A stretch of 64,000 nucleotides of DNA from a virus. Its lineage: Duplodnaviria > Caudoviricetes. The position numbers were made by a program, and so were the translations under genes. The stretch lies in the IMG/VR virus record IMGVR_UViG_3300025909_000005; one strand, given 5' to 3'. Within the stretch, counting starts at the first letter, position 1. Each line of letters opens with the position of its first letter. Below, piece after piece: positions 1 to 64,000 of the stretch. The notes under the pieces are model-generated. The model was not told the origin of the DNA. It saw nothing but the letters and a program-made list of their open reading frames with translations, and did not search any database.

Positions 1-2
1 AC

Positions 3-164
3 CAGCTTGGCATCGACTACATCATCAAGACCCTCAAGGAAAAGTCACGCGATGAGGAGCTTTCAGTCTTCATCATCTCGCATCACCCATCCGTCCAGGG
101 CCGCCTCGATCGCGATCTAAAGATCAGAAAAGAGAACGGATTTAGTTCTGTCGTTTTCGACTAA
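3..164 (+). CDS. C-terminal fragment of SbcC/Rad50-like recombination exonuclease subunit (T4 gp46-like), truncated by window start
   Basis: Frame from nt 3 reads QLGIDYIIKTLKEK...SVFIISHHPSVQGRLDRDLKIRKENGFS, typical of the ABC-ATPase H-loop (ISH) C-terminus of gp46/SbcC; stop TAA 162-164. Confidence 0.7.
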   Translation, partial: QLGIDYIIKTLKEKSRDEELSVFIISHHPSVQGRLDRDLKIRKENGFSSVVFD

Positions 165-167
165 ATA
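162..167 (+). promoter_or_regulatory. T4-like late promoter TAAATA; ATG 5 nt downstream
   Basis: CGACTAAATAGTCGCATG; the upstream gene's TAA is the first half of the motif. Confidence 0.7.
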
Positions 168-172
168 GTCGC

Positions 173-952
173 ATGAAAATTACTGAGCTTCTGGATTCTG
201 ATGTCGACCTGCGTGTCAAGATGGATACTGACCGGGTCTTCCGTGCCTACACTACTGTGAATGGCAGAAAGATCAACATCGACATTGAGAACAACCGGAA
301 GTACGGTTGGTCAGTCATGTTTGGTGAAGATGGCAACATCAGCAACGCCCCAACTGGAAACGGCGGCGCCCTTCAGGTCTACAGCGCAGTTGTCAAGGCC
401 ATTCAGCACGTCATTCAGAAGCATCACCCTGAGAAGATTACCTTCCATGGAATGAACGATACGGGCCAGGCCGCTGTCTACAAACGAATTGCGAGTCGAA
501 TCAAGGGCTACACCATCAAGTCGACTGAGATTACGGGTAGCACAAAGTTCGAGCTCGACAGAATTAGCGAGGGCCTTGGAGATCTGGCGAAGGCAACTGA
601 CGAGGCGCCGAAGGCTGAGCAAATGTTCAGCCACGTTGTCAGCATGATGAAGAAGTTTACGGCGAAAGGTGCCCATGTCGAAGTCGTAGACTTCAAACGT
701 CCCTTCATTGAGTTCTTCGTGATCACAGGCGAGGACTTCGATCACGCCAAAGACAAGGACAGGCGTAAGATGTTTCCAACGGTAGCTGAAGTAGAAGCTG
801 AGATGGGCCCGTTCTTTCGCAAGGTGATTCGACTGGCCGATAGCGGCAACTTTGACTACTCTGTCTACTACGCCGATCCGCGCCCATATGGGGAAGATGT
901 TGACGAACTCAAGGCGCTCTTCGCCCATAAATACCCAGACATCCTCATCTGA
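173..952 (+). CDS. Putative internal head protein, two modules
   Basis: MKITELLD N-terminal tag; domain shared with 28410..29540; internal ISE/GLGDLAK. Confidence 0.6.
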   Translation: MKITELLDSDVDLRVKMDTDRVFRAYTTVNGRKINIDIENNRKYGWSVMFGEDGNISNAPTGNGGALQVYSAVVKAIQHVIQKHHPEKITFHGMNDTGQAAVYKRIASRIKGYTIKSTEITGSTKFELDRISEGLGDLAKATDEAPKAEQMFSHVVSMMKKFTAKGAHVEVVDFKRPFIEFFVITGEDFDHAKDKDRRKMFPTVAEVEAEMGPFFRKVIRLADSGNFDYSVYYADPRPYGEDVDELKALFAHKYPDILI

Positions 953-958
953 GACATC

Positions 959-1438
959 ATGAAACTCTCTGAAATCAAGCTCTTTGAAGAGCCCATCGAA
1001 ACCAAGAACGCGGAAGACGTGTGGGCTGAGGGCGAGGGCGACGCTGCTTCGTACATCACTTCTACAGTCTACTACGTCAAGCCAGCTGCCAAGGCAGGCT
1101 ACTTTGATGTCACGTACGATGATGACAACGATCAACGCAAGACGTACGGCACCATGACCAAGCAGGACTTGGATTCTGCCTTCACGCCTCTGCGTGGCAA
1201 TCAAAAGGCCGACGCGGAGGGCTACCTCCAGTACCGGTCAGGCGACGTCTACGACGCGTTCAAATACCAAGGCGACCCAGTTCGCGTGAACCTCGGCGCT
1301 GCTGGCAAGGACAAGGACATCGTCGTGCTAATGAACAAGGGTGACTACCTGCTTCGCCAGACGTCAGGTGACAACTTCATCTACACCGTCGAGAAGGCCA
1401 ACTACTTCGACAACGGCTACGTAAAGAAGACATCATGA
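959..1438 (+). CDS. Hypothetical protein with MKLSEIKLFEE tag
   Basis: 159 aa ORF; TAAATA at 928-933 upstream; KGDYLLR motif loosely like PGDYG-family proteins. Confidence 0.55.
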   Translation: MKLSEIKLFEEPIETKNAEDVWAEGEGDAASYITSTVYYVKPAAKAGYFDVTYDDDNDQRKTYGTMTKQDLDSAFTPLRGNQKADAEGYLQYRSGDVYDAFKYQGDPVRVNLGAAGKDKDIVVLMNKGDYLLRQTSGDNFIYTVEKANYFDNGYVKKTS

Positions 1439-1764
1439 AAATCTCTGAACTCTTAGAAAGCCGCCGTGGTCGTCCGGATCCTGACAACGTCATGATGGCA
1501 AACATGTCGTCTGCACGACTAAAGTGGAAACAATCCGAGAAGCATGGTCCAAAATGGACTTTTATTGATCTTGCTGGTAGGTTTGGCGTCTCAGTGCAAA
1601 ACCTTAAGGCTCTGGTTAGGTCACATCCAGGATTTCCTGAAACAGCAATGAAAACAAGCGGCAACACCACCTCTAATCCCGCGCGCTATTATGATCTTCG
1701 AGATGCGGTGAAGTGGTGGAATTCAATCAAAGATCAAGTTGATCCAAAAATGCTTGAGGATTGA
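1435..1764 (+). CDS. Excisionase/AlpA-like helix-turn-helix protein with MKISELLES tag
   Basis: DLAGRFGVSVQNLKALVRSHPGFPE...ARYYDLRDAVKWW resembles a MerR/Xis-type winged HTH. Confidence 0.55.
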   Translation: MKISELLESRRGRPDPDNVMMANMSSARLKWKQSEKHGPKWTFIDLAGRFGVSVQNLKALVRSHPGFPETAMKTSGNTTSNPARYYDLRDAVKWWNSIKDQVDPKMLED

Positions 1765-1766
1765 AT

Positions 1767-1793
1767 TAAATAGAGGATCCACAGAAAGGATCC
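1767..1793 (+). promoter_or_regulatory. Late promoter TAAATA plus GGATCC/GGATCC hairpin over the SD
   Basis: TAAATA 1767-1772; GGATCC 1775-1780 pairs with 1788-1793; ATG 1796. Confidence 0.6.
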
Positions 1794-1795
1794 CC

Positions 1796-2359
1796 ATGTC
1801 AGAAGAAAAGACCGTCATCAAGTCCAAGCGCAAGATGCGCCCTGGTGGTGGCAAGGCCAAGGGCAATGGCTTCGAAGGCACGGTCGCCAAGAAGCTCTCG
1901 GCGGCCCTCCCAATCAACTTCATTCGTTCTCCAGGTTCTGGTGCCCGCATCGGTGGCAAGAACTTCGCAACCGTCGGCGCCCTCATGGGCGAAGAGGTCA
2001 TGAAGCTCTTCAACGCAGACGTCGTGCCAATCAACGAGAAGGAAGCGGGCTACACGTTCCGCTACTCCATCGAGTGCAAGTTCTACGCCACGCAGGATCA
2101 CTTCACGTCCCTCGTGGCCCACACAGCAAACGTCTTCAAGTGGTTTGAGGAGTCTGTTGTTGATGCCCAGAAGATTGGTCGAAAGCCGATCCTGATCTTC
2201 AAGTGGAACCATACTCCCATCTTTGTTGCCACCCTCTCAGAGGAAGCGCGCTGGAAGATACCACGGATGGTGATCGGCGAACCATGTGGTCGTATACTTG
2301 ACATCTACGAGCTCGACGACCTTCTCAATGTCCCAGACTTCTGGGTCACCAAAACGTAA
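1796..2359 (+). CDS. Phage Holliday junction resolvase-like PD-(D/E)XK nuclease
   Basis: KAKGNGFE, RSPGSGA, ADVVP, SIECKFY, KPILIFK motifs. Confidence 0.75.
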   Translation: MSEEKTVIKSKRKMRPGGGKAKGNGFEGTVAKKLSAALPINFIRSPGSGARIGGKNFATVGALMGEEVMKLFNADVVPINEKEAGYTFRYSIECKFYATQDHFTSLVAHTANVFKWFEESVVDAQKIGRKPILIFKWNHTPIFVATLSEEARWKIPRMVIGEPCGRILDIYELDDLLNVPDFWVTKT

Positions 2360-2365
2360 CCTCCC

Positions 2366-2959
2366 ATGACAGATAGCACTCTGCCACGCTGGAGCGTGCG
2401 GCTCGATGCCACGCGCCCCACGACTGGCTTCTCCGACCTTCTTCCGATCGTCAACTCCCACTTCCGCGCCCATGAGGCCGTCGACAAGTTCCTAGGCCCG
2501 TACAACGCGAAGCAGCGCAACTCGCGCTACCCGTATCAACCACCTGATCGTGAGACCCTCCGCCAGCTCGTGAAGCAGGGCGGCATGAACGACTTCTCGT
2601 ATTCAGCGATGCTAAATAGCATCATCCGGTTCTGTGAGCAGCACAAGGGCCTCCGTGCTCCTCCTGCTCCGCACCCATCGACCATCCACTCGATTCAACT
2701 TCCACTCCCAGCCTTTGAGCTGAAGACAAAGAAGCCTGGAGAGACCGAGGTTCACATCATGGGTGCAGACGAACCGCTGATCGTCAAGGGGCTACGGGAC
2801 CCAGACACGGTCAAGTTCATCATCGTCAGACCGAAGTTGAGCCAGCTTGGCACGGCATCGGCAAAGAACTGGGAAATCCTGTTCTACCGCACGCCGCTCG
2901 GCTACATTCCAGACTGGGCGGATTCACATCTCAATCCCCGTTACAGTGGAGTTTTCTGA
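2366..2959 (+). CDS. Hypothetical protein
   Basis: 197 aa ORF directly after the resolvase, genome-typical codon usage. Confidence 0.6.
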   Translation: MTDSTLPRWSVRLDATRPTTGFSDLLPIVNSHFRAHEAVDKFLGPYNAKQRNSRYPYQPPDRETLRQLVKQGGMNDFSYSAMLNSIIRFCEQHKGLRAPPAPHPSTIHSIQLPLPAFELKTKKPGETEVHIMGADEPLIVKGLRDPDTVKFIIVRPKLSQLGTASAKNWEILFYRTPLGYIPDWADSHLNPRYSGVF

Positions 2960-3174
2960 TGCTAGTTGAATACACCCCAATCTCTTCCCTCAATGCAGGC
3001 GAACTTGCAGCTCTCAAGGCTGCCGTGAAGCACCAGGTCCTCGAAGGCCGTGGTACCCACTTCGTCTTCCAAGGCAAGACCTTCTCGATGAATGAACTCC
3101 GCGCAGCACAATCGCGCTGGTTGGCTGAAGATCGGGGCCCTGGCAAGCAGCTTCTGAATGAGTCGACTCTGTAA
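2959..3174 (+). CDS. Hypothetical protein
   Basis: 71 aa; start overlaps the upstream stop; its TAA forms part of the next late promoter. Confidence 0.55.
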   Translation: MLVEYTPISSLNAGELAALKAAVKHQVLEGRGTHFVFQGKTFSMNELRAAQSRWLAEDRGPGKQLLNESTL

Positions 3175-3197
3175 ATATCGGATCTAACAATCCGATA
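3172..3197 (+). promoter_or_regulatory. Late promoter TAAATA plus 8-bp hairpin
   Basis: TAAATA 3172-3177; TATCGGAT 3176-3183 pairs with ATCCGATA 3190-3197; AGGA SD, ATG 3207. Confidence 0.65.
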
Positions 3198-3206
3198 GGA
3201 CCCCAC

Positions 3207-3818
3207 ATGTCACAGACCTTCAAGGAGTTTCTGGCTGAAGCCCGAGACCCGAAGCGTACCTACACCGAGAAATCCGTCAAGGGTGTCGTTGAGCGCGTTA
3301 CCGCTCAGCTCAAGGGGTCCGACTCTGGCAATTGGACGAAGCTTGCACGTCGTTACGCCCGCCTTGAGGCCAGCCTCGTTGCGCTGAAGGAACAGCGCGA
3401 CCGCCTGAACCTGACGCTCAAGGACCAAGTTGCTGACGTCTTCGATCCTGCTGACGTCGTCCTGACCCGTGTGGTTGAGACGGCTCAGTTCACGATCACG
3501 CTGAACAAGCAGACCAAGAAGCCAGACACGACTGAGACTCGCATCGACTTCGAGAAGATTGCTGGTGCCCTTGCTGAGTTGATCAGCGATGACCTGCAGC
3601 CGAAGGTCGATGAGATCGTCAAGCAGTACACGACCGTTGAGGTTGTCCCAGGCAAGACAAATGCAGCTTCGCTGAAGGTCTCCAAGGAAGAGCTCAAGGA
3701 GGCCATGTCCTTTGGTCAGGTCACGGCTTGGGTCAAGCGCATGGTCAAATCGATCACTGACTGGGCTTCGCGCTACGATCGTAAGCTTGATGGACTTCGT
3801 GCACGGGCCGGCAAGTGA
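3207..3818 (+). CDS. Putative internal head protein (coiled coil), MSQTFKEFLAE tag
   Basis: CTS-like N-terminus; late promoter. Confidence 0.6.
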   Translation: MSQTFKEFLAEARDPKRTYTEKSVKGVVERVTAQLKGSDSGNWTKLARRYARLEASLVALKEQRDRLNLTLKDQVADVFDPADVVLTRVVETAQFTITLNKQTKKPDTTETRIDFEKIAGALAELISDDLQPKVDEIVKQYTTVEVVPGKTNAASLKVSKEELKEAMSFGQVTAWVKRMVKSITDWASRYDRKLDGLRARAGK

Positions 3819-4210
3819 TCACCTTCAAGCAGTTTCTCGAGGCTGACCTCTCAAAGCTGGCCAAGGACGTCGACAGTGAGAAGGGAAACCTCAAGCTCAC
3901 GTACGATGAGTTTCGCCAGTTTCAAGACGTCATCCCCTTCGTAGAGAAACCGGACAGCTGGGATCACATCGACGAGCATACGGTTCCAAGGTCGACGATC
4001 GAGAAGATTGAGAAGTCACTGGGCTTCAAGCTTGAGACCTTCACCGTGAAGGAGCTGTTCGGTAAGTCAAGCTTGCCAAATGGTCCGCTGGCTGATGCGC
4101 ATTGGCCTGAGAATACCTACATGGGCATCCTCGAAACAGACCGTGGCTCCTACATCTTCAACACTACAGGCGCTCGCTCGTACGTTCGTTTCTGGGCAAA
4201 GATCAAATGA
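3815..4210 (+). CDS. Putative internal head protein, MITFKQFLE tag
   Basis: GTG start overlapping the upstream TGA; CTS-like N-terminus. Confidence 0.6.
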   Translation: MITFKQFLEADLSKLAKDVDSEKGNLKLTYDEFRQFQDVIPFVEKPDSWDHIDEHTVPRSTIEKIEKSLGFKLETFTVKELFGKSSLPNGPLADAHWPENTYMGILETDRGSYIFNTTGARSYVRFWAKIK

Positions 4211-4608
4211 AGCTCGGCCAACTCCACGAAGCGAGTGCGCTGTCACGAATCAAGGACAGTGTGCCTCATGATACGGTAGTTGCGCATCAGACATTCTGGG
4301 CAACGGCGCGCGCCGACTACATGAACCTGCTTGTCAAGATGATTGAGAGTGCCGGCTTTACAGATGCAGAGTCTGACTTCAAAGACGATGCAGCAACCTT
4401 CAGCGGTGATACCATCGAAGCCAAGCTGCATGGTACGTATCCCGTTTATTTCCATCTCTCAGAGTCAGGTGCAAGTTTTGTTGAGGTAGAAGCAGTCCTG
4501 TTTGGTGGTGAACACGTGTTCAGACAGAGGAATGTCAAGGACCTGAAGAAGTGCTTCGCTGAAATCGAGAGCTATGCTCGAGTGAATGGACCCGACGAGG
4601 ACGACTGA
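4207..4608 (+). CDS. Hypothetical protein, MKLGQLHEAS tag
   Basis: ATGA overlap; tag similar to 14559 and 44469. Confidence 0.55.
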   Translation: MKLGQLHEASALSRIKDSVPHDTVVAHQTFWATARADYMNLLVKMIESAGFTDAESDFKDDAATFSGDTIEAKLHGTYPVYFHLSESGASFVEVEAVLFGGEHVFRQRNVKDLKKCFAEIESYARVNGPDEDD

Positions 4609-5294
4609 TGATCCTAAGTGAAGTTGTCGACATTCACGATGTCAACTCCTCTGCTGAAAAGTGGGGCGACCTCATCGTCAAGAACTGCAAGCCGTTCCTT
4701 GCACTGGCTGGTGGCAAGCCGCTCTACCGTGGCATCCACCGCAGCAACATTGGTGGCCTGGCAACAATCACACCTCGCACTGATCGCAAGCCAATGGACA
4801 CAAAGCCCGAGGTTCAAAAGGGACTTGACAGGTACTTCGAGAAGAAGTATGGCGTCAAGCCCCGCACAGAAGGTCTGTTCACGACAGGTGACAGTCACAA
4901 CGCTGCCTCCTTCGGCCAGGTCTGCTACCTCTTCCCGCTTGGGGAGTTCAAGTACTTCTGGTTCTACGACAAGCGGTTCAAGGAAGTTCTTCGTGACACG
5001 GTCCGACTGACGCGCCACATTCGCCTTCGTGGTGATGCGCGCATCTACGACCGCGAGGACAGTGAGGAAGAACAGGAAGACCTGGCCGACTTCATTAGCC
5101 ACACGTTCAGCAAGGACGGCCCGTTTGAGATTCGTACAGACAACTTCAAGCAGGCACTGCAGTCTGGCGCGGAAATCATCGTTGTCTGCCGGCGCGCCTA
5201 TGCCGTTCCTCGCTACATTGGTGGCGACAATGGACAGGGCTTCTTTGAAGTTCACTACGACACGCTGATCCACCCTGAGGATTACCAAGAGTAA
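4608..5294 (+). CDS. Member of a five-gene paralog family, ADP-ribosyltransferase-like
   Basis: CKPFL..LYRG, TEGLFTTG, ASFGQVCYLFP, SGAEIIVVC shared with 37069, 37737, 48814, 52310. Confidence 0.5.
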   Translation: MILSEVVDIHDVNSSAEKWGDLIVKNCKPFLALAGGKPLYRGIHRSNIGGLATITPRTDRKPMDTKPEVQKGLDRYFEKKYGVKPRTEGLFTTGDSHNAASFGQVCYLFPLGEFKYFWFYDKRFKEVLRDTVRLTRHIRLRGDARIYDREDSEEEQEDLADFISHTFSKDGPFEIRTDNFKQALQSGAEIIVVCRRAYAVPRYIGGDNGQGFFEVHYDTLIHPEDYQE

Positions 5295-5301
5295 ATCGGT
5301 G

Positions 5302-5310
5302 TGTTACAAT
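5302..5310 (+). promoter_or_regulatory. Extended -10 sigma70-type promoter (TGtTACAAT)
   Basis: TG 5302-5303, TACAAT 5305-5310; AGGAG at 5322. Confidence 0.5.
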
Positions 5311-5331
5311 AGCTCTTTAGCAGGAGCGTAT

Positions 5332-5622
5332 GTGAACGGAAAACAAGCAAAGCGACTTCGTCGTGCGGCCCTCGGTCTGGCTGCAACCCTCGACCAGAAC
5401 GGCAAGAAGATCCACAAGGACGGTCACGTCGTGCAAGAGCACCGCGTGTACAGCCCTTCCTCAATCTCGGCGCAGTTCAGCTCTGACCCGGCGGCTCAAC
5501 GAGATGTAGAGCCACCAACCATCTCCTACACCGTTCACAATCGTCCTGACTCCCTTCGCGCGCTCTATCGCACGATCAAGAAGGGTGTCGTCACCGGCAA
5601 GATCAAGAACCCGCCGAAGTGA
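5332..5622 (+). CDS. Hypothetical basic protein
   Basis: GTG start after AGGAG; MNGKQAKRLRRAA. Confidence 0.55.
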   Translation: MNGKQAKRLRRAALGLAATLDQNGKKIHKDGHVVQEHRVYSPSSISAQFSSDPAAQRDVEPPTISYTVHNRPDSLRALYRTIKKGVVTGKIKNPPK

Positions 5623-6857
5623 TTTACAAGGTCTCCTCGACCAAGCAGCTGCACTTCTCTGATCCGCTCCATGTGGGGCGGTTCTACCCACATGCGCAGC
5701 GTGTGCACCAAGGGAAGATGCAGGAACGCCAAGACCTGATCCTCTACCTCGCGAGCATTCACGAGGCGGCGATCAAGTCTGGCATGCCTCGTGGTTTCTG
5801 TCGGATTCCGATGCGGCTCACGAGTCTGAAGGAATGGGTGCACGACTACAAGGGTGCGTTCAATCACTTCTTCACGATCGTCGAGTCAGGCTACCACATC
5901 GGCGATGATTGGCAGTACAGCGTCATCATCCCGAACGAGCTGCCACGGGATCCTGACTTCGAGCACACCGAGCGGAAACTCGTGTACGTTCCACCTCCAG
6001 TCCCCGCTCAGGGTGTCGTGTCGAAGGTGTTCGTGCAGGTGCAGAAGAAGGAGCCCATCCTCAAGAAGCTGGCCACGAACAACCGCCTGGACCTCTACGC
6101 TCCAGTCGAGTGGCTCCTGTCCCAGCCAACCAACGAGTTCAACTTCTACTTCATCCCATCTGGGAAGCTGCAGATGCGGGATACCTCGATCTGGCCAATC
6201 GCGGCCATCGAGACCTGGCCCTCGTGGCTGCGTGAGGATCTCTTTGGCCCTGGCATTGACATCGAGGCCGCGTACACCCAGTTCCTGATCGAGGGAGTTC
6301 GCAAGGCATACGAGAAGGAACCGGACATGGTTCGGATTCTCTACCCAGACCTGCTGCGTTCACTCGAGGACAAGACGCAGTGGCGCCGAGAGATCTGTGA
6401 AGATGTGCTCGGCATGGAGTGGAATGACCACAGCGTGGGCGTGGTGAAGAAGATCTGCATGAGCCTGGCCAACGGTTCAAAGATCTCACCTGGGATCCTG
6501 CTCTCGGAGATGGGTCACTCAATGACTCGCAACATTATCCTCGAAGAGTCGGCAGACGTGACTGCAAGCAAACTGATCCACATCGGTCAACGGCTCCTCA
6601 CCATTTCACGACAGTACTCCGCAGCAAAGAAGGTGGTGTGCAGGTGGGAGCTCGGCTTGGCACCAACCAGGGCCAACCAGAAGAAGGTCTTCGCTGGCTA
6701 CTTCGAGTGGGAACGTGAGGCGCGCTACAAGATCTGGGAAAGTGTTGGGAGACACGGGATCATGGTGCACGATGGGATCGACGGCATTCCTGAAGAGGAG
6801 CTCAGCCGAATCCCTGAGATCATTTCGAGCTTGAACTTGAAGCTGACCCGCTCTTAG
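5619..6857 (+). CDS. Family-A polymerase-like protein (palm/fingers only)
   Basis: SGKLQMR..., IDIEAAYTQFL (motif A-like), KKICMSLANG (motif B-like), MVHDGID (motif C-like). Confidence 0.45.
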   Translation: MIYKVSSTKQLHFSDPLHVGRFYPHAQRVHQGKMQERQDLILYLASIHEAAIKSGMPRGFCRIPMRLTSLKEWVHDYKGAFNHFFTIVESGYHIGDDWQYSVIIPNELPRDPDFEHTERKLVYVPPPVPAQGVVSKVFVQVQKKEPILKKLATNNRLDLYAPVEWLLSQPTNEFNFYFIPSGKLQMRDTSIWPIAAIETWPSWLREDLFGPGIDIEAAYTQFLIEGVRKAYEKEPDMVRILYPDLLRSLEDKTQWRREICEDVLGMEWNDHSVGVVKKICMSLANGSKISPGILLSEMGHSMTRNIILEESADVTASKLIHIGQRLLTISRQYSAAKKVVCRWELGLAPTRANQKKVFAGYFEWEREARYKIWESVGRHGIMVHDGIDGIPEEELSRIPEIISSLNLKLTRS

Positions 6858-7215
6858 ACGGGAAGATCATCACGAAGCGGTACCGGTCGGAGTGCGTGAA
6901 CTTCTGACCGGTTACCTTCACGTCTGAGTTCTGCTTCTTGATGAGATCGAGGTACTGCTTCATGCGCACGTCGGCGATCGGCGGGCTCTTTGGCGTGATT
7001 AGAGTTACCACAGCCTCGTAGTGAAACTTGTCAGGGCTACGAGGATCCTCAACCTTGACCCTCACATAGGACTGGAATGACAAACCCTTAATCTGCCTTG
7101 CGAGCATGCGAAGGGTGTACTCGGCCTTGTGCGGGTCTGACAGTGACGTGGTGACGTCATCGTAGTGGCCCTTAAGCTTGTCAAGGGCTTCGAGGAATTG
7201 GCGGAAGGTTTGCAT
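6820..7215 (-). CDS. Putative internal head protein, MQTFRQFLE tag
   Basis: CTS-like N-terminus; TAAATA on minus strand (7222-7227) 6 nt before ATG. Confidence 0.6.
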   Translation of the reverse strand: MQTFRQFLEALDKLKGHYDDVTTSLSDPHKAEYTLRMLARQIKGLSFQSYVRVKVEDPRSPDKFHYEAVVTLITPKSPPIADVRMKQYLDLIKKQNSDVKVTGQKFTHSDRYRFVMIFPSKSGSASSSSSK

Positions 7216-7219
7216 TGGT

Positions 7220-7243
7220 GCTATTTAGCCACTAATGCTATTA
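7220..7243. repeat. 24-bp dispersed repeat, copy 1 (contains a minus-strand late promoter)
   Basis: GCTATTTAGCCACTAATGCTATTA, 23/24 identical to 32363-32386. Confidence 0.85.
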
Positions 7244-7252
7244 CCCGTGCGC

Positions 7253-7576
7253 TCACCACTGCTGCGGGTCTTCAATCTCAACCCAGTGCTTCGCGTCTTT
7301 TTTGTAGATGAAGTGAGTTGAACTAGTTCGATCAACCTCAGTTCCGTCGGGTTTGTATGTCTCGTCGTTTCCGAAGCCCTTACGCTGCCCGATCCAGCCC
7401 TCGAGATGATAGAGGGAGTTCCATTGGTCGTACCACGCATGGATCGTGAATTGAGAAGGCTCGTACTTGCCGACCGCCAAGCACCATTCAGCCATGCGTT
7501 TGCGGAACTTCGCAGCCATCCCGGCTGGAAGCTTGGTCGGTGGCTCTACAGTCTTGGCAAGGTCTTTGAGTTTCAT
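7253..7576 (-). CDS. Hypothetical late protein, MKLKDLAK start
   Basis: Minus-strand TAAATA at 7582-7587, 5 nt before ATG. Confidence 0.6.
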   Translation of the reverse strand: MKLKDLAKTVEPPTKLPAGMAAKFRKRMAEWCLAVGKYEPSQFTIHAWYDQWNSLYHLEGWIGQRKGFGNDETYKPDGTEVDRTSSTHFIYKKDAKHWVEIEDPQQW

Positions 7577-7590
7577 GCCGGTATTTAGGA

Positions 7591-7815
7591 TCAGTAGACC
7601 GGGAACGTTGCCTTTGACGCCGCCTCAAGGCGTTTGTTGACGAAGGCAACAGCCAGGTCTCTCTCCAGCGGCGTCATCTCAAGAACGGTCTCATACGGCC
7701 AGGCACCGCGAGAGAAGTAGGAGACCTCCAGCGCGGTCTGGAGCAGGTTGCGTGTGTCGATACCCAGAGTCGTGATCATTTCGGCGATCCTGCTCTCATC
7801 GCCGGACATGATCAT
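7591..7815 (-). CDS. Baseplate hub assembly protein (T4 gp51-like)
   Basis: EVSYFSRGAWPYETVLEMTPLERDLAVAFVNKRLE; ATG 7815 overlaps the stop of the gp26-like gene. Confidence 0.6.
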   Translation of the reverse strand: MIMSGDESRIAEMITTLGIDTRNLLQTALEVSYFSRGAWPYETVLEMTPLERDLAVAFVNKRLEAASKATFPVY

Positions 7816-8657
7816 TCTGTGAAAAAAGAGATCGGGTTGACCGGGAGGTCGACCTTCATGTCCTTCTTGCAGTCCTTGCAACAGAGCGTGACAGTCTGTG
7901 ATGGACCCCAGGTGTTTGTCTTCTCGATGGTCTCTGTGATCCGGTTCTGCCAAGGAGTCGTGATGCCGGAAACCCACTCACGAATCTGCTTCTTGTCTTC
8001 GATCCCGTCCACTGACTTGATCAGTGAGGTCAGGGTTACGACGACGTTCTCCTTGATGTCTTCAGTCTCAAACTTCTTCTTGCCTGCGTTCAGGTGGAAG
8101 AGCTTGATCATGTGAGCGAACTTCACAGGTTCGACCTTTACAACCTGTCCGTTGGGAAGCGTGCAGGTGTACTCCTCTTCGATCGTGGTTGGGTCCAGCA
8201 TCGGCATGTTCATGACGAGCTGCTCGATGTTCACGGAGTAGCCGTGCTCGGTGTGCTTGACCTTCTCAGAGCCATCTGGGAGGGTGAGCGTCTTCTTGGA
8301 CTCCTCGCAGTCGTGCGTGACTTGAATGTCGAAGTTCGGTCCATACGTCACCAACCTGAGGAAGTACATGATCGCGTCGATGTCGCGGCCGTAGAGCTCC
8401 GTTGCCTTCTTGATCTGCGGGATGCACTCAGCGAAGACACGCTCGATCGCCTTGCCGTTGAACAGGGTGTCTGGGTTCTTCAGGTCAATCTCAGCGAGAG
8501 CTGAGAGGGCGTGAACGTGGATCTCACCCTCCGACGCGTCGATCTCACCGTTCTTGTACAGAGCACCACGGGATGGGAGCTGAAACGTCTTGCCAGGAAG
8601 CTTGATCTTGGCAAGAAGCGGGTTTGTTGTGTCCATCTGGGGTTTCTCCAATGTCAT
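7812..8657 (-). CDS. gp26: Baseplate hub subunit (T4 gp26-like)
   Basis: KLPGKTFQLPSRG.LY, DIDAIMYFLRLVTYGP, C-terminal CKDC; start uncertain (8657 or 8636). Confidence 0.75.
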   Translation of the reverse strand: MTLEKPQMDTTNPLLAKIKLPGKTFQLPSRGALYKNGEIDASEGEIHVHALSALAEIDLKNPDTLFNGKAIERVFAECIPQIKKATELYGRDIDAIMYFLRLVTYGPNFDIQVTHDCEESKKTLTLPDGSEKVKHTEHGYSVNIEQLVMNMPMLDPTTIEEEYTCTLPNGQVVKVEPVKFAHMIKLFHLNAGKKKFETEDIKENVVVTLTSLIKSVDGIEDKKQIREWVSGITTPWQNRITETIEKTNTWGPSQTVTLCCKDCKKDMKVDLPVNPISFFTE

Positions 8658-8686
8658 AAATATGTCTCTCAGGATCATGATATTTA
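8657..8686. promoter_or_regulatory. Two face-to-face late promoters
   Basis: TAAATA on + at 8657-8662 and on - at 8681-8686, between divergent genes. Confidence 0.6.
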
Positions 8687-8723
8687 CGCACTGGGCCAAA
8701 CGCCCGCCGGGACACCCATCAGG

Positions 8724-11522
8724 ATGGCAGTAGAAGACGACATTCTCAAGGTTCTACAACGAATCGAGAAGGCCTTTGGTAACTCAAGCGCTACCATTGG
8801 TGGGGGTGGCGGCGTCAATCGTCGCGTGCTTCCAACCGGCCAAAGTGTAGGCGCTGATTCAGCGAAGGCGCAGCAGCTTTCCAAGAAGGATCAAGCCGAC
8901 CAGAGCAAGCACTTCAAGGCCACAACCAAGTCGTTGACCGACCTTGGAGACGTAGCTGACGCCCTCGGCAAGCAGTTCAACGGCCTCGGTAAGACGGTTT
9001 TCAACACTCGCGCGAACTTCGTGCAGATGAACCGCTCGATGCGCGCCTACGTCAAGGGCGTCGCGGGTGGAGCAAGTGGTGGCGGTGGTGAGACCATTAG
9101 CCAAGCCGATGTCAAGAAGGCAGCAGCTGGTCCAGCGCGGACAGGTGGTCGCACTGGCGGGGGCGGTGGTGGCGGTGGTGTACTTGACCTGCTTCACGCT
9201 GACGCGGGTGGCAGCGGTGTAAAGCGCATTCTCGGCTCGGTCATTCAGCAGACGTTCAAGCCTGCTGGTCAAATGGTTAAGACTGCCGAAGGCGACACTG
9301 TTGAACAGATCCTGTCTTTCGGTAAGAAGTACGAAGTCACAGCTGCATCCATCGTAGGTGTTGGCACCGCACTCGTCAAGGCAGTAAAGCCGCTCGCTGA
9401 GGACTTCCTCTTCCTTCAGAGCCAGTCGTTCAACGCTGGCTCGTCAATGATTGACCTCTACAAGAACGCTGCTGCAGCGGGTATGTCACTGAAGGACTAC
9501 ACCAAGCTCCTTCAAGAGAACAACTCGCTGCTGACCCGTTCAGCTTCGATTGACGACTTCAACAAGAAGATTCAGGGAACAGTTCAAAGCCTGAACAGCT
9601 TCGGCATCTTTGGTGAGCAGGCCACGGCTCTCGCGGCAACGTTCGCCAACTCTGCCACGATGGTCGGTGTTGCTCAAGGCAACCTCGATCAAGTCAGCCG
9701 TCCTCTTGAGAAGATGTTTGAGACCCTGGCGACGAACGTCGGTCTCACAGCTGATCAATTCAGGGAGATGACGAAGACGCTCGCTGACAACGAGGACATT
9801 CAAGACTCCCTCATCGGCCTTGCAAAGAAGGACCGTGCGGCGCGCTTCGTTGAGTACGTTCAGACGCAGACTCTCGGTCTTGCAATGGGCGGCACCGTCA
9901 AGCAGTCGAATGCACTTGCTCAGGCCCTGCTTGACCAGCGCAAGGCCTCCGTTCAAGACACGTTCCAGCAGTCAGGCACCCTCAGCCAAGCTGGCGCCAT
10001 CTTCGGTATGGACCCCGGCCAAATCGAAGCCGCTCGCCGCATCTCATTGAAGTCAGAGGCAACTCAGACTGAACAAGAAAAGACACTGCTCGCCAACGTT
10101 ACTGGTGAGCTCGATCAGCGCCTCTCAGCTGCTGAGAACAGCAACGACCTGAACACTCGTAACATCGCCCAGTCGCTGCGGGCCGGTCTTGGCAACCTTG
10201 GTAAGATTGGTCAGGCACGAGCTCGCATCGGCCTTGCTGCTGACTCTGGCGACAACCAAGGCGTGAACAAGGACTTCACACGTGGAGTTGACAAGTTCGG
10301 TGAGTTCGTAGGTCAGCTGACGACATGGGGCAAGGGCCTCGCGGCCAATCCAATCGCTGAGGCCATCATTGGTGGCGTCACCTCCGGTCTGACGACGCTC
10401 ATTGGCACGAAGGTTGGCGCCAACATCTTTGGTCGCATCTTCGGCAAGGGCACGGCCGCAGCTACTGGCGATGCAGCCAATGTCGGTAAGTTCTTCACTG
10501 AATCCGAGAAGGCAGCTCAGGCAGCGACCACTGCTGGAGCAGAAGCCACTGCGGCTGCCGAAGGTGCGGCTGCAACGGGTGAAGCTGCCGTCGCAGTTGA
10601 CGCGGCTGCTGTTACGGCTTCGACTGGAATTGGAACTGCTCTTGGCACGTTTGGCAAGATCCTGGCAAAGGGACCAATCATTGCTGCCTTCGTGGACGGC
10701 ATTGAAGAGGCGTTCACCGGCGCCCTTGCAAATGCACTCGACCCAAATGGCGGCCTTTTCGGGCGCATTGAAGGCGTCGCGATCGCAGCCTTCTCAGCCA
10801 TTCCGCAGATGCTCATTGATGCCTTGTCCTGGGCGATCGGCCCAGATGCGCTCAAGCCAATCCAGCACTACTTTGACATGTTCAAGACCGGCCTCGCCTT
10901 CGGCATCAACACGCTCATCTTCGGTTTGCTTCACGCCATCTCGTTCGTCACCGACCTCTTGCCAAAGGATTCTGGTCTTCGCAAGATGGTTGAGAATGGT
11001 CAAGAGACGTTTGCAGCCGCGATGTCCGCGAATGAAGAGACGATGGCGAAGCTGCAGGACGGCAACGACAAAACTCTCAAGGAAGTTGGTGATGCCAACA
11101 AGGCAGCAGCAAAGGTTGCAACTACCACTGCGAGCGCCGCCACGGCAAACATCCAGCAGGCGGCAGGCGTTCTCACGAGTACAAACAATCTCGCCGGCTC
11201 TGTGCTTACAACGGCTCAAGGTATCGCTGCTTCACCAGCTGCACAAACTCGCCCAAGTGTCAATTCGGGAGCTGTAAATACGCCAGCAAATGGAACCAAC
11301 CCAGATGGAACTCCAGCGATTGCGACCGCTCCTGGTACGACAACCACAGGAGCGCCTGCTGCTCCTGACATGCCAACTCAACTGGCTCAGGTGATCCAGC
11401 TTCTTACGAAGATGTTGGACAGCGAACAAGCACAGGCAAGTGGTCTTACGTCTCTGGCTTCTGCTCTTGGTCGCCCAACGTTCACGGACAACACCGCTGT
11501 TGCCGCGAACCTCATCATGTAA
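8724..11522 (+). CDS. Tape-measure-like tail/baseplate hub protein
   Basis: About 930 aa, Ala/Gly-rich and helical, with hydrophobic segments in the C-terminal half; between hub genes and portal; ATG after AGG. Confidence 0.6.
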   Translation: MAVEDDILKVLQRIEKAFGNSSATIGGGGGVNRRVLPTGQSVGADSAKAQQLSKKDQADQSKHFKATTKSLTDLGDVADALGKQFNGLGKTVFNTRANFVQMNRSMRAYVKGVAGGASGGGGETISQADVKKAAAGPARTGGRTGGGGGGGGVLDLLHADAGGSGVKRILGSVIQQTFKPAGQMVKTAEGDTVEQILSFGKKYEVTAASIVGVGTALVKAVKPLAEDFLFLQSQSFNAGSSMIDLYKNAAAAGMSLKDYTKLLQENNSLLTRSASIDDFNKKIQGTVQSLNSFGIFGEQATALAATFANSATMVGVAQGNLDQVSRPLEKMFETLATNVGLTADQFREMTKTLADNEDIQDSLIGLAKKDRAARFVEYVQTQTLGLAMGGTVKQSNALAQALLDQRKASVQDTFQQSGTLSQAGAIFGMDPGQIEAARRISLKSEATQTEQEKTLLANVTGELDQRLSAAENSNDLNTRNIAQSLRAGLGNLGKIGQARARIGLAADSGDNQGVNKDFTRGVDKFGEFVGQLTTWGKGLAANPIAEAIIGGVTSGLTTLIGTKVGANIFGRIFGKGTAAATGDAANVGKFFTESEKAAQAATTAGAEATAAAEGAAATGEAAVAVDAAAVTASTGIGTALGTFGKILAKGPIIAAFVDGIEEAFTGALANALDPNGGLFGRIEGVAIAAFSAIPQMLIDALSWAIGPDALKPIQHYFDMFKTGLAFGINTLIFGLLHAISFVTDLLPKDSGLRKMVENGQETFAAAMSANEETMAKLQDGNDKTLKEVGDANKAAAKVATTTASAATANIQQAAGVLTSTNNLAGSVLTTAQGIAASPAAQTRPSVNSGAVNTPANGTNPDGTPAIATAPGTTTTGAPAAPDMPTQLAQVIQLLTKMLDSEQAQASGLTSLASALGRPTFTDNTAVAANLIM

Positions 11523-11531
11523 GGAACGCCC

Positions 11532-13268
11532 TTGGCACAGCTCCAAAACTACTGGCGCATTATTACGCCAGCATCACGTAAGCAGTTGTATACGACACTG
11601 TCGGTAGACGCCTACGATCCGCGCACCACTGACAACTCGTCGATGACGTCCGTGCAGTGGTACTCACAGGTTCTTCGTGGTCTAGGTACTCGTCAAGCGA
11701 ACTACAAGCAGTACGATGCCATGGACATGGACATCGACATCAACCGCTCTCTCGACATCATCGCTGAGGAAATGTCTGGCAAGGACGAGAAGACCGGTTT
11801 GCCGTTCGAGATCGAGTACCAGAAGGAAGACAACCAAGACATCAGCGACACGACTGCTGTCACCCTTCGCCAGGCTGTCCGCCAGTGGTCGTCCACGCAG
11901 GACCTGAACAAGCGCATCTTCTCGATCGCCCGTCAGATGGTCAAGTACGGTGACTGCTTCTTCCGCAAGGTCTCTGACACTCAGAAGTGGGCGGCCGTTG
12001 ATCCATCTCTGGTGCACGGCATTGAGATCGACATGCTCGGCAACAAGATCGCCTATCACTTGAAGAAGCCAACGAACAACACGTTCTACGGTTCCAAGAA
12101 CGAGCAGATGGAAGTGGTGCCAGCCTCGGCCATGATTCACTTCACGCTGTCTGACGACATGGGCGACTCAGCACCGTTCGGTAACTCCGTGCTCCGCCCA
12201 ATTCACCGCGTCTACCGCCAGCTCTCCATGCTGGAAGACGCCGTCATCATCTACCGCATCGTTCGCGCACCTGAGCGTCGCCTGTTCTACATCGACGTCG
12301 GCAACATGCCACCTCAGCGCGTGAAGCAGTACCTCGAACAGATCAAGAACGAGATGCGACAGAAGCGGATCCCGGGTGTGAACGGTGGCAAGGACACCGT
12401 CGACGGTCAGCTTGACCCAATGTCCATTCAGGAAGACATGTTCTTCCCTGTCACCGCAGGTGGCCGTGGCTCACGCGTTGAGACCCTGCCTGGCGGCACT
12501 GAGGACTTCGGTACGAACCTGATCAAGCTGTTCCAAGACAAGATCTTCCGCGGTCTCCGCATCCCAACCTCGTACATGACTGGTACGGATGGTCAGGGTG
12601 CGCAGTACAACGACGGCAAGGTCGGTATTGCCTACATCGAGGAACTGCGCTTCGCTCAGTTCATTCGTCGTATGCAGGACCGCCTCGATGAGATCTTCGA
12701 CGAAGAGTTCAAGATCTACCTGAAGGTTCTCGGTCTGAAGGTCGATGATGAGATCTTCCGCATCAAGCTCCCAGATCCAGCCAATTTCGCCCTGTACCGT
12801 CAGGCCGCCCTTGACGCTGACCTGATTGGTTCGTTCAACAACATTGCCGCTGAGAAGACCTTGAGCCGCCGCTTCATCCTGAAGCGCTACCTCGGCCTGA
12901 CCGACGACGAGATCCAGATGAACGAAGTGATGCTCAAGGAAGAGCGTGGCATCCTCGAGAACGCCAACATCCCATCGATCCAGCAGATGTACGACCCAGC
13001 CGTCTACGACAACCGTGAAGCTCTCACGGTCGAGGCTGCGTCTCCTGATGCTCCTCAAGGTTCTGGCCCATCGGCCGGTGGAGATGAGGGCGGTGGTGGC
13101 GGTGGAGGAGGCGGGGAGACCGGCTTCTTCGATGAGACCGGTGGCGGTGGAGGTGAAGAAGGTGGTGGAGGTGGAGGTGGAGGTGAAGAAGCCGCTCCTG
13201 AAACTGGAGGCGCCCCAACTCCTGCACCTGCTCCGGCCCCAGCAACAGCACCTGGCCCATCGGCATGA
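11532..13268 (+). CDS. gp20: Portal protein (T4 gp20-like) with Gly/Glu/Pro low-complexity tail
   Basis: LSMLEDAVIIYRIVRAPERRLFYIDVGNMPPQRVKQYL, GRGSRVETLPGG, RGLRIPTSY, YIEELRFAQFIRRMQ. Confidence 0.95.
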   Translation: MAQLQNYWRIITPASRKQLYTTLSVDAYDPRTTDNSSMTSVQWYSQVLRGLGTRQANYKQYDAMDMDIDINRSLDIIAEEMSGKDEKTGLPFEIEYQKEDNQDISDTTAVTLRQAVRQWSSTQDLNKRIFSIARQMVKYGDCFFRKVSDTQKWAAVDPSLVHGIEIDMLGNKIAYHLKKPTNNTFYGSKNEQMEVVPASAMIHFTLSDDMGDSAPFGNSVLRPIHRVYRQLSMLEDAVIIYRIVRAPERRLFYIDVGNMPPQRVKQYLEQIKNEMRQKRIPGVNGGKDTVDGQLDPMSIQEDMFFPVTAGGRGSRVETLPGGTEDFGTNLIKLFQDKIFRGLRIPTSYMTGTDGQGAQYNDGKVGIAYIEELRFAQFIRRMQDRLDEIFDEEFKIYLKVLGLKVDDEIFRIKLPDPANFALYRQAALDADLIGSFNNIAAEKTLSRRFILKRYLGLTDDEIQMNEVMLKEERGILENANIPSIQQMYDPAVYDNREALTVEAASPDAPQGSGPSAGGDEGGGGGGGGGETGFFDETGGGGGEEGGGGGGGGEEAAPETGGAPTPAPAPAPATAPGPSA

Positions 13269-13702
13269 CCCTTCTTCTTGAAGTAACCTCAGGTTTCACC
13301 TACAAGATGGTGCGTGGGCCTGAGCTCTACGAGAAGCTCTGGCACCTGCCGGAGAATGAGGAGCTGCACAAGCGGATCAAGTACCTGTCAAGTGGTTACA
13401 GCGACTACAAGGAAGAGATTGACTGGCTCTGTCTTGAGGGTAGGAAGATTGTCGGCGTAGCCGGATTCAAGAACAACCCGTACGACAAGAACGACATGTG
13501 GATCACCTTCATCTCAGTCGATCCTGACTATCGGGAGAAGGGAATTGGCCAAGAGCTCGCCCGAAAGGTCATTCAGTTCGCAGCCAAGCACAAGCTCTCT
13601 GTCACACCATCTAGCTACACGGCCATGGGCCAGAAGTCTCTCAAGAAAATCATCGATTCTGAGGCTGAAAAGCTCGGTGTAACAGTGAACAAAGAAGGCT
13701 GA
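13265..13702 (+). CDS. GNAT-family acetyltransferase
   Basis: WITFISVDPDYREKGIGQELARKV (acetyl-CoA motif A). Confidence 0.85.
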   Translation: MTLLLEVTSGFTYKMVRGPELYEKLWHLPENEELHKRIKYLSSGYSDYKEEIDWLCLEGRKIVGVAGFKNNPYDKNDMWITFISVDPDYREKGIGQELARKVIQFAAKHKLSVTPSSYTAMGQKSLKKIIDSEAEKLGVTVNKEG

Positions 13703-13706
13703 TCCA

Positions 13707-13712
13707 TAAATA
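13707..13712 (+). promoter_or_regulatory. Late promoter TAAATA
   Basis: CCATAAATAC upstream of the protease gene. Confidence 0.65.
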
Positions 13713-13738
13713 CGGGATCTAACCCAGAAGGAATAAGC

Positions 13739-14359
13739 ATGAAGTCCATCCTCCTCGTTGAAGACCTGACCCCAGTTCAGACCGCTCTTCGCGAACAACG
13801 TACCGCCTCTGGCGAGCTCTTCCTGAACGGCATCATGATGCAGTCTGAGCTCAAGAACGGCAACGGCCGTGTCTACCCATTGGCTGAGATCTCCCGTGCG
13901 GTGGACGAAGCTGCAAAGCGAATCGCCGAAGGCAACCCGATCATGGGCGAGCTGAACCACCCTGACGTTCTCTCGATCAACCTGGACCGCGTCTCGCACA
14001 TCATCACCGAGGTCCGCATGGACGGCAACAACGCCATCGGCAAGATGAAGCTCCTGAACACCCCAACTGGCCAGATCGCCCGCGGTCTGATCGAAGGTGG
14101 TGCACGTCTAGGTGTCTCTTCCCGTGGTACCGGCAACGTGAACGAATCTGGCGCGGTCTCTGACTTTGCCTTCGTAACTGTCGACATCGTTTCCCAGCCA
14201 TCGGCACCTGACGCCTACCCGAACGTGGTTCGTGAGGCCATGGAGAACAAGAAGATCCTGAGCCTGGCAGAAGCCGTCGTTCACGATCCGAAGGCACAGG
14301 CCTACTTCAAGAAGGAAATGTCCCTGTTCCTCGAGGCCATCACCAAGGGTAAGAAGTGA
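13739..14359 (+). CDS. gp21: Prohead core protease (T4 gp21-like)
   Basis: NGNGRVYP, GELNHP, GVSSRGTG, TVDIVSQPSAPDAY. Confidence 0.95.
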   Translation: MKSILLVEDLTPVQTALREQRTASGELFLNGIMMQSELKNGNGRVYPLAEISRAVDEAAKRIAEGNPIMGELNHPDVLSINLDRVSHIITEVRMDGNNAIGKMKLLNTPTGQIARGLIEGGARLGVSSRGTGNVNESGAVSDFAFVTVDIVSQPSAPDAYPNVVREAMENKKILSLAEAVVHDPKAQAYFKKEMSLFLEAITKGKK

Positions 14360-14562
14360 ACCTCCAAGAAGCACGCAAGTTGGCTGGTCTCCAGGAAGCC
14401 AAGAACATGAAGAACCCAAAGGTCGATGCAATGGTCGAGAAGCTCATGGGTTCCTGGAAGAAGATGTCCGAGCCAGAGTGCCAGACAGAGGTTGCCAAGC
14501 AGCTTCGTGCGGCCTACTCTGAAGGCTACAAGGACGGCTACAACGATTCCCCGAAGAAATGA
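14356..14562 (+). CDS. Small hypothetical head-region protein
   Basis: MNLQEARKLAGLQEA; GTGA overlap. Confidence 0.5.
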   Translation: MNLQEARKLAGLQEAKNMKNPKVDAMVEKLMGSWKKMSEPECQTEVAKQLRAAYSEGYKDGYNDSPKK

Positions 14563-14888
14563 AGCTGCGTGAGCTGCACGAGAGCGCCCTCTCCAACATG
14601 AAGGCAGCTCACGCCGATCTCGTCGAGGCCGCGGAGAAGATCAAGAAGTGGATGCTTCAGTCCATGGAGAAGAAGGACTGGGATCTTGAGGGCATCAAGG
14701 ACAAGGAAGTCCATGTCTACCATGATGTCGATTACGGTTTCCTTATAGGACACGTCACTTGGCGCGGTAAGGACGATCCTGAACACATTGAACATTCCTA
14801 CACGGCAGTTTTCAACCTTGACGGCACCCTCTCAGCTGACACCAGCCACGGCTATGATCCGCCTCACGGGCTTGAAAAAGTCATATGA
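14559..14888 (+). CDS. Hypothetical protein, MKLRELHES tag
   Basis: Tag plus head-cluster position. Confidence 0.55.
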   Translation: MKLRELHESALSNMKAAHADLVEAAEKIKKWMLQSMEKKDWDLEGIKDKEVHVYHDVDYGFLIGHVTWRGKDDPEHIEHSYTAVFNLDGTLSADTSHGYDPPHGLEKVI

Positions 14889-15691
14889 AATTTACCGATC
14901 TCCTTGAAGCTTCCGAACCGAAGCAGAAAGTTGGCACTTCTAACTTTGCCAAGATGTCACGTGAGCAGAAGAAGGAGTACAAGGCCATCTATTCCATGCC
15001 TGACGACACCAAGGAAGACGAGGAGGCTCACTACGCCGCGCTGGCTGCCTACGAGGAAAAGTGGCAGATCGGCAAACACGCTAAGCCGACACCTCCCAAG
15101 TTCAAGATCGGTGACTTTGTTGAAGCCAAGGGGGAGCTCGGTGTCATCACGGGCATTGACCACCAGCCGCCAGACGAGCACAACGACTACGAGCAACCTG
15201 AGATTGGCTATGACATCAAGTCGTTCGATGGTGACATTTACGCCGATGAGTCTGCCGTAAAGAAGGCAGCACGTCCAAAGCTTGATGTACATCGCTTCAA
15301 CGGCACTTCACGTGGTGCACTGGACATTCTTCAGCGCGCCATCACTAGTGGTCTATCCTACCATCTTGGCGGAACCCCAAAGAAGAAAAGCAAAGGCACT
15401 TCTGCTCTGTCACGAATGCTTGACGACTACCACCACCTGCTAGGCAACTGGACTTTCCAGGTTGACAGGGATCCCGAACATAGCCATGCCTGGCTTATCA
15501 CTGTCGCAAACACCAAAACAAAGAAGTATTTCGTTGGAATCTTCTACACGAAGGACCACCCAGACTTTGATGAAGACGAGTTTGTGGACGGCTTTGGCTC
15601 CAGTGAGAAGCAAATTTTTAAGGCGCTCGAGCATGCAGGCAGCCGTGACATTGCCCGTGAGCTCTGGGAGTGCGGCTACACTCCGGAATGA
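14885..15691 (+). CDS. Hypothetical protein, MKFTDLLEAS tag, central SH3/KOW-like segment
   Basis: PKFKIGDFVEAKGELGVITGID. Confidence 0.55.
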   Translation: MKFTDLLEASEPKQKVGTSNFAKMSREQKKEYKAIYSMPDDTKEDEEAHYAALAAYEEKWQIGKHAKPTPPKFKIGDFVEAKGELGVITGIDHQPPDEHNDYEQPEIGYDIKSFDGDIYADESAVKKAARPKLDVHRFNGTSRGALDILQRAITSGLSYHLGGTPKKKSKGTSALSRMLDDYHHLLGNWTFQVDRDPEHSHAWLITVANTKTKKYFVGIFYTKDHPDFDEDEFVDGFGSSEKQIFKALEHAGSRDIARELWECGYTPE

Positions 15692-15705
15692 GCCCGCGCA
15701 ATCGA

Positions 15706-15711
15706 TAAATA
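15706..15711 (+). promoter_or_regulatory. Late promoter TAAATA
   Basis: GATAAATAG; AAGGA SD; ATG 15742. Confidence 0.65.
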
Positions 15712-15741
15712 GTTGCATCCCAACCTAACAAAGGATACACC

Positions 15742-15942
15742 ATGGCAGATCATGCTGAAAACCTGAAGTCGATGCTTCAAGACCTGATCAACGATCGTCA
15801 CGAACAAGCCATCGTCACGGTCCATGACTACGTCGTTGCAAAGACCCGCGAGATCACTGGCCTTGGCCAACCTGCGGTTCAAGTTGAGGATGACGACGTC
15901 GACCTCTCGGCTCTGGAAACTGACGGCTCGGACGACGAGTAA
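15742..15942 (+). CDS. Small acidic prohead-core-like protein
   Basis: 66 aa, acidic tail, late promoter, just before the scaffold gene. Confidence 0.5.
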   Translation: MADHAENLKSMLQDLINDRHEQAIVTVHDYVVAKTREITGLGQPAVQVEDDDVDLSALETDGSDDE

Positions 15943-15956
15943 CTCCCCCGCTATAG

Positions 15957-15996
15957 AAAATAGGCGAAAACGCACCGTTTTTACGCCTATTTTTTT
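15957..15996 (+). terminator. Intrinsic terminator-like hairpin
   Basis: AAAATAGGCG-AAAACG-cac-CGTTTT-ta-CGCCTATTTT followed by a T run. Confidence 0.6.
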
Positions 15997-16101
15997 GCAC
16001 GGTCCTATATAGAAAATGCAAACAATTTCAGGTTGTGAAACCTGTGTTGTCCAAGACGCGGCAGTGAAAGCTGTCCAACATCAACCACAGGAGAAAAGCA
16101 C

Positions 16102-17007
16102 ATGGACGAAATTCTGAACAAACTGCTTCAGTCCGAGCTTCTCAGCGAAGAAACAAAGGCTGAAATCTCCGAGCAATGGACCGCATCGGTCGAAGCCTTC
16201 AAGACCCAGGTCCGTGAAGAAGTTTCGGGTGAAGTGCGTGCAGAGCTCGCCAGCCAGTGGATTACCGAACGCGACGAGCTCATCAGCAAGGTTGATGAAT
16301 TCGTGGCCGAGGCGCTGACCAACGAAATCGAAGAACTCAAGGGTGACATCGAACGCTTCCGCGATCTGGAAGCCGAGTACGCTCTCAAGCTCGTCGAAGA
16401 AAAGCACAAGATGGCCGGCGAAGTCGCCCAGGAGCTTGACGCTCTTGTCGACAAGATCGACCAGTTCTTTGAGATGCGTCTCGCAGCCGAGATGGAAGAG
16501 CTCAAGGAAGACATCGAAGTAGTCAAGCAGAATGACTTCGGTCGCAAGATCTTTGAAGCATACGCTCAGACCTACGCAACCAACTATGTTGACGACGACT
16601 CGGTTCAGTCCAAGCTCGTTGTTGCTGAATCGAAGCTTGAAGAAGCCGAAGCTCAGCTTGCAGCTCTCGAAGAAGAGCGCAACAAGATGATTCGCGAAGC
16701 GAAGATGGAACAAGTTCTGTCGCCGCTGACTGGCAAGAAGCGCGAACAAATGGCCATGGTCCTCAAGAATGTGGACACTGGTCGTCTGGAAGAATCCTAC
16801 AAGTTCTTCATCAGCCGCATCCTCAAGGAAGACGACTCGTCGGCACCAGCCGCCAAGCCGCTGACCGAGGCTGCTAAGCCGGTTCAAACCACCGTTGCAA
16901 CGGGCGATAAGCCAGTTGCTCCAGCGCCTACTGACAGCGCTCCAACCGCTCTTCAAGAGCACCTGGCTCGCGTCCGCAGCCTCGCAGGTCTCACCAAGAC
17001 TGCCTAA
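16102..17007 (+). CDS. gp22: Prohead core scaffold protein (T4 gp22-like)
   Basis: Acidic coiled coil, FGRKIFEAY, directly upstream of the major capsid gene. Confidence 0.85.
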   Translation: MDEILNKLLQSELLSEETKAEISEQWTASVEAFKTQVREEVSGEVRAELASQWITERDELISKVDEFVAEALTNEIEELKGDIERFRDLEAEYALKLVEEKHKMAGEVAQELDALVDKIDQFFEMRLAAEMEELKEDIEVVKQNDFGRKIFEAYAQTYATNYVDDDSVQSKLVVAESKLEEAEAQLAALEEERNKMIREAKMEQVLSPLTGKKREQMAMVLKNVDTGRLEESYKFFISRILKEDDSSAPAAKPLTEAAKPVQTTVATGDKPVAPAPTDSAPTALQEHLARVRSLAGLTKTA

Positions 17008-17024
17008 CAAGGAGAAGTTCCAAA

Positions 17025-18293
17025 ATGACACTTATCGAAAACTGGTCTGAGACCAAAGAGGCCCTGCTCGAAGGACTCTCCGGCTCGAAGCGCACCATCG
17101 TCGCGACTCTGATGGAAAATCAGAAGAAGATCTTCGAAACGGCACCGGCTAACGCTGTCGTTTCTGCGGACGTAGCAACGTTCCAGAAGATCATGATTCC
17201 GATGATCCGCCGTATCATCCCTGGCACGATCGGCGGCGAGCTCGTCGGCGTTCAGCCAATGACCGGCCCAACGGGTCTGATCTACACGCTGCGTTTCGCA
17301 TTCGCAGAACCAGTTGATGCCCCAGGCACGCTGCACGACATCACGCCAGGTGACGAAGCTTTCGTCTACAACGGCAAGATGAAGCGCTTCTACTCGGCTG
17401 CCAATGTCGGCACCGCTGGCTACCCACCAAGCCTCACGGCCAACACGTCTGACGGTTTCGCCGCCAAGACTGAGGACTACGAAGGTTACGGCGGTCGTCA
17501 GATGCGCCTCTCCGTTCTGAAGCAAGCTGTCAACGTTGGCACCCGCAAGCTGCAAGCTCGCTGGACCATGGAAGCTGCGCAGGACATGAACGCACAGCAC
17601 GGCATCGACATCGAAAGCGAACTGACTGCAGCTCTCGCCGCTGAAATCGCCCACGAAATCGACAACGAAATCCTGACCGACCTGCTCGCTCTGGCTTCGA
17701 CGACGGCTACGTACGACTTCGCAAACCCAGCTCCAGGCTTCTCGCCGAACTACATCGGCGACCGTTACGCTGAACTCGGTATCCTGATCAACCAGATGGC
17801 CAACGAAATTGGTGCACGCACCAAGCGCGGTCCTGGTAACTGGATCGTCGGCGGTCACCTGATCACCTCCATCCTCCAATCCGGTTCGCGCTCGGTCTTC
17901 GCACCAGCAATCTCCGGTACGTTCGATGCTCCAACCGGCAACCGCCTGGTTGGTACCCTCAACGGTGGTATCAAGGTCTACACCTACAACTGGGGTCTGA
18001 ACGACAACTACGACTGGATGTCCGGTGGCGTGAACACTGCATCCGGCTCGACCGGTGAAGACGTTCTGATCGGTTACAAGGGCGGCAACTCGGAGCTCGA
18101 CTCCGGTTACTTCTACTGCCCATACGTGCCGCTCATGAGCACCGGCCAGGTCATGGACGCCAACACGTTCATGCCAGCAGTTTCGCTCTCGACTCGTTAC
18201 GGCAAGGCAACGTTCACGAACGCTGCAACGTCGTTCGGTAACTCCGCTGATTACTACGCTCGCGTACTGGTCCGCAACGTCGCTTTCTCGTAA
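17025..18293 (+). CDS. gp23: Major capsid protein (T4 gp23-like)
   Basis: ELVGVQPMTGPTGLIYTLRF, RKLQARWTMEAAQD, EIDNEIL, GYFYCPYVPL, TRYG. Confidence 0.97.
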   Translation: MTLIENWSETKEALLEGLSGSKRTIVATLMENQKKIFETAPANAVVSADVATFQKIMIPMIRRIIPGTIGGELVGVQPMTGPTGLIYTLRFAFAEPVDAPGTLHDITPGDEAFVYNGKMKRFYSAANVGTAGYPPSLTANTSDGFAAKTEDYEGYGGRQMRLSVLKQAVNVGTRKLQARWTMEAAQDMNAQHGIDIESELTAALAAEIAHEIDNEILTDLLALASTTATYDFANPAPGFSPNYIGDRYAELGILINQMANEIGARTKRGPGNWIVGGHLITSILQSGSRSVFAPAISGTFDAPTGNRLVGTLNGGIKVYTYNWGLNDNYDWMSGGVNTASGSTGEDVLIGYKGGNSELDSGYFYCPYVPLMSTGQVMDANTFMPAVSLSTRYGKATFTNAATSFGNSADYYARVLVRNVAFS

Positions 18294-18340
18294 AGCCTCG
18301 CACACAGATAAGAGCCCTCCTTCAGAGGGCCACCCTTCCA

Positions 18341-18366
18341 AAAGGACCTTCGGGTCCTTTTGTTTT
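18341..18366 (+). terminator. Intrinsic terminator (cUUCGg loop)
   Basis: AAAGGACC-TTCG-GGTCCTTT-TGTTTT after the capsid gene. Confidence 0.85.
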
Positions 18367-18376
18367 GCCCGGGCCT

Positions 18377-18405
18377 GTGTACATCTTGGTGGCCCTTGAT
18401 ATAAT
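18377..18405 (+). promoter_or_regulatory. Early sigma70-type promoter GTGTAC-N17-TATAAT
   Basis: GTGTAC 18377-18382, TATAAT 18400-18405. Confidence 0.75.
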
Positions 18406-18428
18406 GGTCTCAACAACTGGAGAACATC

Positions 18429-18707
18429 ATGAGCCGCGGCAAGTACTCCCCCTCCCTCCCGAAGCACACCGACTTCTCGTTCAACTGCTACGGCCAGCCG
18501 GCTGTCGAGTGGAACAAGGACTCCACCGGCGAGTACGACGAGAAGACGATGTTCGGCAACTACGATCACGAAGGCTTCGACAGCTACGGCTACTCCTGCT
18601 TCGACGCTGAAGGCAACTACGTCGGTATCGGCGATGGAGTCGACCGCCTCGGCTACACCGAGATGGACTACCTCTGCATGTCGGACGAAGACTTCCTCTC
18701 CATCTGA
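18429..18707 (+). CDS. Hypothetical early acidic protein
   Basis: GGAG SD; YDHEGFDSYGYS. Confidence 0.65.
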   Translation: MSRGKYSPSLPKHTDFSFNCYGQPAVEWNKDSTGEYDEKTMFGNYDHEGFDSYGYSCFDAEGNYVGIGDGVDRLGYTEMDYLCMSDEDFLSI

Positions 18708-18737
18708 GTGTACATTCCGCCGCAAACTTGCTATAAT
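18708..18737 (+). promoter_or_regulatory. Early promoter GTGTAC-N18-TGcTATAAT
   Basis: GTGTAC 18708-18713, TATAAT 18732-18737; ATG 6 nt later. Confidence 0.7.
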
Positions 18738-18743
18738 CGTCCT

Positions 18744-19115
18744 ATGTCATCCTACACCACTCTCCCCCTCACGAACTCGCTGGCTGTCCTGAAGGTGCTT
18801 CAGGACAAGAAGCTCTCGCTGACGGACTGCTACAAGCAGGTTCCTCGCCTGATGTTCGTGAAGTACGAAACGTACGTGACGCTTCACGACGTCAACGGCA
18901 TCGTCGGTGAAGCCGGCGGTCAGATCTTCGAAGGCGGCACAGGCGACGACTGGGCTCAGGTCGGCCTCGACGAGGAACACTGGTTCTTCGGCGAAGCAGA
19001 CCTCGACAAGCCCGGAATGTTCCGTGACAACAGCGGCGGCCAGTACCTCACGCGCGACAACATGATTCGCATCGTGAAGGGCCACATCGACACCATCAAG
19101 AAGGCCAAGAAGTGA
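18744..19115 (+). CDS. Hypothetical early protein (probably leaderless)
   Basis: ATG 6 nt after TATAAT; the ORF-track GTG start lies inside the promoter. Confidence 0.6.
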   Translation: MSSYTTLPLTNSLAVLKVLQDKKLSLTDCYKQVPRLMFVKYETYVTLHDVNGIVGEAGGQIFEGGTGDDWAQVGLDEEHWFFGEADLDKPGMFRDNSGGQYLTRDNMIRIVKGHIDTIKKAKK

Positions 19116-19402
19116 GCGCGTTCAATCACGCCTTCAAGCAGACGCTGCTTGACCAACTCACCGCGTATCAGGAGCTGCTCGACGAGCTGATCGGCCGGTT
19201 GCCGCGCTCGTCGGAAGAGAGCGTCTACCTTATGCGAATCACGTTCATCATGCCGAACGGCTTGTTCGAAGAAGCCACTGTGGAAGCGGTTCCGCGCATC
19301 GGCGAAGATGTCTACCTGAAGGATGATAACTTCACCGTAGTGCACGTCCGGCACTTCATCAACTCGTCGGCCGGAATCCGCGTGTTCCTGGGTCCTGCAT
19401 GA
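19112..19402 (+). CDS. Hypothetical protein
   Basis: Overlapping start/stop chain. Confidence 0.55.
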   Translation: MSAFNHAFKQTLLDQLTAYQELLDELIGRLPRSSEESVYLMRITFIMPNGLFEEATVEAVPRIGEDVYLKDDNFTVVHVRHFINSSAGIRVFLGPA

Positions 19403-19647
19403 CCAATCCGATCTGGATCGTCGTCGAAGGTGGCGACCTCTTCGAGGGGCACCAAGGCCACTGGGCCGACTGCTTCTTCTCCAACGCAACGAAGGAGCAG
19501 ATCGTCTACGCCTGCTCTGAAGAAGGTGGGCTGTTCGGTGAAGATGCCGGCCTGCTCATCCGTGAGATGACTGATGAAGAAGTCGCACAGTACCCCGAGG
19601 CTGTCGAGTTCCGTGACCAACTGATTCGGGAGTATGGAGAAGCATGA
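19399..19647 (+). CDS. Hypothetical protein
   Basis: Overlapping start/stop chain. Confidence 0.55.
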   Translation: MTNPIWIVVEGGDLFEGHQGHWADCFFSNATKEQIVYACSEEGGLFGEDAGLLIREMTDEEVAQYPEAVEFRDQLIREYGEA

Positions 19648-19922
19648 CACCGGAAGAGAACCTGACCCTCTCGAAGGGCATCGAAAAGGCGATCAAGCTC
19701 GCCATCACCGACTGCCCGCGCAAGAGCGTGCCGGCTGAAGTCGTGGCCTGCGTCAGCGGCACGATGACCACGCTGATGTGCGTCGGCGTCGTGAAGAGCT
19801 CGATGATCGAGGTCGGCCCTGGTGGCCTCGACAAGCACCGCATGAGCGGCTACTCCATCGTCGTGCGCTACTCGATCGAGAAGATCGAGTACAAGCACGT
19901 CGAACCTGTCTTCGACCTCTAA
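19644..19922 (+). CDS. Hypothetical protein
   Basis: GGAG SD; ATGA overlap. Confidence 0.55.
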   Translation: MTPEENLTLSKGIEKAIKLAITDCPRKSVPAEVVACVSGTMTTLMCVGVVKSSMIEVGPGGLDKHRMSGYSIVVRYSIEKIEYKHVEPVFDL

Positions 19923-19931
19923 GGAGCACGC

Positions 19932-20363
19932 ATGTCTTTCCTGAAAGCCGGCACGTATTACCTCGGCGATCCGTGTTACGCCATCGCCAACAAGCAGTGG
20001 GACACGTTCACCGACAAGACCATCGGTGAACGCAAGATGGGCGTGACCTTCGAGATCACGATAAAGGGCAAGACTGGTCAGTGCTGGGCAGACTACACCG
20101 CCTATGGAGATGGCGGCTACGATGGGTCTGATGGCGTCGTCTATGGCGTCGACTCCGGTTCGATCGGCCTGGTGCCCGTCGAGCTCATGGAGAATCCTGA
20201 GGACTTCGAAGACGGCAGCAAGGTCGAAGCTCCCTACGGCCTTACCGCGTGGTCGATCGACGGCTGCTTCTGCATCGACATTCTCGGTGAGAACGGGATC
20301 GCAGCGTCCCGCATCGAGATCGAGACGGGCGATGGACAGAACTTCGAGGACAGCGAATGGTGA
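19932..20363 (+). CDS. Conserved phage hypothetical protein (GDPCY / VDSG type)
   Basis: YYLGDPCY, TAYGDGGY, GVDSGSIGL; AAGGAG SD. Confidence 0.65.
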   Translation: MSFLKAGTYYLGDPCYAIANKQWDTFTDKTIGERKMGVTFEITIKGKTGQCWADYTAYGDGGYDGSDGVVYGVDSGSIGLVPVELMENPEDFEDGSKVEAPYGLTAWSIDGCFCIDILGENGIAASRIEIETGDGQNFEDSEW

Positions 20364-20629
20364 ACGTGCGTGCGCTGAAGAGGCGCAGCTACTCCACCCT
20401 GACCCATCGAAACCGTGCGCGGCTGGCTGAGCGCATGAGAAGCGCCCGTCCTGCGCCGTACTTCGCGGTGCCACCCTACAAGGCCGAGCTGTTCTCACCA
20501 AGGACTGGATGGTCAGGCGTGATGAACGCCAACAAGATCAACTGTCTGACCTTTGCAGATCGGCCAGGCCACGTGATCACCGACATCAACACGGCAAGGG
20601 CTCTTGCTGAGAAGTGGAACCGAGCATGA
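20357..20629 (+). CDS. Hypothetical protein
   Basis: ORF in the operon chain. Confidence 0.5.
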   Translation: MVNVRALKRRSYSTLTHRNRARLAERMRSARPAPYFAVPPYKAELFSPRTGWSGVMNANKINCLTFADRPGHVITDINTARALAEKWNRA

Positions 20630-20850
20630 AGATCATGGACAGAGAGTACAGCTGGGAAGAGCTGGCTGACCTCGAGCGGGATGTCTCGGAGGCCATCTCC
20701 GATGCGCCGATTCCTGGTGAGTACGAGGGAACCATTCGCGTTGCGATTGTCTACATCCCTCCATATCCTGAAGGAGATGTACCCGGGCCCTGTATCTGTG
20801 GAAGCTGGCCAGGCGGCAAATGCCTGCGCTGTGAGGTGCAAGCGCCATAA
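20626..20850 (+). CDS. Hypothetical protein with C-terminal CxC/CxxC
   Basis: ATGA overlap; CICGSWPGGKCLRC. Confidence 0.5.
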   Translation: MKIMDREYSWEELADLERDVSEAISDAPIPGEYEGTIRVAIVYIPPYPEGDVPGPCICGSWPGGKCLRCEVQAP

Positions 20851-20866
20851 ATAGATTCTCAATCTA
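20848..20866 (+). promoter_or_regulatory. Late promoter TAAATA plus TAGATT/AATCTA hairpin
   Basis: TAAATA 20848-20853; stem 20852-20857/20861-20866; GGAGG SD. Confidence 0.65.
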
Positions 20867-20875
20867 GGAGGATCT

Positions 20876-21484
20876 GTGGAAAAACTATTCGAACGCCGCT
20901 TCACGAAGAAGAAAATCTCAGACGGCCACTGGGTCGTTGCTGATCCAGAAGGTGGTGAACTGCGTGGCTTCGGTGTCTTCACTGATGAAGACAAGATCGA
21001 TGACAAGCTCGACCAACTGAACGGCACGAGCAAGTCTCGCAAGAACGGTGGTCAAGGCGCGCAAGCAGGTATCGGCCTCGGCACAGGTGCTGGTCGCAGC
21101 GAGCGGGGAGATCGTCGAATGGCGACAACCGAGAGCGAACAGCAGACCTTCCCAATGCTGAAGGAACTGGGGCTTTTTGAGGACGTTGCTCCTGCAAAGG
21201 AGCAGATTTGGCAGTCAGAAATGCCGTTCGCTTTTGACGACAGCCGTTCTTCAAGCAGTCCGGCAGCTGAAGCTGCCAAGTTCGCAAAGCGCTTCAAGGT
21301 TCATCACAAGATGACGGTCGCAAATGGCCCTTCAGGTGGCTGGCCAGAGTTCCTTTTCTGGGGCCCACGCTCGAACATGGAAAAGCTGCTCAAGGTTTAC
21401 AACAAGGGCGCTGGTCTTTCCAAGGAAGAAGAACACCAAGGATTGGTGAAATCGAAGCGCAAGTACGACCCGAGCGCGTTCTAA
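20876..21484 (+). CDS. Late hypothetical protein inside the early region
   Basis: Own late promoter and terminator; MEKLFE and GLFED. Confidence 0.6.
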   Translation: MEKLFERRFTKKKISDGHWVVADPEGGELRGFGVFTDEDKIDDKLDQLNGTSKSRKNGGQGAQAGIGLGTGAGRSERGDRRMATTESEQQTFPMLKELGLFEDVAPAKEQIWQSEMPFAFDDSRSSSSPAAEAAKFAKRFKVHHKMTVANGPSGGWPEFLFWGPRSNMEKLLKVYNKGAGLSKEEEHQGLVKSKRKYDPSAF

Positions 21485-21489
21485 ACTCT

Positions 21490-21517
21490 ATGGGTCCTGA
21501 AAGCAGGACCCATTTTT
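21490..21517 (+). terminator. Intrinsic terminator
   Basis: ATGGGTCCTG-AAAG-CAGGACCCAT-TTTT. Confidence 0.85.
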
Positions 21518-21561
21518 CTGCCTCCAGTTTACAATGATCGTATGTGTAACTAGGAGGCGTT

Positions 21562-21942
21562 GTGGCATTTGAACCCGACAACCAAGAAGAGCCGAAGCCG
21601 TACCACCACTCTCGGCCAATTCTGCGCCCAGATGGGACGGTAGACGAGGGCCAACTGACTCGTCGAAATCTCGCTCACCTCGAGAAGATTCGCTTGGAGC
21701 GGCAGAAGTATCTTGGCTGCGCTGAGATCATTCGAGAAGCCAAGGTCATCTACCTCCTCGCAGAGACCATCCGTCGTGCGGCGAACCGAGATGCGTTCGC
21801 CTACGACGACTACCCAGGCGTCTATCACGCGCAGTGGCGCCTCATGAACTACCTCGCAACAGGTGAACTTCGCTTTCCGACAAATGAAGAGGTGGAGCGC
21901 CAGCGCGAGCTCGACCTAACCCCAGGAGATTCAACCGTATGA
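21562..21942 (+). CDS. Hypothetical protein
   Basis: GTG after GGAGG; TACAAT at 21530-21535. Confidence 0.55.
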   Translation: MAFEPDNQEEPKPYHHSRPILRPDGTVDEGQLTRRNLAHLEKIRLERQKYLGCAEIIREAKVIYLLAETIRRAANRDAFAYDDYPGVYHAQWRLMNYLATGELRFPTNEEVERQRELDLTPGDSTV

Positions 21943-22265
21943 TGACAATCAAGACACGAAACACCGGTAGCGGTCAGAAGGCCGCAGCTGTGAACCCGAT
22001 CCCATCAACCTTCCAGATCGGTGACATCGTGACGTTTGCCCCATGTGCAACGTGGCCCCGTCCCGGTGGTGTCTACGTTTCTTGGGTTGGGCTAGATGCC
22101 CTCGTCGTCGGCGTGAAGTTCGAGAAGAGCAAGGTGCTGTACGACCTTGCCATGAAGGACGACAGTGGGGGCTTCTACATAGAGCGACCTCTCAAGGAGG
22201 TCGACTCGATCTTTATTGAGCACACCATTCCAACTACCCCTGGCCTGCAGTACCTCCAGCCATGA
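21939..22265 (+). CDS. Hypothetical protein with KOW/SH3-like motif
   Basis: FQIGDIVTF...VVGVKFEKSKVLYDL. Confidence 0.55.
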   Translation: MMTIKTRNTGSGQKAAAVNPIPSTFQIGDIVTFAPCATWPRPGGVYVSWVGLDALVVGVKFEKSKVLYDLAMKDDSGGFYIERPLKEVDSIFIEHTIPTTPGLQYLQP

Positions 22266-22597
22266 TGAAGACCGCTGACATCCAACTCGTGATCGAAACC
22301 CTCGAGGACGCGCTGCGCTCCTACGAAGGCGGCACCCTCTGGAACCCAGAGAAGCACATCGAGAACCTTCACAAGACGATCAACATCATGAAGCGTGAGC
22401 TGCGTGCGTCGAAGAGCCGCGACAAACTGGATACGCTGATCGCCGCACGCCACAACTCGGTGGCGCTCGACGCGAATGGTCGCGCCTTCGGTACAGTCAG
22501 CGACGAGCAGATCGAGGCAGTTCTGATGGGCGCGTTGAAGGACGTGCAGGAAAGAAGTGGTCTCAATGACCACGAAGCACCTTGGTCCTGGGACTAA
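22262..22597 (+). CDS. Hypothetical protein
   Basis: ATGA overlap. Confidence 0.55.
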   Translation: MMKTADIQLVIETLEDALRSYEGGTLWNPEKHIENLHKTINIMKRELRASKSRDKLDTLIAARHNSVALDANGRAFGTVSDEQIEAVLMGALKDVQERSGLNDHEAPWSWD

Positions 22598-22620
22598 TCT
22601 CGAACTGTTACACTTGAACT

Positions 22621-22649
22621 GTGTACTTTCCCCATCAAGTCGCTATAAT
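22621..22649 (+). promoter_or_regulatory. Early promoter GTGTAC-N17-TATAAT
   Basis: GTGTAC 22621-22626, TATAAT 22644-22649. Confidence 0.75.
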
Positions 22650-22687
22650 GAATCTATCGACTAACCAACCTGATGAAGGAAACGATC

Positions 22688-22969
22688 ATGACCCAAGTTC
22701 AAGACCAAGCCGTCCAATCGACCACCGCTCAGGTGGCCACCGTCAAGCCGCTCGCCGGCTACCTCGTCGAACGCCAGGCCCGCAAGCGCTGCACGTTCGG
22801 CCCGGTCTGGATTCAGTCGGTGCTCGCCGGCACCGTGACCGACCAGGTCAAGCTCGTCGAACACGCCGTCGCCCTCAAGGTCGGCGCCCGTTCGGACATG
22901 AAGCGCCTGAAGCCGGAAACCCTGCTCCGCAAGGTGCAGGAAGCGCTGGTCCCGGGCTACACGGCCTGA
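22688..22969 (+). CDS. Hypothetical early protein (monocistronic)
   Basis: AAGGA SD; own promoter and terminator; high-GC codon usage. Confidence 0.65.
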   Translation: MTQVQDQAVQSTTAQVATVKPLAGYLVERQARKRCTFGPVWIQSVLAGTVTDQVKLVEHAVALKVGARSDMKRLKPETLLRKVQEALVPGYTA

Positions 22970-22989
22970 GCAACCGCTCATTCAACTCA

Positions 22990-23009
22990 AAAGGGGCTTC
23001 GGCCCCTTT
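22990..23009 (+). terminator. Intrinsic terminator (cUUCGg loop)
   Basis: AAAGGGGC-TTCG-GCCCCTTT. Confidence 0.8.
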
Positions 23010-23030
23010 GTTGCGTGTTAAAATGACCAT

Positions 23031-23390
23031 ATGGCAAGCGCAAAGAAACGTGTACAAGAGCTCTTCGACAGGATGGATCTGACCGTCAATCCTGAAATGG
23101 GAATCTGGTCGCGCCAGTATCATGAAGTGGAGAGCTACGTCGAAGAATCTCCAAGGCTCGTAGTTAAGGCCTTCACAGAGCTCTTTGGCGCACCTGAGCT
23201 CCTTCTTCAATGGGACAAGACTGTTCGCTACGTCTTCACCATCTGCGATGGTGGAAAGCCGACGTGCGAGGTGCTTGTCGACCAGTACCATGAAGAAGGC
23301 GTCTACATCTGCTTCATTGACTTGGAAGCTGGTTTTCACGTCAATCGAGCTCAGTATGTCGATGATGAGTGTGAATGCGACTACGAATGA
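23031..23390 (+). CDS. Hypothetical protein (probably leaderless)
   Basis: TGtTAAAAT ends at 23024, 6 nt before ATG. Confidence 0.55.
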   Translation: MASAKKRVQELFDRMDLTVNPEMGIWSRQYHEVESYVEESPRLVVKAFTELFGAPELLLQWDKTVRYVFTICDGGKPTCEVLVDQYHEEGVYICFIDLEAGFHVNRAQYVDDECECDYE

Positions 23391-23818
23391 AGGCCGGCAA
23401 CTTCCCCCGCGTCAACATCATTGGCTGCAACCTCCCCTTCGAGGTGACTGAGGATGACTGGCTCGTCTCCATCGCAGATGCGAAGACCCCACCTGCACTT
23501 ACGATGCTACCGTTCGGTCGCATTCTCTACATGCACTTTGACGACGTCGGCGATGAGCGCGAGAGAAACGCCATCACAGACGAGCAGGCGAAGGAGATTG
23601 CTGACTTTATCAAGGAGGCTCGTGCCCAAGGCAAGAACCTCTGGGCAAACTGCCACGCTGGTATCTGTCGCTCAGGCGCTGTAGTCTCCCTTGCGATCGA
23701 CCTGGGTTGGGAAGATGCAAAGCACTGGAACTCTCCAGGCCGAATTCCGAACCACCTCGTCTTCAACAAGGTGCGCAAGCACTTCCCTGAACTCACCTAC
23801 TCTTGGGAAACCCAATGA
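23387..23818 (+). CDS. Protein-tyrosine/dual-specificity phosphatase-like protein
   Basis: MHFDDV; ANCHAGICRSGAV (Cx5R P-loop). Confidence 0.8.
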   Translation: MKAGNFPRVNIIGCNLPFEVTEDDWLVSIADAKTPPALTMLPFGRILYMHFDDVGDERERNAITDEQAKEIADFIKEARAQGKNLWANCHAGICRSGAVVSLAIDLGWEDAKHWNSPGRIPNHLVFNKVRKHFPELTYSWETQ

Positions 23819-24096
23819 GAACCTCAATCCTCCTTCTGGCTCTGCTCGCCCTCGCGGGTTGTAAGCAGGACACTTCCACGCAGGCCGTGATCACAGCGAC
23901 CGATGCGTGCCGTCACTTCGGCGGTCTCAAGTCAATCTCTGTCAACAACGACAACACCGACGGACCAATTCAGGAGGTCGTTGCCTCGTGCAATGGAAAG
24001 CCTGACTCGTACGGCACGGACATTGTCGTAACTCAGCACATCGACACCCGTCCTGCCCTTGCGGCCTCCGCTCCTGCTTCAGGCGCCTCACAATGA
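23815..24096 (+). CDS. Putative lipoprotein
   Basis: MRTSILLLALLALAG/C lipobox. Confidence 0.7.
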   Translation: MRTSILLLALLALAGCKQDTSTQAVITATDACRHFGGLKSISVNNDNTDGPIQEVVASCNGKPDSYGTDIVVTQHIDTRPALAASAPASGASQ

Positions 24097-24443
24097 AGAG
24101 GCTCACCGTCGTGGTGAGCCTGCTTTGTATCTCTGCCTGCGCCACCCCACCAGAACCTAAGCTCGAGCTGAAGCTCGATATGAGCGACGTGGGGCTTGAA
24201 GGCATTCCCAAGTCAATGCGTACCCGCGAGAATGACATCGCGTGCGCAAGGGTGGCCAAGTACGCTGACGGCGTGAACATGCTTCGCATCGCAGGCGTGC
24301 TCAAGGAAGACCTACCCCATCCAGTTCTTGACTTCGATGCAGAAGTAGTGAAGAACGCCGTCTACAAAAACAGAGGAATCTACGACATCCTCTGGAACTG
24401 CTACACGCTTGGACCTGAGAACCTGTCTGTCACGCTCAAATGA
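24093..24443 (+). CDS. Putative lipoprotein
   Basis: MKRLTVVVSLLCISA/C lipobox-like. Confidence 0.6.
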   Translation: MKRLTVVVSLLCISACATPPEPKLELKLDMSDVGLEGIPKSMRTRENDIACARVAKYADGVNMLRIAGVLKEDLPHPVLDFDAEVVKNAVYKNRGIYDILWNCYTLGPENLSVTLK

Positions 24444-24472
24444 GTGTACATCCTGCACCGACGTGCTATAAT
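24444..24472 (+). promoter_or_regulatory. Early promoter GTGTAC-N17-TGcTATAAT
   Basis: GTGTAC 24444-24449, TATAAT 24467-24472. Confidence 0.75.
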
Positions 24473-24498
24473 GGTTCTATCAACTCAAAGGACACACC

Positions 24499-24708
24499 TT
24501 GGCCAAAATGAAGTCGTGGTATATCGTCGTGATGCTGGGTGCGACCCAGGTCTCTGCCCGTGAATGCAGTTCCGTGGGCCAGTCCCGCGAGCTTTTCGAT
24601 GAAGTCAAGAAGAAGTACGCCGAGATCGACGAGCAGCGTCTCGCCGAGGCGAAGGCAAAGGGCGTCGATGCCCCGCGTCTGCACCAAGTTTCCCGCGAGT
24701 GGTACTGA
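24499..24708 (+). CDS. Hypothetical early protein
   Basis: TTG start after AAAGGA. Confidence 0.6.
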   Translation: MAKMKSWYIVVMLGATQVSARECSSVGQSRELFDEVKKKYAEIDEQRLAEAKAKGVDAPRLHQVSREWY

Positions 24709-24863
24709 TGCGCATCATTCTGTACACGCTCGCTGCCATCATCGGTTGGCTGGTGTCCACGATCCTGTGCTACCAGCACGGATCACCGCTGATCGCAGGC
24801 GCGGGGCTGACGCTGATGATCTACAGCATCTTCACGCTCGGCCGCCTCACCATCAACCGCTGA
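24708..24863 (+). CDS. Small two-TM membrane protein (51 aa, absent from ORF track)
   Basis: MRIILYTLAAIIGWLVSTILCYQHGSPLIAGAGLTLMIYSIFTLGRLTINR; TGATG overlap. Confidence 0.6.
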   Translation: MRIILYTLAAIIGWLVSTILCYQHGSPLIAGAGLTLMIYSIFTLGRLTINR

Positions 24864-24895
24864 CCTCTTTCGTTCAACACCTGGAGAACCGTCCC

Positions 24896-25594
24896 ATGTT
24901 CCGTTCCGTCACTCTTCTCGCTGTCGCGTCCGCGATGGCCCTTGCCGCCTGCGGCCCATCCCAACCGCAGGTCGTGTACCAAGCGCCGCCGCAACAGCCG
25001 CAGGTCGTGGTCGAACAGCAGCAACCGCAGTACGTTCCGCAACCGCAGATCCAGTACGTGCCGCAACCTGTCTTCGTGCAACCGACCTACAACAACGGCT
25101 ACATGGACGTCGTCGCCGGCGCAGTGCTCTCGGCCGCCGTCATCAGCGCGCTCCGCCCGGACCAATACACCTACCGCAACGGCCAGTACTACTCGACCAC
25201 GGTCATCCACAACCACGTCGACCGCTCCACCTACGACCGTATCGCAGCGAAGAACGCCACCATCAACGCGCAGCGTGACACGATCAACGCTCAGCGCCAG
25301 GCGGCCGTCGCCAAGGAGAACCAGCACCGCCAAGAGCTCGCTGCCCAGCAGCAGAAGCACGACGCCGCCATGGCGCAGCAGAAGGCGCAGATGCAGGCCA
25401 GCCAGGACCGCATGAAGCAGCAGATGGCACAGCAACAGCAGGTTCAACAGCAGCGTGCCCAACAGCGCCAGCAGGCCGCGCAGCCCTCCACGTCCGGCGG
25501 CTTCAACGCCATGAGCCGCAGTGCCGCAGCCCAACCGACCCGCTCGGCCGCGCCGGCCGCCGCTCCTGCCCGCAGCTGGAACAAGAAGCGCTAA
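24896..25594 (+). CDS. Gln/Pro-rich putative lipoprotein
   Basis: GGAG SD; LLAVASAMALAA/C lipobox; QPQ repeats and coiled-coil tail. Confidence 0.7.
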   Translation: MFRSVTLLAVASAMALAACGPSQPQVVYQAPPQQPQVVVEQQQPQYVPQPQIQYVPQPVFVQPTYNNGYMDVVAGAVLSAAVISALRPDQYTYRNGQYYSTTVIHNHVDRSTYDRIAAKNATINAQRDTINAQRQAAVAKENQHRQELAAQQQKHDAAMAQQKAQMQASQDRMKQQMAQQQQVQQQRAQQRQQAAQPSTSGGFNAMSRSAAAQPTRSAAPAAAPARSWNKKR

Positions 25595-25612
25595 GCTTCT
25601 CTTCCTTCTTCA

Positions 25613-25635
25613 AAGGCCCCCCTCGTGAGGGCCTT
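25613..25635 (+). terminator. Probable terminator hairpin
   Basis: AAGGCCC...GGGCCTT then TGTTG. Confidence 0.5.
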
Positions 25636-25732
25636 GTTGCACTTGGACCTCAACATAGGACGAGTCCGACGCTCCCAGTGTTACAATACTCTATCGCCTC
25701 TCAACCCTGGTTACACGCTTGGAGGCGCATAA

Positions 25733-26215
25733 ATGGACAAGACAAAATCAAACGCACACTGGGTCGGTGACATCGCCGACATGCACACCAAGTTCGGTGT
25801 CAACCCCGTCATCAACAACCTGGACTACAACCAGCTCATGACGTTCCTGCAGTTTCGCATCGACTTCCTCCAAGAGGAGCTCGACGAGATGCAGGCAGCG
25901 AAGCAGAAGCTGAACTCGATGTCCTTCGCCGAGGTCACCTACGACATCGCGAAGGCAGAAGCCCACAAGGCAGCTGACGACATCGTCGACGCCCTCATCG
26001 ACCTCTGCGTCGTTGCGATTGGCACCCTCAACGCCTTCGAGGTAGACGCCTACGAAGCATGGAGCCGCGTGCACGACAAGAACATGCAGAAGAACGCAGG
26101 CGTCAACAAGAACCGCCCGAACCCGCTCGGCCTGCCTGACCTCATCAAGCCAGAAGGCTGGACCCCGCCAACTCACTCCGACAACATTGGCCTCCTCGCC
26201 AAGCTCGTGCCATGA
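25733..26215 (+). CDS. MazG-like / PRA-PH family nucleotide pyrophosphohydrolase
   Basis: DIADMHTKFG, FLQEELDE, DALIDLCVVA, VHDKNMQK, DLIKPEGWTPP. Confidence 0.85.
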   Translation: MDKTKSNAHWVGDIADMHTKFGVNPVINNLDYNQLMTFLQFRIDFLQEELDEMQAAKQKLNSMSFAEVTYDIAKAEAHKAADDIVDALIDLCVVAIGTLNAFEVDAYEAWSRVHDKNMQKNAGVNKNRPNPLGLPDLIKPEGWTPPTHSDNIGLLAKLVP

Positions 26216-26400
26216 CCATCGACATTCTGCGGAACGCGTGCACCTCCCTCTACAAGCTGACTGGAAAGGTGGCTGAGGTAGAGGCGCTTCTGCTGAATGA
26301 GATGTTGACAGGTCGAATCGAGGACTACACGATCCTCGATCCGCTAACAGTCGCTGTGAAGATAAACCACTTCCAGAACTTCTACGTTTTCCCCCTCTAA
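26212..26400 (+). CDS. Hypothetical protein
   Basis: ATGA overlap. Confidence 0.5.
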   Translation: MTIDILRNACTSLYKLTGKVAEVEALLLNEMLTGRIEDYTILDPLTVAVKINHFQNFYVFPL

Positions 26401-26411
26401 GGAATCCAACC

Positions 26412-26822
26412 ATGATGAATATCCGCCAACGTTCGGTGAACGTTTCCCGTACCGAGCTCCTCGAGAAGCTGAAGGAAAACCGGAAGATCCACGCGAAGGA
26501 GTACGCCGACCTGCTGCTCGAGTTCCGTGCACGTCTTGAGTCTGACCTGAAGGCAGCGCTCGAGAAGGTGAGCAAGGCCAAGAACAACGAAAAGCTGAAG
26601 CAGTTCCGCTTCAACGTCGTGCCACCGCAGAACTACACGTCGCAGTACGACGAAGTCATCGAGATGCTGGAGATGTCGGTTGATGAGGTCATCAACCTCG
26701 ACGCCGAATCGTTCAAGGCCTACATCAAGAACGAGTGGTCGTGGTCCAACCAACTGATCACGTCGAAGGCCCTGTACGCCGCCGCCGGTTCGTTCCTCGG
26801 CAACTCCAACGAAGACTTCTAA
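26412..26822 (+). CDS. Conserved phage hypothetical protein
   Basis: AAGGA SD; PQNYTSQYDEVIEMLEMSVDEVINLD...YIKNEWSW. Confidence 0.65.
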   Translation: MMNIRQRSVNVSRTELLEKLKENRKIHAKEYADLLLEFRARLESDLKAALEKVSKAKNNEKLKQFRFNVVPPQNYTSQYDEVIEMLEMSVDEVINLDAESFKAYIKNEWSWSNQLITSKALYAAAGSFLGNSNEDF

Positions 26823-26829
26823 GGCAACC

Positions 26830-27129
26830 ATGAAGATCGTTACGCGTAAGCCAGTTGTTGCGCGCGGTCCGAAGGTGATGAAGGACACCGACATTCAGGC
26901 GCTCTTCGACACGATCTGTCATGCTGCCAACGTAGTGGCCTCGACAAGTGACGAGCGCATGCAGATTGCTCGAACAGGCATTGAAGGCGCGGTGCTGGCC
27001 TTCTATTCCGCTGAGATCATCGACGCGCCTGCGTGCACGCTGCTAGCTCCCGACCGGCTGGTCGTTTCCTTCATGATGAGGAATGAGCCAGAACCCCGCG
27101 ACTTCGTTGAGATCGTTGTCGGCCTGTGA
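26830..27129 (+). CDS. Hypothetical protein
   Basis: ORF in the operon chain. Confidence 0.5.
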   Translation: MKIVTRKPVVARGPKVMKDTDIQALFDTICHAANVVASTSDERMQIARTGIEGAVLAFYSAEIIDAPACTLLAPDRLVVSFMMRNEPEPRDFVEIVVGL

Positions 27130-27515
27130 AGACGTCCTACTTCTCAAACATCCGCAACCTCAAGAAGGTGCTGTCGATCAGTCAGTACCCTCCGAAGTGG
27201 TACGCGGGCCCGCAGTTCAAGGTGCTGGCTCCTCCATGGGACCTCGTGAACCTGGCTCAAAAGGGCCTGTCCGATGTCCTGTATGAGAAGGAGTTCCACC
27301 GCCAAGTGCTTGCTGACCTTGACCCCCGTGAGGTCTACGACGCCATCGTAGCTGAGTACGGAGAGGATGTGGTGCTCCTTTGCTTTGAGAAGTTGGAGTC
27401 ACCGGGTGACTACTGCCACCGACGAATCGTGGCGCGTTGGTTCGAGAAGAACCTAGGTGTTGAGGTGCCTGAGTGGGAGAAACCTGCTCGGGTTCGCAAC
27501 ACAATGGAGTTCTAA
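27126..27515 (+). CDS. DUF488-like protein
   Basis: TSYFS, ISQYPPKWY, LAPPW, LLCFEK, YCHRRIVA. Confidence 0.75.
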   Translation: MKTSYFSNIRNLKKVLSISQYPPKWYAGPQFKVLAPPWDLVNLAQKGLSDVLYEKEFHRQVLADLDPREVYDAIVAEYGEDVVLLCFEKLESPGDYCHRRIVARWFEKNLGVEVPEWEKPARVRNTMEF

Positions 27516-27522
27516 TCTCCCA

Positions 27523-27548
27523 TAAATACCTGACTAGCAATCAGGTAT
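27523..27548 (+). promoter_or_regulatory. Late promoter TAAATA plus perfect 8-bp hairpin
   Basis: TAAATA 27523-27528; ATACCTGA 27526-27533 / TCAGGTAT 27541-27548; ATG 27553. Confidence 0.7.
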
Positions 27549-27552
27549 CTTC

Positions 27553-28413
27553 ATGCGCACAATCAAGATCATCTCGGTCAACCCAAACGTTGGTGGCACA
27601 CCAGGCTCCATCGTCGTTGCCGGTGACTTCACGGCCATCTTCAATGGCAAGTTCTATCGGGATCCGACAACTGGAGCCACTCTTCCAGCCTACACGGTCA
27701 ACCCAGGCTCCAACTACGACCTGATCGATGCGACGCAGTTCGACGTCTCAGACAACGCGAAGTACTCAGGCCGCTACACCGTCTACACACCAACTGGCTC
27801 AGGCGACCTGCCACCAAGCAGCCTGGGTGGTGGCAACACGACCATCTACGTCAACGAGGTCGTTCCTCCTCTGGTTTCTGGTGATGCACCAAGCGTCGCG
27901 TCAGATGGCAACGTCGACAACATCTCGACGTACCTGCTCCAGGCTGGCGGCACGACAATCATCGTGCCGCCTGGCGTCGACCTCACGACGTATCCGCTCG
28001 AGTTCCAAGGCCGCAACTCCATCGGTTGGGGTGAGGTGTTCGCGCAGAACTTCCTGAACCTGGCCAGCAACTTCTCAAGCCCTACTCCTCCAGCCAACCC
28101 ATTTGTCGGTCAGATCTACTACGATACCGACGACAGTCAAGTGCGCGTCTGGAACGGCACGAGCTGGGGGCTGCTGAACCAGGCTTCTTTCGGCACGACG
28201 GCTCGCTTCACGCAGTCAACTCCTGCTACCACCTGGACAGTCAACCACGGGCTGAACCTCCAGTCACCGTACATCGCCTTCGTTCAGTTCTTCGTTGATC
28301 GTGGAGCCGGCCCGAAGCTGATCATTCCCTCTGACGTCTCCTTCGTTTCTGCTAACCAGTTGACGGTCACGTTCTCCAACCCAGAGCAGGGCTACGTCCT
28401 GGTTCGTCCATGA
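27553..28413 (+). CDS. Virion structural protein (fibre/whisker-type motif)
   Basis: WGEVFAQNFLNLASNFSSPTPPANPFVGQIYYDT...WNGTSW; TWTVNHGL. Confidence 0.7.
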   Translation: MRTIKIISVNPNVGGTPGSIVVAGDFTAIFNGKFYRDPTTGATLPAYTVNPGSNYDLIDATQFDVSDNAKYSGRYTVYTPTGSGDLPPSSLGGGNTTIYVNEVVPPLVSGDAPSVASDGNVDNISTYLLQAGGTTIIVPPGVDLTTYPLEFQGRNSIGWGEVFAQNFLNLASNFSSPTPPANPFVGQIYYDTDDSQVRVWNGTSWGLLNQASFGTTARFTQSTPATTWTVNHGLNLQSPYIAFVQFFVDRGAGPKLIIPSDVSFVSANQLTVTFSNPEQGYVLVRP

Positions 28414-29540
28414 AGATCAATGAGCTCTTCGATCAGGAGGACCATGATGGCGACTCGACGTCTTCGAGCTTCGGCTACCATGTGACCAAAAAGATTGGTG
28501 ATCGCCTTCTTCAGTTTGAGGCTGCTCGCAGTGGTGAAACATGGGAGGTTTCATTTGGTCAGAAGATGCCGAATGGCGCGTTGAAGTACCAGCTCACCAA
28601 GACTGGTGATGAAATTCAAGTCTTCAGCTTCATCGTCTCTGCAATGCGGAGCTTCGTGAAGAAGTACCAGCCAAAGCGCATTCAGTTCAGCGTACGCAAG
28701 ATTGAGGGCTCACGCGCCTCGCTCTACCGCAAGCTCGTTGACCGCTTCCTGAAGGACTCTTACTGGAAGCAGGAGTACGAGATCGGTCTGGGATCTGCGG
28801 AAAAGTACGTACAGTTTGACCTCATCAAGAAGCCGACATCAGAGAGCCTTGATGAAGCGTTCGACAAGGCGACGAAGTACAAGGTAGTGACCCACAACAA
28901 CCACGAGTTCTGCGCCGAGTTTGAGTCTAATGGCAGGACCATTCGCGTCGACATCGAAGAGATGGGCGGCAACTTTGGCTGGGACATTGGCTTCATCGAG
29001 AAGTCAGGTAAGAACGGTGGTATGGGGGACTGGGCCGCGACTGGCAGCGGCGGTGAGTTGGAGGTCTTCGCGACTGTTAAGGCCATTGTGCATCAGTTCC
29101 TCCAGGAGTACAAGCCAAAGAAGATCGGCTTCGCGTCAGATCGAAGCGAGCTTAGCCGTGGTAAGCTCTACGATCGGTTCGTGAAACGTGGCATGTTTCC
29201 TGGCTATCGCCTGATCAAGAGGACTGATGACCCACGACAGATCTACGACAAGTGGGTTTTGGTTCGTGATGATTTGGATGAAGGCATGATGAAGCGGTCA
29301 AACCCCTTCGTCAGCGGAGAGCTTGAGCTGCCGAAGACGAGGGAGCGAAGCGTCGCTCCTACACCGGTCTCAACGAACGTTCGCGTTGAGAAGATGCTGA
29401 AGAATCTGGCTCAGCGTGCCAATGTCGACGTCTCTGTCGTTCGCAAGGCGCGTGACGAGATCATGAAGGACGTCGACTCGAAGCACCCAAACCGCTGGAA
29501 CATCATCATGTCCCGGCTGAACCGTCGCCTCGGCCTGTAA
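28410..29540 (+). CDS. Putative internal head polyprotein with a tandem-duplicated domain
   Basis: MKINELFD tag; two copies of the domain in 173..952, separated by LDE/A; further LDE/G. Confidence 0.6.
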   Translation: MKINELFDQEDHDGDSTSSSFGYHVTKKIGDRLLQFEAARSGETWEVSFGQKMPNGALKYQLTKTGDEIQVFSFIVSAMRSFVKKYQPKRIQFSVRKIEGSRASLYRKLVDRFLKDSYWKQEYEIGLGSAEKYVQFDLIKKPTSESLDEAFDKATKYKVVTHNNHEFCAEFESNGRTIRVDIEEMGGNFGWDIGFIEKSGKNGGMGDWAATGSGGELEVFATVKAIVHQFLQEYKPKKIGFASDRSELSRGKLYDRFVKRGMFPGYRLIKRTDDPRQIYDKWVLVRDDLDEGMMKRSNPFVSGELELPKTRERSVAPTPVSTNVRVEKMLKNLAQRANVDVSVVRKARDEIMKDVDSKHPNRWNIIMSRLNRRLGL

Positions 29541-29565
29541 CGTCGAACACGTGGACCGGCGCCCA

Positions 29566-29574
29566 TGTTATAAT
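29566..29574 (+). promoter_or_regulatory. Extended -10 promoter TGtTATAAT
   Basis: ATG 29580 lies 5 nt downstream. Confidence 0.6.
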
Positions 29575-29579
29575 GGGCT

Positions 29580-30269
29580 ATGAACATCTTTCGGCTGGAC
29601 AACGACCCGCGTGTAGCTGCGCGAATGCACTGCGACAAGCACGTCGTCAAGATGATCCTGGAGTATGCGCAGCTCCTGAGCACCGCCCACCGTCTCCTCG
29701 ATGGTCGACGTGCTGAGGCGTTGAACATGCACCGAGTCAAGGGCCAGCGGTACAAGCAGGTCTTCTGGCTCTTCGATGGTGAGAACGTCATCACCGAGAA
29801 CCGCATCAAGGTTGTCGACGGTGTCGAGATGTCGAAGCATGTCTTCGTGATCGAGAACCCGCAGTGCTACAACATCGCGCACGCGAACCACCCCTCGAAC
29901 ATCTGGGCCCGCACCAGCTCCGAGAACTACTCATGGCTCTTCGCCCTGTGGCACGAGCTCATGATCGAATATCATCTCCGTTATGGCAAGATTCATGCAT
30001 GCCGCCGCTACATGAAAAAGCTCATCGAGCAGCCTGTAAATATCAGACCAGGAGCGGAGACTCCCCTCCCGTTGGCGATGCCGGACGAATACAAGGTCGA
30101 CGATGCCGTCACTTCTTACCAAAATTATTACGTGGGCAGCAAGGCGTCGTTCGCCAAATGGACGGCACGGAAGCCACCCGAGTGGTTCACAACAAGGATT
30201 CCCGAATATGACGAAGCCGATTTCTATCGAGCGCGCGAACTGGCTGAGCGAGCGTCTCAAGGTAGTTGA
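29580..30269 (+). CDS. Pyrimidine-dimer DNA glycosylase (DenV)-related protein
   Basis: MNIFRLDNDP..AARMHCDKHVVKMILEYAQLLSTAH; HANHPSNIW; LAMPDEYK. Confidence 0.8.
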   Translation: MNIFRLDNDPRVAARMHCDKHVVKMILEYAQLLSTAHRLLDGRRAEALNMHRVKGQRYKQVFWLFDGENVITENRIKVVDGVEMSKHVFVIENPQCYNIAHANHPSNIWARTSSENYSWLFALWHELMIEYHLRYGKIHACRRYMKKLIEQPVNIRPGAETPLPLAMPDEYKVDDAVTSYQNYYVGSKASFAKWTARKPPEWFTTRIPEYDEADFYRARELAERASQGS

Positions 30270-30426
30270 GGAGTGCATCAAGATTGCACAATCGCAGATG
30301 TACCAAATGCAAGGTGGAGGCGTAGCTCGTGATGAGATGCAGCGCGCCCTCATGGAGTTCAACAGTGAGCGCGTCATGATCAGCATCGAGCTGCACGTGC
30401 TCAGCAGATTTGATGTGAAGGCATAA
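30208..30426 (+). CDS. Hypothetical protein overlapping the 3' end of the DenV-like gene
   Basis: AAGGA SD at 30193; its stop overlaps the next ATG. Confidence 0.45.
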   Translation: MTKPISIERANWLSERLKVVEECIKIAQSQMYQMQGGGVARDEMQRALMEFNSERVMISIELHVLSRFDVKA

Positions 30427-31028
30427 TGGCAGCAGATCTATCTGAGATTCTGGTGGTGGACGTTGAGTCCACGTGCTGGAACGGCGACTATGACCTCTAT
30501 CCTGAGGAGCGGGAACTCAAGCCCGCTGAGATGGTGAACGAGGTGATTGAGATCGGCGTAGCCGCGCTCAACATCAAGACGCGAGGCGTCACGCAGCGGG
30601 CCAGCATCGTGATCAAGCCACAGTTCAGCAAGGTCTCTCGGTTCTGCACCGAGCTGACGGGCTGGACGCAGGAGCAGGTTGATGAAGAGGGCCTCACCAT
30701 CGAGCAGGCCCTCGACGAATTCGAGAAGATGTTCCAGCCGAAGGGCAAGGTCTGGTGCTCGTACGGTGAGTACGACCGCTGGATGCTGAGCTCGACGACC
30801 AGGCAGGGTCTGAAAATGTACGGCATCAAGCCCGAGTCGAACCCCTTCGACCAGATGCGTGGTCACTTCAACATCAAGACCCTCATGGCGCTGAAGCACA
30901 AGCTGAATCGCGAGATGGGGATGGCAAAGGCGCTGAACTACTACGGCCTCAAGCTTGAGGGTCGACACCACAATGGCGCAGACGACGCCTGGAACATCGC
31001 ACAAATTGCGAGCAAGGTGTTATCTTGA
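30426..31028 (+). CDS. DEDDh 3'-5' exonuclease (ERI-1/KapD-like)
   Basis: VVDVESTC, EVIEIG, FCTELTG, YGEYD, GRHHNGADDA. Confidence 0.9.
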   Translation: MAADLSEILVVDVESTCWNGDYDLYPEERELKPAEMVNEVIEIGVAALNIKTRGVTQRASIVIKPQFSKVSRFCTELTGWTQEQVDEEGLTIEQALDEFEKMFQPKGKVWCSYGEYDRWMLSSTTRQGLKMYGIKPESNPFDQMRGHFNIKTLMALKHKLNREMGMAKALNYYGLKLEGRHHNGADDAWNIAQIASKVLS

Positions 31029-31037
31029 TCCTGTTTG

Positions 31038-31046
31038 TGGTATAAT
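31038..31046 (+). promoter_or_regulatory. Extended -10 promoter TGgTATAAT
   Basis: ATG 31053 lies 6 nt downstream; GTATAATGGATTCAT also at 62790. Confidence 0.6.
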
Positions 31047-31052
31047 GGATTC

Positions 31053-31283
31053 ATGCACCACACCATCACCTCCGTCGCCAGGACCCAACGTCTCGATGTC
31101 GAGAAGCTCGTTGAGTTCGCCAAGACCAACCGCAACGCGTTCGTCGACACGAGTGGCGAGCTGATCACCACGACGTTCTTCGTCGATGGCCTGATCAATG
31201 ACTTCCTCGCGGCCGGCAACGAACGCCTCGCCTGGGTTCGCGATCCGAAAGGTGGCCTGATCCAACCGGGACTCCTGAAATGA
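31053..31283 (+). CDS. Hypothetical protein
   Basis: Probable leaderless start. Confidence 0.55.
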   Translation: MHHTITSVARTQRLDVEKLVEFAKTNRNAFVDTSGELITTTFFVDGLINDFLAAGNERLAWVRDPKGGLIQPGLLK

Positions 31284-31492
31284 GCAAGAACAAAGTCTAC
31301 AAGGGCTGCGAAGTGGCCCCGAACTCCAAGCTGTACGAGCTGATGGAGACCGCTGAGAAGACCAAGAAGGTCGAGGATCAGCGGGCAGTCATCGACCACT
31401 ACGACGCCGTGCACGCGAAGTTCATCGAGCAATGCGGACTGCCGAAGGGATACGTTTCCCGTCACTGGTCCATCGGACGGGCAGATGCGTGA
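31280..31492 (+). CDS. Hypothetical protein
   Basis: ATGA overlap. Confidence 0.55.
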   Translation: MSKNKVYKGCEVAPNSKLYELMETAEKTKKVEDQRAVIDHYDAVHAKFIEQCGLPKGYVSRHWSIGRADA

Positions 31493-31752
31493 TCATTTCG
31501 AAGGTTCACTACTGGTCGATTGAGTGCCTCACCTGGCTGTTCACTCGGATCTGGGGCCACCTCCTGATCCCAGTGCTGCTGGGTAGCATCTTTTGGCTGC
31601 TCACCGTCTATTGGATGGGCTGGGTGTTTGCACACTGGCTGGCCTGGGTAGGCGGCATGCTCGTTCTTGGGTGGCTGTTGACCATCTGGAACTGGGTCCT
31701 CTTCTACTGGGACCTCATGTACACCCCGAACGAGGATGATGAGATCGTCTGA
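31489..31752 (+). CDS. Trp-rich membrane protein
   Basis: Two hydrophobic segments with many Trp; GTGA overlap. Confidence 0.6.
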   Translation: MIISKVHYWSIECLTWLFTRIWGHLLIPVLLGSIFWLLTVYWMGWVFAHWLAWVGGMLVLGWLLTIWNWVLFYWDLMYTPNEDDEIV

Positions 31753-32378
31753 TGCTGAACTACATCGCAACACCGACCATCGATGGCCGAGTCCATGCTG
31801 GCTACGCGAAGTCGCTGGCTTGTCTGAATGAGGGCCGGCTGACGGTCGACTTCGAGGTGGGCAACAGCCTGATCGCAGATGCACGGAACAAGCTCGTCGA
31901 GCGGTTCCTGCGGAGCCAGTACGACCAGCTCGTGTTCATCGACTCAGACATTTCATGGTACGGTGTCGACTTCGCACGCCTGACCCAGCAGCGAGAGGAC
32001 CTGATCGCTGGCTGCTACCAAAAGAAGAAGGACGTGCTTGACTTCGCTGTTGTCTTCGGCCCAAAGATGGAACGCAATGAGAAGGGGCTGATCGAGGCGG
32101 AGCGGGTGGGCACCGGCTTCATGTGCATCTCACGACGCTGCATCCTTCAGATGATCAAGGCGTACCCAGAAACGTATCTCGGGAGAGAGAACTTCTACGC
32201 CCTGTTCGACACGAAGGTTGAGAAGCAGCAGCTGATCAGCGAAGACTACACGTTCTGCGATCGCTGGCGTGCCATCGGTGGGAAGGTTATGATCGACCCA
32301 GAGATTCACCTCGGCCATCACGGCACGAAGCTGTTCGATGCCAAGTTCAGCAGGCACCTACCGCTATCTAGCCACTAA
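31752..32378 (+). CDS. GT-A fold glycosyltransferase-like protein
   Basis: SLIADARN, FIDSDISW (DxD), GTGFMCISR, SEDYTFC, LGHHG. Confidence 0.75.
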   Translation: MLNYIATPTIDGRVHAGYAKSLACLNEGRLTVDFEVGNSLIADARNKLVERFLRSQYDQLVFIDSDISWYGVDFARLTQQREDLIAGCYQKKKDVLDFAVVFGPKMERNEKGLIEAERVGTGFMCISRRCILQMIKAYPETYLGRENFYALFDTKVEKQQLISEDYTFCDRWRAIGGKVMIDPEIHLGHHGTKLFDAKFSRHLPLSSH

Positions 32379-32386
32379 TGCTATTA
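32363..32386. repeat. 24-bp dispersed repeat, copy 2
   Basis: GCTATCTAGCCACTAATGCTATTA; supplies the stops of two convergent genes. Confidence 0.85.
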
Positions 32387-32575
32387 TTCTTCGCGCAGTG
32401 GTAGCAGCGGAATTTTAAAGGTCTCCCCGGGATGGGGCACCTGAGTTCCATTCAACTCGTTGAACATGCGACGAAGGACGATCAAGTCGTCCTGCGTGTA
32501 GTCATGCCTGCCCTTCAGTCGAAGGACAGCATCGATGGTCTCTGTGGGCCGGAACTTGTGCTCGATGTACTTCAT
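32384..32575 (-). CDS. Small LysM-like late protein
   Basis: HKFRPTETIDAVL...ELNGTQVPHPGETFKIP; minus-strand TAAATA 32581-32586, 5 nt before ATG. Confidence 0.55.
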   Translation of the reverse strand: MKYIEHKFRPTETIDAVLRLKGRHDYTQDDLIVLRRMFNELNGTQVPHPGETFKIPLLPLREE

Positions 32576-32589
32576 CGAGCTATTTACGC

Positions 32590-32817
32590 TTACCAGCGGC
32601 CCCAGTCAGGGGCACGTTCGTCTTCCTTGCCGTTGCTGTAGCGATCATCACCGTGCTCGATGATGTAGTCGGACAGGGTCTTGACCGACAAGTCCTTGTC
32701 CTTGGCAGCGACTTCCTCGGCTGTGGCCTTGTTCGTGTACACCTCATCACCGAACATGTTGATGTTGTTGTCGATGTAGTACGTGATGACGAACAGGCTG
32801 TCTTTGGCGTAGATCAT
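32590..32817 (-). CDS. Hypothetical protein, paralog of 32870..33124
   Basis: AAGGAG SD before ATG 32817; MFGDEVYT. Confidence 0.55.
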   Translation of the reverse strand: MIYAKDSLFVITYYIDNNINMFGDEVYTNKATAEEVAAKDKDLSVKTLSDYIIEHGDDRYSNGKEDERAPDWGRW

Positions 32818-32869
32818 GATGGGCTCCTTGGAATAGATCCATTGTACAACAGATCTAGGCTCTTGTACA

Positions 32870-33124
32870 TCACCAAGAAGCGTCTTGCACACCTCGATCG
32901 AACGAGTATTCCTTGGTCTTGGCAAGGAGGTCTTCCAACATGCAGGCTTCTACTGGCGTCCTGTAGCGGCCGTCGTCGTTGATGCCCTTGTTTGCGACGA
33001 CGGCCGCTGCTTGGGCTTCTTCCTTGGCGTTCTCGCCGGTGAAGACGTCATCGCCGAAAATGAAAATGTCATCACCGACGTCTACGACAAGCAGGTAGAT
33101 CTCGTGGGCTGCTACTTTTGCCAT
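32870..33124 (-). CDS. Hypothetical protein
   Basis: Minus-strand TATAAT at 33153-33158; AAGGAG SD; IFGDDVFT. Confidence 0.55.
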   Translation of the reverse strand: MAKVAAHEIYLLVVDVGDDIFIFGDDVFTGENAKEEAQAAAVVANKGINDDGRYRTPVEACMLEDLLAKTKEYSFDRGVQDASW

Positions 33125-33170
33125 GCTGGCTCCTTCTGTTACAGTTGATCCGATTATACATCAGAGCCCA

Positions 33171-33198
33171 TAAATAGTCGATCGAAAAGTGGATCGAC
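33171..33198 (+). promoter_or_regulatory. Late promoter TAAATA plus perfect 7-bp hairpin
   Basis: TAAATA 33171-33176; GTCGATC 33177-33183 / GATCGAC 33192-33198; ATG 33201. Confidence 0.7.
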
Positions 33199-33200
33199 AC

Positions 33201-35132
33201 ATGACAGCAACAGACATCTCCCAGAAGTCAACACACGACCTGTGGATTGACGCGCGCCAGTTCAGCATCAGCATCTCTCGTCCTTCCCCAACGACGATCC
33301 AGCTTACCATCACTCGACCAACGACGATGGCAGTGGCTGATGGCGCTCTGATCCTGCTCTCTGACCTGCCGATCAACGCGATCAACTACCCAGAAGATGG
33401 CACGATCTACAACCCATCAACTGACTGGCTGGCTCCGTCACCAACGAATGGTCAGATTCCAGCGCTCGATGGTGCGCACGTAGTCGGCTTCTACTCGAAC
33501 ATCCAGGAACTGCCGTTCCCAACTCCAACGGCAACCTCGACAAGCCTCAATGAGTCAGGAACGGCTGAGGCCTACCAGTCGTTCACCATCACAGTCACGA
33601 ACACAAACCCGAACACGATCTACTACGCGTCGGTTCACGCCTCCTCGAACGTCCTCCAGTACTACCCGATCGGTGTCTCGTCCTACCCACTTCAAGGTGA
33701 GCTGACTGAAGGGCGCAACACGAACCTGGCAAGCGCGTTCACGGGTAACATTCCCGTTTATGACTCGGCACCTCTCTCGCCAGCTCCTGGCTCTGTCTAC
33801 TTCGATAAGCAGCTGAACCTTGTTCAGTACTTCGACGGCGTCTCGGGCTCTTGGATTCCAACCCGCTCTGACTCGATTGTCTCGGGTGCCTACAATCCAG
33901 GTGTGCTTGGACAAGTCTACCTTTACGGTGGTGGACAGCTGAAGGTCTTCAATGGCAAGAAGTGGGTGGACATGACCCCCTCGAACACGCAGCTCCGTCA
34001 AGGCGTGACGTGGGTACCGCTTACGCGCTTCTCTGCTACCACGACGCCGCCTCAGCTGCCAGTTCTGGGTGAGATGTACTACGACTACACGCTGCAGCGC
34101 ATCCAGTACTGGGATGGCGCAATGTGGGTCTTCCCAAACTCCACGAACACGCTTTTCAATACAGGTGCCCAGGTAGTTCCTGCCTTTGTGACGCCGCTCA
34201 CCATTGAACCGCAGCTGCTCTCGGATCCTTACATCGGTCAGCTCTTCTACAACCTGACCACCCGCACGCTCAATGCCTGGAACGGCGTCTCCTGGAACCA
34301 GGTCAACACTGACCAGCAGGGCTCGCCGTCCTACGACAAGATCGCGATTGGCGATGATGGCTCCTACGCCGCCCGCCTGCAGATGATAAAGGTCTGTCAG
34401 TCCCAGCTTGGCTGGCCGCAGCAGTGCGTCGAGCTCAAGGAGGAGCAGTTCAACATCGCCCTTGACAATGCACTTGCTAACTACCGCCAGCTCTCGTCGG
34501 GCGCCTACACGCGTCGCTTCATCATCTACAAGCTGATCCCTGGTCAGCAGCAGTACTACCTCAACAACAAGGCCGACCGTACAGACTCGATCGTCGACAT
34601 CCACAAGATCCACCGCATGGGCCCACTTGGCATCTACGGCGGTGGACCGAATGACGTTTGGGCTCAGGCCTTCGCACAGCGCTACTACGACATGGCTGCT
34701 GGGGGCGGTGACCTGCTTTCCACGCAGCTCGTTGCCATGTACAGCGAGGAGCTGCAGCGCATGTTTGCTGGTGAGCTCATGTTCCAGTGGGACGAGCCAA
34801 CCCGTGAACTCTACATCACGCGCGCCGTTCGTGGCTACGAGACGGTCATCATCGAGGCAATGCTCGAGCGCTCTGAACAGGAAATCATCAACGACCGCTG
34901 GTCCAACCAGTACATCCAAAACTGGGCGATGGCTGAGCTGAAGTACATGCTTGGCATGATCCGCTCGAAGTTCACGTCTGGTACTCCAGGCGCGGCTGGT
35001 TCCATCAACTTGAACGGTGAACTCCTTATTTCTGAGGCTCGTCAAGACATGACTGAGCTGAAGGAAGAGCTCCTTAACTACGAGTACGGCGGTCAAGTCG
35101 GTCTCGGCAACACGGCGTTCCTCATCGGATAA
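33201..35132 (+). CDS. gp13: Neck protein (T4 gp13-like) with long N-terminal extension
   Basis: C-terminal LGWP..CVELKEEQFNIALDNAL, SNQYIQNWAMAELK, INLNGELLISEA. Confidence 0.8.
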   Translation: MTATDISQKSTHDLWIDARQFSISISRPSPTTIQLTITRPTTMAVADGALILLSDLPINAINYPEDGTIYNPSTDWLAPSPTNGQIPALDGAHVVGFYSNIQELPFPTPTATSTSLNESGTAEAYQSFTITVTNTNPNTIYYASVHASSNVLQYYPIGVSSYPLQGELTEGRNTNLASAFTGNIPVYDSAPLSPAPGSVYFDKQLNLVQYFDGVSGSWIPTRSDSIVSGAYNPGVLGQVYLYGGGQLKVFNGKKWVDMTPSNTQLRQGVTWVPLTRFSATTTPPQLPVLGEMYYDYTLQRIQYWDGAMWVFPNSTNTLFNTGAQVVPAFVTPLTIEPQLLSDPYIGQLFYNLTTRTLNAWNGVSWNQVNTDQQGSPSYDKIAIGDDGSYAARLQMIKVCQSQLGWPQQCVELKEEQFNIALDNALANYRQLSSGAYTRRFIIYKLIPGQQQYYLNNKADRTDSIVDIHKIHRMGPLGIYGGGPNDVWAQAFAQRYYDMAAGGGDLLSTQLVAMYSEELQRMFAGELMFQWDEPTRELYITRAVRGYETVIIEAMLERSEQEIINDRWSNQYIQNWAMAELKYMLGMIRSKFTSGTPGAAGSINLNGELLISEARQDMTELKEELLNYEYGGQVGLGNTAFLIG

Positions 35133-37072
35133 TGGCTGATCCAAATAAGTCACTGTACGAACCAACGGAACATCGAACCACTCTCGATGAGTGCGCAGAT
35201 GCGGCCGGCTCGTTCAACAACCCGAACACACCAAACTCGGGCCTGCCACCGATTCCAGCTGGCACTATTCCAAGCCCAGGTGGTGGTGTTGTCACGCCTC
35301 CAAACGTCTACGTTCCACCTGACATCTGCATTGGTGACTTCACCATCTCGCAGAACGAGTGTGCGATCAACGATAGCAACTACCAGCAGTCACTCGCTGC
35401 TCAGCAGTTGGCCATCTCTGGTGCACCGCTGAACGTTTTCAAGCTGCTCGGCAATCATGAACAGGGAAAGCTGATTGACCTCGTTGGTCACGGCCACGCA
35501 ATTGGCTCTGACGATACCTCAATGGCCTTCGACGAGCTTGCTGGTGAGTGGACCTCCTCAGTCACCGGCCTCGCTGTCACGCAGACGCCTGCCTATGTTG
35601 GCTACGATTTCGGCTACCGCCTCACGTCTTACGGCCAGCTTGAGAACGCCAAGGGACAGCCGGCAGACCAGCACATCACCTCGATCCGAATCACACAGGG
35701 TCCAGACGCCAACACCCGCGCCCTTCAAGTTCGTGTCGATCGCTCTGACGGTGACTTCATCATGGGCACGCCGATCTACACCGCGACTGGTAACGGCACG
35801 GTCACTCGCTTCAGCCAAGGCATTGACACCAAGCCAGGCGCGTTCATGCTCTTCGCGACGTCGCCTACCAAGTTCAGCGTCATGTGGACCGGAAATGGCA
35901 CCTACATTCTAGGTGACGCCACAGTCGGTCAGATGTTTGACTCCAAGCACGGCTCGTTCGTCATCGCTCCTGGCACCATTCCATTTGCTGCAGGCGACGC
36001 CATCTCGGTGCCCATCCAGCTCGAGTGGAAGCGCGTTGACGTAGTGAACCTTCCGAACGTTGCAACTCCTGCCCTGATTCGTATCAAGCAGTCGGCACCA
36101 TCTCGCTTCTGGCGCATCGTCCCGACCTCATTTGCTGGTGTAACCACGAACTCTCCTTGGGTCGTTGAGAAGCTCGAGCTCTTTGACTACCAAGCCACGA
36201 TGCTCACGGACATCCAGGACCCGCTGTTCATGGAGAACCGAGACCGCGACTACGCGAAGACCTCCATCCAGCTGAAGGTTGCCTACACTCCATTTGACGC
36301 GGTCTCTGACCTCACGAAGTTCGGCTTCCAGGTCGCAGACATCTACAGCTTCACGACGACCTTCGCCACCATGGTTGAAGCTCTAGGCCGCCCAATTGTT
36401 GTTGGTGACGTGCTTGAGCTTCCATCCGAGATGCAGTGGGACCAGAACATGCGTCCCGTTCGCAAGTTCCTCGAGGTCACTGACGGTGGCTGGGCAGCGG
36501 ACGGCTACACCACAGGCTGGCAGCCAATCATCTACCGCTTCCAGGCGCAGCAGCTCATCCCAGGTCAGGAGCACCGTGACCTGCTTGGCACCCTTGACAC
36601 GCAGAAGTACGTCGTCGATGACGGCCGCTTCTTTGATGGCATCGAACAGATCTCCACTGGCTACCTCACGGCCATGGAGAACAACGAAGCTGAAGCTCGC
36701 AAGGCAGTTCCAGAAACGGGCACGAACGTTCGTGAAGCCGCCTCTGGTACGAATCGCTTTAACCAGCCCGGCTCCTACGACGGCGTTGGCGTCTACGTCG
36801 AGGACGGTCTGCCACCAGATGGCCATGAATACAAGACAGGCTTCGACAAGCTGCCGGATGTCGCTGAGGCCAACGACGGCGACTACTTCCGCCTGGAGTA
36901 CTCACCTGAGCGCAACCTTCCAGCTCGCCTCTACAAGTTCAGTGGAGTCAAGAACCGCTGGATCTTTGTTGAGACTGACCGTCGCAACCAGCGTTCGTCG
37001 CACACCCCATCACAGCGCGAAATCTTTGCTCTTGACAAGCAGTTCTCGCCAACAGCCAAGAAGATCTCATGA
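35132..37072 (+). CDS. gp14: Neck protein (T4 gp14-like) with inserted beta-sandwich domains
   Basis: ISGAPLNVFKL, ENRDRDY, DLTKFG, GRPIVVGDVLELP; follows gp13. Confidence 0.7.
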   Translation: MADPNKSLYEPTEHRTTLDECADAAGSFNNPNTPNSGLPPIPAGTIPSPGGGVVTPPNVYVPPDICIGDFTISQNECAINDSNYQQSLAAQQLAISGAPLNVFKLLGNHEQGKLIDLVGHGHAIGSDDTSMAFDELAGEWTSSVTGLAVTQTPAYVGYDFGYRLTSYGQLENAKGQPADQHITSIRITQGPDANTRALQVRVDRSDGDFIMGTPIYTATGNGTVTRFSQGIDTKPGAFMLFATSPTKFSVMWTGNGTYILGDATVGQMFDSKHGSFVIAPGTIPFAAGDAISVPIQLEWKRVDVVNLPNVATPALIRIKQSAPSRFWRIVPTSFAGVTTNSPWVVEKLELFDYQATMLTDIQDPLFMENRDRDYAKTSIQLKVAYTPFDAVSDLTKFGFQVADIYSFTTTFATMVEALGRPIVVGDVLELPSEMQWDQNMRPVRKFLEVTDGGWAADGYTTGWQPIIYRFQAQQLIPGQEHRDLLGTLDTQKYVVDDGRFFDGIEQISTGYLTAMENNEAEARKAVPETGTNVREAASGTNRFNQPGSYDGVGVYVEDGLPPDGHEYKTGFDKLPDVAEANDGDYFRLEYSPERNLPARLYKFSGVKNRWIFVETDRRNQRSSHTPSQREIFALDKQFSPTAKKIS

Positions 37073-37740
37073 TCACCTTCAAGCAATTTCTACTTGAGCA
37101 GGACGACCCTGATCTCTTCCAAGTCCTTGAGCGCGATTGCGCTGACTTCCTGCATCAGTCGCAGCGGGTAGGACTGATCTATCGTGGCATTCAAGAGACG
37201 TCTCTTGCCAACCACCATGACTACGCTATCCACGATGCTGGGCACCATGGCCCCATTGAGATGTGGGAAAAGCTCGTCAAGGGTCAGGGTGGTCGATCAA
37301 GTCGCCGGCCTCGTGATTCAAGCTCGTCACAGCACGATGCAGCTGATGCTTGGTTCGAACAGAAGTTTGGTGTCTACGCCCGCTCAAAGTCACTGTTCGC
37401 TAGTGGAAACAAGCACGCCCTCTCTGACTACGGTGACACCTACATCGTGTTGCCAAAGGGCCACATGAACGTCATCTGGTCCCCGAAGGTTGATGACATG
37501 TACGGCCACTTTGAGACTGGAGAATGGGGCAAGATTCGTCAGGGACTCCGGATGGGTTCCGTTTCTGAAGAGGAATTTTGGCACCAAATTGGCATGGACC
37601 TCGACGATCAGGACTACCGTGAAGGTGACCTTCCAGCAGGTATCAAGTCAGGCAACGAGCTCATGATTCAGTGCAACTCGTACTACATCATTCCAGTCGC
37701 TGATGAAGCAGCGATAAAGCGCGGGCTCAAGATCGAATGA
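37069..37740 (+). CDS. ART-like paralog with MITFKQFLLE tag
   Basis: IYRG, RSKSLFASG, YGDTYIVLP, SGNELMIQC. Confidence 0.5.
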   Translation: MITFKQFLLEQDDPDLFQVLERDCADFLHQSQRVGLIYRGIQETSLANHHDYAIHDAGHHGPIEMWEKLVKGQGGRSSRRPRDSSSSQHDAADAWFEQKFGVYARSKSLFASGNKHALSDYGDTYIVLPKGHMNVIWSPKVDDMYGHFETGEWGKIRQGLRMGSVSEEEFWHQIGMDLDDQDYREGDLPAGIKSGNELMIQCNSYYIIPVADEAAIKRGLKIE

Positions 37741-38366
37741 AGACGTTCAAGCAGTTCATTTCTGAGGCGCAGTTCGATGACATCGATGCGGCCGTAGATG
37801 AGATCCTCCACCACTGTGGACCATTTCTTCATGAGTCTCGTCGCAAGGGTTTCCTGCAGCGTGGCATGCAGGGACTTGACCTTACGCCGTGGGATGACAA
37901 GTCGGTCCCATACGTTATCAAGAAGGTGAACAAAGAACGCGTACCACGTCGAGGTGCCGGCCTGAACGCCATCGAGCACAAGGTCGTTGACGACTTCCTC
38001 CACGACAAGCTCGGCATTCGTGGTCGTTCTCAGGCGATGTTCTGCATTGGCCAGTCTGAGAAGGGAACGCAGAAGGCCAGCCAGTTTGGTACGCCGTACA
38101 TCGTCTTCCCGATCGGTGACTTCAAGTACGTGTGGTCGCCTGAGGTCTTTGACATCTTTGGCCAGCTTCACTACAAGAGTGAGGACCCTGAAGAGCAGAA
38201 GAAAGAGATTGAGACCTGGCTGGAGGGCAAGAAGTACCGCACGACGGGCCTTGATCAGGCGGTGAAGTCTGCGAATGAGATCATGATCGACTGCGAGACG
38301 TACTACGTCTTCAGTAAATACATGTGGGCCCACAAATTCCGAACAAAACTAGGCATCGGCCTCTGA
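37737..38366 (+). CDS. ART-like paralog with MKTFKQFISE tag
   Basis: LQRG, RSQAMFCIG, FGTPYIVFP, SANEIMIDC. Confidence 0.5.
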   Translation: MKTFKQFISEAQFDDIDAAVDEILHHCGPFLHESRRKGFLQRGMQGLDLTPWDDKSVPYVIKKVNKERVPRRGAGLNAIEHKVVDDFLHDKLGIRGRSQAMFCIGQSEKGTQKASQFGTPYIVFPIGDFKYVWSPEVFDIFGQLHYKSEDPEEQKKEIETWLEGKKYRTTGLDQAVKSANEIMIDCETYYVFSKYMWAHKFRTKLGIGL

Positions 38367-38367
38367 C

Positions 38368-39171
38368 ATGGCAATCCAAAACTACTGGTACGACGGGCAG
38401 GTACGACAGTTCCTGCTTCAATTTGTGGCAATCTTCCATGGTCTGCAGGTGCAGACGGGCAAGGGAGAGTGTGACGTTCCTGAGATGATCTCGGTACCAG
38501 TCGTTGTCGGCAACAAGGACCGCGTCGTCGCAGCCATTCTCCAAGGCAACACGCACAACCGCATGTTCTCGTTGCCAACGATGGCTGTCCACATCAACGG
38601 TCTCGAAATGGCTGATGATCGTCGACGCGCTCCAGGTATGGTAGACCAGCGCACCCACCTTGAGGTTGGCGGAATCTTCCCGAACGACCTGACAGTTGTA
38701 AAGCGCGTCATGCCAGTTCCATACAACATGGTAATGGAGCTCTCCATCTACGCCTCGAACTCTGACCAGCTTTGGCAGATCCTCGAGCAGATCCTGGTGC
38801 TCTTCAATCCAGACATCCAGATCCAAAAGTCGGATGGTGAGTTCGACTGGACCAAGATTACTCGCGTCATCCTCACGGACATCAACAACGAAGAGAACTA
38901 CCCAACAGGAACGGACCGTCGCCTGACCGTCTGGACCCTGAACTTCCTCATGCCGATCTGGCTGAGCATCCCGATGGGTGCGCGTGACGACCTCGTCCGT
39001 AAGATCATCATCCAGATTGGTGAGCTCGACACGATCACCCTAGATGAGGTCGATGATGAAGGTAACATCACGCCGTTCGGTTCACCGCTCGCCCGCATCG
39101 AGCTCGACGGTCACCCAGTAGAAGGGGTCCCTGGCGATCCAGAACAGGTGGATCGTGAAGAAAACCTTTAA
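38368..39171 (+). CDS. gp15: Tail sheath stabiliser/terminator (T4 gp15-like)
   Basis: YWYDGQVRQFLLQFVAIF, MPVPYN, QILEQILVLFNP, VWTLNF. Confidence 0.9.
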   Translation: MAIQNYWYDGQVRQFLLQFVAIFHGLQVQTGKGECDVPEMISVPVVVGNKDRVVAAILQGNTHNRMFSLPTMAVHINGLEMADDRRRAPGMVDQRTHLEVGGIFPNDLTVVKRVMPVPYNMVMELSIYASNSDQLWQILEQILVLFNPDIQIQKSDGEFDWTKITRVILTDINNEENYPTGTDRRLTVWTLNFLMPIWLSIPMGARDDLVRKIIIQIGELDTITLDEVDDEGNITPFGSPLARIELDGHPVEGVPGDPEQVDREENL

Positions 39172-40603
39172 GCAGTTCCTTGAGGCGCGTATGACGCCGA
39201 CCTCATTTGCCTCTGCCCTTGAGCGCATCGGCAAGGACGCCAAGATGGGCTTCGAGTTTGAGTGCTTCGTCGGTGAGAAGTCAGACCTCTTCCGCGGTGA
39301 GCCATCTCCTGCTGTCCCAGTCCTGAACCTTGACCGCATCGGTACACTCGCCGACTTCCTCGACGTCTTCTACATGTCGATGGCCGAGCATGACAAGCTG
39401 CGCAAGGACCTGGCAAAGTGGAAGGTCGACAACCCTGGCAAGATGTGGATCGACTACATCAAAGACGAGTACGACTCTGTCGAGCGCTTCGTTCAGCTCA
39501 ATGATCTCAAGCCGATCTACGGCTGGACTGATCACAAGGAAGACACCGTCTACACAGAACACCCAGCAACATCTGACCATGTCGTGCCATATCAAGATGT
39601 GGCCGACGCCGCCATCGCTGCCCTTAAGGAGTGGCTTGGCAAGAACGTCGTTGACGGTGTCAGCAAGTCTGAGTGGGCCATCACTGATGACGGCTCGATC
39701 AACAGCCATGGCAACGGTCCAGGCGTAGGCATCGAGATTGTCTCGCCTCCTCTGCCAACCGAGGAGGCGCTTGACGGACTGCAGTCAATCTTCCGCTTCA
39801 TCAAGAAGTACGACCTCGTCACGAACGAGTCGACTGGCCTGCACATCAACATCTCTATCCCACACCTACGTGAACGCCTTGACCCGCTCAAGCTAATCCT
39901 GTTCATGGGTGAGGAACACATCCTTGAGAAGTGGGCTCGCACGAACAATGAGTACACGAAGTCGCACGCCAAGGAGATTGTCGATGACATCAAGAACCAC
40001 GGCGTGCCAAAGGAAACTGGCATCTTCGAGGTCTTGAACCGTTTTCTGAGCAAGCACAAGTACCACACCGTCAACCTCAGCAAGCTTGCTGCTGGCTACC
40101 TTGAGTTCCGTGTGGCAGGTGGAGACAACTACCACGAAGAGATTCAGAAGGTGAACCAGACGATTGGTCGCTTCCTGTCCGCCCTTGAAATTGCCTGCAG
40201 CGCCGACCTTGAACGTCAGCAGTACCTGAAGAAGGCGAGCAAGCTCTTTGGCGCGGCCATCTCGGCAGCTAAGTCAGGCGAACCGATGGAAACCGCAGAG
40301 GAGTTCCTCCAGGCCGGTGGCGGCTACTCTAAGACGGAGCAGCTCCTAGGTCTTGTCAAGGACGATGCCGATGAAAACACCGCGGCCTACGTCGTGTCCT
40401 CTCTGATTGTTCGCGTCATCGGCTTCATGCAGCGTCGCAATCTCGATCCAAGCACACGCGTCAAGATCCAGGTGCGTCAGATCTTCCGCAAGCTGCTCGC
40501 AAAGTACCCTGACCTGTGGGAAAAGGTCAAGGACAAGCTCGTTATGCATGAGCACCAAGACCTAGAAGACTTCATCCGGATCTTCGGTTTGAGTGGAAAG
40601 TAG
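39155..40603 (+). CDS. Putative amidoligase (COOH-NH2 ligase type 2) with MKKTFKQFLE tag
   Basis: GFEFE, ITDDGSI, GIEIVSPPL, TNESTGLHINIS, KYHTVN, YLEFRVAGG. Confidence 0.8.
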   Translation: MKKTFKQFLEARMTPTSFASALERIGKDAKMGFEFECFVGEKSDLFRGEPSPAVPVLNLDRIGTLADFLDVFYMSMAEHDKLRKDLAKWKVDNPGKMWIDYIKDEYDSVERFVQLNDLKPIYGWTDHKEDTVYTEHPATSDHVVPYQDVADAAIAALKEWLGKNVVDGVSKSEWAITDDGSINSHGNGPGVGIEIVSPPLPTEEALDGLQSIFRFIKKYDLVTNESTGLHINISIPHLRERLDPLKLILFMGEEHILEKWARTNNEYTKSHAKEIVDDIKNHGVPKETGIFEVLNRFLSKHKYHTVNLSKLAAGYLEFRVAGGDNYHEEIQKVNQTIGRFLSALEIACSADLERQQYLKKASKLFGAAISAAKSGEPMETAEEFLQAGGGYSKTEQLLGLVKDDADENTAAYVVSSLIVRVIGFMQRRNLDPSTRVKIQVRQIFRKLLAKYPDLWEKVKDKLVMHEHQDLEDFIRIFGLSGK

Positions 40604-40635
40604 TGACGTTCTGGACCGGATTCCTGACCTAGGAA

Positions 40636-40641
40636 TAAATA
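40636..40641 (+). promoter_or_regulatory. Late promoter TAAATA
   Basis: GGAATAAATAC upstream of the sheath gene. Confidence 0.7.
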
Positions 40642-40692
40642 CCCGCATGAACAACCAGAGCAGGTCTATCTGCCCACAATAGGAGAACAACA

Positions 40693-42537
40693 ATGGCAAC
40701 ACTGGTTTCACCAGGTACGTCGGTCACTGTTACTGATCAGAGCTATTTCATCCCTGCAACGGCAACGACAGTACCACTGATCTTCATTGCCACGGCAGCA
40801 GGAAAGACCCAGACTGACGGAGTTACGCCAGCAGCAGGTACCCTCGAGCACTCTGTCGTCCGTACCGTCACGTCTCTCAACCAATCGCTTCAGCTTTACG
40901 GCGTTCCAAAGTTCCGCGCAGACACATCTGGCAACCAATTCCACGGTGATGCACGCAACGAACAGGGCCTGTACGCGCTCAATCACTTCCTTGGCGTCGG
41001 CAACGTCGCCTACGTCGTTCGCGCCAACATTGACCTGACCGACGAGCCACAGACCTTCATCAGCCTTGGCACTCCAGTTATTTCTGGTGAACCAACGTTC
41101 TACGGCATTGGCAACGGTACCCTCTCGAACTTCGCTACGCAAGGTTCGACTGTCAAACCACAGCTCATCACTGTTACGTTCAGCTCGCCTTCGACCTTCT
41201 CGGTAACGGGCTCGGTCGCTGGCTACATCGGCGCTGGTTCTGTTGGTCTGCCGTTCGCATCGAACGTGATCAACTTCAACTCGGCTGCTGGCTCCGTCGC
41301 ATTCGCAGCTGGTGACAAGTTCACCTTCGCTCTCGTGTACATGGCGCAAGCCGGGTCAGGTAACGTCGGTAATGGTTCCCTCGTCAATCTCGTGACTGAC
41401 ACCCTCGCCGTTCCTGAAACTCTCACCGTCTCGTTCACCTCGCCAACAGCCTTCACGGTCACTGGCACGGTCTCGGGCTCTGCTGGTTCTGGCGTGATCA
41501 ACACGCCGTTCGACAACAACCGCGTCAACTTCACGGTCATTCCTGGCACCGTCGCCTTCGCAACTGGCGATGAGTTCACGATCGACGTTTCCTCGGTCAC
41601 CGTCTCGGCTCCTCTCGGTGCCAACGACGCAGCCAAGCGCGTTGCAATCGTTACCGCTCTCCAAGCTGAAATCAACAGCAACGTTGACGTTCGCTCTGAG
41701 ACGTACGAGTACAACCTCGTCCTCTGCCCAGGTTTCCCTGAGGTCGTCGACGAACTGCTCGCCCTCTCGGCTGACGTCAAGGACGAAGTGTTCGTCATCG
41801 CTGACACGCCTTCGTACCTGTCGCCTGAACAGACCGCTCAATGGGGTCTCACGTCGGAGCGCTTCAACTCCACGTCGGCTGCGTACTACTACCCATGGGC
41901 TCTCGCCTCAAACCTCGATGGTACCAACGTTCTCGTTGCTCCGTCGGCCGTGGCGCTGCGCACCTTCGGTGTGAGCGACAACGCAGGCTACGTCTGGAAC
42001 GCACCAGCTGGTGTCTCGCGCGGTCTCGTTACTGGCGTCTCGCAAGTTGGTTACATCACTGGCACACCAGGCACGGCAACGACCTTCGTTCCTGTGAACC
42101 TGAACCAGGGCCAGCGCGACATCCTCTACGAGTACGACACCAACATCAACCCGATCACGTTCTTCCCAGGTCGTGGTCTCCTGGTTTGGGGTGCCAAGAC
42201 TTCGGCTCCAGCTGCATCGTCGCTTGACCGCGTCGGTCCAGTTCGCCTCGTCATGTACCTGCGCCGCTCGCTGCGTAAGGGTTCGTTCCCATTCACGTTC
42301 GAACCAAACGACAAGATCACTCGCGACAACTTGAAGGCAGCTGCTGACGCAATCCTGCATGACATCCTTGTCAAGCGCGGTCTGTCTGACTTCGCAACGT
42401 ACTGCGATACGTCGAACAACTTCGGTTCACGCATCGACAACAACGAGCTGTGGCTTGACGTCGCGATCAAGATCGTCCACGATGCTGAATTCATCTACAT
42501 CCCAATCCGCGTCCTGACAGCTGACGCAACACTCTAA
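40693..42537 (+). CDS. gp18: Tail sheath protein (T4 gp18-like)
   Basis: LVSPGTSVTVTDQS, AYYYPW, VAPS, WNAPAG..RG, INPITFFPGRG..VWG.KT, RGLSDF. Confidence 0.93.
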   Translation: MATLVSPGTSVTVTDQSYFIPATATTVPLIFIATAAGKTQTDGVTPAAGTLEHSVVRTVTSLNQSLQLYGVPKFRADTSGNQFHGDARNEQGLYALNHFLGVGNVAYVVRANIDLTDEPQTFISLGTPVISGEPTFYGIGNGTLSNFATQGSTVKPQLITVTFSSPSTFSVTGSVAGYIGAGSVGLPFASNVINFNSAAGSVAFAAGDKFTFALVYMAQAGSGNVGNGSLVNLVTDTLAVPETLTVSFTSPTAFTVTGTVSGSAGSGVINTPFDNNRVNFTVIPGTVAFATGDEFTIDVSSVTVSAPLGANDAAKRVAIVTALQAEINSNVDVRSETYEYNLVLCPGFPEVVDELLALSADVKDEVFVIADTPSYLSPEQTAQWGLTSERFNSTSAAYYYPWALASNLDGTNVLVAPSAVALRTFGVSDNAGYVWNAPAGVSRGLVTGVSQVGYITGTPGTATTFVPVNLNQGQRDILYEYDTNINPITFFPGRGLLVWGAKTSAPAASSLDRVGPVRLVMYLRRSLRKGSFPFTFEPNDKITRDNLKAAADAILHDILVKRGLSDFATYCDTSNNFGSRIDNNELWLDVAIKIVHDAEFIYIPIRVLTADATL

Positions 42538-42548
42538 AGGACACCCTC

Positions 42549-43064
42549 ATGTCTACAAACACCCAGTCCCAAGGCCGCAGCTACGAATCGGAAAAGGACT
42601 TCACGTACGTTCCGGTTTCCAGCGACACCCCTCAGCGCGAGCTAAACCGCTGGATTCTCCAGTACGACCGCGCGCTGAACGTTGGCGACGTCACAAAGGA
42701 CGCTGCTGCAAAGCAGGCCGCCATGCTCTACGGCCCAGTCATGGCGCACGGCACTGCAGCTCCAACGCTCTCTCTGACCCAAGGCACCGCCGCAACGGTT
42801 ACTCTCTCGACGATCTCGAGCGGTACACCAGCATCGGTCTCGGCAACCGCCGGTTCCGTTCCTGCTGGCATGGCCCTCGCTGTCTCTGGTCAGACCGTCA
42901 CGCTCGCGGGTACGCCATCGGCTGCTGGCGCAGTTAGCTTCACCGCTACTGTTGTCACCGACCACGGCTCTGTTAACGTTGCAGTCACTGGATCGGTTGC
43001 CGCTTCGGCACCAGCTCCTGCTCCATCGCCAGCTCCTGCTCCATCGCCAGCTCCTGGCCCTTAA
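42549..43064 (+). CDS. Virion protein with Ig-like domain and Pro/Ala tail
   Basis: GSVPAGMALA..GQTVTLAGTPSAAG; 18-bp tandem repeat encoding PAPAPS near the end. Confidence 0.6.
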   Translation: MSTNTQSQGRSYESEKDFTYVPVSSDTPQRELNRWILQYDRALNVGDVTKDAAAKQAAMLYGPVMAHGTAAPTLSLTQGTAATVTLSTISSGTPASVSATAGSVPAGMALAVSGQTVTLAGTPSAAGAVSFTATVVTDHGSVNVAVTGSVAASAPAPAPSPAPAPSPAPGP

Positions 43065-43085
43065 GGTCTAACGCTCAAGCAATTG

Positions 43086-43110
43086 AAGCCGAGGTTCGCC
43101 TCGGCTTTTT
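43086..43110 (+). terminator. Intrinsic terminator
   Basis: AAGCCGAGG-TTCG-CCTCGGCTT-TTT. Confidence 0.85.
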
Positions 43111-43151
43111 CATTTCCGGCCCGTTTGATGCTGGAAAACATGACCTACGCA

Positions 43152-43157
43152 TAAATA
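43152..43157 (+). promoter_or_regulatory. Late promoter TAAATA
   Basis: GCATAAATAG; AAGGAG SD before TTG 43204. Confidence 0.7.
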
Positions 43158-43203
43158 GGTTCATCTTGAGAAACACAGGTCATTAGACCCAAAGGAGAAA
43201 AGC

Positions 43204-43812
43204 TTGGCAACTCTTAGCAACTTCGGTATTCCTGGAGCAGGCGCCGGCATTCTACACCCACGTCTGAAGTACAAGTTCCGCGTCACGTTCAGCGGTATCG
43301 GACAACTGGTGCCAGGTGCAAACTCCCGCAATCTGACCATGCAGATTGTCACGACGACCCTCCCGAACCTGACCTGGGAAATGGTTACCCTGAACCGCTA
43401 CAACTCGACCGCATACGTCGCAGGCAAGCACACGTGGGAAGCCATCAACATGACGTTCGAAGACGACATCACAGGTCTCGCCACGAAGGTCATCGAAGCT
43501 CAGATGGAAACCCAACAGCGCATCATCGGTGCCGACCTTGACGGTCGTTGGCTGAACACTGCAGCAACTGGTTCTGACTACAAGTTCGGCGTTCGCATCG
43601 ACCAACTGGACGGTGACGAAGGCGTTGTAGCTACCTGGATCCTTGAAGGCGCGCAGTTCGAAAGCGTTGACTTCGGCGACCGTGACTACGCAGCCAACGA
43701 AGCTGCCACGATCACAGTTGGCATCCGCTACGACCACGCACGCAAGATCGAGTCTGGTACCGGTTACGGTACGGCTCTTGGCGGTAACGTCGTTGGCAAC
43801 TCCAACACCTAA
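43204..43812 (+). CDS. gp19: Tail tube protein (T4 gp19-like)
   Basis: KYKFRVTF, TLPNLTWE, YVAGKHTWEAINMTFEDD, ITVGIRYD. Confidence 0.85.
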   Translation: MATLSNFGIPGAGAGILHPRLKYKFRVTFSGIGQLVPGANSRNLTMQIVTTTLPNLTWEMVTLNRYNSTAYVAGKHTWEAINMTFEDDITGLATKVIEAQMETQQRIIGADLDGRWLNTAATGSDYKFGVRIDQLDGDEGVVATWILEGAQFESVDFGDRDYAANEAATITVGIRYDHARKIESGTGYGTALGGNVVGNSNT

Positions 43813-43831
43813 GCTCGAAAGAGCTTCTGAG

Positions 43832-43853
43832 AAGGGATCCCGTGGGATCCCTT
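43832..43853 (+). terminator. Hairpin terminator
   Basis: AAGGGATCC-CGTG-GGATCCCTT then TGTTG. Confidence 0.7.
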
Positions 43854-43881
43854 TGTTGTATAATGGGCTGTAAATATGACC

Positions 43882-44472
43882 ATGAACCTTACCTTCAAAG
43901 AATACCTGCAAGAAGAAGCCGTTGGCAACTTCAACGAGAACGAGCCACGCCACGTCTCTGACGAGTTCGTTCGTGGCGGTCGACCGCTCAACAAGGCGGC
44001 GATCAAGGAGCTGAAGGGTAAGGGGATCCAAACGGTCATCTGCCTGCTTCGCGCAGACAAGAAGTACCCAGCTGAGATCTCAGGCGTCGAAGCCGAGAAG
44101 GAAGCTGTCGAAGCTGCAGGCATGAAGTTCGTTTCCATCGATATGGACGAACGTAAGAACCCATCTGAAGCGGACATCAACAAGTTCCTGGCCGCCGTGA
44201 AGAGCGGCGGTAAGTCGTACGCGCACTGCTCCGCAGGTCGAGACCGAGTCGGCCTGATGAACGCGATCTACGACATGAAGGTCCTGCACATGTCCTACAA
44301 GGACGCGTACACCCGCTACCTCAAGGGTGGCCATGACTACGCAACCTGGACCAACCTCGACAAGTTCTTCTACAAGTACGCGCACGGCACACCTGAAGCC
44401 GCGAAGGACGCGATCGAAGCAGGCGCCCACCCAGCCGACGCGAAGTGGCTGTACCAATACATCACAGAATGA
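43882..44472 (+). CDS. Dual-specificity/tyrosine phosphatase-like protein with MNLTFKEYLQEE tag
   Basis: FVRGGRP, GIQTVICL, AHCSAGRDRVG (Cx5R); TAAATA 43871-43876, 5 nt before ATG. Confidence 0.85.
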   Translation: MNLTFKEYLQEEAVGNFNENEPRHVSDEFVRGGRPLNKAAIKELKGKGIQTVICLLRADKKYPAEISGVEAEKEAVEAAGMKFVSIDMDERKNPSEADINKFLAAVKSGGKSYAHCSAGRDRVGLMNAIYDMKVLHMSYKDAYTRYLKGGHDYATWTNLDKFFYKYAHGTPEAAKDAIEAGAHPADAKWLYQYITE

Positions 44473-45374
44473 AAGTCTCAGAACTTCTTGAGGCAAGCGC
44501 CCTTGGTCGTCTCAAGGTCGACATCGACAAGCACAAGCCAGAATTCGCTGACTTCTTCGAGGATCCAACAGATGAGTCGGCTGTGGGCAAGGGCATTCGT
44601 GCAATTGCCAAGAAGTATGGTCTCACAGTCACGCTGTTCATTCGCCGAAACAAAGCTGCAATTGTCTACTCGATCAAGCTAACCTTAACCGCGGCCGCAG
44701 AAAAGGCACTGCTTGCCAAGACAGGTGCAGAGTATGGTGTGTACAGCTTGCCAGACGGTTCACCTGAGCGCGAGGAGCAGGACGCTGCTTGGGTCCGATA
44801 CGCCGCTGAATCTAACGAGATGAAGGACAAGTTCTGGAACGAGCTGCCACGTCATGCAGGTGTTTCCACGAAGCCGGACGTTTTCTTGAAGTATGAAGGA
44901 TCAAACACAGAGGGTGAGATGCGCTTCGACACAGGAGAGGTAGAGGCTGCTGCGTTTGCCGCACAGGCTGGCGGTGGTATCCTTCTCAAGGACACGGATA
45001 AGAAGATCAGCCTGGACCACATAGAGTACCACAGGCAATATGGGAATGAACCATTCCACTTGGTCTACGTTTCTGGTGACGCCTCGCAATTGAAGAAGGT
45101 CAACAAGGTGCTGAAGCGACTGAGCGAGGAAGGTCACAATGGTGATATCGCGCTGTCACCTGCAAATCAAGAGAAGGTCGCAGAGCTTGCAGGCATCACA
45201 GAGAAGACGAAGCGCTACTACCAGAACTACATGGATCACGACAACTATAACAAGCTTGTTCCCTCGGGCGTCATGATACGCGTCTTCAAGAACGGTCAGA
45301 TCCCTAAGATGTACAAGACTGGCAAGACGCTGAAGATCACAGCAGAAGACTTTCTCAAGGTATTCCCTACCTGA
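44469..45374 (+). CDS. Hypothetical protein, MKVSELLEAS tag
   Basis: ATGA overlap; tag. Confidence 0.6.
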   Translation: MKVSELLEASALGRLKVDIDKHKPEFADFFEDPTDESAVGKGIRAIAKKYGLTVTLFIRRNKAAIVYSIKLTLTAAAEKALLAKTGAEYGVYSLPDGSPEREEQDAAWVRYAAESNEMKDKFWNELPRHAGVSTKPDVFLKYEGSNTEGEMRFDTGEVEAAAFAAQAGGGILLKDTDKKISLDHIEYHRQYGNEPFHLVYVSGDASQLKKVNKVLKRLSEEGHNGDIALSPANQEKVAELAGITEKTKRYYQNYMDHDNYNKLVPSGVMIRVFKNGQIPKMYKTGKTLKITAEDFLKVFPT

Positions 45375-45383
45375 CCGGCCACA

Positions 45384-45412
45384 TAAATAGAGGATACCTA
45401 TGGGACCTCTAT
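45384..45412 (+). promoter_or_regulatory. Late promoter TAAATA plus hairpin covering the start codon
   Basis: TAAATA 45384-45389; ATAGAGG 45387-45393 / CCTCTAT 45406-45412. Confidence 0.65.
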
Positions 45413-46784
45413 GGCCGACATTACACCAATTCTCAACAGCACGGGCATCTCGCTAGAGCGCGCAGCCGCCGACAAGTTCGGTGCAGCTGTTGAAACGTTC
45501 GCTACGCAGAACCTTGGTGCTGGTTTAGCTGCCAACGCAACAGGATCCACGAACGTTCCTGTGAACCGTGGCGATGGTTCGTTCTACGCGAGCTCTTACG
45601 CCGCGTCGATCACTGCAGGCCACGACTACCGTCCAAAGCAGAAGTTCCTCTTCAAGGTCGAGTTCGTCTTCACGGCTGCTGCCATGGCAGCCTACCCTGA
45701 GGTCTTCGCAGGTGCTAAGTCAAACGACTTCACCTTCATGATCAAGGCCGTTGACCGTCCCAAGATCACGTTCGAGTACTCAGACGACCTGAACTACTAC
45801 AACTTCCGTTCCAAGGCCATCACGCGCGTTCGTCACCAAGAGCTGACGATGACGTTCATCGATGACGTTGGCAACCGCGTGCTGAACTTCTTCCGTGCGC
45901 TCATGATGATCTACCAGCCAATCACGAAGCGCCAGCTGACTCGTGAAGGCCTGACATATCAGGACCGCATCAAGGCACCGACTGGTGTCAACCTCGGTTC
46001 GGGCATGGAGTTCTCCTCGCCTGGTGATCTTGACCAGCTCGACTACTCCCACCGCGGCGTGCTTCAGCCTGGCATCTCTACCAATGACATCGGCGCGGTC
46101 ATTCAAACCATTCGCATCCACCAGATCTACACTGATCCAGGTGTGCCACTTGGTCAGACCGTCAAGGACGTCGTCTTCGACTTCATCAATGCTCGCCTTG
46201 TCTCGTTCGACCTTGAGGATCTCTCTCACGAGTCCAGCGACTTCGGCCAGATGAACATGCAGTTCGACTACGACTGGATGGAGATCGTGAACCTCGGCTC
46301 AATCAACGCGACAGCAGATGTCGGTGCCAAGGCCTCGCTGCCATCCATCGGCGGAGCACCAACCGACTTCTCACCGAACACCGGTGGTGGAGCCAGCCCA
46401 GGCAACTCGAACCCCTTCGCCAGCATCATCACGAACCAGCTTGGACGTGCTGGGCAGCAGGTCACATCCACTGCTGTTGGCAAGGCGATCACCACGATCG
46501 CAGGCAATGGCCAGTTTGCATCGCTCATCAACTCACAAGTGTCGAACCTTGCCGGTGGCATCGTCGGCCAGGCAGGTCGCAACCTTGGCACGGCCTACTC
46601 AGGCTCTGTCCTGCAGCAGGTCAGCGCAGCAGGCTCTTCTGTCTTGAACATCATTCGACCAGCCGCCTCTACTTCTAGCTCGACTCAGCAGGTCGTAGAC
46701 TCAGCAATCGTGGGACCGCAGCAGGTTGACAAGGTCGTCATCGCCGAGAGTGACGTTCTCAACACACTACCAGGATCCATCTAA
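45411..46784 (+). CDS. Tail-tube-like baseplate/tube initiator protein with low-complexity C-terminus
   Basis: PKQKFLFKVEF, IKAVDRPKI, NYYNFR, LTMTFIDDVGN, MQFDYDW. Confidence 0.7.
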   Translation: MADITPILNSTGISLERAAADKFGAAVETFATQNLGAGLAANATGSTNVPVNRGDGSFYASSYAASITAGHDYRPKQKFLFKVEFVFTAAAMAAYPEVFAGAKSNDFTFMIKAVDRPKITFEYSDDLNYYNFRSKAITRVRHQELTMTFIDDVGNRVLNFFRALMMIYQPITKRQLTREGLTYQDRIKAPTGVNLGSGMEFSSPGDLDQLDYSHRGVLQPGISTNDIGAVIQTIRIHQIYTDPGVPLGQTVKDVVFDFINARLVSFDLEDLSHESSDFGQMNMQFDYDWMEIVNLGSINATADVGAKASLPSIGGAPTDFSPNTGGGASPGNSNPFASIITNQLGRAGQQVTSTAVGKAITTIAGNGQFASLINSQVSNLAGGIVGQAGRNLGTAYSGSVLQQVSAAGSSVLNIIRPAASTSSSTQQVVDSAIVGPQQVDKVVIAESDVLNTLPGSI

Positions 46785-47245
46785 TGGCAGCAGTTCGCGG
46801 CGCAATGCGAGGACGGTTCTCACCAAAGAACCCAGGTAAGTACGTTGGCAACGTCAACAACATCCTTTTTAGAAGTTCCTGGGAACTTCGCTTCATGATC
46901 TGGCTCGACACGACTCCAGCTATTCTGCGCTGGGGCTCTGAAGAGATGGCCATCCCGTACGTGAACCCGATCAAGAGCGCCGAACGCGGCAAGGTCGTGG
47001 TCTCACAGTACTACCCTGACTTCGTCGTCATGTACAAGGACCGCCTCAACCAGATTCAGAAGGAGATCGTTGAGGTCAAGCCGTTCAAGGAATCCGTCAT
47101 GACTCCTGGCATGTCAGAGCGTGACAAGATGGCCTATGCCGTCAATCAAGCCAAGTGGAAGGCCGCAGCCACCTTCGCCGAATCTCAGGGCGCAAAGTTC
47201 CGCGTCATCACTGAGAAGACGATGTTCAAGCAAGGACGCATGTGA
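46784..47245 (+). CDS. gp4: Head completion nuclease (T4 gp4-like)
   Basis: PKNPGKYVG, FRSSWELRFM, WGSEE..IPY, YYPDF, EVKP, NQAKWKAA. Confidence 0.9.
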   Translation: MAAVRGAMRGRFSPKNPGKYVGNVNNILFRSSWELRFMIWLDTTPAILRWGSEEMAIPYVNPIKSAERGKVVVSQYYPDFVVMYKDRLNQIQKEIVEVKPFKESVMTPGMSERDKMAYAVNQAKWKAAATFAESQGAKFRVITEKTMFKQGRM

Positions 47246-47598
47246 AAATCAATGAATTGATTGAGGGACTTGCCAAGCTGCAATCCTCCTACCGAGAACT
47301 GTTCAAATTCAGCCCAGATATGTCCGATGAAAAGATTGCAGACCACCTTGATCGTGTGGGCCATCAATTTGATTTGAAGGTGTATCCGATTGAGACTTGG
47401 CGTAGCACATATGTAGCTGATGAACTTACCATTGGTGCAGCTTCTTCAGACATCGAATCAGCTGAATTCAAGAAAAAGCTGACGGACTTCGTTCGCGACG
47501 CCAATGAGGGCGCCAAGCTTTCTAAGGCAGGATTTAGTTTGCATGTAAGCGGCGTACATGCTTGGCGCCAGGCCACTGTCACAATTGAGAGGTCATGA
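47242..47598 (+). CDS. Hypothetical protein, MKINELIEG tag, lower GC
   Basis: GTGA overlap; tag. Confidence 0.55.
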   Translation: MKINELIEGLAKLQSSYRELFKFSPDMSDEKIADHLDRVGHQFDLKVYPIETWRSTYVADELTIGAASSDIESAEFKKKLTDFVRDANEGAKLSKAGFSLHVSGVHAWRQATVTIERS

Positions 47599-48086
47599 TG
47601 AACCCAAAGCCAAAGTCAGACAACCCGATGCTCAGCAACGACAAGAAGCTGACGAACCCTCTGGACGAGCTCTTCAACACAGCCCAGTCTGAGGAGGTCG
47701 TTGAGTACGAACAGGTCACTGAAGGTGAGCTCGCCGAGATGGCAGAGCCAGAGAAGCCAACGAAGGACGAGGAAGACGTTGAGATCGATGCCAAGATCGA
47801 CACTGTCTACACCGCGGCCATCGATGCCTTCAACCAGCAGACGGCCTACACCGAGATCATCGAGCCTCGCTACGCAGCTCGCAATGCTGAAGTCGCCGCA
47901 AACTACCTGAACATCGCCCTCAACGCCGCCGCCACCCGTGCCCGCGTCAAGGGAGACCGTGCTCGCACGGCGAACTTCGTACCATACGCCAACGGCGGTC
48001 GAAACACCAACAACGTCGTCGTTGCCTCTCGTGAAGAAATCATGAAGATGATCAGCGTGGATGCGGACGTGAAAGAGATCAAGTGA
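47595..48086 (+). CDS. Probable terminase small subunit (T4 gp16-like)
   Basis: Helical core ARNAEVAANYLNIALNAA; C-terminal NNVVVASREEIMKMI. Confidence 0.6.
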   Translation: MMNPKPKSDNPMLSNDKKLTNPLDELFNTAQSEEVVEYEQVTEGELAEMAEPEKPTKDEEDVEIDAKIDTVYTAAIDAFNQQTAYTEIIEPRYAARNAEVAANYLNIALNAAATRARVKGDRARTANFVPYANGGRNTNNVVVASREEIMKMISVDADVKEIK

Positions 48087-48817
48087 TCACCTTCAAGCAG
48101 TTCCTTGCTGAGGCTGAAGTTGCTGGCGTCTATGTCAAGGGCCCACTGAACGTTATCTCCTCATTGATCAAGGACAAATTCAGCCTGGACTGGAGCAAGA
48201 TCTCAATGACCTGCTTGGCAGCTCAATTCGTCTTCGCGCTTGAAGCTGCTACGGATCTTCCAGCGCAGCAGCTCGTGTGGGCTGGTGAGAGAAACTTCCC
48301 TCGCATGTCAACGAGCTCGGCCACATTTGAGCAGCTCTTCAATGCGTTCAACAACAAGCCGCTCAAGCTTCGCGATGGGCGAGTTGTTACGTTCAAGCTC
48401 TCCTCACACAGCTTCACTACTCAGCAGGCAATTGAGCACGTCAAGCAGGGCATTCCTTCTGTGATGGTTGTTAACTCTGACATGGGTGATTGGGGCGGAT
48501 ACAACTACCTGACAGGTAAGGATGAGAATCCCGACTTTGAGAAGACTGGTCAGGTTTCGACAAAACACGTTCGAAAGCATAAGATCGAGGGCGGCGGGTA
48601 CTTCCACGCCCTTCTCCTTGTAGGCTATGATGAAGAATCAAAGGAGTTAATCCTTCGAGAATCACGTAGCTCGTATGGTTTCAAGGGCTACCTCAAAATT
48701 CCGGCGAAGGCCGCTACCTTCAAGCACACGCGCTTCATTGCGACGATCGTTGATTCCTACAAGATCAAGGATCCAAAGCCATCTAAGAACGACGACCACT
48801 TTGCGCAAGCCGCATGA
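48083..48817 (+). CDS. Papain-like (C1-type) cysteine peptidase with MITFKQFLAE tag
   Basis: SMTCLAAQFVFALE, FHALLLVGYD, LILRESRSSYGFKGYLKIP. Confidence 0.65.
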   Translation: MITFKQFLAEAEVAGVYVKGPLNVISSLIKDKFSLDWSKISMTCLAAQFVFALEAATDLPAQQLVWAGERNFPRMSTSSATFEQLFNAFNNKPLKLRDGRVVTFKLSSHSFTTQQAIEHVKQGIPSVMVVNSDMGDWGGYNYLTGKDENPDFEKTGQVSTKHVRKHKIEGGGYFHALLLVGYDEESKELILRESRSSYGFKGYLKIPAKAATFKHTRFIATIVDSYKIKDPKPSKNDDHFAQAA

Positions 48818-49626
48818 TCACCTTCAAACAATACCTTCAAGAGGCGCGCTACCGGACCGACATCAGCGAGGAGCGAGCCATCGACCTCCTCAAGGCAAAC
48901 TGCAGCGACGCCTTGAAGCACATCGATACGCCTCTCATTCGTGCTTCCAAGCGAAGCAGCGAACAGGCGTACATCATGCATGGCGAGCTTGGCGAACGGC
49001 AGTCTGCGTGGTCTCGAAGCAACTTCTACACCATCACTCTGGATGAGGTCAATGGCCCACAGGGTTACCCATTGCGTTCCAAGTCGGTCATCTTCGGCAA
49101 CTGGGCAAATTGGGAGAGCATGGATCATTACGCAAAGGCAGGCGGCATGTACGCGCTGTTCCCCTACGACGGCGTCAAGATTGGTGTTACGCCTAAGTGG
49201 GACCTTTGGGAAGGGCCCGCTTTTAAAATCGGTCATGGAACTCGCAGGCGCCAATTGAACGGTTGGAACAACTTCTTCCGTGCCTTGCACCTCGATGATT
49301 CCTCATATGAGGCGTTTGTTTCATCCATTGAAACTGCCATCAAGAACGAGGATGAATGGGCTGATGAACATGAGATCAAGGACGAGGACAAGGACGAGCT
49401 TGACGAACTTGTTGAGATGTTCGACAATGGTAAGGTTGATGAACAGCTTCACCGAGCATACGACGCCAAAAACCAGGACTTTGATCTTGTTGACACGCAC
49501 CTAATTTACGACATCTCCGGCACTCATGAGTGCTGGACAAGTGGGAAGTGTATTGCGTGGCGTCTAGGAAATAGCCGTGATGATGCAGAGAGCTCCCTTG
49601 CAAACCTGAAGGAGATGCTGAAGTGA
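48814..49626 (+). CDS. Divergent ART-like paralog with MITFKQYLQE tag
   Basis: PLIRA, RSKSVIF, YALFP, SGTHECW. Confidence 0.45.
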   Translation: MITFKQYLQEARYRTDISEERAIDLLKANCSDALKHIDTPLIRASKRSSEQAYIMHGELGERQSAWSRSNFYTITLDEVNGPQGYPLRSKSVIFGNWANWESMDHYAKAGGMYALFPYDGVKIGVTPKWDLWEGPAFKIGHGTRRRQLNGWNNFFRALHLDDSSYEAFVSSIETAIKNEDEWADEHEIKDEDKDELDELVEMFDNGKVDEQLHRAYDAKNQDFDLVDTHLIYDISGTHECWTSGKCIAWRLGNSRDDAESSLANLKEMLK

Positions 49627-50000
49627 TTACCTTCAAGCAGTTTCTAGAAGGGCTGAAGGACCTGGCGAAAGATGCTGATGAGAACCCACCCATTGTGCCT
49701 GTCGTTATGCTTGACGTTCTCAAGTCTCAGGCCGAGAAAAGCAAGTACAAAATGCAGATCACCAATGCCGATCCTAAGAAGGCCGAGCTGCACTTTGAGT
49801 ATCGAGATGAGAATCACATCACTCTGATGACAAGCGTGTTCTTCTACCCTGATAGAACGTCCATGCAATGGGGACGCTGGGGCGGCGGGCACTCAGGAAA
49901 CCAGTCCTTCGATCACAGCGAGTACGGCACGCCTACCGAACTGGCGCGTGTCATCCTTCATCGACTTCACTACGTGGCAGATCTTCTGTACGGACAATGA
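49623..50000 (+). CDS. Putative internal head protein, MITFKQFLE tag
   Basis: GTGA overlap; EGLKDLAK. Confidence 0.6.
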   Translation: MITFKQFLEGLKDLAKDADENPPIVPVVMLDVLKSQAEKSKYKMQITNADPKKAELHFEYRDENHITLMTSVFFYPDRTSMQWGRWGGGHSGNQSFDHSEYGTPTELARVILHRLHYVADLLYGQ

Positions 50001-50737
50001 TCACCTTCAAACAATTCATCGATGAGAGCACCAACGACAAGGGCGTCCTCAAGGCCATCTTCGTCGTGGGTATTCCTGGTGCAGGCAAGACCTACACCAT
50101 TTCCCAAATCAACGGCCGCATCGCACCAAAGCTGGTCACGATGGACACAGCTGCTGAGTACCTGATCAAGAAGCTGGGCATCCCATCGACTGACGAGACC
50201 TGGCCAAAGATCGTCGACACAGCTCGCAAGATGACACTTGGATCCCTCTACTCCTACGTGAATGGCGTGCTGCCCCTTTTCGTCGACGGAACCCTCAACG
50301 ACATCTCAAACGTTCAGTCGCGCATCAATATTCTTGAGGACATTGGCTACGACATCGGCATGGTCTACGTGCACGCTGACCTGTACACTGCGAAGTCCCG
50401 GGCTGTAGCGCGGGCAAAGGTGAATGGTCGCCACGTCTCCGACGACTTCATTGAGAAGACGCACGCTGTCTCCGAGAAGAACAAGGAGCTGTTCATGAAC
50501 CGCTTCTCGTTCTACAAGGAGGTTGACAACAGCTCGGGCGCCATGGACAATGAGGCGCTGCTGAAGATCTACCGGGCCGCTCAGGGTTTCTACAGTGAGC
50601 CAGTAAAGAACGAACGTGGTCAAGGAGTCCTTGAGAAGCTTAAGAGCGAGAAGCAGGGCTACCTCGTACCGACGATCTATCAGAAGGAAGACCTTGCCGA
50701 AAAATTGGCTGGCTGGTACAAGGGCGGACGTAAATAA
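49997..50737 (+). CDS. Zeta-toxin/AAA_33-like P-loop kinase with MITFKQFIDE tag
   Basis: FVVGIPGAGKT, LFVDGT, GYDIGMVYV, ARAKVNGRHV. Confidence 0.75.
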   Translation: MITFKQFIDESTNDKGVLKAIFVVGIPGAGKTYTISQINGRIAPKLVTMDTAAEYLIKKLGIPSTDETWPKIVDTARKMTLGSLYSYVNGVLPLFVDGTLNDISNVQSRINILEDIGYDIGMVYVHADLYTAKSRAVARAKVNGRHVSDDFIEKTHAVSEKNKELFMNRFSFYKEVDNSSGAMDNEALLKIYRAAQGFYSEPVKNERGQGVLEKLKSEKQGYLVPTIYQKEDLAEKLAGWYKGGRK

Positions 50738-50741
50738 CACC

Positions 50742-51548
50742 ATGAAAATTGATGAACTCCTGAACCCTTTGGTTCCACAGCCCCTCCTCGAGGGCCTCAC
50801 CCTGTCCATCTATGAGGACCTGATCCAGGACCTCATGCTTGAGGACGACGCGGCTGCACCTCCTGCTGACAGTAGCCCGCCTGCTGCAACTGGTGGCACG
50901 CTTGGAACGACTGCAACCACGCCGGTCGTGGACGGCAGTGGTTCACACAGCTGCGGCCCATACGAGATTGGGCACTGGGGTGGCGGTCCAATCGGTGTTG
51001 GTCCAGTCTTCGGTGGCATGTGGTTCAATCAACTCTACGCATCTGTCAAGCAGCTCATCACCGCAAAGCGTATCAAGACACGCATGAAGCAGATTGGCAT
51101 CTCAACGAAGGGTGCTGCTCGAGTTGAGAAGGCCGCAAAGGCGGCTGCAAAGAACGTGAAGGACCTGCTGTCCAACCCACGCAGCGTTGCCTACCAGACT
51201 CCGGTTTGGACGACGCAGAAGATGCCGAAGCCGATGCTTAAGAAGTGGAATGAACACTTCGGAGAAGAGTTCCAGAAGGAGCTTGCGAAGCTGACGGTAG
51301 ACGACCTCTTTGAAGGAGTGAACGCAAACGACCTAGCCACGCAGTGGCTAGGTGTCAAGTCACTCGGTGCTGCTCAACCGGCCCTGCGTAGCGAAGAGGA
51401 GCAGTTCCTCGACCGTGGCCGTCAGGTTAAGCGCCAGGTCATTGACACGCCGATGGGAAAGACAGTCGTCATTCTCTACCAGCTCGGTGACAAGAAGATG
51501 GTCCGTCTGGAAACTGCCGATCGAAAGATGAAGTCCTACGTGGCGTAA
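50742..51548 (+). CDS. Putative internal head protein, MKIDELL tag, multiple LxE sites
   Basis: TAAATA 50731-50736, 5 nt before ATG; LLE, IYE, MLE, LFE. Confidence 0.6.
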   Translation: MKIDELLNPLVPQPLLEGLTLSIYEDLIQDLMLEDDAAAPPADSSPPAATGGTLGTTATTPVVDGSGSHSCGPYEIGHWGGGPIGVGPVFGGMWFNQLYASVKQLITAKRIKTRMKQIGISTKGAARVEKAAKAAAKNVKDLLSNPRSVAYQTPVWTTQKMPKPMLKKWNEHFGEEFQKELAKLTVDDLFEGVNANDLATQWLGVKSLGAAQPALRSEEEQFLDRGRQVKRQVIDTPMGKTVVILYQLGDKKMVRLETADRKMKSYVA

Positions 51549-51559
51549 CGAAAGCAATC

Positions 51560-51925
51560 ATGAGTTTCACTGACCTGATGTCCTACCTTCTTTACGCGGA
51601 GGTGGCGACGCAAAAGATGCACTGGAAGTCAAAGTCGTTCGCTCGCCACGTTGCGCTGGGTGACATGTACGAGGCCATGGTTGACATCGTTGACGAGCTC
51701 AATGAGATCTGGATGGGCAAGTACGGAAATGAAACTCCCATTCCTACTAAGGACTGGAACGCAGATATGACCTCCGAAAAGAGCTACATAGATCAGATGT
51801 TCGCGACCCTTGAGGCCTTCCACGGATTGGTCTTTCAGGATGGCGATGACTATATCAAGAACAAGTTCGAGGAACTACAGGCGGTCGTCGCCCGAGCGAA
51901 ATACAAGATTGATAACCTGGTGTAA
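51560..51925 (+). CDS. Ferritin/Dps-like four-helix protein (DUF5856-like)
   Basis: KMHWKSKSFARHVALGDMYE..DELNEIWMGKYG; NKFEEL..KYK. Confidence 0.65.
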   Translation: MSFTDLMSYLLYAEVATQKMHWKSKSFARHVALGDMYEAMVDIVDELNEIWMGKYGNETPIPTKDWNADMTSEKSYIDQMFATLEAFHGLVFQDGDDYIKNKFEELQAVVARAKYKIDNLV

Positions 51926-51942
51926 ATTCCACGAAAGGAACG

Positions 51943-52197
51943 ATGATGGGTATTCTGAAGAAAGTGTTGATTGCCGGTGCAGGTGCAGCGGCATCCTATT
52001 ACGCAACCAAGTGGGTCGCGCAGCTGCTTGAAGAGAAGCCGCTCGACCAACGCCTGGCCGACCTGCAAAAGATGGCGGAGGTCTACACGACCGCTGCCAA
52101 GGACGCAGGTACTGATGCAGTTGAAAAGACGATGGGCAAGAAGGACGAGCTTATCGAGGGTCTGCAAAAGTACCTGGACAGTCTGAAGAGCCAGTGA
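51943..52197 (+). CDS. Small membrane-anchored protein
   Basis: AAAGGA SD; ILKKVLIAGAGAAASYY. Confidence 0.55.
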   Translation: MMGILKKVLIAGAGAAASYYATKWVAQLLEEKPLDQRLADLQKMAEVYTTAAKDAGTDAVEKTMGKKDELIEGLQKYLDSLKSQ

Positions 52198-52313
52198 TGC
52201 TCCGCACGATCGGCAAGGTAATCGCCGGTGTGGCTGCTACGGCAGCTACGACCTACCTGGGGAAGCGCTTTCTCCAGTGGGCCGGCGTCATCAAGAAACC
52301 TCCGCAAAAGTGA
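52197..52313 (+). CDS. 38-aa amphipathic peptide (absent from ORF track)
   Basis: MLRTIGKVIAGVAATAATTYLGKRFLQWAGVIKKPPQK; overlaps both neighbours' stop/start. Confidence 0.55.
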   Translation: MLRTIGKVIAGVAATAATTYLGKRFLQWAGVIKKPPQK

Positions 52314-52990
52314 TCACCTTCAAGCAGTTCCTGAACGAAACGACGGTCGAAAAGTACTCCACGGATCTAGAAGAAATTGTGGACCTCATTCAGCAGGACT
52401 GCCAGCCATTCCTGCGCGAGGCCGGCGACTACGCGCTCTTCCGCGGGTTCAGGGGCCGACGAGGCTTGACTGATGATCACGGCCACCACATTGGGCCCAT
52501 CTACTGGCTCAAGGCAACTCCACGCACTGACCGTCGGCCACTTGACTCGTATAAGCTGGCTCATGACCTCATGGACGACTGGTTCGAGAAGAACTACGGT
52601 GTGCGCGCTCGGTCTGAGGGCGTCTTTTGCGCTCCTCGTCAGGCTCAGGCTGCTTCGTATGGGCGCGCCTTCTACGTCTTTCCAATTGGCAACTTCAAGG
52701 TTCTCTGGGCCAGCCACGATGTGGCTGGAACGAGCGGCGTCAAGGACACTGCAAGCCTCTCAGATTCCATCTACAGGTTTGCTGAGACCGTGGAGCCGGA
52801 CAAGCAGGCCGACGTTGCTGACCGCGTCATGACGAACCACAATCACTGGCATGAAGGCAACGTGAAGAAGGCAGTCCAGTCTGATGCCGAGATCACGCTC
52901 ATCTGCGACAAGTACTACGCCGTGGCCTGTGGGCCAAATGTACACTACACTGACCTCATTTCTGGAAAACAGTTGCCCCGTGAAGAGTAA
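52310..52990 (+). CDS. ART-like paralog with MITFKQFLNE tag
   Basis: LFRG, RSEGVFCAP, ASYGRAFYVFP, SDAEITLIC; GTG start. Confidence 0.5.
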   Translation: MITFKQFLNETTVEKYSTDLEEIVDLIQQDCQPFLREAGDYALFRGFRGRRGLTDDHGHHIGPIYWLKATPRTDRRPLDSYKLAHDLMDDWFEKNYGVRARSEGVFCAPRQAQAASYGRAFYVFPIGNFKVLWASHDVAGTSGVKDTASLSDSIYRFAETVEPDKQADVADRVMTNHNHWHEGNVKKAVQSDAEITLICDKYYAVACGPNVHYTDLISGKQLPREE

Positions 52991-53013
52991 ATAAGAGATC
53001 TACCGGATCTCTT
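52988..53013 (+). promoter_or_regulatory. Late promoter TAAATA plus perfect 8-bp hairpin
   Basis: TAAATA 52988-52993; AAGAGATC 52993-53000 / GATCTCTT 53006-53013; ATG 53015. Confidence 0.7.
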
Positions 53014-53014
53014 C

Positions 53015-53599
53015 ATGACGCACATCGCCTACATTCACGGACTGAATTCTAGTCACACGTCGTTCAAGTACATTCATGAGATGCTACCTGAACACAAGGC
53101 CACGTTCCTTGACTACGAGAGTCACCAGGACCTCGGCACCTCGATCGCGCAGGTGCTTCGGAAGTTCCCTAAGAGTGAGCCTGTTGTCATCGTCGGTCAC
53201 TCCCTAGGTGGCGTCATCGGCACGCTAATCGCGGCTGAGTACCCTGACCGCGTCCTCAAGCTCGTCACGATGTCCTCGCCCTTCAGTGGTTCCCGCGCGG
53301 CTTCAACCCTTCGCTGGATCCCTGGCTCCCTGAAGATCCTGAACGACATCACGCCAGCCTCCTCATACATCAAGAAGGTGAAGTCGCTGAAGTTGGACGT
53401 TCCAACTATCTCGATCATCTCCACGGGCGGTCACCTGCCTACATCACCAGAGCCAAATGACAGCGTCGTCTCACTGTCCTCTCAGCGCGCCTTGAAGTTC
53501 GGAAAGAAGATCGAGGTCAACGTATCCCACTTTGAAGTCCTCATGCATGACAAGACCGTCAAGACGATCAAGGACTTCGTCTTCGGAGACACCGAATGA
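53015..53599 (+). CDS. Alpha/beta hydrolase
   Basis: YIHGLNS, VGHSLGG (GxSxG), NDSVV, SHFE. Confidence 0.9.
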   Translation: MTHIAYIHGLNSSHTSFKYIHEMLPEHKATFLDYESHQDLGTSIAQVLRKFPKSEPVVIVGHSLGGVIGTLIAAEYPDRVLKLVTMSSPFSGSRAASTLRWIPGSLKILNDITPASSYIKKVKSLKLDVPTISIISTGGHLPTSPEPNDSVVSLSSQRALKFGKKIEVNVSHFEVLMHDKTVKTIKDFVFGDTE

Positions 53600-54396
53600 A
53601 GATCCACTCAAAGCGCCACCGCGACGCTCACGCAATCCATCCGTACACGTCTCACCAGGTTCAAATGATGATGGACCCCGTGAAGTTCATCAACGCGTAC
53701 ATGCACACTCCCTACGCCATCGGTGGCACAAAGCAGATCAGGCTCCATCCCTTCCAGGAGGACTTCATCAACTGCATCAAGCAGAACAAAAACGTCATCG
53801 CTGTCATGCCACGTCAGTCAGGCCAGACGATGACTGCTTTGGCCTTCTGCCTCTGGGAAAGCATGTTTGTTGTTGGCGCTGACGACACCATGATCCTTAC
53901 AACGGATCAAATGAACGTGCAACCGCTCGCAGACATCCTGAAGACGATGCTCAACTCTGTTCCAGCGTTCATGCGACCATCTGTTCTACAGCAGAATCGA
54001 ACAGCTATCTCGTTCGCGAAGGGTTCGCGCATTGAAGTTGCTCACATCAACCCATCTACTGTCTGTGGCCGATCACCAACTAGAGTTCACCTCGACTCGT
54101 TTGCAGCCGCGTCTGACCAGCGACAGAAGGACGCGTGGTACACCCTCATCGGTACTCTCGTCACGTCCAACAACATCTCCATGACCGGTACTCCTCGCGG
54201 TACCACTTCAACGTTTGCCCACATCTGGCGCGAGGCCAACCTCCAGATTGCCAATGGCAAGACGTTTAACGACTTCACGCCGTTCTTCAAGAACGTGCAT
54301 GACATGACTCACTTGGACCCACTCTGGCTCCAGTCAACTCGCAAGGCGATTGGCGAGTCAGCGTGGAAGTCAGAATTTGAGTGCCAGTTCCTATGA
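53596..54396 (+). CDS. Terminase-large-subunit ATPase paralog with degenerate Walker motifs and no nuclease domain
   Basis: LHPFQ, PRQSGQT (vs RQCGKT), VHLDSFA (vs IYLDELA), TGTPRG, WKSEFECQFL. Confidence 0.75.
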   Translation: MKIHSKRHRDAHAIHPYTSHQVQMMMDPVKFINAYMHTPYAIGGTKQIRLHPFQEDFINCIKQNKNVIAVMPRQSGQTMTALAFCLWESMFVVGADDTMILTTDQMNVQPLADILKTMLNSVPAFMRPSVLQQNRTAISFAKGSRIEVAHINPSTVCGRSPTRVHLDSFAAASDQRQKDAWYTLIGTLVTSNNISMTGTPRGTTSTFAHIWREANLQIANGKTFNDFTPFFKNVHDMTHLDPLWLQSTRKAIGESAWKSEFECQFL

Positions 54397-55937
54397 AGAA
54401 TCCCCAGCTAAAGCGCGCCTACTCCACAGACGAGTATACCCCTCAAATGATTGGTGAGCTTGCCAAGTGCAAGAAGGATCCCGTCTACTTCATCCGTACC
54501 TACGTGAAGGTCCAACACCCGGTCCGTGGTACGGTTCCGTTTGACCTGTACGAGTACCAAGAGCGGTTCATCCGTCACATGCAGGACAACCGCTTCACGA
54601 TCACGCTTCAGCCACGCCAGTGCGGCAAGACCCTGACGGTGGCCATGTTCCTGTTGTGGTACGCGATGTTCAATGAAGACGCGCTGCTCCTGATCGCCTC
54701 GAAGAACCAGGGCCACGCCCTTGAGATCGCCGCGCGCGTTCGCTTCGCCTACGAGGAACTTCCAAACTGGATCAAGTGCGGTCTCAAGTACTACAACCGC
54801 CACAACATCGAGTTCGACAACGGTTCGCGCATCATCTCGGAAGCCACGACCGAAAAGACAGGTCGTGGTCTCGCTATCACGAAGATCTACCTCGACGAGT
54901 TGGCCTTCATTAACCCACGCATCCAACAGGAGCTGTGGAAGTCTCTGACCCCTACCCTTTCGACTGGTGGTTCGGCTATCATCTCGTCGACGCCAAACGG
55001 TGACACCGAGCTCTTCGCCAGCCTGTGGCGCGAGGCCAACACCGAGGGAGATGGCAAGCCAGGCCGTAACGGCTACGCACCTTTCCAGGTTGACTGGCGC
55101 GAACACCCTGAACGCAGCGACGACTACTGGGACACGATGGTTTCTCAGCTTGGTCTTCTTGCCTGCCGTCAGGAAGTTGGCTGCGAGTTCCTCTCGTCTG
55201 ACGCCCTGCTCATCAACTCCCTTCGCCTGCATGAGCTTCACGAATCCATGGTCCACCACACGGACATGGGCTTCAAGTTCTGGAAGGCGGACGAGGACAT
55301 TGGTGGAAGTGGCAAGACCTACCTCGTCGGTGTCGACCCTGCAACCGGTGGCGGTAACGACTACTCGGTCATCGAGGTGTTTGAGTTCCCGAGCCTGGAG
55401 CAGGTTGCTGAGTGGCGATCCAACGAGATCAAGATCCCGATGCTGTACGCCAAGCTCAAGTGGATCTTGAACAAGCTCTCTGCTCCGATCAACCGTGGAC
55501 GTGCTGAGGTGCTATGGACCTTCGAACGGAACGGCATCGGTGAAGCTGTCTCGACGCTCTACTACAACGACGAACGACAGCCAGAAGCTGAACTCTTCAA
55601 TGACAACCCTGCCAAGCTGGGCGTCTTTACCTCGGGCAAGACGAAGGTCCTGACCTGTCTGCAGCTCAAGGCGGCAGTCGAGCGCGTCAAGGGCGGCCTG
55701 AAGATCAACTCAGCCCAGCTCCTGAACGAGCTCAAGAACTTCGTGGCCAAGGGTGGATCGTACGAGGCCAAGTCTGGTGCCACAGACGACTGTGTCATGG
55801 CGCTGGTGCTCGTCATGCGACTGCTCAAGCGTATCGGCGACTACGACGACCGGGCCTTCAGAATGGTGAACGAATACGTAGAACCTGACGTGGATGATCA
55901 GTGGGGAGATGAGCCAGTCCCGTTCTCGATCTCTTAA
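54381..55937 (+). CDS. gp17: Terminase large subunit (T4 gp17-like)
   Basis: LYEYQ, PRQCGKT, YLDELAF, SSTPNG, VGVDPATG..DYS, FERNGIG, ATDDCVMAL. Confidence 0.95.
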   Translation: MPVPMKNPQLKRAYSTDEYTPQMIGELAKCKKDPVYFIRTYVKVQHPVRGTVPFDLYEYQERFIRHMQDNRFTITLQPRQCGKTLTVAMFLLWYAMFNEDALLLIASKNQGHALEIAARVRFAYEELPNWIKCGLKYYNRHNIEFDNGSRIISEATTEKTGRGLAITKIYLDELAFINPRIQQELWKSLTPTLSTGGSAIISSTPNGDTELFASLWREANTEGDGKPGRNGYAPFQVDWREHPERSDDYWDTMVSQLGLLACRQEVGCEFLSSDALLINSLRLHELHESMVHHTDMGFKFWKADEDIGGSGKTYLVGVDPATGGGNDYSVIEVFEFPSLEQVAEWRSNEIKIPMLYAKLKWILNKLSAPINRGRAEVLWTFERNGIGEAVSTLYYNDERQPEAELFNDNPAKLGVFTSGKTKVLTCLQLKAAVERVKGGLKINSAQLLNELKNFVAKGGSYEAKSGATDDCVMALVLVMRLLKRIGDYDDRAFRMVNEYVEPDVDDQWGDEPVPFSIS

Positions 55938-55947
55938 GGTCTGCCCA

Positions 55948-55978
55948 TAAATAGCCCTGTAATTTCTAACACAGGGCT
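55948..55978 (+). promoter_or_regulatory. Late promoter TAAATA plus perfect 8-bp hairpin
   Basis: TAAATA 55948-55953; AGCCCTGT 55953-55960 / ACAGGGCT 55971-55978; ATG 55984. Confidence 0.7.
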
Positions 55979-55983
55979 ACACC

Positions 55984-58900
55984 ATGCTTACAGACGGTAT
56001 TCAGCTGCTCGGCTCTTCAACTGCGACGAACCTGTCGATCACGAGCGGCACCACCCTTCCTTCTACCGGCCTGAACGTCGGTGAACTCTTCTACCAGATT
56101 GGAACTGGTCTGTATGTCTCGGATGGCTCCGCGTGGAACCAAGTCGGTTCAGCATACGTCCTGACCGCTGCCAAGATCACGACCGCGCTTGGCGCAACTC
56201 CTGCAACTCTCGACGGCACCGGCAAGCTGAGCACCTCCCAGCTGCCAGCGATCGCCATCACTGACACCTTCCCTGTCGCATCTCAAGCTGAGATGCTGGC
56301 GCTCACCGCTCAGACAGGCGACGTTGCAGTTCGCAGCGACTCGAACACCTCCTGGATTCTGAAGGGAACCGATCCTTCTCAGCTCTCCAACTGGACGCAG
56401 CTGCTCACACCAACTTCGGCAGTCACCTCAGTCAACACTCAGACCGGTGCAGTCACGCTCACCACCACGAACATCTCGGAAGGTACGAACAAGTACTACA
56501 CAGACGCCCGTGCTCGTGCAGCAATCTCGGCAACTGGCTCTGGCGGCTCGTATGACTCCTCGACTGGTGTCATCACGTTCTCCTCCGGAACGGCAGGCAC
56601 GCTCTCGGCAGCCACCACGATTGGTGACGGCACAGGCGCTTCTTCGATCACCTCGACAGGTGGTACGAACGCCAACCTCACGATTGCAGCGGGTCAAGGC
56701 GGTGCGAACTCCTCGCTGTACCTCCAGGCTGGTCCATCTGGTTCCGGTTCCCAGACTGGCGGCTCGGTCTACATCTCTCCAGGTGCCAATGGTGCAACCT
56801 CTGGTTCCGGCATCGGCAACGTCGTTATTCAAGGCAACCCAGCTTCTGCCTACGTTGGCGCGACGGGTGGCAACAGCAACGGCGCAATCGTCTTCCAGAC
56901 GGGTGCAGCGCAGTCCACAAACAACACAGTCAACACACTCGTCAACCGCCTCGTCATCCAGGCAGGCGGTGCATGGATCGTCAGCGGCTCAGCAGGCTCA
57001 AGCGGCCAGGTTCTGACGTCTGCTGGTGCCGGTGCGACACCGACCTGGACAACCATTGCGACAACTTCGCTGTCGGCAACTGGCGGTACTCCACGCTCAA
57101 GCACGACAGGTGTCTACGCCGGTCTCGATGCGACGAACCAGCCGGTCATCACGCTGAACAACGCCGGTCTGACCACTGGCAACCGTGCCTCTGACATCTA
57201 CATTGCTTCCGACGGCATCCTGCGTTGGGACTTTGCGAACGACTCGTACACGGTCGGTACAGCGTGGCTGCAGGTTGCACGTTCTAGCAACACCGCAACC
57301 AACATCACGCTCACAGGCACGGCAATCACGCTTACGGGCGCCGTATCTGGCACGTCCTTCAGCGGTGATGGTTCTGCTCTTACGGCCCTCAATGCATCGA
57401 ACCTTTCTACCGGCACGGTTGGTACGGCCCGTCTTGGTTCAGGTACGGCTTCCTCTACGACCTTCCTTCGTGGTGACGGCACCTGGGCAACCCCATCGGG
57501 TGGCAGCGGCACAGTCACTTCTGTTGCAGTTTCGGGTGGTACAACGGGTCTTACGACTTCCGGCGGTCCGATCACTGGCTCTGGAACGATCACGCTTGCC
57601 GGTACTCTCGCGCTGGCAAACGGCGGTACAGGTGCAACTACCCAGGCTGGCGCTGCGAATGCAGTTCTTCCAACGCAGACAAGCAACTCTGGCAAGTTCC
57701 TCACAACTGACGGCTCGAATGTTTCTTGGGCTACGGTCTCTGGTGGCACTGGTTCTCCAGGTGGCTCTGACACGCAAGTTCAGTACAACGCGTCTGGCGC
57801 CTTTGCAGGCAGCTCGACCTTCACGTTCAACTCTGGCACCGGCACCGTCACTGCAACGACCTTCTCTGGTGCCCACACGGGTAACGGTTCGGGTCTGACG
57901 AGCCTGACACCAACGAACATCACTGCAACTGGAACACCATCTTCCACGACGTACCTGCGCGGTGACGGCACTTGGTCAACCCCTTCTTCCTCAGCCACCT
58001 CAGCTCTGACAAGCGGCTTCGTTGCCTACGGTATCTCTGGTACGATGAGCGGCTCTACCGCGCTCACCTTCTCGGGCTCTCCAACAAACGGCTCTGGAGC
58101 TCCAACACTCGTCATCGGCGCCTCGACAAACACACAGGCCGCCACCCTCCAACAGAACGACAACCCAGGCTCAACCTTCACGGTTCGCGCTGGTGATTCT
58201 AGCGGCGGTGGTTCCGGTGGTACCCTCGTTGTTCGAGCTGGTCACGGCACGACCAACACTGGCGGTCAAAACGGCGGTAACGTCACGATCATCGCTGGTT
58301 CGTCGGTCGCTGGTTCTAAGGGTTACGTCAGCGTTACAACTGGTGGTACGACAGTCGGTGGTGGCGGTGGTACTGAACGCCTGCGCATCGACCAAAACGG
58401 TACATGGACGCTTAATGGTGCGGCAGGTACCACTGGTCAGGTTCTGACTAGCCAAGGTTCCTCTGCTGCACCAATCTGGGCGGCTGTCAGCCTCACCTCG
58501 CTGCAGGCCACGGCTAGCGCCTCAGTCAACACCTCCACGACTGGATCGTATGTGGGTCTTGACGGTAACACTCAGCCAATCTTGGCGATGGTGAACACCG
58601 CCGCCGGCACGAATAACAAGTACAGCGAATGGGCCGTGACCTCGGCCGGCAGCACTGTTCTGTCGCTCGTGAATGACGCCAACACCGGGAGCTCAAATGT
58701 CATCACTGTTGCGCGCTCAGGAAACACCGCGACGCTGATCACGCTGGCATCGACAGCGGTGAATCTCTCTGGCCTCACGTCTGGTCTTCAGCTGAATGCA
58801 AGCGCGGGCACGACTGGTCAGGTTCTCACGAGCCAAGGTGCTTCATCTGCACCAACATGGACGACACTGGCAGCCCCGACAACCCTCAGCGCAACTGGCA

Positions 58901-59751
58901 CCCAGCCAATCGCGAACTCCGGTGGTACTCAGCCAGGCTCAGCATCAACTGGTGTCTTCATTGGTAAGGACAGCTCAAGCCGTCCGAACTTGACGTTCGT
59001 CAACAGCAGCGGCGGTACCGACTCGAAGGCAACCTACCTGATCAGCACAGGCACTACCTTCGAAGGTCGATTCGCCAATGACATTGACGCTGCCGACGCA
59101 GCATGGATGGCAGTCACGCGCTCTGGCACAACGGCAACTGCGATCTCGTTCACGACGACCGCGATGTCGACCAACACGTCGTTCTCGTCTCCGCTGCTCA
59201 CGTCTGCAAGCACGCTGACGATTACGGCCGGTGCGAACATGGTCATTCAGACGACAGGCGCGAACGGCATCGCCATGAAGACGCCGAACGGCTCGACTGT
59301 CGGCTCAATTGCAATCACGGCTGGTACCGCATCTGCCGGTGCCGGTGGTCCTGTCTCACTGACAGCCGGCAACGGCTCCACCACCGGCGGCAACGCCACG
59401 CTCCAGGCCGGTAACGGCGCTGCAGGTGTTGGTGGTTCTGTCACCATTGCTGGTGGCTCTGGTGGTAACGCAATCGGCGGTGACATCACGATCACTCCAG
59501 GCGCGGGCTCCGGTGGTTCACAGGCAGGTGCTCTCACCCTCGGTGTTGGCTCTCCAGCAACGGCAGCCTTCGGTGGTTTCCCTTACATGCCTGCCATGGC
59601 AGGCGCTCCTTCTGGCGCGCCGACAGCAAAGTCTGGCTTTGTTCCATTCGTGTACGACACGACGAACAACAAGCTTTGGATCTACACAGGCTCCGCCTGG
59701 AAGTGCGTTCCTCTCGGCACAGCTGGTGCTGCGATGGCAACCACGTACTAA
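55984..59751 (+). CDS. Long tail fibre protein with internal repeats
   Basis: 1255 aa, G/S/T-rich; VTSVNTQTGAVTL, TTFLRGDGTW, GSDTQVQYN; three GQVLTSQG modules. Confidence 0.85.
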   Translation: MLTDGIQLLGSSTATNLSITSGTTLPSTGLNVGELFYQIGTGLYVSDGSAWNQVGSAYVLTAAKITTALGATPATLDGTGKLSTSQLPAIAITDTFPVASQAEMLALTAQTGDVAVRSDSNTSWILKGTDPSQLSNWTQLLTPTSAVTSVNTQTGAVTLTTTNISEGTNKYYTDARARAAISATGSGGSYDSSTGVITFSSGTAGTLSAATTIGDGTGASSITSTGGTNANLTIAAGQGGANSSLYLQAGPSGSGSQTGGSVYISPGANGATSGSGIGNVVIQGNPASAYVGATGGNSNGAIVFQTGAAQSTNNTVNTLVNRLVIQAGGAWIVSGSAGSSGQVLTSAGAGATPTWTTIATTSLSATGGTPRSSTTGVYAGLDATNQPVITLNNAGLTTGNRASDIYIASDGILRWDFANDSYTVGTAWLQVARSSNTATNITLTGTAITLTGAVSGTSFSGDGSALTALNASNLSTGTVGTARLGSGTASSTTFLRGDGTWATPSGGSGTVTSVAVSGGTTGLTTSGGPITGSGTITLAGTLALANGGTGATTQAGAANAVLPTQTSNSGKFLTTDGSNVSWATVSGGTGSPGGSDTQVQYNASGAFAGSSTFTFNSGTGTVTATTFSGAHTGNGSGLTSLTPTNITATGTPSSTTYLRGDGTWSTPSSSATSALTSGFVAYGISGTMSGSTALTFSGSPTNGSGAPTLVIGASTNTQAATLQQNDNPGSTFTVRAGDSSGGGSGGTLVVRAGHGTTNTGGQNGGNVTIIAGSSVAGSKGYVSVTTGGTTVGGGGGTERLRIDQNGTWTLNGAAGTTGQVLTSQGSSAAPIWAAVSLTSLQATASASVNTSTTGSYVGLDGNTQPILAMVNTAAGTNNKYSEWAVTSAGSTVLSLVNDANTGSSNVITVARSGNTATLITLASTAVNLSGLTSGLQLNASAGTTGQVLTSQGASSAPTWTTLAAPTTLSATGTQPIANSGGTQPGSASTGVFIGKDSSSRPNLTFVNSSGGTDSKATYLISTGTTFEGRFANDIDAADAAWMAVTRSGTTATAISFTTTAMSTNTSFSSPLLTSASTLTITAGANMVIQTTGANGIAMKTPNGSTVGSIAITAGTASAGAGGPVSLTAGNGSTTGGNATLQAGNGAAGVGGSVTIAGGSGGNAIGGDITITPGAGSGGSQAGALTLGVGSPATAAFGGFPYMPAMAGAPSGAPTAKSGFVPFVYDTTNNKLWIYTGSAWKCVPLGTAGAAMATTY

Positions 59752-59763
59752 GGACTTTGGACA

Positions 59764-60792
59764 ATGCTCACAGACGGTATTCAACTTCTTGGCACCTCAG
59801 CCGCCACCAATTTCACGATTGCAAGCGGCTCGACACTGCCTTCTGCAAGCGTTGCTGGCGAACTCTTCTACAAGACAGGCGTTGGCCTGAATGTCTTCGA
59901 TGGCACTGCTTGGGGTACCGTTGGTACGGGAGGTGTCACGAACCTTACGGTGAACGGAAGCAACGGTATCGGCACGTCTGTCGATATCTCAGATCCTACG
60001 TCACCCATCATCTCGCTGTCTCTTGGCACGATCACGCCAACTGCGGTTAGCACTGGAAACCTGACCCTCACTGGCACCATCTCGGTGAACAGCTCAGTCG
60101 GCGTCTCGGGCTACGTGCTCACGTCGCAAGGTCCTGGTCTTGTTCCACACTGGGTCGCGCCTGCATCTGCTGACCTCTCGAACCTGAACGCAACGAACCT
60201 GACGAGCGGCACAGTTCCGCTTGCGCGTCTTGCTTCCTCTGGCACCGCCTCAACGACTACGTTCCTCCGTGGTGACAACACGTGGGCAGCTCCTCCAGGC
60301 GGTGTCTCGTCTGTTGCAGTTGTAACAGCGAACGGCATCTCTGGTACCGTTGCCTCGGCCACGACCAATCCATCGATCACGCTGACGCTTGGTGACATCA
60401 CACCAACGTCTGTTGCATCGACAGGCGCAGTGAGCGGCACGACAATCACGGGTACCTCTGTCAAGGCGCGCCTCCTGCCAAAGGCAACGACGGCCACGAA
60501 TCAGGCAACGATCACGCCACCGGGCGACACGTCTGACTTCTACGCCGTGACGGGTCAGGCACAGAACTTCACGATCGCCGCACCATCAGGCACGCCAATT
60601 CTTGGTCAGAAGATGATGCTTCTGATCTCGGACAACGGCACCTCACGCACGATCACGTGGAACGCAATCTACCGCGCAGTTGGTGGTCTCACCCTTCCAA
60701 CTGCAACAAGCGCTGGCAAGGGCCTCTACGTCGGCATGATCTACAATTCATTCGCATCTCTCTGGGACATCATCGCGACTGCCCAGGTCTAA
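59764..60792 (+). CDS. Second tail fibre-like protein
   Basis: MLTDGIQLLG N-terminus shared with 55984; TTFLRGDNTW; C-terminal GQKMMLLISDNGTSRTITWN. Confidence 0.75.
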   Translation: MLTDGIQLLGTSAATNFTIASGSTLPSASVAGELFYKTGVGLNVFDGTAWGTVGTGGVTNLTVNGSNGIGTSVDISDPTSPIISLSLGTITPTAVSTGNLTLTGTISVNSSVGVSGYVLTSQGPGLVPHWVAPASADLSNLNATNLTSGTVPLARLASSGTASTTTFLRGDNTWAAPPGGVSSVAVVTANGISGTVASATTNPSITLTLGDITPTSVASTGAVSGTTITGTSVKARLLPKATTATNQATITPPGDTSDFYAVTGQAQNFTIAAPSGTPILGQKMMLLISDNGTSRTITWNAIYRAVGGLTLPTATSAGKGLYVGMIYNSFASLWDIIATAQV

Positions 60793-60798
60793 ACCCAT

Positions 60799-61764
60799 AT
60801 GACTACAATCGTTCTTACCTCAGGATCTTCTTGGACGGTACCGTCCGACTTTGACCCGAACAATAACACCGTCGAGCTCATCGGTGGCGGTGGCGGTGGT
60901 GCAGGTAGCTGGGGCAAGACAGCCCTTCCTCACTTTGCTGGTGGCGGTGGTGGCGGTGGTGGTTACACTAAGATCACGAACTTCGACCCAGGTGCAAGCA
61001 CAACGATCTCTTACTCGATCGGTGGCGCTGGTTCTGCAGGTGTCAACCAAAACAACACCGCTTCTTCCACACTCGTTCAAGCAGGCAACGGCGGCACGAC
61101 AACTTTCTCGACGTATTCTGCAGGCGGTGGCACTGGCGCCACACAATCTAGCACTGGTGGTAGCCCAGGTTCTGGTGGCACTGGTACAACAGCGAATGGT
61201 GGTAGCGGTGGCGCAGGCAGTCTTGGCCAATCGGGCTCAACCGCTCTTGTAACTGGCGGTGGTGGCGGTGGTGGCGCCGGTTCTAGTAACGGCAATGGTG
61301 GCGTGGGTGGTTCTGGTGGCGGTAACACTACCAACGGTGGTGGCGGTGGTGGCGGCGGCGCTGGTGGCACCACTGTCGGCGGCAACGGCGGCAACGGCGT
61401 CTCAGGCCAGGGCGGTAACGGTGGTGCAATCTCTGGCCAAACGGCCGGTGCAGGCGGCACGAACGCAGCTGGTGGTGCCGGTTCCAACGGTGGTGGTGGT
61501 GGTGGTGCAGGTGGTCAGGGTTTCAACGGCGGCGCCGGCTCAGGTGGTAACAATCCTGGTGGCGGTGGCGGTGGTGCCGTAGGCGGTTCAACCGCAACTG
61601 GCGGTGCTGGTGGTGGCTTCGGTGGCGGTGGCGGTGGTAACGCAACTGGCACCGGCGGCACATCACAGGCCATCTCAGCGGGTGCAGGTCGCCAAGGCGG
61701 CATCATCATCACGTACACACCGACGGCCATCTATCGGCCTGACATGTTCGCAATGTTTGCTTAA
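60799..61764 (+). CDS. Glycine-rich virion/tail protein
   Basis: TSGSSWTVP, VELIGGGGGG, GGGGGGGYT, GRQGGIIITY. Confidence 0.75.
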   Translation: MTTIVLTSGSSWTVPSDFDPNNNTVELIGGGGGGAGSWGKTALPHFAGGGGGGGGYTKITNFDPGASTTISYSIGGAGSAGVNQNNTASSTLVQAGNGGTTTFSTYSAGGGTGATQSSTGGSPGSGGTGTTANGGSGGAGSLGQSGSTALVTGGGGGGGAGSSNGNGGVGGSGGGNTTNGGGGGGGGAGGTTVGGNGGNGVSGQGGNGGAISGQTAGAGGTNAAGGAGSNGGGGGGAGGQGFNGGAGSGGNNPGGGGGGAVGGSTATGGAGGGFGGGGGGNATGTGGTSQAISAGAGRQGGIIITYTPTAIYRPDMFAMFA

Positions 61765-61781
61765 CCTGTTTGCGGGTTCCA

Positions 61782-61790
61782 TGTTATAAT
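61782..61790 (+). promoter_or_regulatory. Extended -10 promoter TGtTATAAT
   Basis: ATG 61798 lies 7 nt downstream. Confidence 0.6.
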
Positions 61791-61797
61791 GGGACCT

Positions 61798-62091
61798 ATG
61801 AGCATCATTGTTTACCACATCAGCTGCGAGACGGGTGAACCGTACGCAACGCCCTTCAACGACAACGAGCTGACGACGGCCCTCAAGTTCATGGAGGGCA
61901 TGCGGAAGATCGGTCACCATCACGTCACGTACTCCTCGGAGCACGGCGACCACGTCGGAAAGCCTGGTGTCGACGCAGTCGTTGACGGCAAGACGCCTGA
62001 CGGCAGCACCTACGACTGGTCAAAGGCCGGTCGAGCTGGCAAGATTCGCCAGTCAGAACGCGACCGCTGGGCTGAGGAGGCGAAGAAGTGA
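61798..62091 (+). CDS. Hypothetical early protein
   Basis: Probable leaderless start; VGKPGVDAVVDGKTPDGSTYDW. Confidence 0.6.
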   Translation: MSIIVYHISCETGEPYATPFNDNELTTALKFMEGMRKIGHHHVTYSSEHGDHVGKPGVDAVVDGKTPDGSTYDWSKAGRAGKIRQSERDRWAEEAKK

Positions 62092-62444
62092 AGAAGCAAA
62101 ATCGCCTCGAGCTGCAGAACCTCTGCAGAATCAAGAAGGAGCAGCTCGCCACGCTAATCCAGCTCTACAACACCTGCTTCGAGCCTTATCAGGATCAAGC
62201 CCGTGAGTTAGCCCTCAAGCTGATGAACACGGACATCACCATCCTCGAGCGCATCATGACGGTCGCGTTCGACCCCGAGGAAAAGTCTGGTGACTCCATC
62301 GTGTGGAGCGACGCTCGCTTTCACAACTGGCACAACTACATTTCGAAGGACGTTCGCGCCATCTGGGACACGTTCACAGAGAAGCAGCAGCTCGTTCTCG
62401 AGAAACAGGCCCGACGCGAGGCCATGGCTGAGGAATGGGAGTGA
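62088..62444 (+). CDS. Hypothetical protein
   Basis: GTGA overlap; HNWHNYI..VRAIWDTF. Confidence 0.55.
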   Translation: MKKQNRLELQNLCRIKKEQLATLIQLYNTCFEPYQDQARELALKLMNTDITILERIMTVAFDPEEKSGDSIVWSDARFHNWHNYISKDVRAIWDTFTEKQQLVLEKQARREAMAEEWE

Positions 62445-62620
62445 CACCTAAGGAGACTCTTCAAGTCATTCTTGATACGAAGCTGAAGAAGTACAAGGAG
62501 CTGAACACCGCCGTTCGGCTCTCAATTGGCCTGCGCCACTTCGGTTTTCTCTTCGAGCTCATGACAGCTGAGGCACAGGAGATTGGAGCTCTGCGCGATG
62601 TCATTGCCAACATGGACTAA
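62441..62620 (+). CDS. Hypothetical protein
   Basis: GTGA overlap. Confidence 0.45.
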   Translation: MTPKETLQVILDTKLKKYKELNTAVRLSIGLRHFGFLFELMTAEAQEIGALRDVIANMD

Positions 62621-62762
62621 AATCTGGGAGACACTCAAGTCGTGGTTCCACTACACTCCTTCGATGCAGTGGGACATGGCCGCCAACACAATGTGGGTTG
62701 AAGGCTACACGGAGTTTGAGATCGAGCTGGAGCTAGGCCCACGCCCGAAGGACGAAGTGTAA
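62598..62762 (+). CDS. Small hypothetical protein (54 aa, absent from ORF track)
   Basis: MSLPTWTKIWETLKSWFHY...RPKDEV; GGAG upstream; fills the gap. Confidence 0.4.
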   Translation: MSLPTWTKIWETLKSWFHYTPSMQWDMAANTMWVEGYTEFEIELELGPRPKDEV

Positions 62763-62826
62763 CAGTTGAGCACCTCCGCTCAGGTTGGTGTATAATGGAT
62801 TCATACCAACCCACACGGACCCTCTC

Positions 62827-63267
62827 ATGCTGCACATTCGACTCGAAGCTGGTTTCCCCGTCGAAGTCACGTCCGAATTCCCCAAGGACGGCACCTGGTG
62901 CCCGAAGGGCGGCGTCGACGGCTGGATCAATCGCAACGACATCAAGTCTTTCGCGTACGCCCAGACCCTCGCACAGATCCTGACCGAGAAGTTCGGCACG
63001 ATCTACCTGGCCACTGACGCCGGTGAGAGCACCTCCCCGCGCTACGACGTGCAGGAAGCCCCGAAGGTCGGCGACAAGGTCTCCAAGTCCTTCAACGGCG
63101 ACTCCTACCCCTGCGGCACGATCGTGAAGATCACTCCGACGTGGCAGATCACGACCGACACCGGCGCCAAGTTCCGCCGCTACAAGGAATCCGGCGCCTG
63201 GCGCCAAACCGGCCGCGGCTTCTGGATGATCAGCGGCCACCACGACGAACGCAACCCGAGCTTCTAA
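62827..63267 (+). CDS. Hypothetical early protein
   Basis: TATAAT 62791-62796 upstream; PKVGDKVSKSFNGDSYPCG; high-GC codons. Confidence 0.65.
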   Translation: MLHIRLEAGFPVEVTSEFPKDGTWCPKGGVDGWINRNDIKSFAYAQTLAQILTEKFGTIYLATDAGESTSPRYDVQEAPKVGDKVSKSFNGDSYPCGTIVKITPTWQITTDTGAKFRRYKESGAWRQTGRGFWMISGHHDERNPSF

Positions 63268-63268
63268 C

Positions 63269-63463
63269 ATGCTGACCCAAATCATCATCAAGCACCAGGA
63301 CACCGTCCTGGTGAACTCGACGATTTTGCCGGGCGGCTTCGCTCCGGTGCCTGACATCGGCGACACAATCAAGATCGGTGACACGTTCGGCATCGTCGAG
63401 AAGCGCACCTTCGAGTACGCCAACGACTACACGCGAGTCACGATCCAGACTGCGAGGCTCTGA
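63269..63463 (+). CDS. Hypothetical protein
   Basis: VPDIGDTIKI...VEKRTF. Confidence 0.5.
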   Translation: MLTQIIIKHQDTVLVNSTILPGGFAPVPDIGDTIKIGDTFGIVEKRTFEYANDYTRVTIQTARL

Positions 63464-63726
63464 TGGCACGCGCACTCAAGTTTACCATCGGCTCGATCGG
63501 CTTCGTCGACTGGGCTGCTGGCCAAAAGGAAGAGGACGCCGAGGTTCGCGGCACGTTCGTGATCGCGCAGCGACTCCTGAAGATCGGCCATCCCGACCAG
63601 ATGACGCGTGACCAGTTCGCGGCGCACTTGGTCGATGCCTTCGAACGAGAGCTCGGCAGCTTCGAGGCCTACCTCGACGAAATGCGTGGTTCGCACCTCG
63701 ACCTGCCCGTCGCAATAAGGAAGTGA
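63463..63726 (+). CDS. Hypothetical protein
   Basis: TGATG overlap. Confidence 0.5.
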   Translation: MARALKFTIGSIGFVDWAAGQKEEDAEVRGTFVIAQRLLKIGHPDQMTRDQFAAHLVDAFERELGSFEAYLDEMRGSHLDLPVAIRK

Positions 63727-63727
63727 C

Positions 63728-64000
63728 ATGATCTCTCTGGAAGAAGCGCTGCAGCTGAAGCAGCGCACCCCCACCGACGTGGAGAAGGACATCGAGAACG
63801 GTTTCCAACGCTGGCTCCACGCAAAGCTTCCTGAAGACATCGCTGCTGCGGCGCGGTACGCGTACAGCACGATGGTGGACTACGGGCCTGAGGGCATGAA
63901 CCCGCGCGAGCACTGGACACAGCGCGAGGAGTACGTGAAGCGGCTGAACGACATCATCGGCCCGCACGGCCACGAGGCCCGTTTCATGCAGGCTTCCCGT
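63728..64000 (+). CDS. Hypothetical protein, truncated by window end
   Basis: AAGGA SD; open frame MISLEEALQLK... to the end. Confidence 0.5.
   Translation, partial: MISLEEALQLKQRTPTDVEKDIENGFQRWLHAKLPEDIAAAARYAYSTMVDYGPEGMNPREHWTQREEYVKRLNDIIGPHGHEARFMQASR

Follow-up and report, generated by a model that had tools for sequence, protein, structure and literature searches.

Why do about ten otherwise unrelated proteins of a giant soil phage begin with nearly the same eight residues? In the 64-kb window, the whole stretch of DNA analyzed here, these proteins share a leader of the form MK-I/L/V-x-E-L-L/F-E (class 2). An earlier note on this DNA had proposed that it is a second targeting or propeptide class for the same protease; the other leader is MITFKQFLxE (class 1). 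A shared leader with the h-x-E motif (h, hydrophobic) of the gp21-family protease was found, and intermediates that join the two leaders favor one degenerate signal over a separate class. Its resemblance to the piece that T4 cuts from gp24 and Alt suggests that the leader most likely labels proteins for entry into the capsid and clipping inside it. With a probability of about 0.6, class 2 is the aliphatic flavor of the T4-type N-terminal head-protein leader (capsid targeting sequence, CTS, or propeptide). This is an extension of a mechanism known from T4, and no new mechanism.

The Leader and Its Bearers

When start codons in all six frames of the window were scanned for [MVL]K[ILVF]x[EDQ][LI], ten plus-strand matches emerged, all of them where a real ORF begins, and a single minus-strand match (7576). 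About 0.3 plus-strand genes starting with M-K-[ILVF]-x-[EDQ]-[LI] would be expected by chance. The shared N-terminal tag MK(I/L/V)xELxE is real: all eleven main coordinates (the class-2 genes and 4608 in Table 1) give the peptides described earlier at start codons, one of them GTG (47242), and open ORFs of 109-376 aa. About seven of the starts overlap the stop of the upstream gene (1435, 4207, 14559, 14885, 28410, 44469, 47242), six of them as ATGA or GTGA, the usual coupling in this genome; 4608 overlaps by one base. The starts of 4207 and 4608 are identical in an independent gene call on another assembly.

By BLASTP the class-2 bearers are mutually unrelated, the sole exception being 173 and 28410. 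Pfam and PHROGs matched the class-2 cargo only with DUF6934 and phrog_16075, for these same two genes; the look-up also gave a sub-threshold Anti-RecBCD_p2 match for 14885. The ESM Atlas held no usable match for 44469 or 14885. No orthologs of 44469 were found in five related genomes. In two IMG/VR genomes, G001 and G003, the orthologs of 50742 retain the leader as well as LLEG. The synonymous codons of the leader vary freely, thus it is conserved at the protein level. A DNA-level repeat or recombination cassette was considered as its cause and is ruled out, because synonymous sites and upstream sequence vary.

Two looser members named in the earlier note were removed. One, 13265 (MTLLLE), is a GNAT acetyltransferase of another class; the other, 14356 (VNLQEARKLAGLQEA), belongs to a separate xLxEAxKxAGL motif. 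This third motif, found at the N-termini of slot genes, resembles the scaffold C-terminus. Minus-strand 7576 fits the pattern and has no h-x-E site, and by its sequence it probably lies outside class 2; its start resembles the LKDLAK motif that comes after the leader in other genes.

Table 1. Features of the window; a slash marks a putative cleavage point
Feature	Coordinates	Strand	Description
TAAATAG	162..168	+	Putative late promoter, example
Further TAAATAG	1767, 15706, 20848, 33171, 43152, 45384, 55948	+
Further TAAATAG	7227, 32586	-
Class-2 gene	173..952	+	MKITELLD; cargo related to DUF6934 and to 28410; ATG 4 nt after TAAATAG
Class-2 gene	959..1438	+	MKLSEIKLFEE; leader kept in orthologs of G001, G003, G004
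Class-2 gene	1435..1764	+	MKISELLE/S; ORFan
Class-2 gene	4207..4608	+	MKLGQLHE, then ASALSRIK (second motif A)
ART-like gene	4608..5294	+	Degenerate leader MILSEVVD; class-1 paralogs 37069, 37737, 48814, 52310
Doubtful member	7253..7576	-	MKLKDLAKTVE; pattern match
Prohead protease	13739..14359	+	T4 gp21 family, Peptidase_S77; presumed leader-removing enzyme
Class-2 gene	14559..14888	+	MKLRELHE/SALSNMK; protease-scaffold slot
Class-2 gene	14885..15691	+	MKFTDLLE/AS; ORFan; protease-scaffold slot
Scaffold protein	16102..17007	+	PLTE/A near C-terminus, conserved [LI]-x-E; C-terminal RxLAGL
Major capsid protein	17025..18293	+	Gp23 family; N-terminus MTLIENW...ALLE/G...KIFE/T
Class-2 gene	28410..29540	+	MKINELFD; DUF6934 domain; block behind TATAATGG-type promoter
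ART-like paralogs	37069..38366	+	Two genes, class 1 (MITFKQFLxE), for comparison
Class-2 gene	44469..45374	+	MKVSELLE/ASALGRLK
Class-2 gene	47242..47598	+	GTG start, (M)KINELIE/GLAKL
Class-2 gene	50742..51548	+	MKIDELLNPLVPQPLLE/G; ATG 4 nt after TAAATAA
Other class-1 starts	3207, 3815, 39155, 43876, 48083, 48814, 49623, 49997, 52310	+
Other class-1 start	7215	-

Frequency and Genomic Setting

Genes were counted with a start rule blind to the motif, and the expectation was taken from 2000 column shuffles and from the internal frequency of the motif. In the window 8/88 genes match, against 0.29 expected from the shuffles (maximum 3) and 0.07 from the internal frequency. The relatives compared, three IMG/VR genomes and RsoM2USA, gave 15/469 (G001), 11/354 (G003), 11/460 (G004) and 33/469 (RsoM2USA), with shuffle means of 0.75-1.8. 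Most of the RsoM2USA MKLxEI starts belong to one paralogous family of at least 34 members (about 200 aa, without a Pfam match), and there descent alone could explain the shared start. The bias extends to two positions that the search pattern left free: residue 7 is hydrophobic in 65% against a background of 33%, and residue 8 is acidic in 38% against 9%. Since shuffles that keep the composition of each position give 0.3 matches against 8-10 observed, a general N-terminal bias is not the explanation. Chance matches to the short pattern amount to 1-3 per genome, as seen in T4, for example UvsY.

The tagged genes sit in hypervariable slots, and the structural genes on either side share 65-89% identity with those of G001. 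Tagged genes are commoner behind TAAATAG motifs; 28410 and 44469 sit behind the other promoter type. Enrichment on late genes holds for the two leaders pooled (19/58 against 3/31, p = 0.02) but not clearly for class 2 alone (9/48 against 2/30, p = 0.19). In G001 class 1 is restricted to the structural block whereas class 2 is dispersed, and four class-2 genes cluster immediately upstream of those for primase and helicase. No nucleotide match came from a megablast of 4.7 kb against INPHARED; all known relatives of the phage are therefore protein-level ones.

Protease and Putative Cleavage Sites

The window encodes a T4-type head module with Portal_T4, Gp23 and a Peptidase_S77 prohead protease, the last scoring 92.5 bits (cut-off 27). 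In T4 the protease gp21 cleaves behind L/I-x-E, in Alt at ITE-6, and the propeptide lost from gp24 measures about 10 residues (PMC9026906, PMC5694885). An h-x-E is present at residues 3-5 and/or 6-8 in 10/11 plus-strand class-2 genes, 4608 included, and in most cases A, S or G follows at P1'; in 173 and 28410 residue 8 is D. The h-x-E sites that had been claimed for the capsid precursor and the scaffold are present (Table 1), and the scaffold site is kept as [LI]-x-E across seven relatives.

The T4 leaders are MAKINELLRE in gp24, MELITELFDE in Alt and MKTYQEFIAE in both IPII and IPIII. One pattern written for both flavors matches, in all of T4, only IPII, IPIII, gp24, Alt, alt.-1 and gp61.1. 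The class-2 hydrophobics keep the T4 register: h3, h6 and h7, then E8, are T4 residues 4, 7 and 8 shifted by one.

We infer targeting, cleavage and ejection for the class-2 proteins of this phage. The amphipathic stretch M-K-h3-x-E5-h6-h7-E8 would front unrelated, fast-evolving cargo and bring it into the assembling prohead core. The gp21-family protease (13739-14359) would then cut after E5 and/or E8, at an h-x-E followed by A, S or G. The mature protein would remain in the head and probably enter the host with the DNA.

Exchange Between the Two Leaders

Homologous cargo bears either leader. In both G001 and G003 the ART-like family includes proteins of class 1 and of class 2; class 2 predominates in the DUF6934 family, which has a single class-1 member; G001 167317 (class 2) matches G004 36499 (class 1); and RsoM2USA ORF88 (class 2) is a paralog of ORF89 (class 1). 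Judged from the sequences, such exchange is only suggestive of a leader that could by itself bring foreign cargo into the head.

The ART-like gene 4608 is, as the earlier note had it, a paralog of four genes that carry the other leader. Tag swapping, which the note took from this, is not required; divergence via intermediates explains the paralogs, and the MILSE of 4608 is a degenerate form. A word-based homolog search with 4608 found two relatives only, and the family, with 9,515 representatives, came from an exhaustive profile search. Within it the two leaders are joined by the intermediates MRFKQFLxE, MRLQQFINE and MKLREYLIE. The best 150 matches to the ART-like profile include 140 short proteins, of which 93 have class 1, 19 class 2 and 28 other leaders, these last mostly intermediates of the form M[RK]LxxYhxE. 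The graded series favors one degenerate T4-type leader with flavors over two systems. Class 2 and class 1 would then be the same kind of signal, class 2 being one residue shorter with Ile/Leu for Phe, and not a separate system. XacN1 has an MRFxxYLIE flavor on ORF314 and ORF352; the XacN1 enzymes that virions are reported to contain (lipase ORF279, M23 peptidase ORF322) are without such a leader.

Residues R41, R60, R86 (in an R-S/T context) and E189 are invariant across 76 sequences of the ART-like family, in the order typical of R-S-E type ADP-ribosyltransferases (Arg, a strand with Ser, catalytic Glu). The family has no Pfam match, its profile matched no PDB sequence, and Foldseek of the AF2 model of 4608 (pLDDT 85) gave no clear match in the PDB. 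VIA-align against the model scored Arr and AvrPphF ORF2 at Z 4.8, diphtheria toxin at 4.7, and exotoxin A, Spx and cholix toxin at about 4.0, all under the noise guide. In hhalign the profile showed no similarity to T4 Alt (probability 0.1). The leader lies outside the modeled fold; residues 1-8 are in no secondary-structure element, and the pLDDT averages 51 over residues 1-10 and is <50 over residues 1-4.

Virion Proteins of Relatives

Indirect experimental support comes from relatives. Three abundant virion bands of RsoM2USA, ORF89, ORF132 and ORF438, begin with (M)KTFKQFL or LTFKQY (PMC8504454). By sequence this start is the class-1 flavor; none of the ten abundant bands is a class-2 protein. 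For PA5oct the class-2 pattern was fixed beforehand and the ESI-MS/MS virion flag was used as the readout in a Fisher test. The flag is on 6/9 proteins with the pattern compared with 93/445 overall (p = 0.0035); the other 3/9 were not detected in virions.

Alternative Explanations

The alternative that survives best, although we consider it unlikely, is that the shared start serves some purpose other than capsid targeting. It could be an amphipathic helix for oligomerization, for another partner or for stability, or an aid to translation initiation, and many bearers would be non-virion proteins. An initiation aid could rest on the AAA second codon and a weakly structured 5' end. A Shine-Dalgarno sequence is missing from most tagged genes, which show translational coupling or lie right next to a TAAATA motif; initiation could thus depend on the 5' coding sequence. 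The free variation of synonymous codons speaks against this. The G001 cluster by primase and helicase, and T4 gp61.1 by primase, are not obviously head genes, UvsY is a non-virion T4 protein that fits the short pattern, and a third of the PA5oct matches are absent from virions. On the other hand, the virion enrichment in PA5oct and the excess over column shuffles argue for an address. So do the coincidence of the pattern with the cleavage rule of the protease and with T4 gp24 and Alt, and the exchange with the class-1 leader, which sits on virion proteins verified by mass spectrometry.

A functionally distinct second address, as the earlier note suggested, with another docking partner (the shell rather than the scaffold core) or another ejection stage, is improbable. 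In the window the leaders are discrete, about 11 of each, with no intermediates except MILSE, and the two are distributed differently in G001. Class-1 cargo consists mostly of recognizable enzymes (amidoligase, zeta-toxin-like kinase, DSP phosphatase) and class-2 cargo mostly of small ORFans, of which two lie in the protease-scaffold slot. The likeness of xLxEAxKxAGL to the scaffold C-terminus hints at more than one docking mode. Against a distinct address stand the occurrence of either leader on homologous cargo and the graded intermediates across the large ART-like family. In T4, moreover, the aromatic (IP) and aliphatic (gp24, Alt) leaders have one register and one protease.

Nor is it any more probable that the leaders form a small address code, in which the flavor of a protein's leader decides where in the head it sits, in how many copies, or in which order it leaves. 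Enzymes destined for ejection would carry the aromatic leader. Small proteins of the core or internal body would carry the aliphatic MK-h-x-E-L-L-E, often backed by a second conserved helix (ASALSRIK or LKDLAK), and xLxEAxKxAGL, common to the scaffold C-terminus, would dock to the shell.

An artifact of chance matches, of starts chosen to fit or of simple paralogy is very improbable: the pattern is short, 44469 and 50742 become internal to longer ORFs when the first GTG is read as the start, and 173 is related to 28410, but the motif-blind rule still gives 8/88 against 0.3, ATGA overlaps and the independent gene call back the starts, the cargo proteins are unrelated, and four other genomes show the same enrichment.

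Implications

If the T4-type leader works as inferred, about 20 tagged proteins (about 10 of class 2 and 11 of class 1) would be loaded into the head from the 64-kb window alone, many times the handful of T4, and the gp24/Alt-type propeptide would be a portable address like the IP CTS. For uncultured T4-like and Rak2/XacN1-like jumbo phages there would then be a simple sequence rule to predict which proteins are packaged and probably injected, with a few false positives per genome and some bearers outside structural modules. Its candidates are ART-like enzymes, kinases, phosphatases and many ORFans, which may be anti-defense proteins. Engineered phages that deliver proteins would also gain a shorter tag as an alternative.

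Comparison with Known Systems

The closest likeness is to the propeptides of T4 gp24 (MAKINELLRE/S) and Alt (MELITE/LFDE). Both have an aliphatic h-x-E-L-L/F-x-E at the extreme N-terminus and the L/I-x-E cleavage motif, in a T4-type head module with Peptidase_S77, and Alt is an ADP-ribosyltransferase-type cargo delivered in the head, as the ART-like cargo would be here. Unlike these, the window leader begins with MK-h where they have M-x-K-h, which makes it shorter by one residue, and its E residues are at 5 and 8. It fronts about ten unrelated ORFans instead of one vertex protein and one enzyme, and the ART-like cargo has no sequence similarity to Alt. Portable targeting is not demonstrated for the gp24 and Alt propeptides, which in T4 are so far known only as cleavage products.

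The T4 IP CTS, likewise about 10 residues long, fronts proteins that are unrelated and evolve fast, with cargo genes in variable loci. It has hydrophobics at i, i+3 and i+4 followed by x-E, and it is cut by gp21. Its aromatic residues (Y4, F7) are far better matched by class 1 of the window, whereas class 2 has Ile/Leu/Val in their place and a register shifted by one residue. Sufficiency for targeting is demonstrated for the T4 IPIII CTS only.

The phages phiKZ, 201phi2-1 and SPN3US also load many proteins into the head, where a gp21-related protease cuts after Glu. The propeptides of their inner-head and ejection proteins, however, are 80-130 residues long and are cut at S/A/G-x-E, P3 being small and not L/I, and a short shared leader is not described there. 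The present phage stands on the side of Rak2, XacN1 and RsoM2USA, and its L/I-x-E pattern is T4-like.

The class-2 leader

The class-2 motif, MK-h-x-E-L-L/F-E (h, hydrophobic), is a real N-terminal leader and is lineage-wide. The main class-2 starts of the earlier note all fall on start codons of ORFs of 109-376 aa and encode the peptides it quoted. Seven class-2 starts overlap the upstream stop codon, and those of 4207 and 4608 (genes are named by start coordinate) agree with genes called independently on a different assembly. A six-frame scan found the pattern at ten plus-strand start codons, each of which opens a real ORF, and at a single minus-strand one, 7576. Genes were then called by a codon-usage score, with starts chosen by a rule that ignored the motif; 8 of 88 genes in the window matched. 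The motif's internal frequency predicts 0.07 matches and column shuffling 0.29 (2000 runs, maximum 3 matches). The same enrichment is seen in relatives: 15/469 genes in G001, 11/354 in G003 and 11/460 in G004, all IMG/VR genomes, and 33/469 in Ralstonia phage RsoM2USA. The bias extends outside the search pattern, towards a hydrophobic residue at 7 and acidic ones at 8-10. Selection is on the peptide, because synonymous codon sites vary and the upstream DNA of these genes is not conserved. The bearers are mutually unrelated, with the exception of 173 and 28410. No description of such tag repertoires in this phage clade was found in the literature.

Three starts drop out. Two had been proposed as looser members: 13265 is a GNAT acetyltransferase starting MTLLLE, and 14356 bears a different motif, xLxEAxKxAGL. 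The third, 7576(-), lacks an h-x-E site and probably lies outside the class; it resembles the LKDLAK motif, which stands behind the leader of 3815 and of 49623. The xLxEAxKxAGL motif recurs in relatives, at the start of small genes in the variable slot between protease and scaffold genes. It is similar to the scaffold C-terminus, a likeness that may reflect a shared shell-docking helix and a third leader type. The scaffold ends in ..LxxxRxLAGL, close to slot-gene N-termini (VNLQEARKLAGLQEA; MLTLNEALKIAGLP), and MLTLNEALKIAGLP stands four times in tandem in locus L007.

Further motifs follow the leaders (a slash marks the presumed cut). E/(A)SAL[SG][RN][ILM]K is present in three unrelated class-2 proteins (4207-4608, 14559-14888, 44469-45374), and a G003 slot gene (116341-116598) has the kindred LNE/ASAVSRVRE. 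A sister motif, L[KS][DK]LAK, comes after the class-1 leaders (MITFKQFLxE) of 3815 and 49623, and 173 has it internally, behind RISE/G.

The phage and its head module

The window derives from a jumbo myovirus, with genes almost all on the plus strand over 64 kb, and a 376,619-bp contig bears the same proteins. No nucleotide match to the window was found in INPHARED. Judged by the tail-sheath protein, its nearest relatives among named phages are RsoM2USA (57%), Pseudomonas PA5oct (43%), Stenotrophomonas CM1 and RAS14, and Xanthomonas XacN1. IMG/VR relatives are closer, the closest being G001 (349,660 bp, MCP identity 89%).

The head module is T4-type; neck, sheath, tube, terminase and fibre genes are also present. 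The earlier note had pointed to h-x-E sites in the capsid precursor and scaffold, and these were borne out. The MCP has ALLE/G and KIFE/T, and in the scaffold an [LI]-x-E site is retained at a single location of the otherwise variable C-terminal region in 8/8 sequences. From these sites, the rule that T4 gp21 cleaves after L/I-x-E (PMC9026906, PMC5694885) appears to apply to this clade. The minus-strand cluster at 6820-8699 is real, with 55-66% homologues of 7812-8699 and 7591-7977 in G001; the plus-strand ORF opposite it, 8094-8504, is probably spurious.

Features of the window and of related phages (window positions on the plus strand unless marked)
Feature	Position or identifier	Strand	Remark
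Portal (Portal_T4)	11532-13268	+	
Prohead protease (Peptidase_S77)	13739-14359	+	
Scaffold	16102-17007	+	
MCP (Gp23 family)	17025-18293	+	
Class-1 gene (MQTFRQFLEALDK)	6820-7215	-	TAAATAG 5 nt upstream
Class-1 cargo	39155	+	amidoligase
Class-1 cargo	49997	+	zeta-toxin/AAA_33-like kinase
Class-1 cargo	43876	+	polymorphic-toxin-type DSP phosphatase
TAAATAG-proximal starts, the clear cases among them	173, near 1802, 15742, 20876, 33189, 43204, 45411, 55984	+	
TAAATA-ATG sites	162-175, 7213-7227(-), 7574-7587(-), 43871-43884, 50731-50744; also 32573-32586(-), 40636-40649		
Slot genes resembling scaffold C-terminus	window 14356-14562; L007:7295-8680, L010:7794-8051, L016:6521-7033, L023:8002-8211		L, loci of relatives
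RsoM2USA class-1 virion bands	ORF89, ORF132, ORF438		MKTFKQFLSE; MKTFKQFLNT; (M)LTFKQY
PA5oct class-2 pattern, virion-flagged	EST35_0150, 0205, 0230, 0238, 0380, 0381		0150 directly after portal gene
PA5oct class-2 pattern, without flag	0075, 0271, 0382		

Genome context and putative promoters

For most tagged genes G001 has either no orthologue or only a highly diverged one, yet the structural genes on either side are 65-89% identical. Such variability between conserved flanks is the pattern of T-even internal-protein loci. The structural block of G001 holds all of its class 1, while class 2 is found in other places too: some copies lie between genes for baseplate, fibre or giant virion proteins, and four stand in tandem (94315-96066(-)) directly upstream of primase and helicase.

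The plus strand has nine copies of (c/a)aTAAATAG, a motif similar to the T4 late promoter TATAAATA, and seven of them stand just upstream of a gene start. Five downstream genes have structural annotation (scaffold operon, neck, tube-like proteins, fibre). In XacN1 one gene is annotated as a gp55-like late sigma factor. A second promoter-like motif, TATAATGG, stands at the front of groups of small non-structural genes. The enrichment on late genes expected from the earlier note is significant for both leaders pooled (19/58 tagged behind TAAATAG vs 3/31 behind TATAATGG, p = 0.02) and not significant for class 2 alone (9/48 vs 2/30, p = 0.19).

The second motif, as (TGT)TATAATGG(G), lies at 18400, 24467, 29569, 31041, 43859, 61785 and 62791, twice with GTGTACATC about 14 nt upstream; it also precedes the pair 43876/44469 inside the tail module. 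TAAATA followed after 4-7 nt by ATG occurs 7 times in the window vs 0.13 expected, and five of these are tagged-gene starts. At this distance from the ATG, a T4-like late promoter would produce late mRNAs that are leaderless or nearly so. The true start of 43876 may be the second ATG, at 43882 (MNLTFKEYLQEE).

Cargo proteins

Class-1 cargo includes ART-like paralogues besides the enzymes in the table; class-2 cargo is mostly ORFans. The AF2 model of 4608 has a pLDDT of 85. Leader residues 1-8 belong to no secondary-structure element, and pLDDT drops to a mean of 51 over residues 1-10 and to less than 50 for residues 1-4. Arg, Arg-Ser and Glu positions are invariant across the family, and fold matches of 4608 to ADP-ribosyltransferases are weak (Z 4-4.8); the designation ART-like is plausible but unproven. 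ART-like cargo also occurs inside giant multidomain proteins (family alignments A1/A2; proteins P0004, P0008, P0015), such as a 2,645-aa protein in which five stretches match, and these are reminiscent of polyvalent proteins.

One leader system or two

When all tagged proteins of five genomes were clustered by cargo with the leader removed, either leader could be found on the same cargo family. In G001 and G003 the ART-like family (window 4608, 37069, 37737, 48814, 52310) includes five members of class 2. Class-2 leaders predominate in the DUF6934 family (window 173, 28410), where a single member has class 1. The class-2 gene 167317 of G001 has its counterpart in the class-1 gene 36499 of G004, and the RsoM2USA paralogues ORF88 and ORF89 carry class 2 and class 1.

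The ART-like profile matched 9,515 cluster representatives at E <= 0.001; these are from public metagenomes. Among the best 150 of the 9,515, 140 are short proteins: 93 start with class 1, 19 with class 2 and 28 otherwise, mostly M-[RK]-L-x-x-[YF]-[LI]-x-E. These 28 give a graded series, MITFKQFLxE, MRFKQFLxE, MRLQQFINE, MKLREYLIE, MKLRELFESE. Nearly every ART-like member thus carries a leader that fits M-(x)-basic/T-h-x-x-h-h-x-E, with the classes as its flavours. Tag swapping, proposed for 4608, is explained by this continuum and recombination is not needed. Two docking sites or two ejection stages had also been suggested; within the window genome alone the two flavours are discrete, and because the series is graded it argues against separate docking systems and makes either suggestion less likely. 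From the starts compared, leader flavour appears to vary by lineage. XacN1 (AP018399) has intermediate leaders, MRFVQYLIE and MRFTSYLIE, on ORF314 and ORF352 (loci L115, L114).

Virion proteins of relatives

Ten abundant virion bands of RsoM2USA were identified by LC-MS/MS (PMC8504454). Setting aside capsid, sheath and named structural proteins leaves six, and three of these have class-1 starts; none of the ten has a class-2 start. Most class-2-like starts of this phage belong to one family without a Pfam match. It comprises at least 34 paralogues (MG752970, ~171-214 kb, L094-L096) of ~190-215 aa, nearly all starting MKLxEI or MRLxEI.

In PA5oct, 93 virion proteins from ESI-MS/MS are flagged in the annotation (PMC7318152). 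The pattern ^M[KR][ILVF].[EDQ][LIFV], fixed before the annotation was looked up, fits nine ORF starts, six of them flagged against a background of 93/445 (p = 0.0035). This is the best direct support for class-2-start proteins as virion components, and it concerns presence, not cleavage.

Likeness to T4 head-protein leaders

The T4 genome was read directly. gp24 starts MAKINELLRE, Alt MELITELFDE, its pseudo-duplicate alt.-1 MELITELFDG, and IPII and IPIII MKTYQEFIAE. Alt is cleaved at ITE-6 and gp24 loses a short N-terminal propeptide; residues 1-10 of IPIII are enough to direct it to the capsid, and within them positions 4 and 7 are important for targeting, positions 8 and 10 for processing (PMC9026906, PMC5694885). 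The T4 leaders share a single register, h4, h7, h8, E10, in an aromatic (IPs) and an aliphatic (gp24, Alt) form. One pattern for both forms finds, in the whole T4 genome, only IPII, IPIII, gp24, Alt, alt.-1 and the uncharacterised gp61.1. The last (54 aa; NC_000866 18966-19130(-), L113) starts MKTFKEFIKED, a near-perfect CTS, and adjoins primase gene 61; a primase neighbourhood is common to it and the G001 class-2 tandem.

Class 2 is probably (at roughly 0.6) a gp24/Alt-type T4 head-protein leader that would act as a portable tag and be removed by the Peptidase_S77 protease. The proposal that it is a propeptide for the same protease as class 1 draws support from analogy and, indirectly, from proteomics. 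Class 1 of the window corresponds to the aromatic T4 form, in the T4 register, and class 2 to the aliphatic form of gp24 and Alt, shorter by one residue.

What the first reader, a model, noticed from the sequence alone, without database searches (positions are those of the whole stretch)
1767..55978. Late promoters paired with RBS-masking hairpins whose 5' arm would be lost from the late mRNA
Seen: at eight late genes TAAATA runs straight into the 5' arm of a perfect 6-8-bp inverted repeat whose 3' arm covers or abuts the SD or start codon: 1767 (GGATCC), 3172 (TATCGGAT), 20848 (TAGATT), 27523 (ATACCTGA), 33171 (GTCGATC), 45384 (ATAGAGG), 52988 (AAGAGATC), 55948 (AGCCCTGT). The arms are unrelated in sequence, so structure is what is conserved. 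If the start site is about 6 nt after the motif (see leaderless finding), 0-3 nt of the arm remain. Known: T4 uses this lock for a few genes (e, soc, 49, I-TevI) to silence read-through early RNA. Inference: here it is a general design that lets late genes sit among early operons without premature translation.
Basis: partly seen in the sequence, partly recalled or inferred. Interest (0 to 1): 0.7.

Follow-up and report, generated by a model that had tools for sequence, protein, structure and literature searches.

The report
Late-promoter hairpins that mask gene starts
In this uncultured giant soil phage, eight late genes carry a short RNA hairpin that buries their ribosome-binding region and can form only on RNA read through from upstream; this is a trick already known from a few phage T4 genes, used here unusually often and kept in related phages.

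Summary
All eight box-plus-hairpin sites exist as described, and a ninth lies on the minus strand at 32586. Shuffling the same leaders predicts 0.23 such hairpins; 8 are seen. The 5' arm usually starts inside the TAAATA box, so RNA begun at that promoter cannot contain it. Opening the ribosome-binding region is predicted to cost 8-15 kcal/mol on read-through RNA and 1-5 kcal/mol on the predicted late RNA.

Five of the seven genes that have orthologs keep a hairpin there, often with different arms. Some orthologs are leaderless instead, or have neither box nor hairpin. Relatives encode a T4 gp55-type late sigma. The same scan on T4 recovers genes e and soc.

Two sites (20848, 27523), possibly a third (33171), follow early operons; the others lie inside late clusters. 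At three sites the upstream stop codon is the box's own TAA, so terminating ribosomes could open the lock. In five relatives about 11% of late leaders carry a lock. No transcript starts are mapped.

Verdict: new members of the known T4-type translational lock. This scan had already noted the design in other windows of this genome and in another phage.

The parts
1767..1798 (+). Late box 1767-1772; hairpin GGATCC 1775-1780 / GGATCC 1788-1793; ATG at 1796 of a PDDEXK/RusA-like endonuclease
   Evidence: -9.2 kcal/mol. Opening the ribosome-binding region costs 10.5 kcal/mol on read-through RNA and 2.4 on late RNA. Orthologs keep a lock, with other arms in G005, L173 and L169. Family assignment.
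3172..3209 (+). Late box 3172-3177; hairpin TATCGGAT 3176-3183 / ATCCGATA 3190-3197, which abuts the AGGA SD; ATG at 3207
   Evidence: -9.9 kcal/mol. The upstream ORF 2959-3174 stops at the TAA of the box. The hairpin is not kept in the G001 and G002 orthologs.
20843..20878 (+). Late box 20848-20853; the best fold pairs AGATTCTC 20853-20860 with the SD region GAGGATCT 20868-20875, and CCAT before the box with the GTG at 20876.
   Evidence: -11.8 kcal/mol, z = -2.7. The site lies at the end of an early unit driven by promoters at 18397 and 18729. A terminator at 21490-21513 follows the gene. The upstream ORF stops at the TAA of the box.
27523..27555 (+). Late box 27523-27528; hairpin ATACCTGA 27526-27533 / TCAGGTAT 27541-27548 (an anti-SD-like ACCT pairs with AGGT); ATG at 27553 of a virion-protein-like gene
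   Evidence: The arms are kept in all five orthologs while the loops vary. The site lies behind early units with promoters at 23016, 24464 and 25679.
33171..33203 (+). Late box 33171-33176; hairpin GTCGATC 33177-33183 / GATCGAC 33192-33198; ATG at 33201 of a head-tail adaptor-like gene
   Evidence: -11.3 kcal/mol, z = -3.2. Hairpins with different arms occur in G001, G003, G004 and G005.
45384..45413 (+). Late box 45384-45389; hairpin ATAGAGG 45387-45393 / CCTCTAT 45406-45412, which pairs the AT of the ATG at 45411 (tail-tube-like gene) with the AT of the box
   Evidence: -9.4 kcal/mol, z = -1.1, the weakest of the eight. Orthologs mostly lack it; they have an upstream terminator or a leaderless start instead.
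52988..53017 (+). Late box 52988-52993; hairpin AAGAGATC 52993-53000 / GATCTCTT 53006-53013; ATG at 53015 of an alpha/beta hydrolase, with no SD
   Evidence: Orthologs in G001, L007 and L019 have 9-bp locks with unrelated arms. L012 is leaderless. G002 and L001 have neither box nor hairpin but do have an SD.
55948..55986 (+). Late box 55948-55953; hairpin TAGCCCTGT 55952-55960 / ACAGGGCTA 55971-55979; ATG at 55984 of a 1255-aa gene
   Evidence: -14.1 kcal/mol, z = -3.6. Orthologs in G002, G003, L007 and L001 have perfect stems with unrelated arms, and G004 has a composite stem.
32554..32586 (-).
   Evidence: The 63-aa gene is conserved and is leaderless behind the box in G002, G003 and L092, but the hairpin is not conserved.

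Best explanation
These are T4-type translational locks. TAAATA is the -10-position box of late promoters read by a gp55-family phage sigma, and transcription starts about 5-6 nt after it. On RNA that enters from upstream, nucleotides of the box and the first few transcribed positions pair with the SD and/or start codon of the next gene, so 30S subunits cannot bind. RNA begun at the gene's own late promoter lacks that 5' arm and is open.

The effect is that translation of these genes depends on firing of their own promoter. Leaderless starts, which orthologs use interchangeably, achieve the same thing.

Shown here: the sequences, their non-randomness, the predicted energies, conservation across relatives, and gp55 in relatives. 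Inferred: the start site, the existence of read-through RNA, and the block of translation.
For: - The box is enriched and sits next to gene starts. Five leaderless genes have exactly TAAATA-N5-ATG. Together with the T4 rule that the box occupies the -10 position (PMC2988020; PMC7892883), this places +1 about 6 nt after the box.
- gp55 homologs occur in G001, G002, G004 and G005 (E = 1e-26 to 1e-34).
- Locks: 8 seen against 0.23 expected in the window, and 24 against 4.5 in relatives.
- 5' arm starts peak at the last 2-3 nt of the box. 13 of 19 hairpins extend at least 2 nt into the box (P = 4e-10), so the selected helix cannot exist in the promoter's own RNA.
- In nine hairpins across the genomes the AU (six) or the whole AUG (three) of the start codon is inside the 3' arm; in six of the nine the 5' arm begins inside the box.
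- Opening the ribosome-binding region costs 8-15 kcal/mol on long RNA against 1-5 on late RNA at lock sites. The difference is about 0 at most other leadered late sites.
- Orthologs of genes 1796, 27553, 33201, 53015 and 55984 keep a lock, often with unrelated arms. Orthologs that lack the promoter also lack the hairpin.
- G-U pairs add stems beyond chance (11 against 5.5 expected), whereas A-C pairs do not (20 against 24). This favours sense-strand RNA.
- The same scan recovers T4 e and soc. The T4 mechanism is documented in PMC3014915.
Against:
- Five of the eight sites lie in late clusters, so timing control cannot be their purpose.
- At three sites the upstream stop codon is inside the box, so terminating ribosomes would open the helix.
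- Non-late genes with intergenic spacers also have hairpins at the ribosome-binding region in 11-15% of cases.
- In relative G001 there is no enrichment (3 of 69).
- The hairpin at 3172 and the tail-tube hairpin at 45384 are not conserved.
- The stems are short (6-9 bp, -9 to -14 kcal/mol).
Confidence: 0.6

Rival explanations
1. The hairpins are translational-coupling devices between adjacent cistrons. They keep the downstream start closed until a ribosome terminating at the upstream stop codon melts them. Their overlap with the late box is a by-product of 25-45 nt intergenic spacers.
For: At 3172, 20848 and 52988 the upstream ORF ends at the TAA of the box, 1-2 nt before the 5' arm. At 1767 and 27523 the stop is 10 nt before the arm. 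Non-late genes with spacers also carry hairpins at the ribosome-binding region in 11-15% of cases.
Against: At 33171 there is no co-directional upstream gene. At 45384 and 55948 the stop lies 12-14 nt before the arm. About 20 of the 31 lock sites with a measured gap lie more than 40 nt from the upstream gene. Coupling does not explain why pairing systematically runs into the box, or why orthologs without the promoter lack the hairpin.
Confidence: 0.15
2. The hairpins are RNA-stability or 3'-end elements. They could protect the 3' end of the upstream message, or act with the U-rich complement of the box (UAUUUA) as weak terminators for antisense transcription. Masking of the ribosome-binding region would then be incidental.
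For: The terminator scan flags the minus-strand versions of three sites (1795-1773, 953-934, 33198-33177), where a stem is followed by TATTTA.
Against: No T-run follows the 3' arm on the + strand. When the stem includes ATA, only UUUA remains on the minus strand. A-C pairs, which would be G-U in antisense RNA, are not enriched, whereas sense-strand G-U pairs are. The 3' arm tracks the start codon: it ends within 12 nt of the start in 32 of 55 hairpins.
Confidence: 0.08
3. The inverted repeat acts at the DNA level, as a promoter-proximal palindrome that modulates opening or recognition of the late promoter, possibly through paired GATC sites. It is not an RNA structure.
For: Arm starts sit at a fixed register relative to the box. 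TAAATA-N3-GATC is strongly enriched, and the GATC is mirrored in the 3' arm at several sites.
Against: Most arms are unrelated in sequence, so no common binding protein is likely. The position of the 3' arm follows the start codon and SD rather than a fixed distance from the box, with loops of 3-22 nt. G-U pairs are enriched. T4 offers a sufficient RNA-level precedent.
Confidence: 0.07
4. The hairpins are 5'-terminal stabiliser hairpins that are part of the late mRNA itself, as in the ompA leader.
For: Some late leaders in relatives do carry hairpins that begin 7 nt or more after the box and would be inside the late RNA, for example G001 240933 and G002 10434.
Against: For six of the eight window sites the 5' arm includes box nucleotides, which a promoter cannot transcribe. 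A hairpin that abuts an SD-less start would also inhibit translation.
Confidence: 0.05

Closest known systems
Phage T4 gene e (lysozyme) inhibitory leader hairpin with internal late promoters (reviewed by Uzan and Miller 2010, PMC3014915)
   Same: The late box lies in the DNA that encodes the 5' strand of a helix pairing with the SD and AUG. Long early RNA is closed and late RNA is open. The arm chemistry is even alike: T4 has AATACCT/AGGTATT and window 27523 has ATACCTGA/TCAGGTAT.
   Different: The box here is the 6-mer TAAATA in a 56% GC giant soil phage. The genes locked are structural and DNA-processing genes, not the lysis gene. Eight locks fall in 64 kb, whereas T4 has about four known in 169 kb. 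Nothing has been tested experimentally.
T4 soc, gene 49 (endonuclease VII) and I-TevI start-region hairpins; Aeh1 mobE hairpin (Gibb and Edgell 2009, cited in PMC3014915)
   Same: The start region is sequestered on upstream-initiated RNA and released by a late promoter close to the 5' arm. Like T4 gene 49, window gene 1796 is a junction-resolvase-type nuclease, which is an analogy and not homology.
   Different: The proteins are unrelated. Most read-through RNA here would come from other late promoters, not early ones.
Leaderless late genes of T4-related giant phages (TAAATA-N4-6-ATG), noted earlier in this scan
   Same: The logical outcome is the same: the start codon is usable only on RNA begun at the gene's own promoter. 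Orthologs switch between the two designs (genes 53015 and 45411).
   Different: A leaderless start involves no RNA structure.
Translational coupling hairpins in polycistronic operons and RNA phages
   Same: The hairpin lies over the downstream start, next to the upstream stop codon, at three of the eight sites.
   Different: Here a promoter inside the helix gives a second, ribosome-independent way to open it.

Membership tests
T4-type start-region lock released by an internal late promoter | A late promoter box of the T4 type, read by a gp55-family sigma | tested here: met
   TAAATA occurs 25 times against 2.7 expected, is strand-biased and lies next to gene starts. The box is conserved before orthologs down to 38% identity. 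gp55 (phrog_234) is found in four of five relatives. The window's own genome could not be searched because none is held.
T4-type start-region lock released by an internal late promoter | The helix includes the SD and/or the start codon | tested here: met
   The 3' arms end between -10 and +1 relative to the start. The fold at 20848 pairs GGAGG and GTG. Opening costs 8-15 kcal/mol. This is prediction only.
T4-type start-region lock released by an internal late promoter | The 5' strand of the helix is encoded at or upstream of the late start, so late RNA lacks it | tested here: met
   In six of eight sites the arm contains 1-3 box nucleotides. With +1 at position 6 after the box, 0-3 arm nucleotides remain. 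The extension into the box is non-random.
T4-type start-region lock released by an internal late promoter | Mapped late 5' ends inside the helix | not testable with these tools
The start is inferred from the leaderless N5 spacing and the T4 rule.
T4-type start-region lock released by an internal late promoter | Earlier-class transcripts read through the site without a terminator | tested here: inconclusive
   Predicted extended -10 promoters and no terminator lie upstream of 20848 and 27523. The other sites have only late promoters upstream. None of the 32 lock sites has an upstream terminator-like hairpin, against 16 of 194 other leadered late sites (P = 0.08).
T4-type start-region lock released by an internal late promoter | Translation is repressed on long RNA and active on late RNA | not testable with these tools
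   This needs reporters, toeprinting or ribosome profiling.
Intrinsic terminator | A G+C-rich stem followed directly by a U-run | tested here: not met
   No T-run follows any of the eight 3' arms on the + strand. Only the minus-strand copies are followed by TATTTA.
5'-terminal stabiliser hairpin of the late mRNA | The whole hairpin lies within the transcript, at its 5' end | tested here: not met
   Box nucleotides form part of the stem in six of eight sites.
Translational coupling hairpin | The upstream stop codon is close enough (about 10 nt or less) for a terminating ribosome to melt the 5' arm | tested here: inconclusive
   Met at 3172, 20848 and 52988. Borderline at 1767 and 27523. Not met at 33171, 45384 and 55948.

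The most novel reading that the evidence does not exclude
In this clade of uncultured soil giant phages, a sizeable share of late genes would be hard-wired so that only RNA begun at the gene's own promoter can be translated. Two interchangeable devices would do this: leaderless starts, and hairpins that pair the promoter box itself with the start codon or SD. Upstream terminators would be a third way to insulate a gene. On this reading it is a genome-organising principle, promoter-gated translation inside long co-directional gene arrays, and not a timing trick for a few dangerous genes. The structure is conserved while arm sequences turn over.
Probability: 0.3. Interest if true: 0.55.

Novelty: new member of a known kind. 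Interest (0 to 1): 0.4.

Why it matters
If the locks work as predicted, the T4 device is not an oddity of a few T-even genes. It would be an old and widespread part of gp55-type late gene expression, kept by selection across phages that share only 40-60% protein identity.

The finding also yields a simple rule for annotating metagenomic giant phages: a late box, then a helix into the box, then a start codon.

The sites in late clusters suggest a second purpose besides timing. They may uncouple each gene's output from transcription that arrives from upstream.

Tried and rejected
- Whole genome: none is held for this window, so the share of locks among all late promoters of this phage is unknown.
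- A megablast of 8 kb against known phages found nothing.
- A search with the N-terminal 500 aa of gene 55984 hit only a promiscuous 40-70 residue segment in unrelated contigs and gave no orthologs. Single-protein scans for genes 53015 and 27553 returned only G001.
- Comparing mean folding energy of late leaders with control leaders showed no overall difference in relatives. The AT-rich box and upstream terminators confound this comparison, so I replaced it with position-specific and shuffle tests.
- The raw G-U against A-C comparison favoured A-C. This turned out to be a composition effect and reversed once compared with shuffles.
- Chance was rejected. A plus-strand terminator and a 5' stabiliser hairpin were rejected on sequence grounds.
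- RNase III processing was considered, but by general knowledge stems of 6-10 bp are too short.
- The ninth hairpin at minus-strand 32586 is not conserved, so it is not counted as support.


Full report
**What the window is.** The window is 56% G+C and is packed almost entirely with + strand genes. It has no close DNA relative among sequenced phages. Its tail-tube-like protein matches Ralstonia, Xanthomonas and Stenotrophomonas giant phages only distantly. IMG/VR holds many uncultured relatives, with contigs up to 350 kb. I fetched five of them whole or in large part: G001 (349.7 kb, 97% complete), G002, G003, G004 and G005. Earlier notes of this scan call the source a giant soil phage.

**The box.** TAAATA occurs 25 times against 2.7 expected from dinucleotide shuffles, 21 of them on the + strand. 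About 21 copies lie no more than 50 nt before a gene start. The box, often preceded by CCA, is kept before the tail-tube gene in relatives down to 38% identity.

Five window genes have exactly TAAATA-N5-ATG and one has N6. Two tail-tube orthologs have N4. In T4 the late box sits at the position of the bacterial -10 element, about one helical turn before the start (PMC2988020; PMC7892883). The leaderless spacing therefore puts +1 at the fifth or sixth nucleotide after the box. Four of the five relatives encode a clear homolog of T4 gp55, the late sigma (phrog_234, E = 1e-26 to 1e-34). Reading TAAATA as a T4-type late promoter is well founded, although no start site has been mapped.

**The hairpins.** Stems are 6-9 perfect pairs and loops 3-12 nt. 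The 5' arm begins between 3 nt inside the box and 3 nt after it. The 3' arm ends between 10 nt before the start codon and 1 nt into it. Folding energies are -8.8 to -14.1 kcal/mol, and the eight shuffle z-scores combine to -6.8.

It pairs AGATTCTC with the SD region GAGGATCT, and pairs the CCAT before the box with the GTG start. A ninth case lies on the minus strand at 32586, where a leaderless ATG sits in the 5' arm. Its gene is conserved but the hairpin is not.

**More than chance?**
- Nine of 25 boxes are followed by such a hairpin, against 3.2% of random positions (P = 5e-8).
- Shuffling the leader between box and start codon predicts 0.23 locks among the 14 leadered late genes; 8 are seen. 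In the five relatives 24 are seen against 4.5 expected.
- The comparison with real leaders is more sobering. Non-late genes with an intergenic spacer have a hairpin at the ribosome-binding region in 11-15% of cases. That makes the window 8/14 against 4/23 (P = 0.016). For short spacers across all six genomes it is 11/44 against 12/106 (P = 0.03).
- In relatives, locks occur at 11% of leadered late promoters, and G001 shows no enrichment.

**The most telling feature.** The 5' arm start peaks at the last two or three box nucleotides. Among hairpins with at least 5 pairs starting right after the box, 13 of 19 extend 2 nt or more into it, where about 9% is expected (P = 4e-10). In nine hairpins across the six genomes the 3' arm takes in the AU (six) or the whole AUG (three) of the start codon, and in six of the nine the 5' arm begins inside the box. 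A promoter cannot transcribe its own -10 box. The helix that selection maintains can therefore exist only on RNA coming from upstream, or in DNA.

G-U pairs add lock-type stems beyond shuffle expectation (11 against 5.5, P = 0.025). A-C pairs, which would be G-U on the other strand, do not (20 against 24). This favours sense-strand RNA.

**Predicted consequence.** Making positions -12 to +3 single-stranded costs 8.3-14.9 kcal/mol on RNA that starts 60 nt upstream. It costs 1.2-5.0 kcal/mol on RNA that starts 6 nt after the box. At the other leadered late genes the difference is -1.8 to +1.7, with one exception at 43152.

**Comparative evidence.**
- Gene 27553: all five orthologs keep (T)ACCTGA/TCAGGT(A), while the loops differ in sequence and length.
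- Gene 1796 (PDDEXK/RusA-like nuclease): locks occur in about 8 of 15 distinct relatives. Some share GAGGATC. Others use TAGCTCCA, GTCAGATC or AATAGGA. G002 has a 10-pair stem with two G-U pairs.
- Gene 53015 (alpha/beta hydrolase): the window, G001, L007 and L019 have 8-9 pair locks with unrelated arms. L012 is leaderless. G002 and L001 have no box and no hairpin, but do have an SD.
- Gene 55984: the window and four of six orthologs have perfect stems with unrelated arms, and G004 has a composite stem.
- Gene 33201: four of seven orthologs have a hairpin. One of them (G005) pairs the whole box with TATTTA.
- The hairpins at 3172 and 45384 are not conserved. Tail-tube orthologs mostly have an upstream terminator or a leaderless start instead.
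- Gene 20876 has no orthologs in the set.

**Positive control.** The same scan on T4 recovers gene e (AATACCT/AGGTATT, with the box in the 5' arm) and soc (9 pairs). Those are 2 real locks, plus a palindromic promoter pair, among 24 exact TATAAATA sites that precede a gene. The T4 mechanism for e, soc, 49 and I-TevI, and its conservation in e orthologs, is documented in PMC3014915.

**Where the interpretation falls short.** Extended -10 promoters (TGnTAnAAT), several of them leaderless, lie at 5302, 18397, 18729, 23016, 24464, 25679, 29566, 31038 and 61782. Only 20848 and 27523 sit directly at the end of such early units. Gene 20876 is followed by a strong terminator at 21490-21513, so early RNA should run through it. 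Site 33171 may receive read-through from 31038 across a minus-strand block.

Sites 1767, 3172, 45384, 52988 and 55948 lie in late clusters, so the read-through RNA there would come from other late promoters. At those sites the lock cannot be about timing. More probably it makes each gene's output depend on its own promoter.

At 3172, 20848 and 52988 the upstream ORF ends at the TAA of the box, 1-2 nt before the 5' arm. A terminating ribosome would unwind the helix, so on translated read-through RNA these three would behave as coupling devices, not absolute locks.

**Verdict.** The mechanism is most likely the T4-type lock (about 0.6). The claim of a general design for mixing late genes into early operons is only partly supported. 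The finding adds new members to a known kind. This scan had already noted the same design in other windows of this genome and in another phage.

Noticed in passing
window 1767, 3172, 13707, 33171, 52988; also G002 and G004: GATC sits exactly at positions +4 to +7 after the box (TAAATA-N3-GATC). Counts are 5 of 25 window boxes, 7 of 91 in G002 and 5 of 32 in G004, against 0.5-1.2% per position (P = 1e-6 to 6e-5). It is probably an initiator preference with +1 at the A, and it seeds the GATC...GATC tops of several stems.
   Followed up: partly
window 40636-40695; G003 near 136414 (-); G005 near 95488 (+): The leader of the 614-aa gene at 40693 begins with a leaderless mini-ORF, TAAATA-N4-5-ATG AAC AAC/AAT CAG (MNNQ...). 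In the window it stops at a TAG that overlaps the AGGAG SD. The same arrangement is kept in two distant relatives.
   Followed up: partly
window 8657-8686: Two TAAATA boxes on opposite strands form a 30-nt palindrome (TAAATAT...ATATTTA), so the two predicted starts would cross each other. Similar box-to-box palindromes occur in G001 (35658/35677) and in T4 (77351/77369).
   Followed up: no
window 18729, 23016, 29566, 31038, 61782: Extended -10 (sigma70-type) promoters lie 5-7 nt before an ATG with no SD, so early genes also appear to be leaderless.
   Followed up: partly
G001, G003, G002 and L092 upstream of the gene 33201 orthologs; window 32586-33171: A conserved element, GCATTAGYTGC-TAAATA-GCGG, lies between the divergent adaptor gene and a conserved 63-aa gene. 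Its reverse complement carries TGCTATAAT, so a late box and an early -10 appear to overlap on opposite strands. The small gene is driven by a late box in some relatives and by the early type in others.
   Followed up: partly
window 43830-43885: A terminator (GGGATCCC gtg GGGATCCC followed by a T-run) is followed 15 nt later by a leaderless late promoter at 43871. This is an example of insulation by an upstream terminator, the arrangement most tail-tube orthologs use.
   Followed up: no

Follow-up and report, generated by a model that had tools for sequence, protein, structure and literature searches.

Twelve proteins of a T4-like myovirus share an N-terminal leader resembling the T4 capsid-targeting sequence

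The 64-kb window, the whole stretch of viral DNA analysed here and part of a T4-like myovirus of ~377 kb, contains 12 ORFs with the same short start, M(x)TF[KR][QE][FY][LI]x0-1E (12/12). This shared N-terminus is quite likely the counterpart, in this phage, of the capsid-targeting sequence (CTS) of T4, its cargo being packaged by the mechanism outlined below, and the 12 tagged proteins are probably virion-packaged cargo. The concept is already known from T4; new are the unusually large scale and the enzyme cargo.

Leader motif

A six-frame regular-expression scan of the window matched TF[KR][QE][FY][LI] exactly 12 times, at the IP-type starts of Table 1, each match being situated one to three codons downstream of an ATG or GTG start. 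The mean number of chance matches in 200 mononucleotide shuffles was 0.01, and the composition-based estimate was 0.006 when all called gene residues were counted and 0.0001 at N-terminal positions. The 12 near-identical starts of the preliminary description were thus borne out by the scan, the shuffles and the positions at ORF starts. The tagged proteins had also been called unrelated, which holds for eight of them, without detectable similarity beyond the leader, and fails for the remaining four, which are paralogs. In agreement with the proposed restriction to structural and late gene blocks, all 12 adjoin head, neck, tail or terminase genes, and no IP-type tag is present between 18.4 and 33 kb, where small non-structural genes (MazG-like, RNase T) stand for the early blocks said to lack it.

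The window consensus of the leader is M-I-T-F-K-Q-F-L-x-E. Its codons differ synonymously (ACC/ACG, TTC/TTT, AAG/AAA, CAG/CAA, CTG/CTC/CTA/CTT/ATT/ATC), and therefore selection on the peptide is indicated; comparison of the upstream regions revealed no conservation of the DNA 5' of the 12 starts. GTG is the start codon in 5/12 tagged ORFs. At the five starts checked for it (3815, 37737, 48083, 49623 and 49997), an ATGA or GTGA overlap with the preceding stop codon suggests that translation may be coupled. The Pfam domains of the tagged proteins begin downstream of the leader.

In four of the 12 leaders the glutamate is at position 9 (FLE) and P3 consequently F instead of L/I, which counts against gp21-type cleavage. 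The mature parts include 26 [LI]xE sites against 22.7 expected; as there is no depletion, a single cleavage would need to rest on accessibility.

Head module and late promoter

The window shares with T4 genes for an S77 protease of the gp21 family, a capsid protein of the gp23 type and a gp20 portal. The protease is 34% identical to T4 gp21, the GELNHP and GVSSRG blocks being aligned; leader removal would be its task. The acidic coiled-coil protein encoded at 16102 would be the gp22-like scaffold and the docking partner of the leaders, the scaffold role being suggested by synteny with T4 gp22–gp23; comparison with gp22 gave no significant sequence match. All four [LIV]xE sites of the capsid protein are located within its first 38 residues, the presumed propeptide. 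The late-promoter-like sequence [ACG]TAAATA occurs 21 times on the plus strand and four times on the minus strand, and is found 5' of the genes for protease, sheath and tube as well as of the tagged genes 3207 (GTAAATA 30 nt upstream), 7215 on the minus strand (CTAAATA 7 nt upstream) and 43882 (GTAAATA immediately 5').

Table 1. Features of the window. A slash follows the final glutamate of the IP-type leader; IP, IP-type tagged ORF; C2, class-2 leader ORF.
Position	Strand	Feature	Start	Remarks
173..952	+	C2	MKITELLD
959..1438	+	C2	MKLSEIKLFEE
1435..1764	+	C2	MKISELLE
3207..3818	+	IP, 203 aa	MSQTFKEFLAE/A	mature pI 9.6
3815..4210	+	IP, small protein, 131 aa	MITFKQFLE/ADLSKLAKD	GTG start; GTGA overlap with upstream stop
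4207..4608	+	C2	MKLGQLHE
4608..5294	+	paralog of 52310, 37737 and 37069	MILSEVVD	without IP-type tag
6820..7215	-	IP, small basic protein, 131 aa	MQTFRQFLE/A	pI 9.7
7253..7576	-	C2	MKLKDLAKTVE
11532..13268	+	portal protein, T4 gp20 family		Portal_T4
13739..14359	+	prohead protease, T4 gp21 family		Peptidase_S77, E 3e-26
14559..14888	+	C2	MKLRELHE	head-core gene cluster
14885..15691	+	C2	MKFTDLLE	head-core gene cluster
16102..17007	+	acidic coiled-coil protein		directly 5' of capsid gene; 19 [LIV]xE sites
17025..18293	+	major capsid protein, gp23 family		Gp23; 26% identical to T4 gp23
28410..29540	+	C2, DUF6934	MKINELFDQED	cf. T4 Alt MELITELFDED
37069..37740	+	IP, 223 aa	MITFKQFLLE/Q	large unannotated family phrog_11975; weak ART-fold resemblance
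37737..38366	+	IP, 209 aa	MKTFKQFISE/A	37069 paralog
39155..40603	+	IP, 482 aa	MKKTFKQFLE/A	GTG start; Amidoligase_2 domain at residues 167-331
43882..44472	+	IP, 196 aa	MNLTFKEYLQE/E	dual-specificity/PTP-type phosphatase, HCSAGRDR signature
44469..45374	+	C2	MKVSELLE
48083..48817	+	IP, 244 aa	MITFKQFLAE/A	GTG start; lead to a possible C39-like papain-fold peptidase
48814..49626	+	IP, 270 aa	MITFKQYLQE/A	phrog_12810; distant member of 37069 family
49623..50000	+	IP, small protein, 125 aa	MITFKQFLE/GLKDLAKD	GTG start
49997..50737	+	IP, 246 aa	MITFKQFIDE/S	P-loop kinase (Zeta_toxin/AAA_33), Walker A GIPGAGKT
50742..51548	+	C2	MKIDELLN	GTAAATA 12 nt before
52310..52990	+	IP, 226 aa	MITFKQFLNE/T	GTG start; paralog of 37069, 37737 and 4608

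Cargo of the leader

The phosphatase, kinase and amidoligase named earlier among the cargo were recovered by Pfam matches above cut-off or intact signatures: Amidoligase_2 scored 43.4 bits (cut-off 22) and the PTP-NADK match of the phosphatase 35.9 bits (cut-off 27). Tagged orthologs of the amidoligase are present in IMG/VR, and the kinase has eight there, together with ORF254 of Ralstonia phage RsoM2USA (34% identity). The protease label of ORF 48083 did not hold equally, since its Peptidase_C39_2 match reached 17 bits against a cut-off of 24 and the other indication is a language-model lead. No Pfam or PHROG match was found for ORF 3207. The mature pI of most tagged cargos is 5.0–7.2, i.e. 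acidic or neutral.

BLASTP groups ORFs 37069, 37737 and 52310 as paralogs (E 1e-16 to 1e-24), and 48814 is linked to them via intermediates. The description of four tagged proteins as ART-like is unproven: Pfam, PDB sequence and Foldseek PDB searches gave no match, and VIA-align produced weak matches (Z 3.3–4.4) to ART folds, DarT and Arr among them. None of the proteins encoded in the window is similar in sequence to T4 Alt. Cellular AFDB homologs of the 37069 family align only from residues 14–37 onward, the leader being absent from them. ORF 4608, starting with MILSEVVD, belongs to the same family as the IP-tagged 52310, and thus different leaders occur within one cargo family; also ORF405 and ORF404 of RsoM2USA form one cargo family with either leader class.

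Leader in related phages

RsoM2USA is the nearest cultured relative (capsid identity 51%). Its ORF89, 132, 254, 255, 385 and 404 start with the same leader, and in ORF438 the leader is found at an internal Met, seven residues into the annotated ORF. ORF89, ORF132 and ORF438 are among the ten RsoM2USA proteins identified by mass spectrometry from virion gel bands (PMC8504454). For ORF89 and ORF132 the masses agree exactly with that paper, whereas the masses stated for ORF438 and ORF257 differ from the GenBank ORFs; because of the mismatch of ORF438, firm assignment to the virion is limited to two of the three tagged proteins (ORF89 and ORF132). The leader of the window is present, as MKTFKQFLSE in ORF89 and MKTFKQFLN..LME in ORF132, on proteins of purified virions, the proteome giving whole-virion presence only and not head location or processing (PMC8504454). 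Neither the leader nor processing is remarked on in that paper. ORF89 and ORF132 are proteins without a homolog in the window, and cargo changes fast between relatives.

At least 120 IMG/VR stretches carry the leader, yielding at least 158 unique tagged proteins in at least 60 sequence clusters. Among 107 leaders ascertained on residues 1–7 only, 104 have L or I at position 8. A glutamate at the expected site is present in 103 of the 107, 83 of them carrying it at position 10 and 20 at position 9. Homologs of neck, sheath, tube or terminase genes are also present in 46 of the 120 tagged loci. The IP-type leader is absent from Rak2 and GAP32 despite their similar type of head module, and this counts against packaging.

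Comparison with T4

In the T4 record IPII and IPIII start with MKTYQEFIAE/A and gp61.1 with MKTFKEFIKE. Residues 4 and 7 of the T4 CTS carry targeting and residues 8 and 10 processing, and gp21 cuts after L/I-X-E (PMC9026906). The window consensus fits at positions 4 and 7 (aromatic), 8 (L/I) and 10 (E), and the leader keeps 6–8 of the ten CTS positions, compared with 34% identity to T4 in the protease and 26% in the capsid protein. T4 IPII/IPIII and the window share an N-terminal 10-residue leader with T3, an aromatic residue 4, F7, I/L at 8 and E10, often followed by A, and in both genomes it is borne by otherwise unrelated proteins. The differences are K-Q instead of Q-E at positions 5–6 and the third of window leaders (FLE) that are one residue shorter. 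In T4 the leader is on a few small, mostly basic, non-enzymatic proteins, while 12 genes bear it within the 64 kb of the window, among them at least three confirmed enzyme families and an expanded paralog family. Packaging and cleavage, established for T4, are predicted for the window. T4 gp61.1 has a CTS-like start yet lies in the early primase region, and therefore the leader by itself is no proof of packaging.

Proposed mechanism and alternative explanations

The tagged proteins would be synthesized late, and the leader, with its aromatic residues 4 and 7, would dock the cargo on the gp22-like scaffolding core during prohead formation. The gp21-type S77 protease would cleave after L/I-x-E (positions 8–10) and free the mature protein within the head shell, to remain there with the packaged DNA and not in another part of the virion. 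Like IPI, IPII, IPIII and Alt of T4, the cargo may exit via the tail along with the DNA when the next host is infected, and the kinase, phosphatase, amidoligase, possible C39-like peptidase and expanded unannotated family could then act as effectors on the host before phage gene expression. That the cargo would be injected, act ahead of phage transcription and serve in anti-defence is an extrapolation from IPI and Alt of T4. The earlier reading of the tag as a portable address of the T4 capsid-targeting type is supported by the S77 protease, positions 4/7/8/10, the RsoM2USA virion proteins, the conserved L/I-x-E and the domains starting after the leader.

That the packaged proteins work inside the head (core assembly, head-size control, DNA condensation, charge balance), and not as injected effectors, is unlikely. 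In its favour, T4 IPIII influences head morphogenesis, IPs are associated with DNA (PMC9026906), three small tagged proteins (116–122 aa when mature) lack an enzymatic domain, two cargos are basic (pI 9.6–9.7), and class-2 leaders are found on the head-core cluster genes 14559 and 14885. The kinase (intact Walker A), phosphatase (intact HCx5R) and amidoligase have, however, no obvious task in a capsid filled with DNA, the majority of mature cargos are acidic or neutral, and rapid cargo turnover between relatives is as expected of arms-race genes. The leader might also be an assembly or protease-removable propeptide for neck, tail or baseplate, or merely hold enzymes inactive until cleaved. Many tagged genes are indeed situated amid neck and tail genes, in the intervals from the 35132 gene to the gp15 homolog and from gp15 to the sheath gene, and the RsoM2USA proteome is one of whole virions (PMC8504454), but the leader agrees with the T4 CTS at those residues that were shown to direct proteins to the prohead core (PMC9026906) and the sole encoded protease of matching specificity is the prohead protease, active inside proheads, making such a destination or function improbable.

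Conservation at the nucleic-acid level, as a translation-initiation or downstream-box element or as a cassette-shuffling recombination linker, would suit the many starts probably coupled through ATGA/GTGA overlaps. Also in its favour, T-even IP loci are recombination hot spots. It is nevertheless very improbable, as third codon positions vary freely and track genome GC (ACC TTC AAG CAG here, ACA TTT AAA CAA in IMG/VR contigs), the DNA upstream of the tagged starts is unrelated, and the unconstrained positions 8 and 10 are kept as amino acids. The probability is close to nil that the leader is merely a remnant of shared ancestry, from one old family with C-terminal parts diverged beyond recognition: 4/12 tagged ORFs are paralogs, but the amidoligase, PTP and P-loop kinase belong to different Pfam families of unrelated folds with domains after the leader, cellular homologs lack the leader, and either leader class occurs within one cargo family (4608 and 52310; RsoM2USA ORF405 and ORF404).

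Second leader class and phiKZ-like phages

Besides the putative capsid-targeting leader, a second class, MK[ILV]xEL, resembling the leaders of T4 Alt and gp24, is present on 10 further ORFs. T4 Alt, a capsid-delivered and injected ADP-ribosyltransferase, has the propeptide MELITELFDE, and the vertex protein gp24 has the propeptide MAKINELLRE. The Alt leader type, M-x-[IL]-x-E-L-[FL]-x-E, is similar to class 2, for example to the start at 28410. Unlike Alt, the family labelled ART-like in the window is without an ART Pfam match and its fold matches are weak.

The phiKZ-like giants (phiKZ, SPN3US) have many packaged proteins that are cut by a diverged gp21 homolog at S/A-X-E and ejected (PMC9026906). 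Their ejection or inner-body proteins are comparable to the tagged cargo in belonging to a giant phage and, for the window by analogy, in gp21-related cleavage after Glu. These phages represent another lineage with another cleavage motif, and a short conserved N-terminal tag of portable character is not described for them, whereas the head module of the window is of the canonical T4 type.

Leader motif in the window

The preliminary description had reported 12 ORFs with almost identical starts, and this was borne out when all six frames of the window were scanned for TF[KR][QE][FY][LI], which gave exactly 12 matches at these ORFs, each located 1–3 codons past an ATG or GTG. The mean number of chance matches was 0.01 in mononucleotide shuffles, and the amino-acid composition predicted 0.006 occurrences of the pattern across all called genes. 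Leader codons vary in the third position, and the sequences upstream of the tagged ORFs are unrelated; what is conserved is therefore the peptide rather than a repeated DNA element. Of the 12 tagged starts five were checked, and all five show an ATGA or GTGA overlap with the stop of the gene before them, which suggests translational coupling of tagged genes inside operons. The tagged proteins had also been held to be unrelated. This applies to eight cargos, which show no mutual similarity, whereas 37069, 37737, 52310 and 48814 share one cluster (the 37069 family).

The consensus of the window leaders is M-I-T-F-K-Q-F-L-x-E, with an aromatic residue at position 4, F/Y at 7, L/I at 8 and E at 10. 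In all 12 leaders position 4 is F and position 7 is F or Y; nine are in exact register with M1, and in 3207, 39155 and 43882 Met is followed by one or two additional residues. The processing site reads [LI]-x-E in eight leaders and F-L-E, with E one residue earlier, in the other four; the residue following the leader E is A or G in eight of the 12 ORFs. The mature tagged proteins showed no depletion of [LI]xE, which would have pointed to exposure to the protease: 26 sites were observed and 22.7 expected. Apart from the leader and a short stretch resembling LKDLAKD, no kinship was detected among the small tagged proteins 3815, 49623 and 7215. A stretch of the form L(K/S)(D/K)LAKDxD follows the leader E in 3815 and 49623 and also opens the ORF at 7576.

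A second leader pattern, M[KR][ILVF]x[DEQ][LIV], had ten six-frame matches in the window (0.14 expected), all of them opening ORFs that run on for 107 residues or more. Examples are MKISELLE, MKVSELLE and MKINELFDQED. These resemble the propeptides of T4 Alt and gp24, which in the T4 record start MELITELFDE and MAKINELLRE, respectively.

Features of the window (empty cells: nothing given)
Feature	Position	Strand	Basis or remark
Tagged ORF	3207		
Tagged ORF	3815		small
Tagged ORF	7215	-	small
Tagged ORF	37069		37069 family
Tagged ORF	37737		37069 family
Tagged ORF	39155		predicted amidoligase
Tagged ORF	43882		predicted phosphatase
Tagged ORF	48083		C39-like lead
Tagged ORF	48814		37069 family
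Tagged ORF	49623		small
Tagged ORF	49997		predicted kinase
Tagged ORF	52310		37069 family
Second-class leader ORF	173		
Second-class leader ORF	959		
Second-class leader ORF	1435		
Second-class leader ORF	4207		
Second-class leader ORF	7576	-	
Second-class leader ORF	14559		
Second-class leader ORF	14885		
Second-class leader ORF	28410		
Second-class leader ORF	44469		
Second-class leader ORF	50742		
Paralog of 37069 family	4608-5294	+	starts MILSEVVD
T4-type portal	11532-13268		Portal_T4 Pfam match
GNAT acetyltransferase	13265-13702		starts MTLLLE
Prohead protease	13739-14359		Peptidase_S77, E 3e-26
gp22-like scaffold	16102-17007		synteny and 19 [LIV]xE sites only; acidic coiled-coil directly upstream of capsid gene
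Major capsid protein, gp23 family	17025-18293		Gp23 Pfam match
Alpha/beta-hydrolase or lipase-like gene	53015-53599		without leader
Large-terminase match	53596-54396		spans only ATPase part
Large-terminase match	54381-55937		
[ACG]TAAATA site	13706		
[ACG]TAAATA site	33170		
[ACG]TAAATA site	40635		
[ACG]TAAATA site	43151		
[ACG]TAAATA site	45383		
[ACG]TAAATA site	52987		
[ACG]TAAATA site	55947		

Head module and timing

The PHROG and Pfam scans used for the structural genes identified, besides the head genes in the table, a gp15-like sheath stabiliser, tail sheath, tail tube, head-closure protein and large terminase. The window protease is 34% identical to T4 gp21, and the GELNHP and GVSSRG blocks containing the catalytic His and Ser align. 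Identity of the capsid protein to gp23 is 26%; its [LIV]xE sites all lie in the first 38 residues, the expectation elsewhere being too small for significance. Among deposited phages the best matches were Ralstonia phage RsoM2USA, with 51% identity in the capsid protein, and Xanthomonas phage XacN1, with 47%; Rak2-like jumbo phages came next. A near-identity DNA search of the phage collection with the window gave no match, and IMG/VR did not contain an exact 39-mer of the window. The contig of the window is taken to be 376,619 bp long, from a database row that seems to represent one of its own proteins.

The sequence [ACG]TAAATA, which resembles the late promoter of T4 (TATAAATA), favours one strand of the window, with 21 sites on the plus and four on the minus strand. 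Many gene starts, those of structural genes included, have it 6–50 nt upstream. It lies ahead of the genes for protease, sheath and tube and of tagged 3207, 7215 and 43882, and for the remaining tagged genes it precedes the operons containing them. These positions are suggestive of a candidate late promoter and of late expression of the tagged genes.

Comparison with the T4 capsid-targeting sequence

The published capsid-targeting sequence (CTS) of T4 is MKTYQEFIAE, with which IPII and IPIII start in the T4 record, followed by A. Mutagenesis of the CTS in T4 IPIII assigned targeting to residues 4 and 7, aromatic or hydrophobic, and processing to residues 8 and 10, gp21 cleaving after L/I-X-E (PMC9026906). 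The window shares with this system a leader of ~10 aa at the extreme N-terminus in which the targeting and processing residues are kept, and a gp21-family protease in the same genome, a gp20 portal and a gp23 shell. Whereas the T4 leader is present on a few small basic proteins, that of the window is present on many enzymes. The window leader is very probably a functional capsid-targeting and cleavage signal of the T4 type, and by analogy with the T4 internal proteins and Alt the cargo would be ejected into the host with the DNA (PMC9026906).

T4 gene 61.1 (NC_000866, 18966-19130, minus strand), a hypothetical protein of 54 aa in the primase region, starts MKTFKEFIKE, which is nearer to the window tag than the canonical CTS of IPII and IPIII.

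That T4-like phages load diverse proteins by means of the CTS is an idea already published (PMC9026906), so the kind of system found in the window is known. Three points are new: the predicted signal is nearly identical even between very distant phages, the leader-bearing cargos are numerous and enzymatic in nature, and proteome data that match exist for a cultured relative. A full-text literature search, which older T-even work may escape, found no paper on the IP-type leader in XacN1- or RsoM2USA-like phages. To our knowledge, work on the CTS has been almost confined to T4 itself and to engineering use.

Leader in deposited phages

A search of relatives with the pattern, proposed in the preliminary description, gave matches in RsoM2USA and XacN1. 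Rak2 and GAP32 had no IP-type leader at ORF starts, and their matches off ORF starts equalled the controls in number. The whole RsoM2USA record contains seven matches, of which six are at annotated starts (ORF89, 132, 254, 255, 385 and 404) and the seventh at an internal Met, 7 residues into annotated ORF438; looser variants are found in ORF403, 90 and 258. In XacN1 there is one exact match and one variant (ORF299, ..KFSEYLAE). Near-complete or partial genomes contain between 1 and 8 copies of the exact pattern each, and the 12 in this window alone therefore represent an expansion.

Ten proteins have been identified by LC-MS/MS from RsoM2USA virion gel bands, including ORF89, ORF132 and ORF438 (PMC8504454). 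Locus tags and masses agree with that study for ORF89 (28.56 kDa) and ORF132 (76.62 kDa) and disagree for ORF438, so the firm tagged virion proteins number two. Two tagged among ten virion proteins, against roughly ten among the 486 ORFs of RsoM2USA, would be unlikely by chance (about 0.02 by our own estimate). ORF254 is a tagged ortholog of window kinase 49997, and ORF255, 403 and 404 belong to the 37069 family. No homolog of ORF89 or ORF132 was found in the window, so cargo turns over between the relatives.

Leader in metagenomic phages

Scanning IMG/VR with back-translated MITFKQF returned at least 120 stretches. Among those listed there are at least 187 motif matches, of which at least 182 adjoin a start codon, and at least 158 unique tagged proteins in at least 60 single-linkage clusters. 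The largest cluster among the matches listed (57) includes window 37069, 37737, 52310 and 48814, and the window kinase and amidoligase each have tagged orthologs among them. Neck, sheath, tube or terminase homologs are also present in 46 of the 120 tagged loci listed.

For 107 proteins among the matches listed, ascertainment concerned residues 1–7 only. Of these, 104 carry L or I at position 8, and 103 carry E, either at position 10 (83) or at position 9 (20). Residues 8–10 of these listed proteins are thus an unbiased confirmation, at the level of sequence, that the predicted cleavage motif belongs to the leader.

On some metagenomic contigs, among them L077 (IMGVR_UViG_3300025920_000014), L096 and L068, tandem arrays of six or seven tagged genes lie within ~6 kb. 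The genes are mostly 37069-family paralogs, representing local expansion of one cargo type.

Cargo proteins

Three of the enzyme assignments made earlier were confirmed as predictions by profile matches. ORF 43882, a predicted dual-specificity/PTP-type phosphatase, matches PTP-NADK with 35.9 bits (cut-off 27) and has the HCx5R motif as HCSAGRDR, in which residue 116 is the catalytic Cys. ORF 49997, a predicted P-loop kinase of the Zeta_toxin/AAA_33 type, matches Zeta_toxin with 39.4 bits (cut-off 22.3) and AAA_33 with 34.7 (cut-off 27), and has Walker A GIPGAGKT at residues 25–32. The predicted Amidoligase_2 protein 39155 matches that family over residues 167–331 (43.4 bits, cut-off 22). For the proposed protease 48083, Peptidase_C39_2 gave 17.1 bits, below the cut-off of 24. 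Its language-model neighbours include C39-like clusters (scores 0.89–0.92), and a C39-like cysteine peptidase is retained as a lead only. For ORF 3207 nothing reliable was obtained from Pfam, PHROGs or the protein atlas.

PHROG 12810 (788 positions) covers the family of 48814 at profile positions 45–247 and kinase 49997 at 260–438; some phages therefore seem to fuse both cargos.

The 37069 family had been called ART-like. None of its 32 members matched the ART Pfam families, a PDB profile search found nothing relevant, and all 15 database homologs are without name and without Pfam domain. The AF2 model (pLDDT 88) had no Foldseek match in the PDB at E<=0.001. With VIA-align, where Z 8 marks reliability and every match of the family falls under that mark, the top match was BC2332 (Z 5.3), with up to 132 residues aligned overall; weak matches to ART folds were DarT (Z 4.4/3.9/3.8/3.3), Arr (3.8), AvrPphF (3.8), CopC/OspC3 (3.5) and diphtheria toxin (3.3). 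The candidate residues in the 32 sequences are R39-G40, R105 and E197, of which R39 is present in at least 90% and the others are invariant; S follows R105 in most. An ART-like identity, which would go with a conserved catalytic triad (R-S-E or H-Y-E), is treated as a lead. The AFDB clusters contain only uncharacterised cellular homologs, which align from residues 14–37 onward and are without the leader. Within the family the leader can also differ, as in window paralog 4608 and RsoM2USA ORF405.

Significance of the leaders

Proteins delivered by phages are hard to find experimentally and include the anti-restriction protein IPI and the takeover factor Alt. The IP-type leader is almost unchanged in phages with capsid proteins only ~26% identical to that of T4, and would give a simple sequence rule for predicting the proteins that a phage brings into the cell alongside its DNA. 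Read jointly, both leader classes could be a computable address label of the whole packaged and injected proteome in a large, mostly uncultured T4-like/jumbo clade, with more than 20 different proteins loaded into the head here; we take this as a tentative reading, possible and somewhat short of probable. The more than 20 cargos come from a 64-kb window, and there would be more genome-wide. If the reading is true, the cargo includes, besides a large unannotated family that may have an ART fold, kinases, phosphatases and amidoligases. The capsid would then serve to deliver multiple effectors, and the listed tagged clusters, roughly 60, would be a catalogue of new host-takeover and anti-defence proteins. 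RsoM2USA offers a cultured system for a direct test of the leader rule, and the abundant unannotated cargo family merits biochemical study.

Other genes of the window

The GNAT acetyltransferase gene separates the portal gene from that of the prohead protease, a place taken in T4 by core genes 67 and 68. Its start is a possible L-x-E leader. The arrangement recurs on metagenomic contigs L148 and L149. Just upstream of the terminase genes lies the alpha/beta-hydrolase or lipase-like gene; lipase ORF279 of XacN1 has been reported in virions (PMC5852040). The two adjacent ORFs that follow both match large-terminase families and may represent a split or duplicated TerL.
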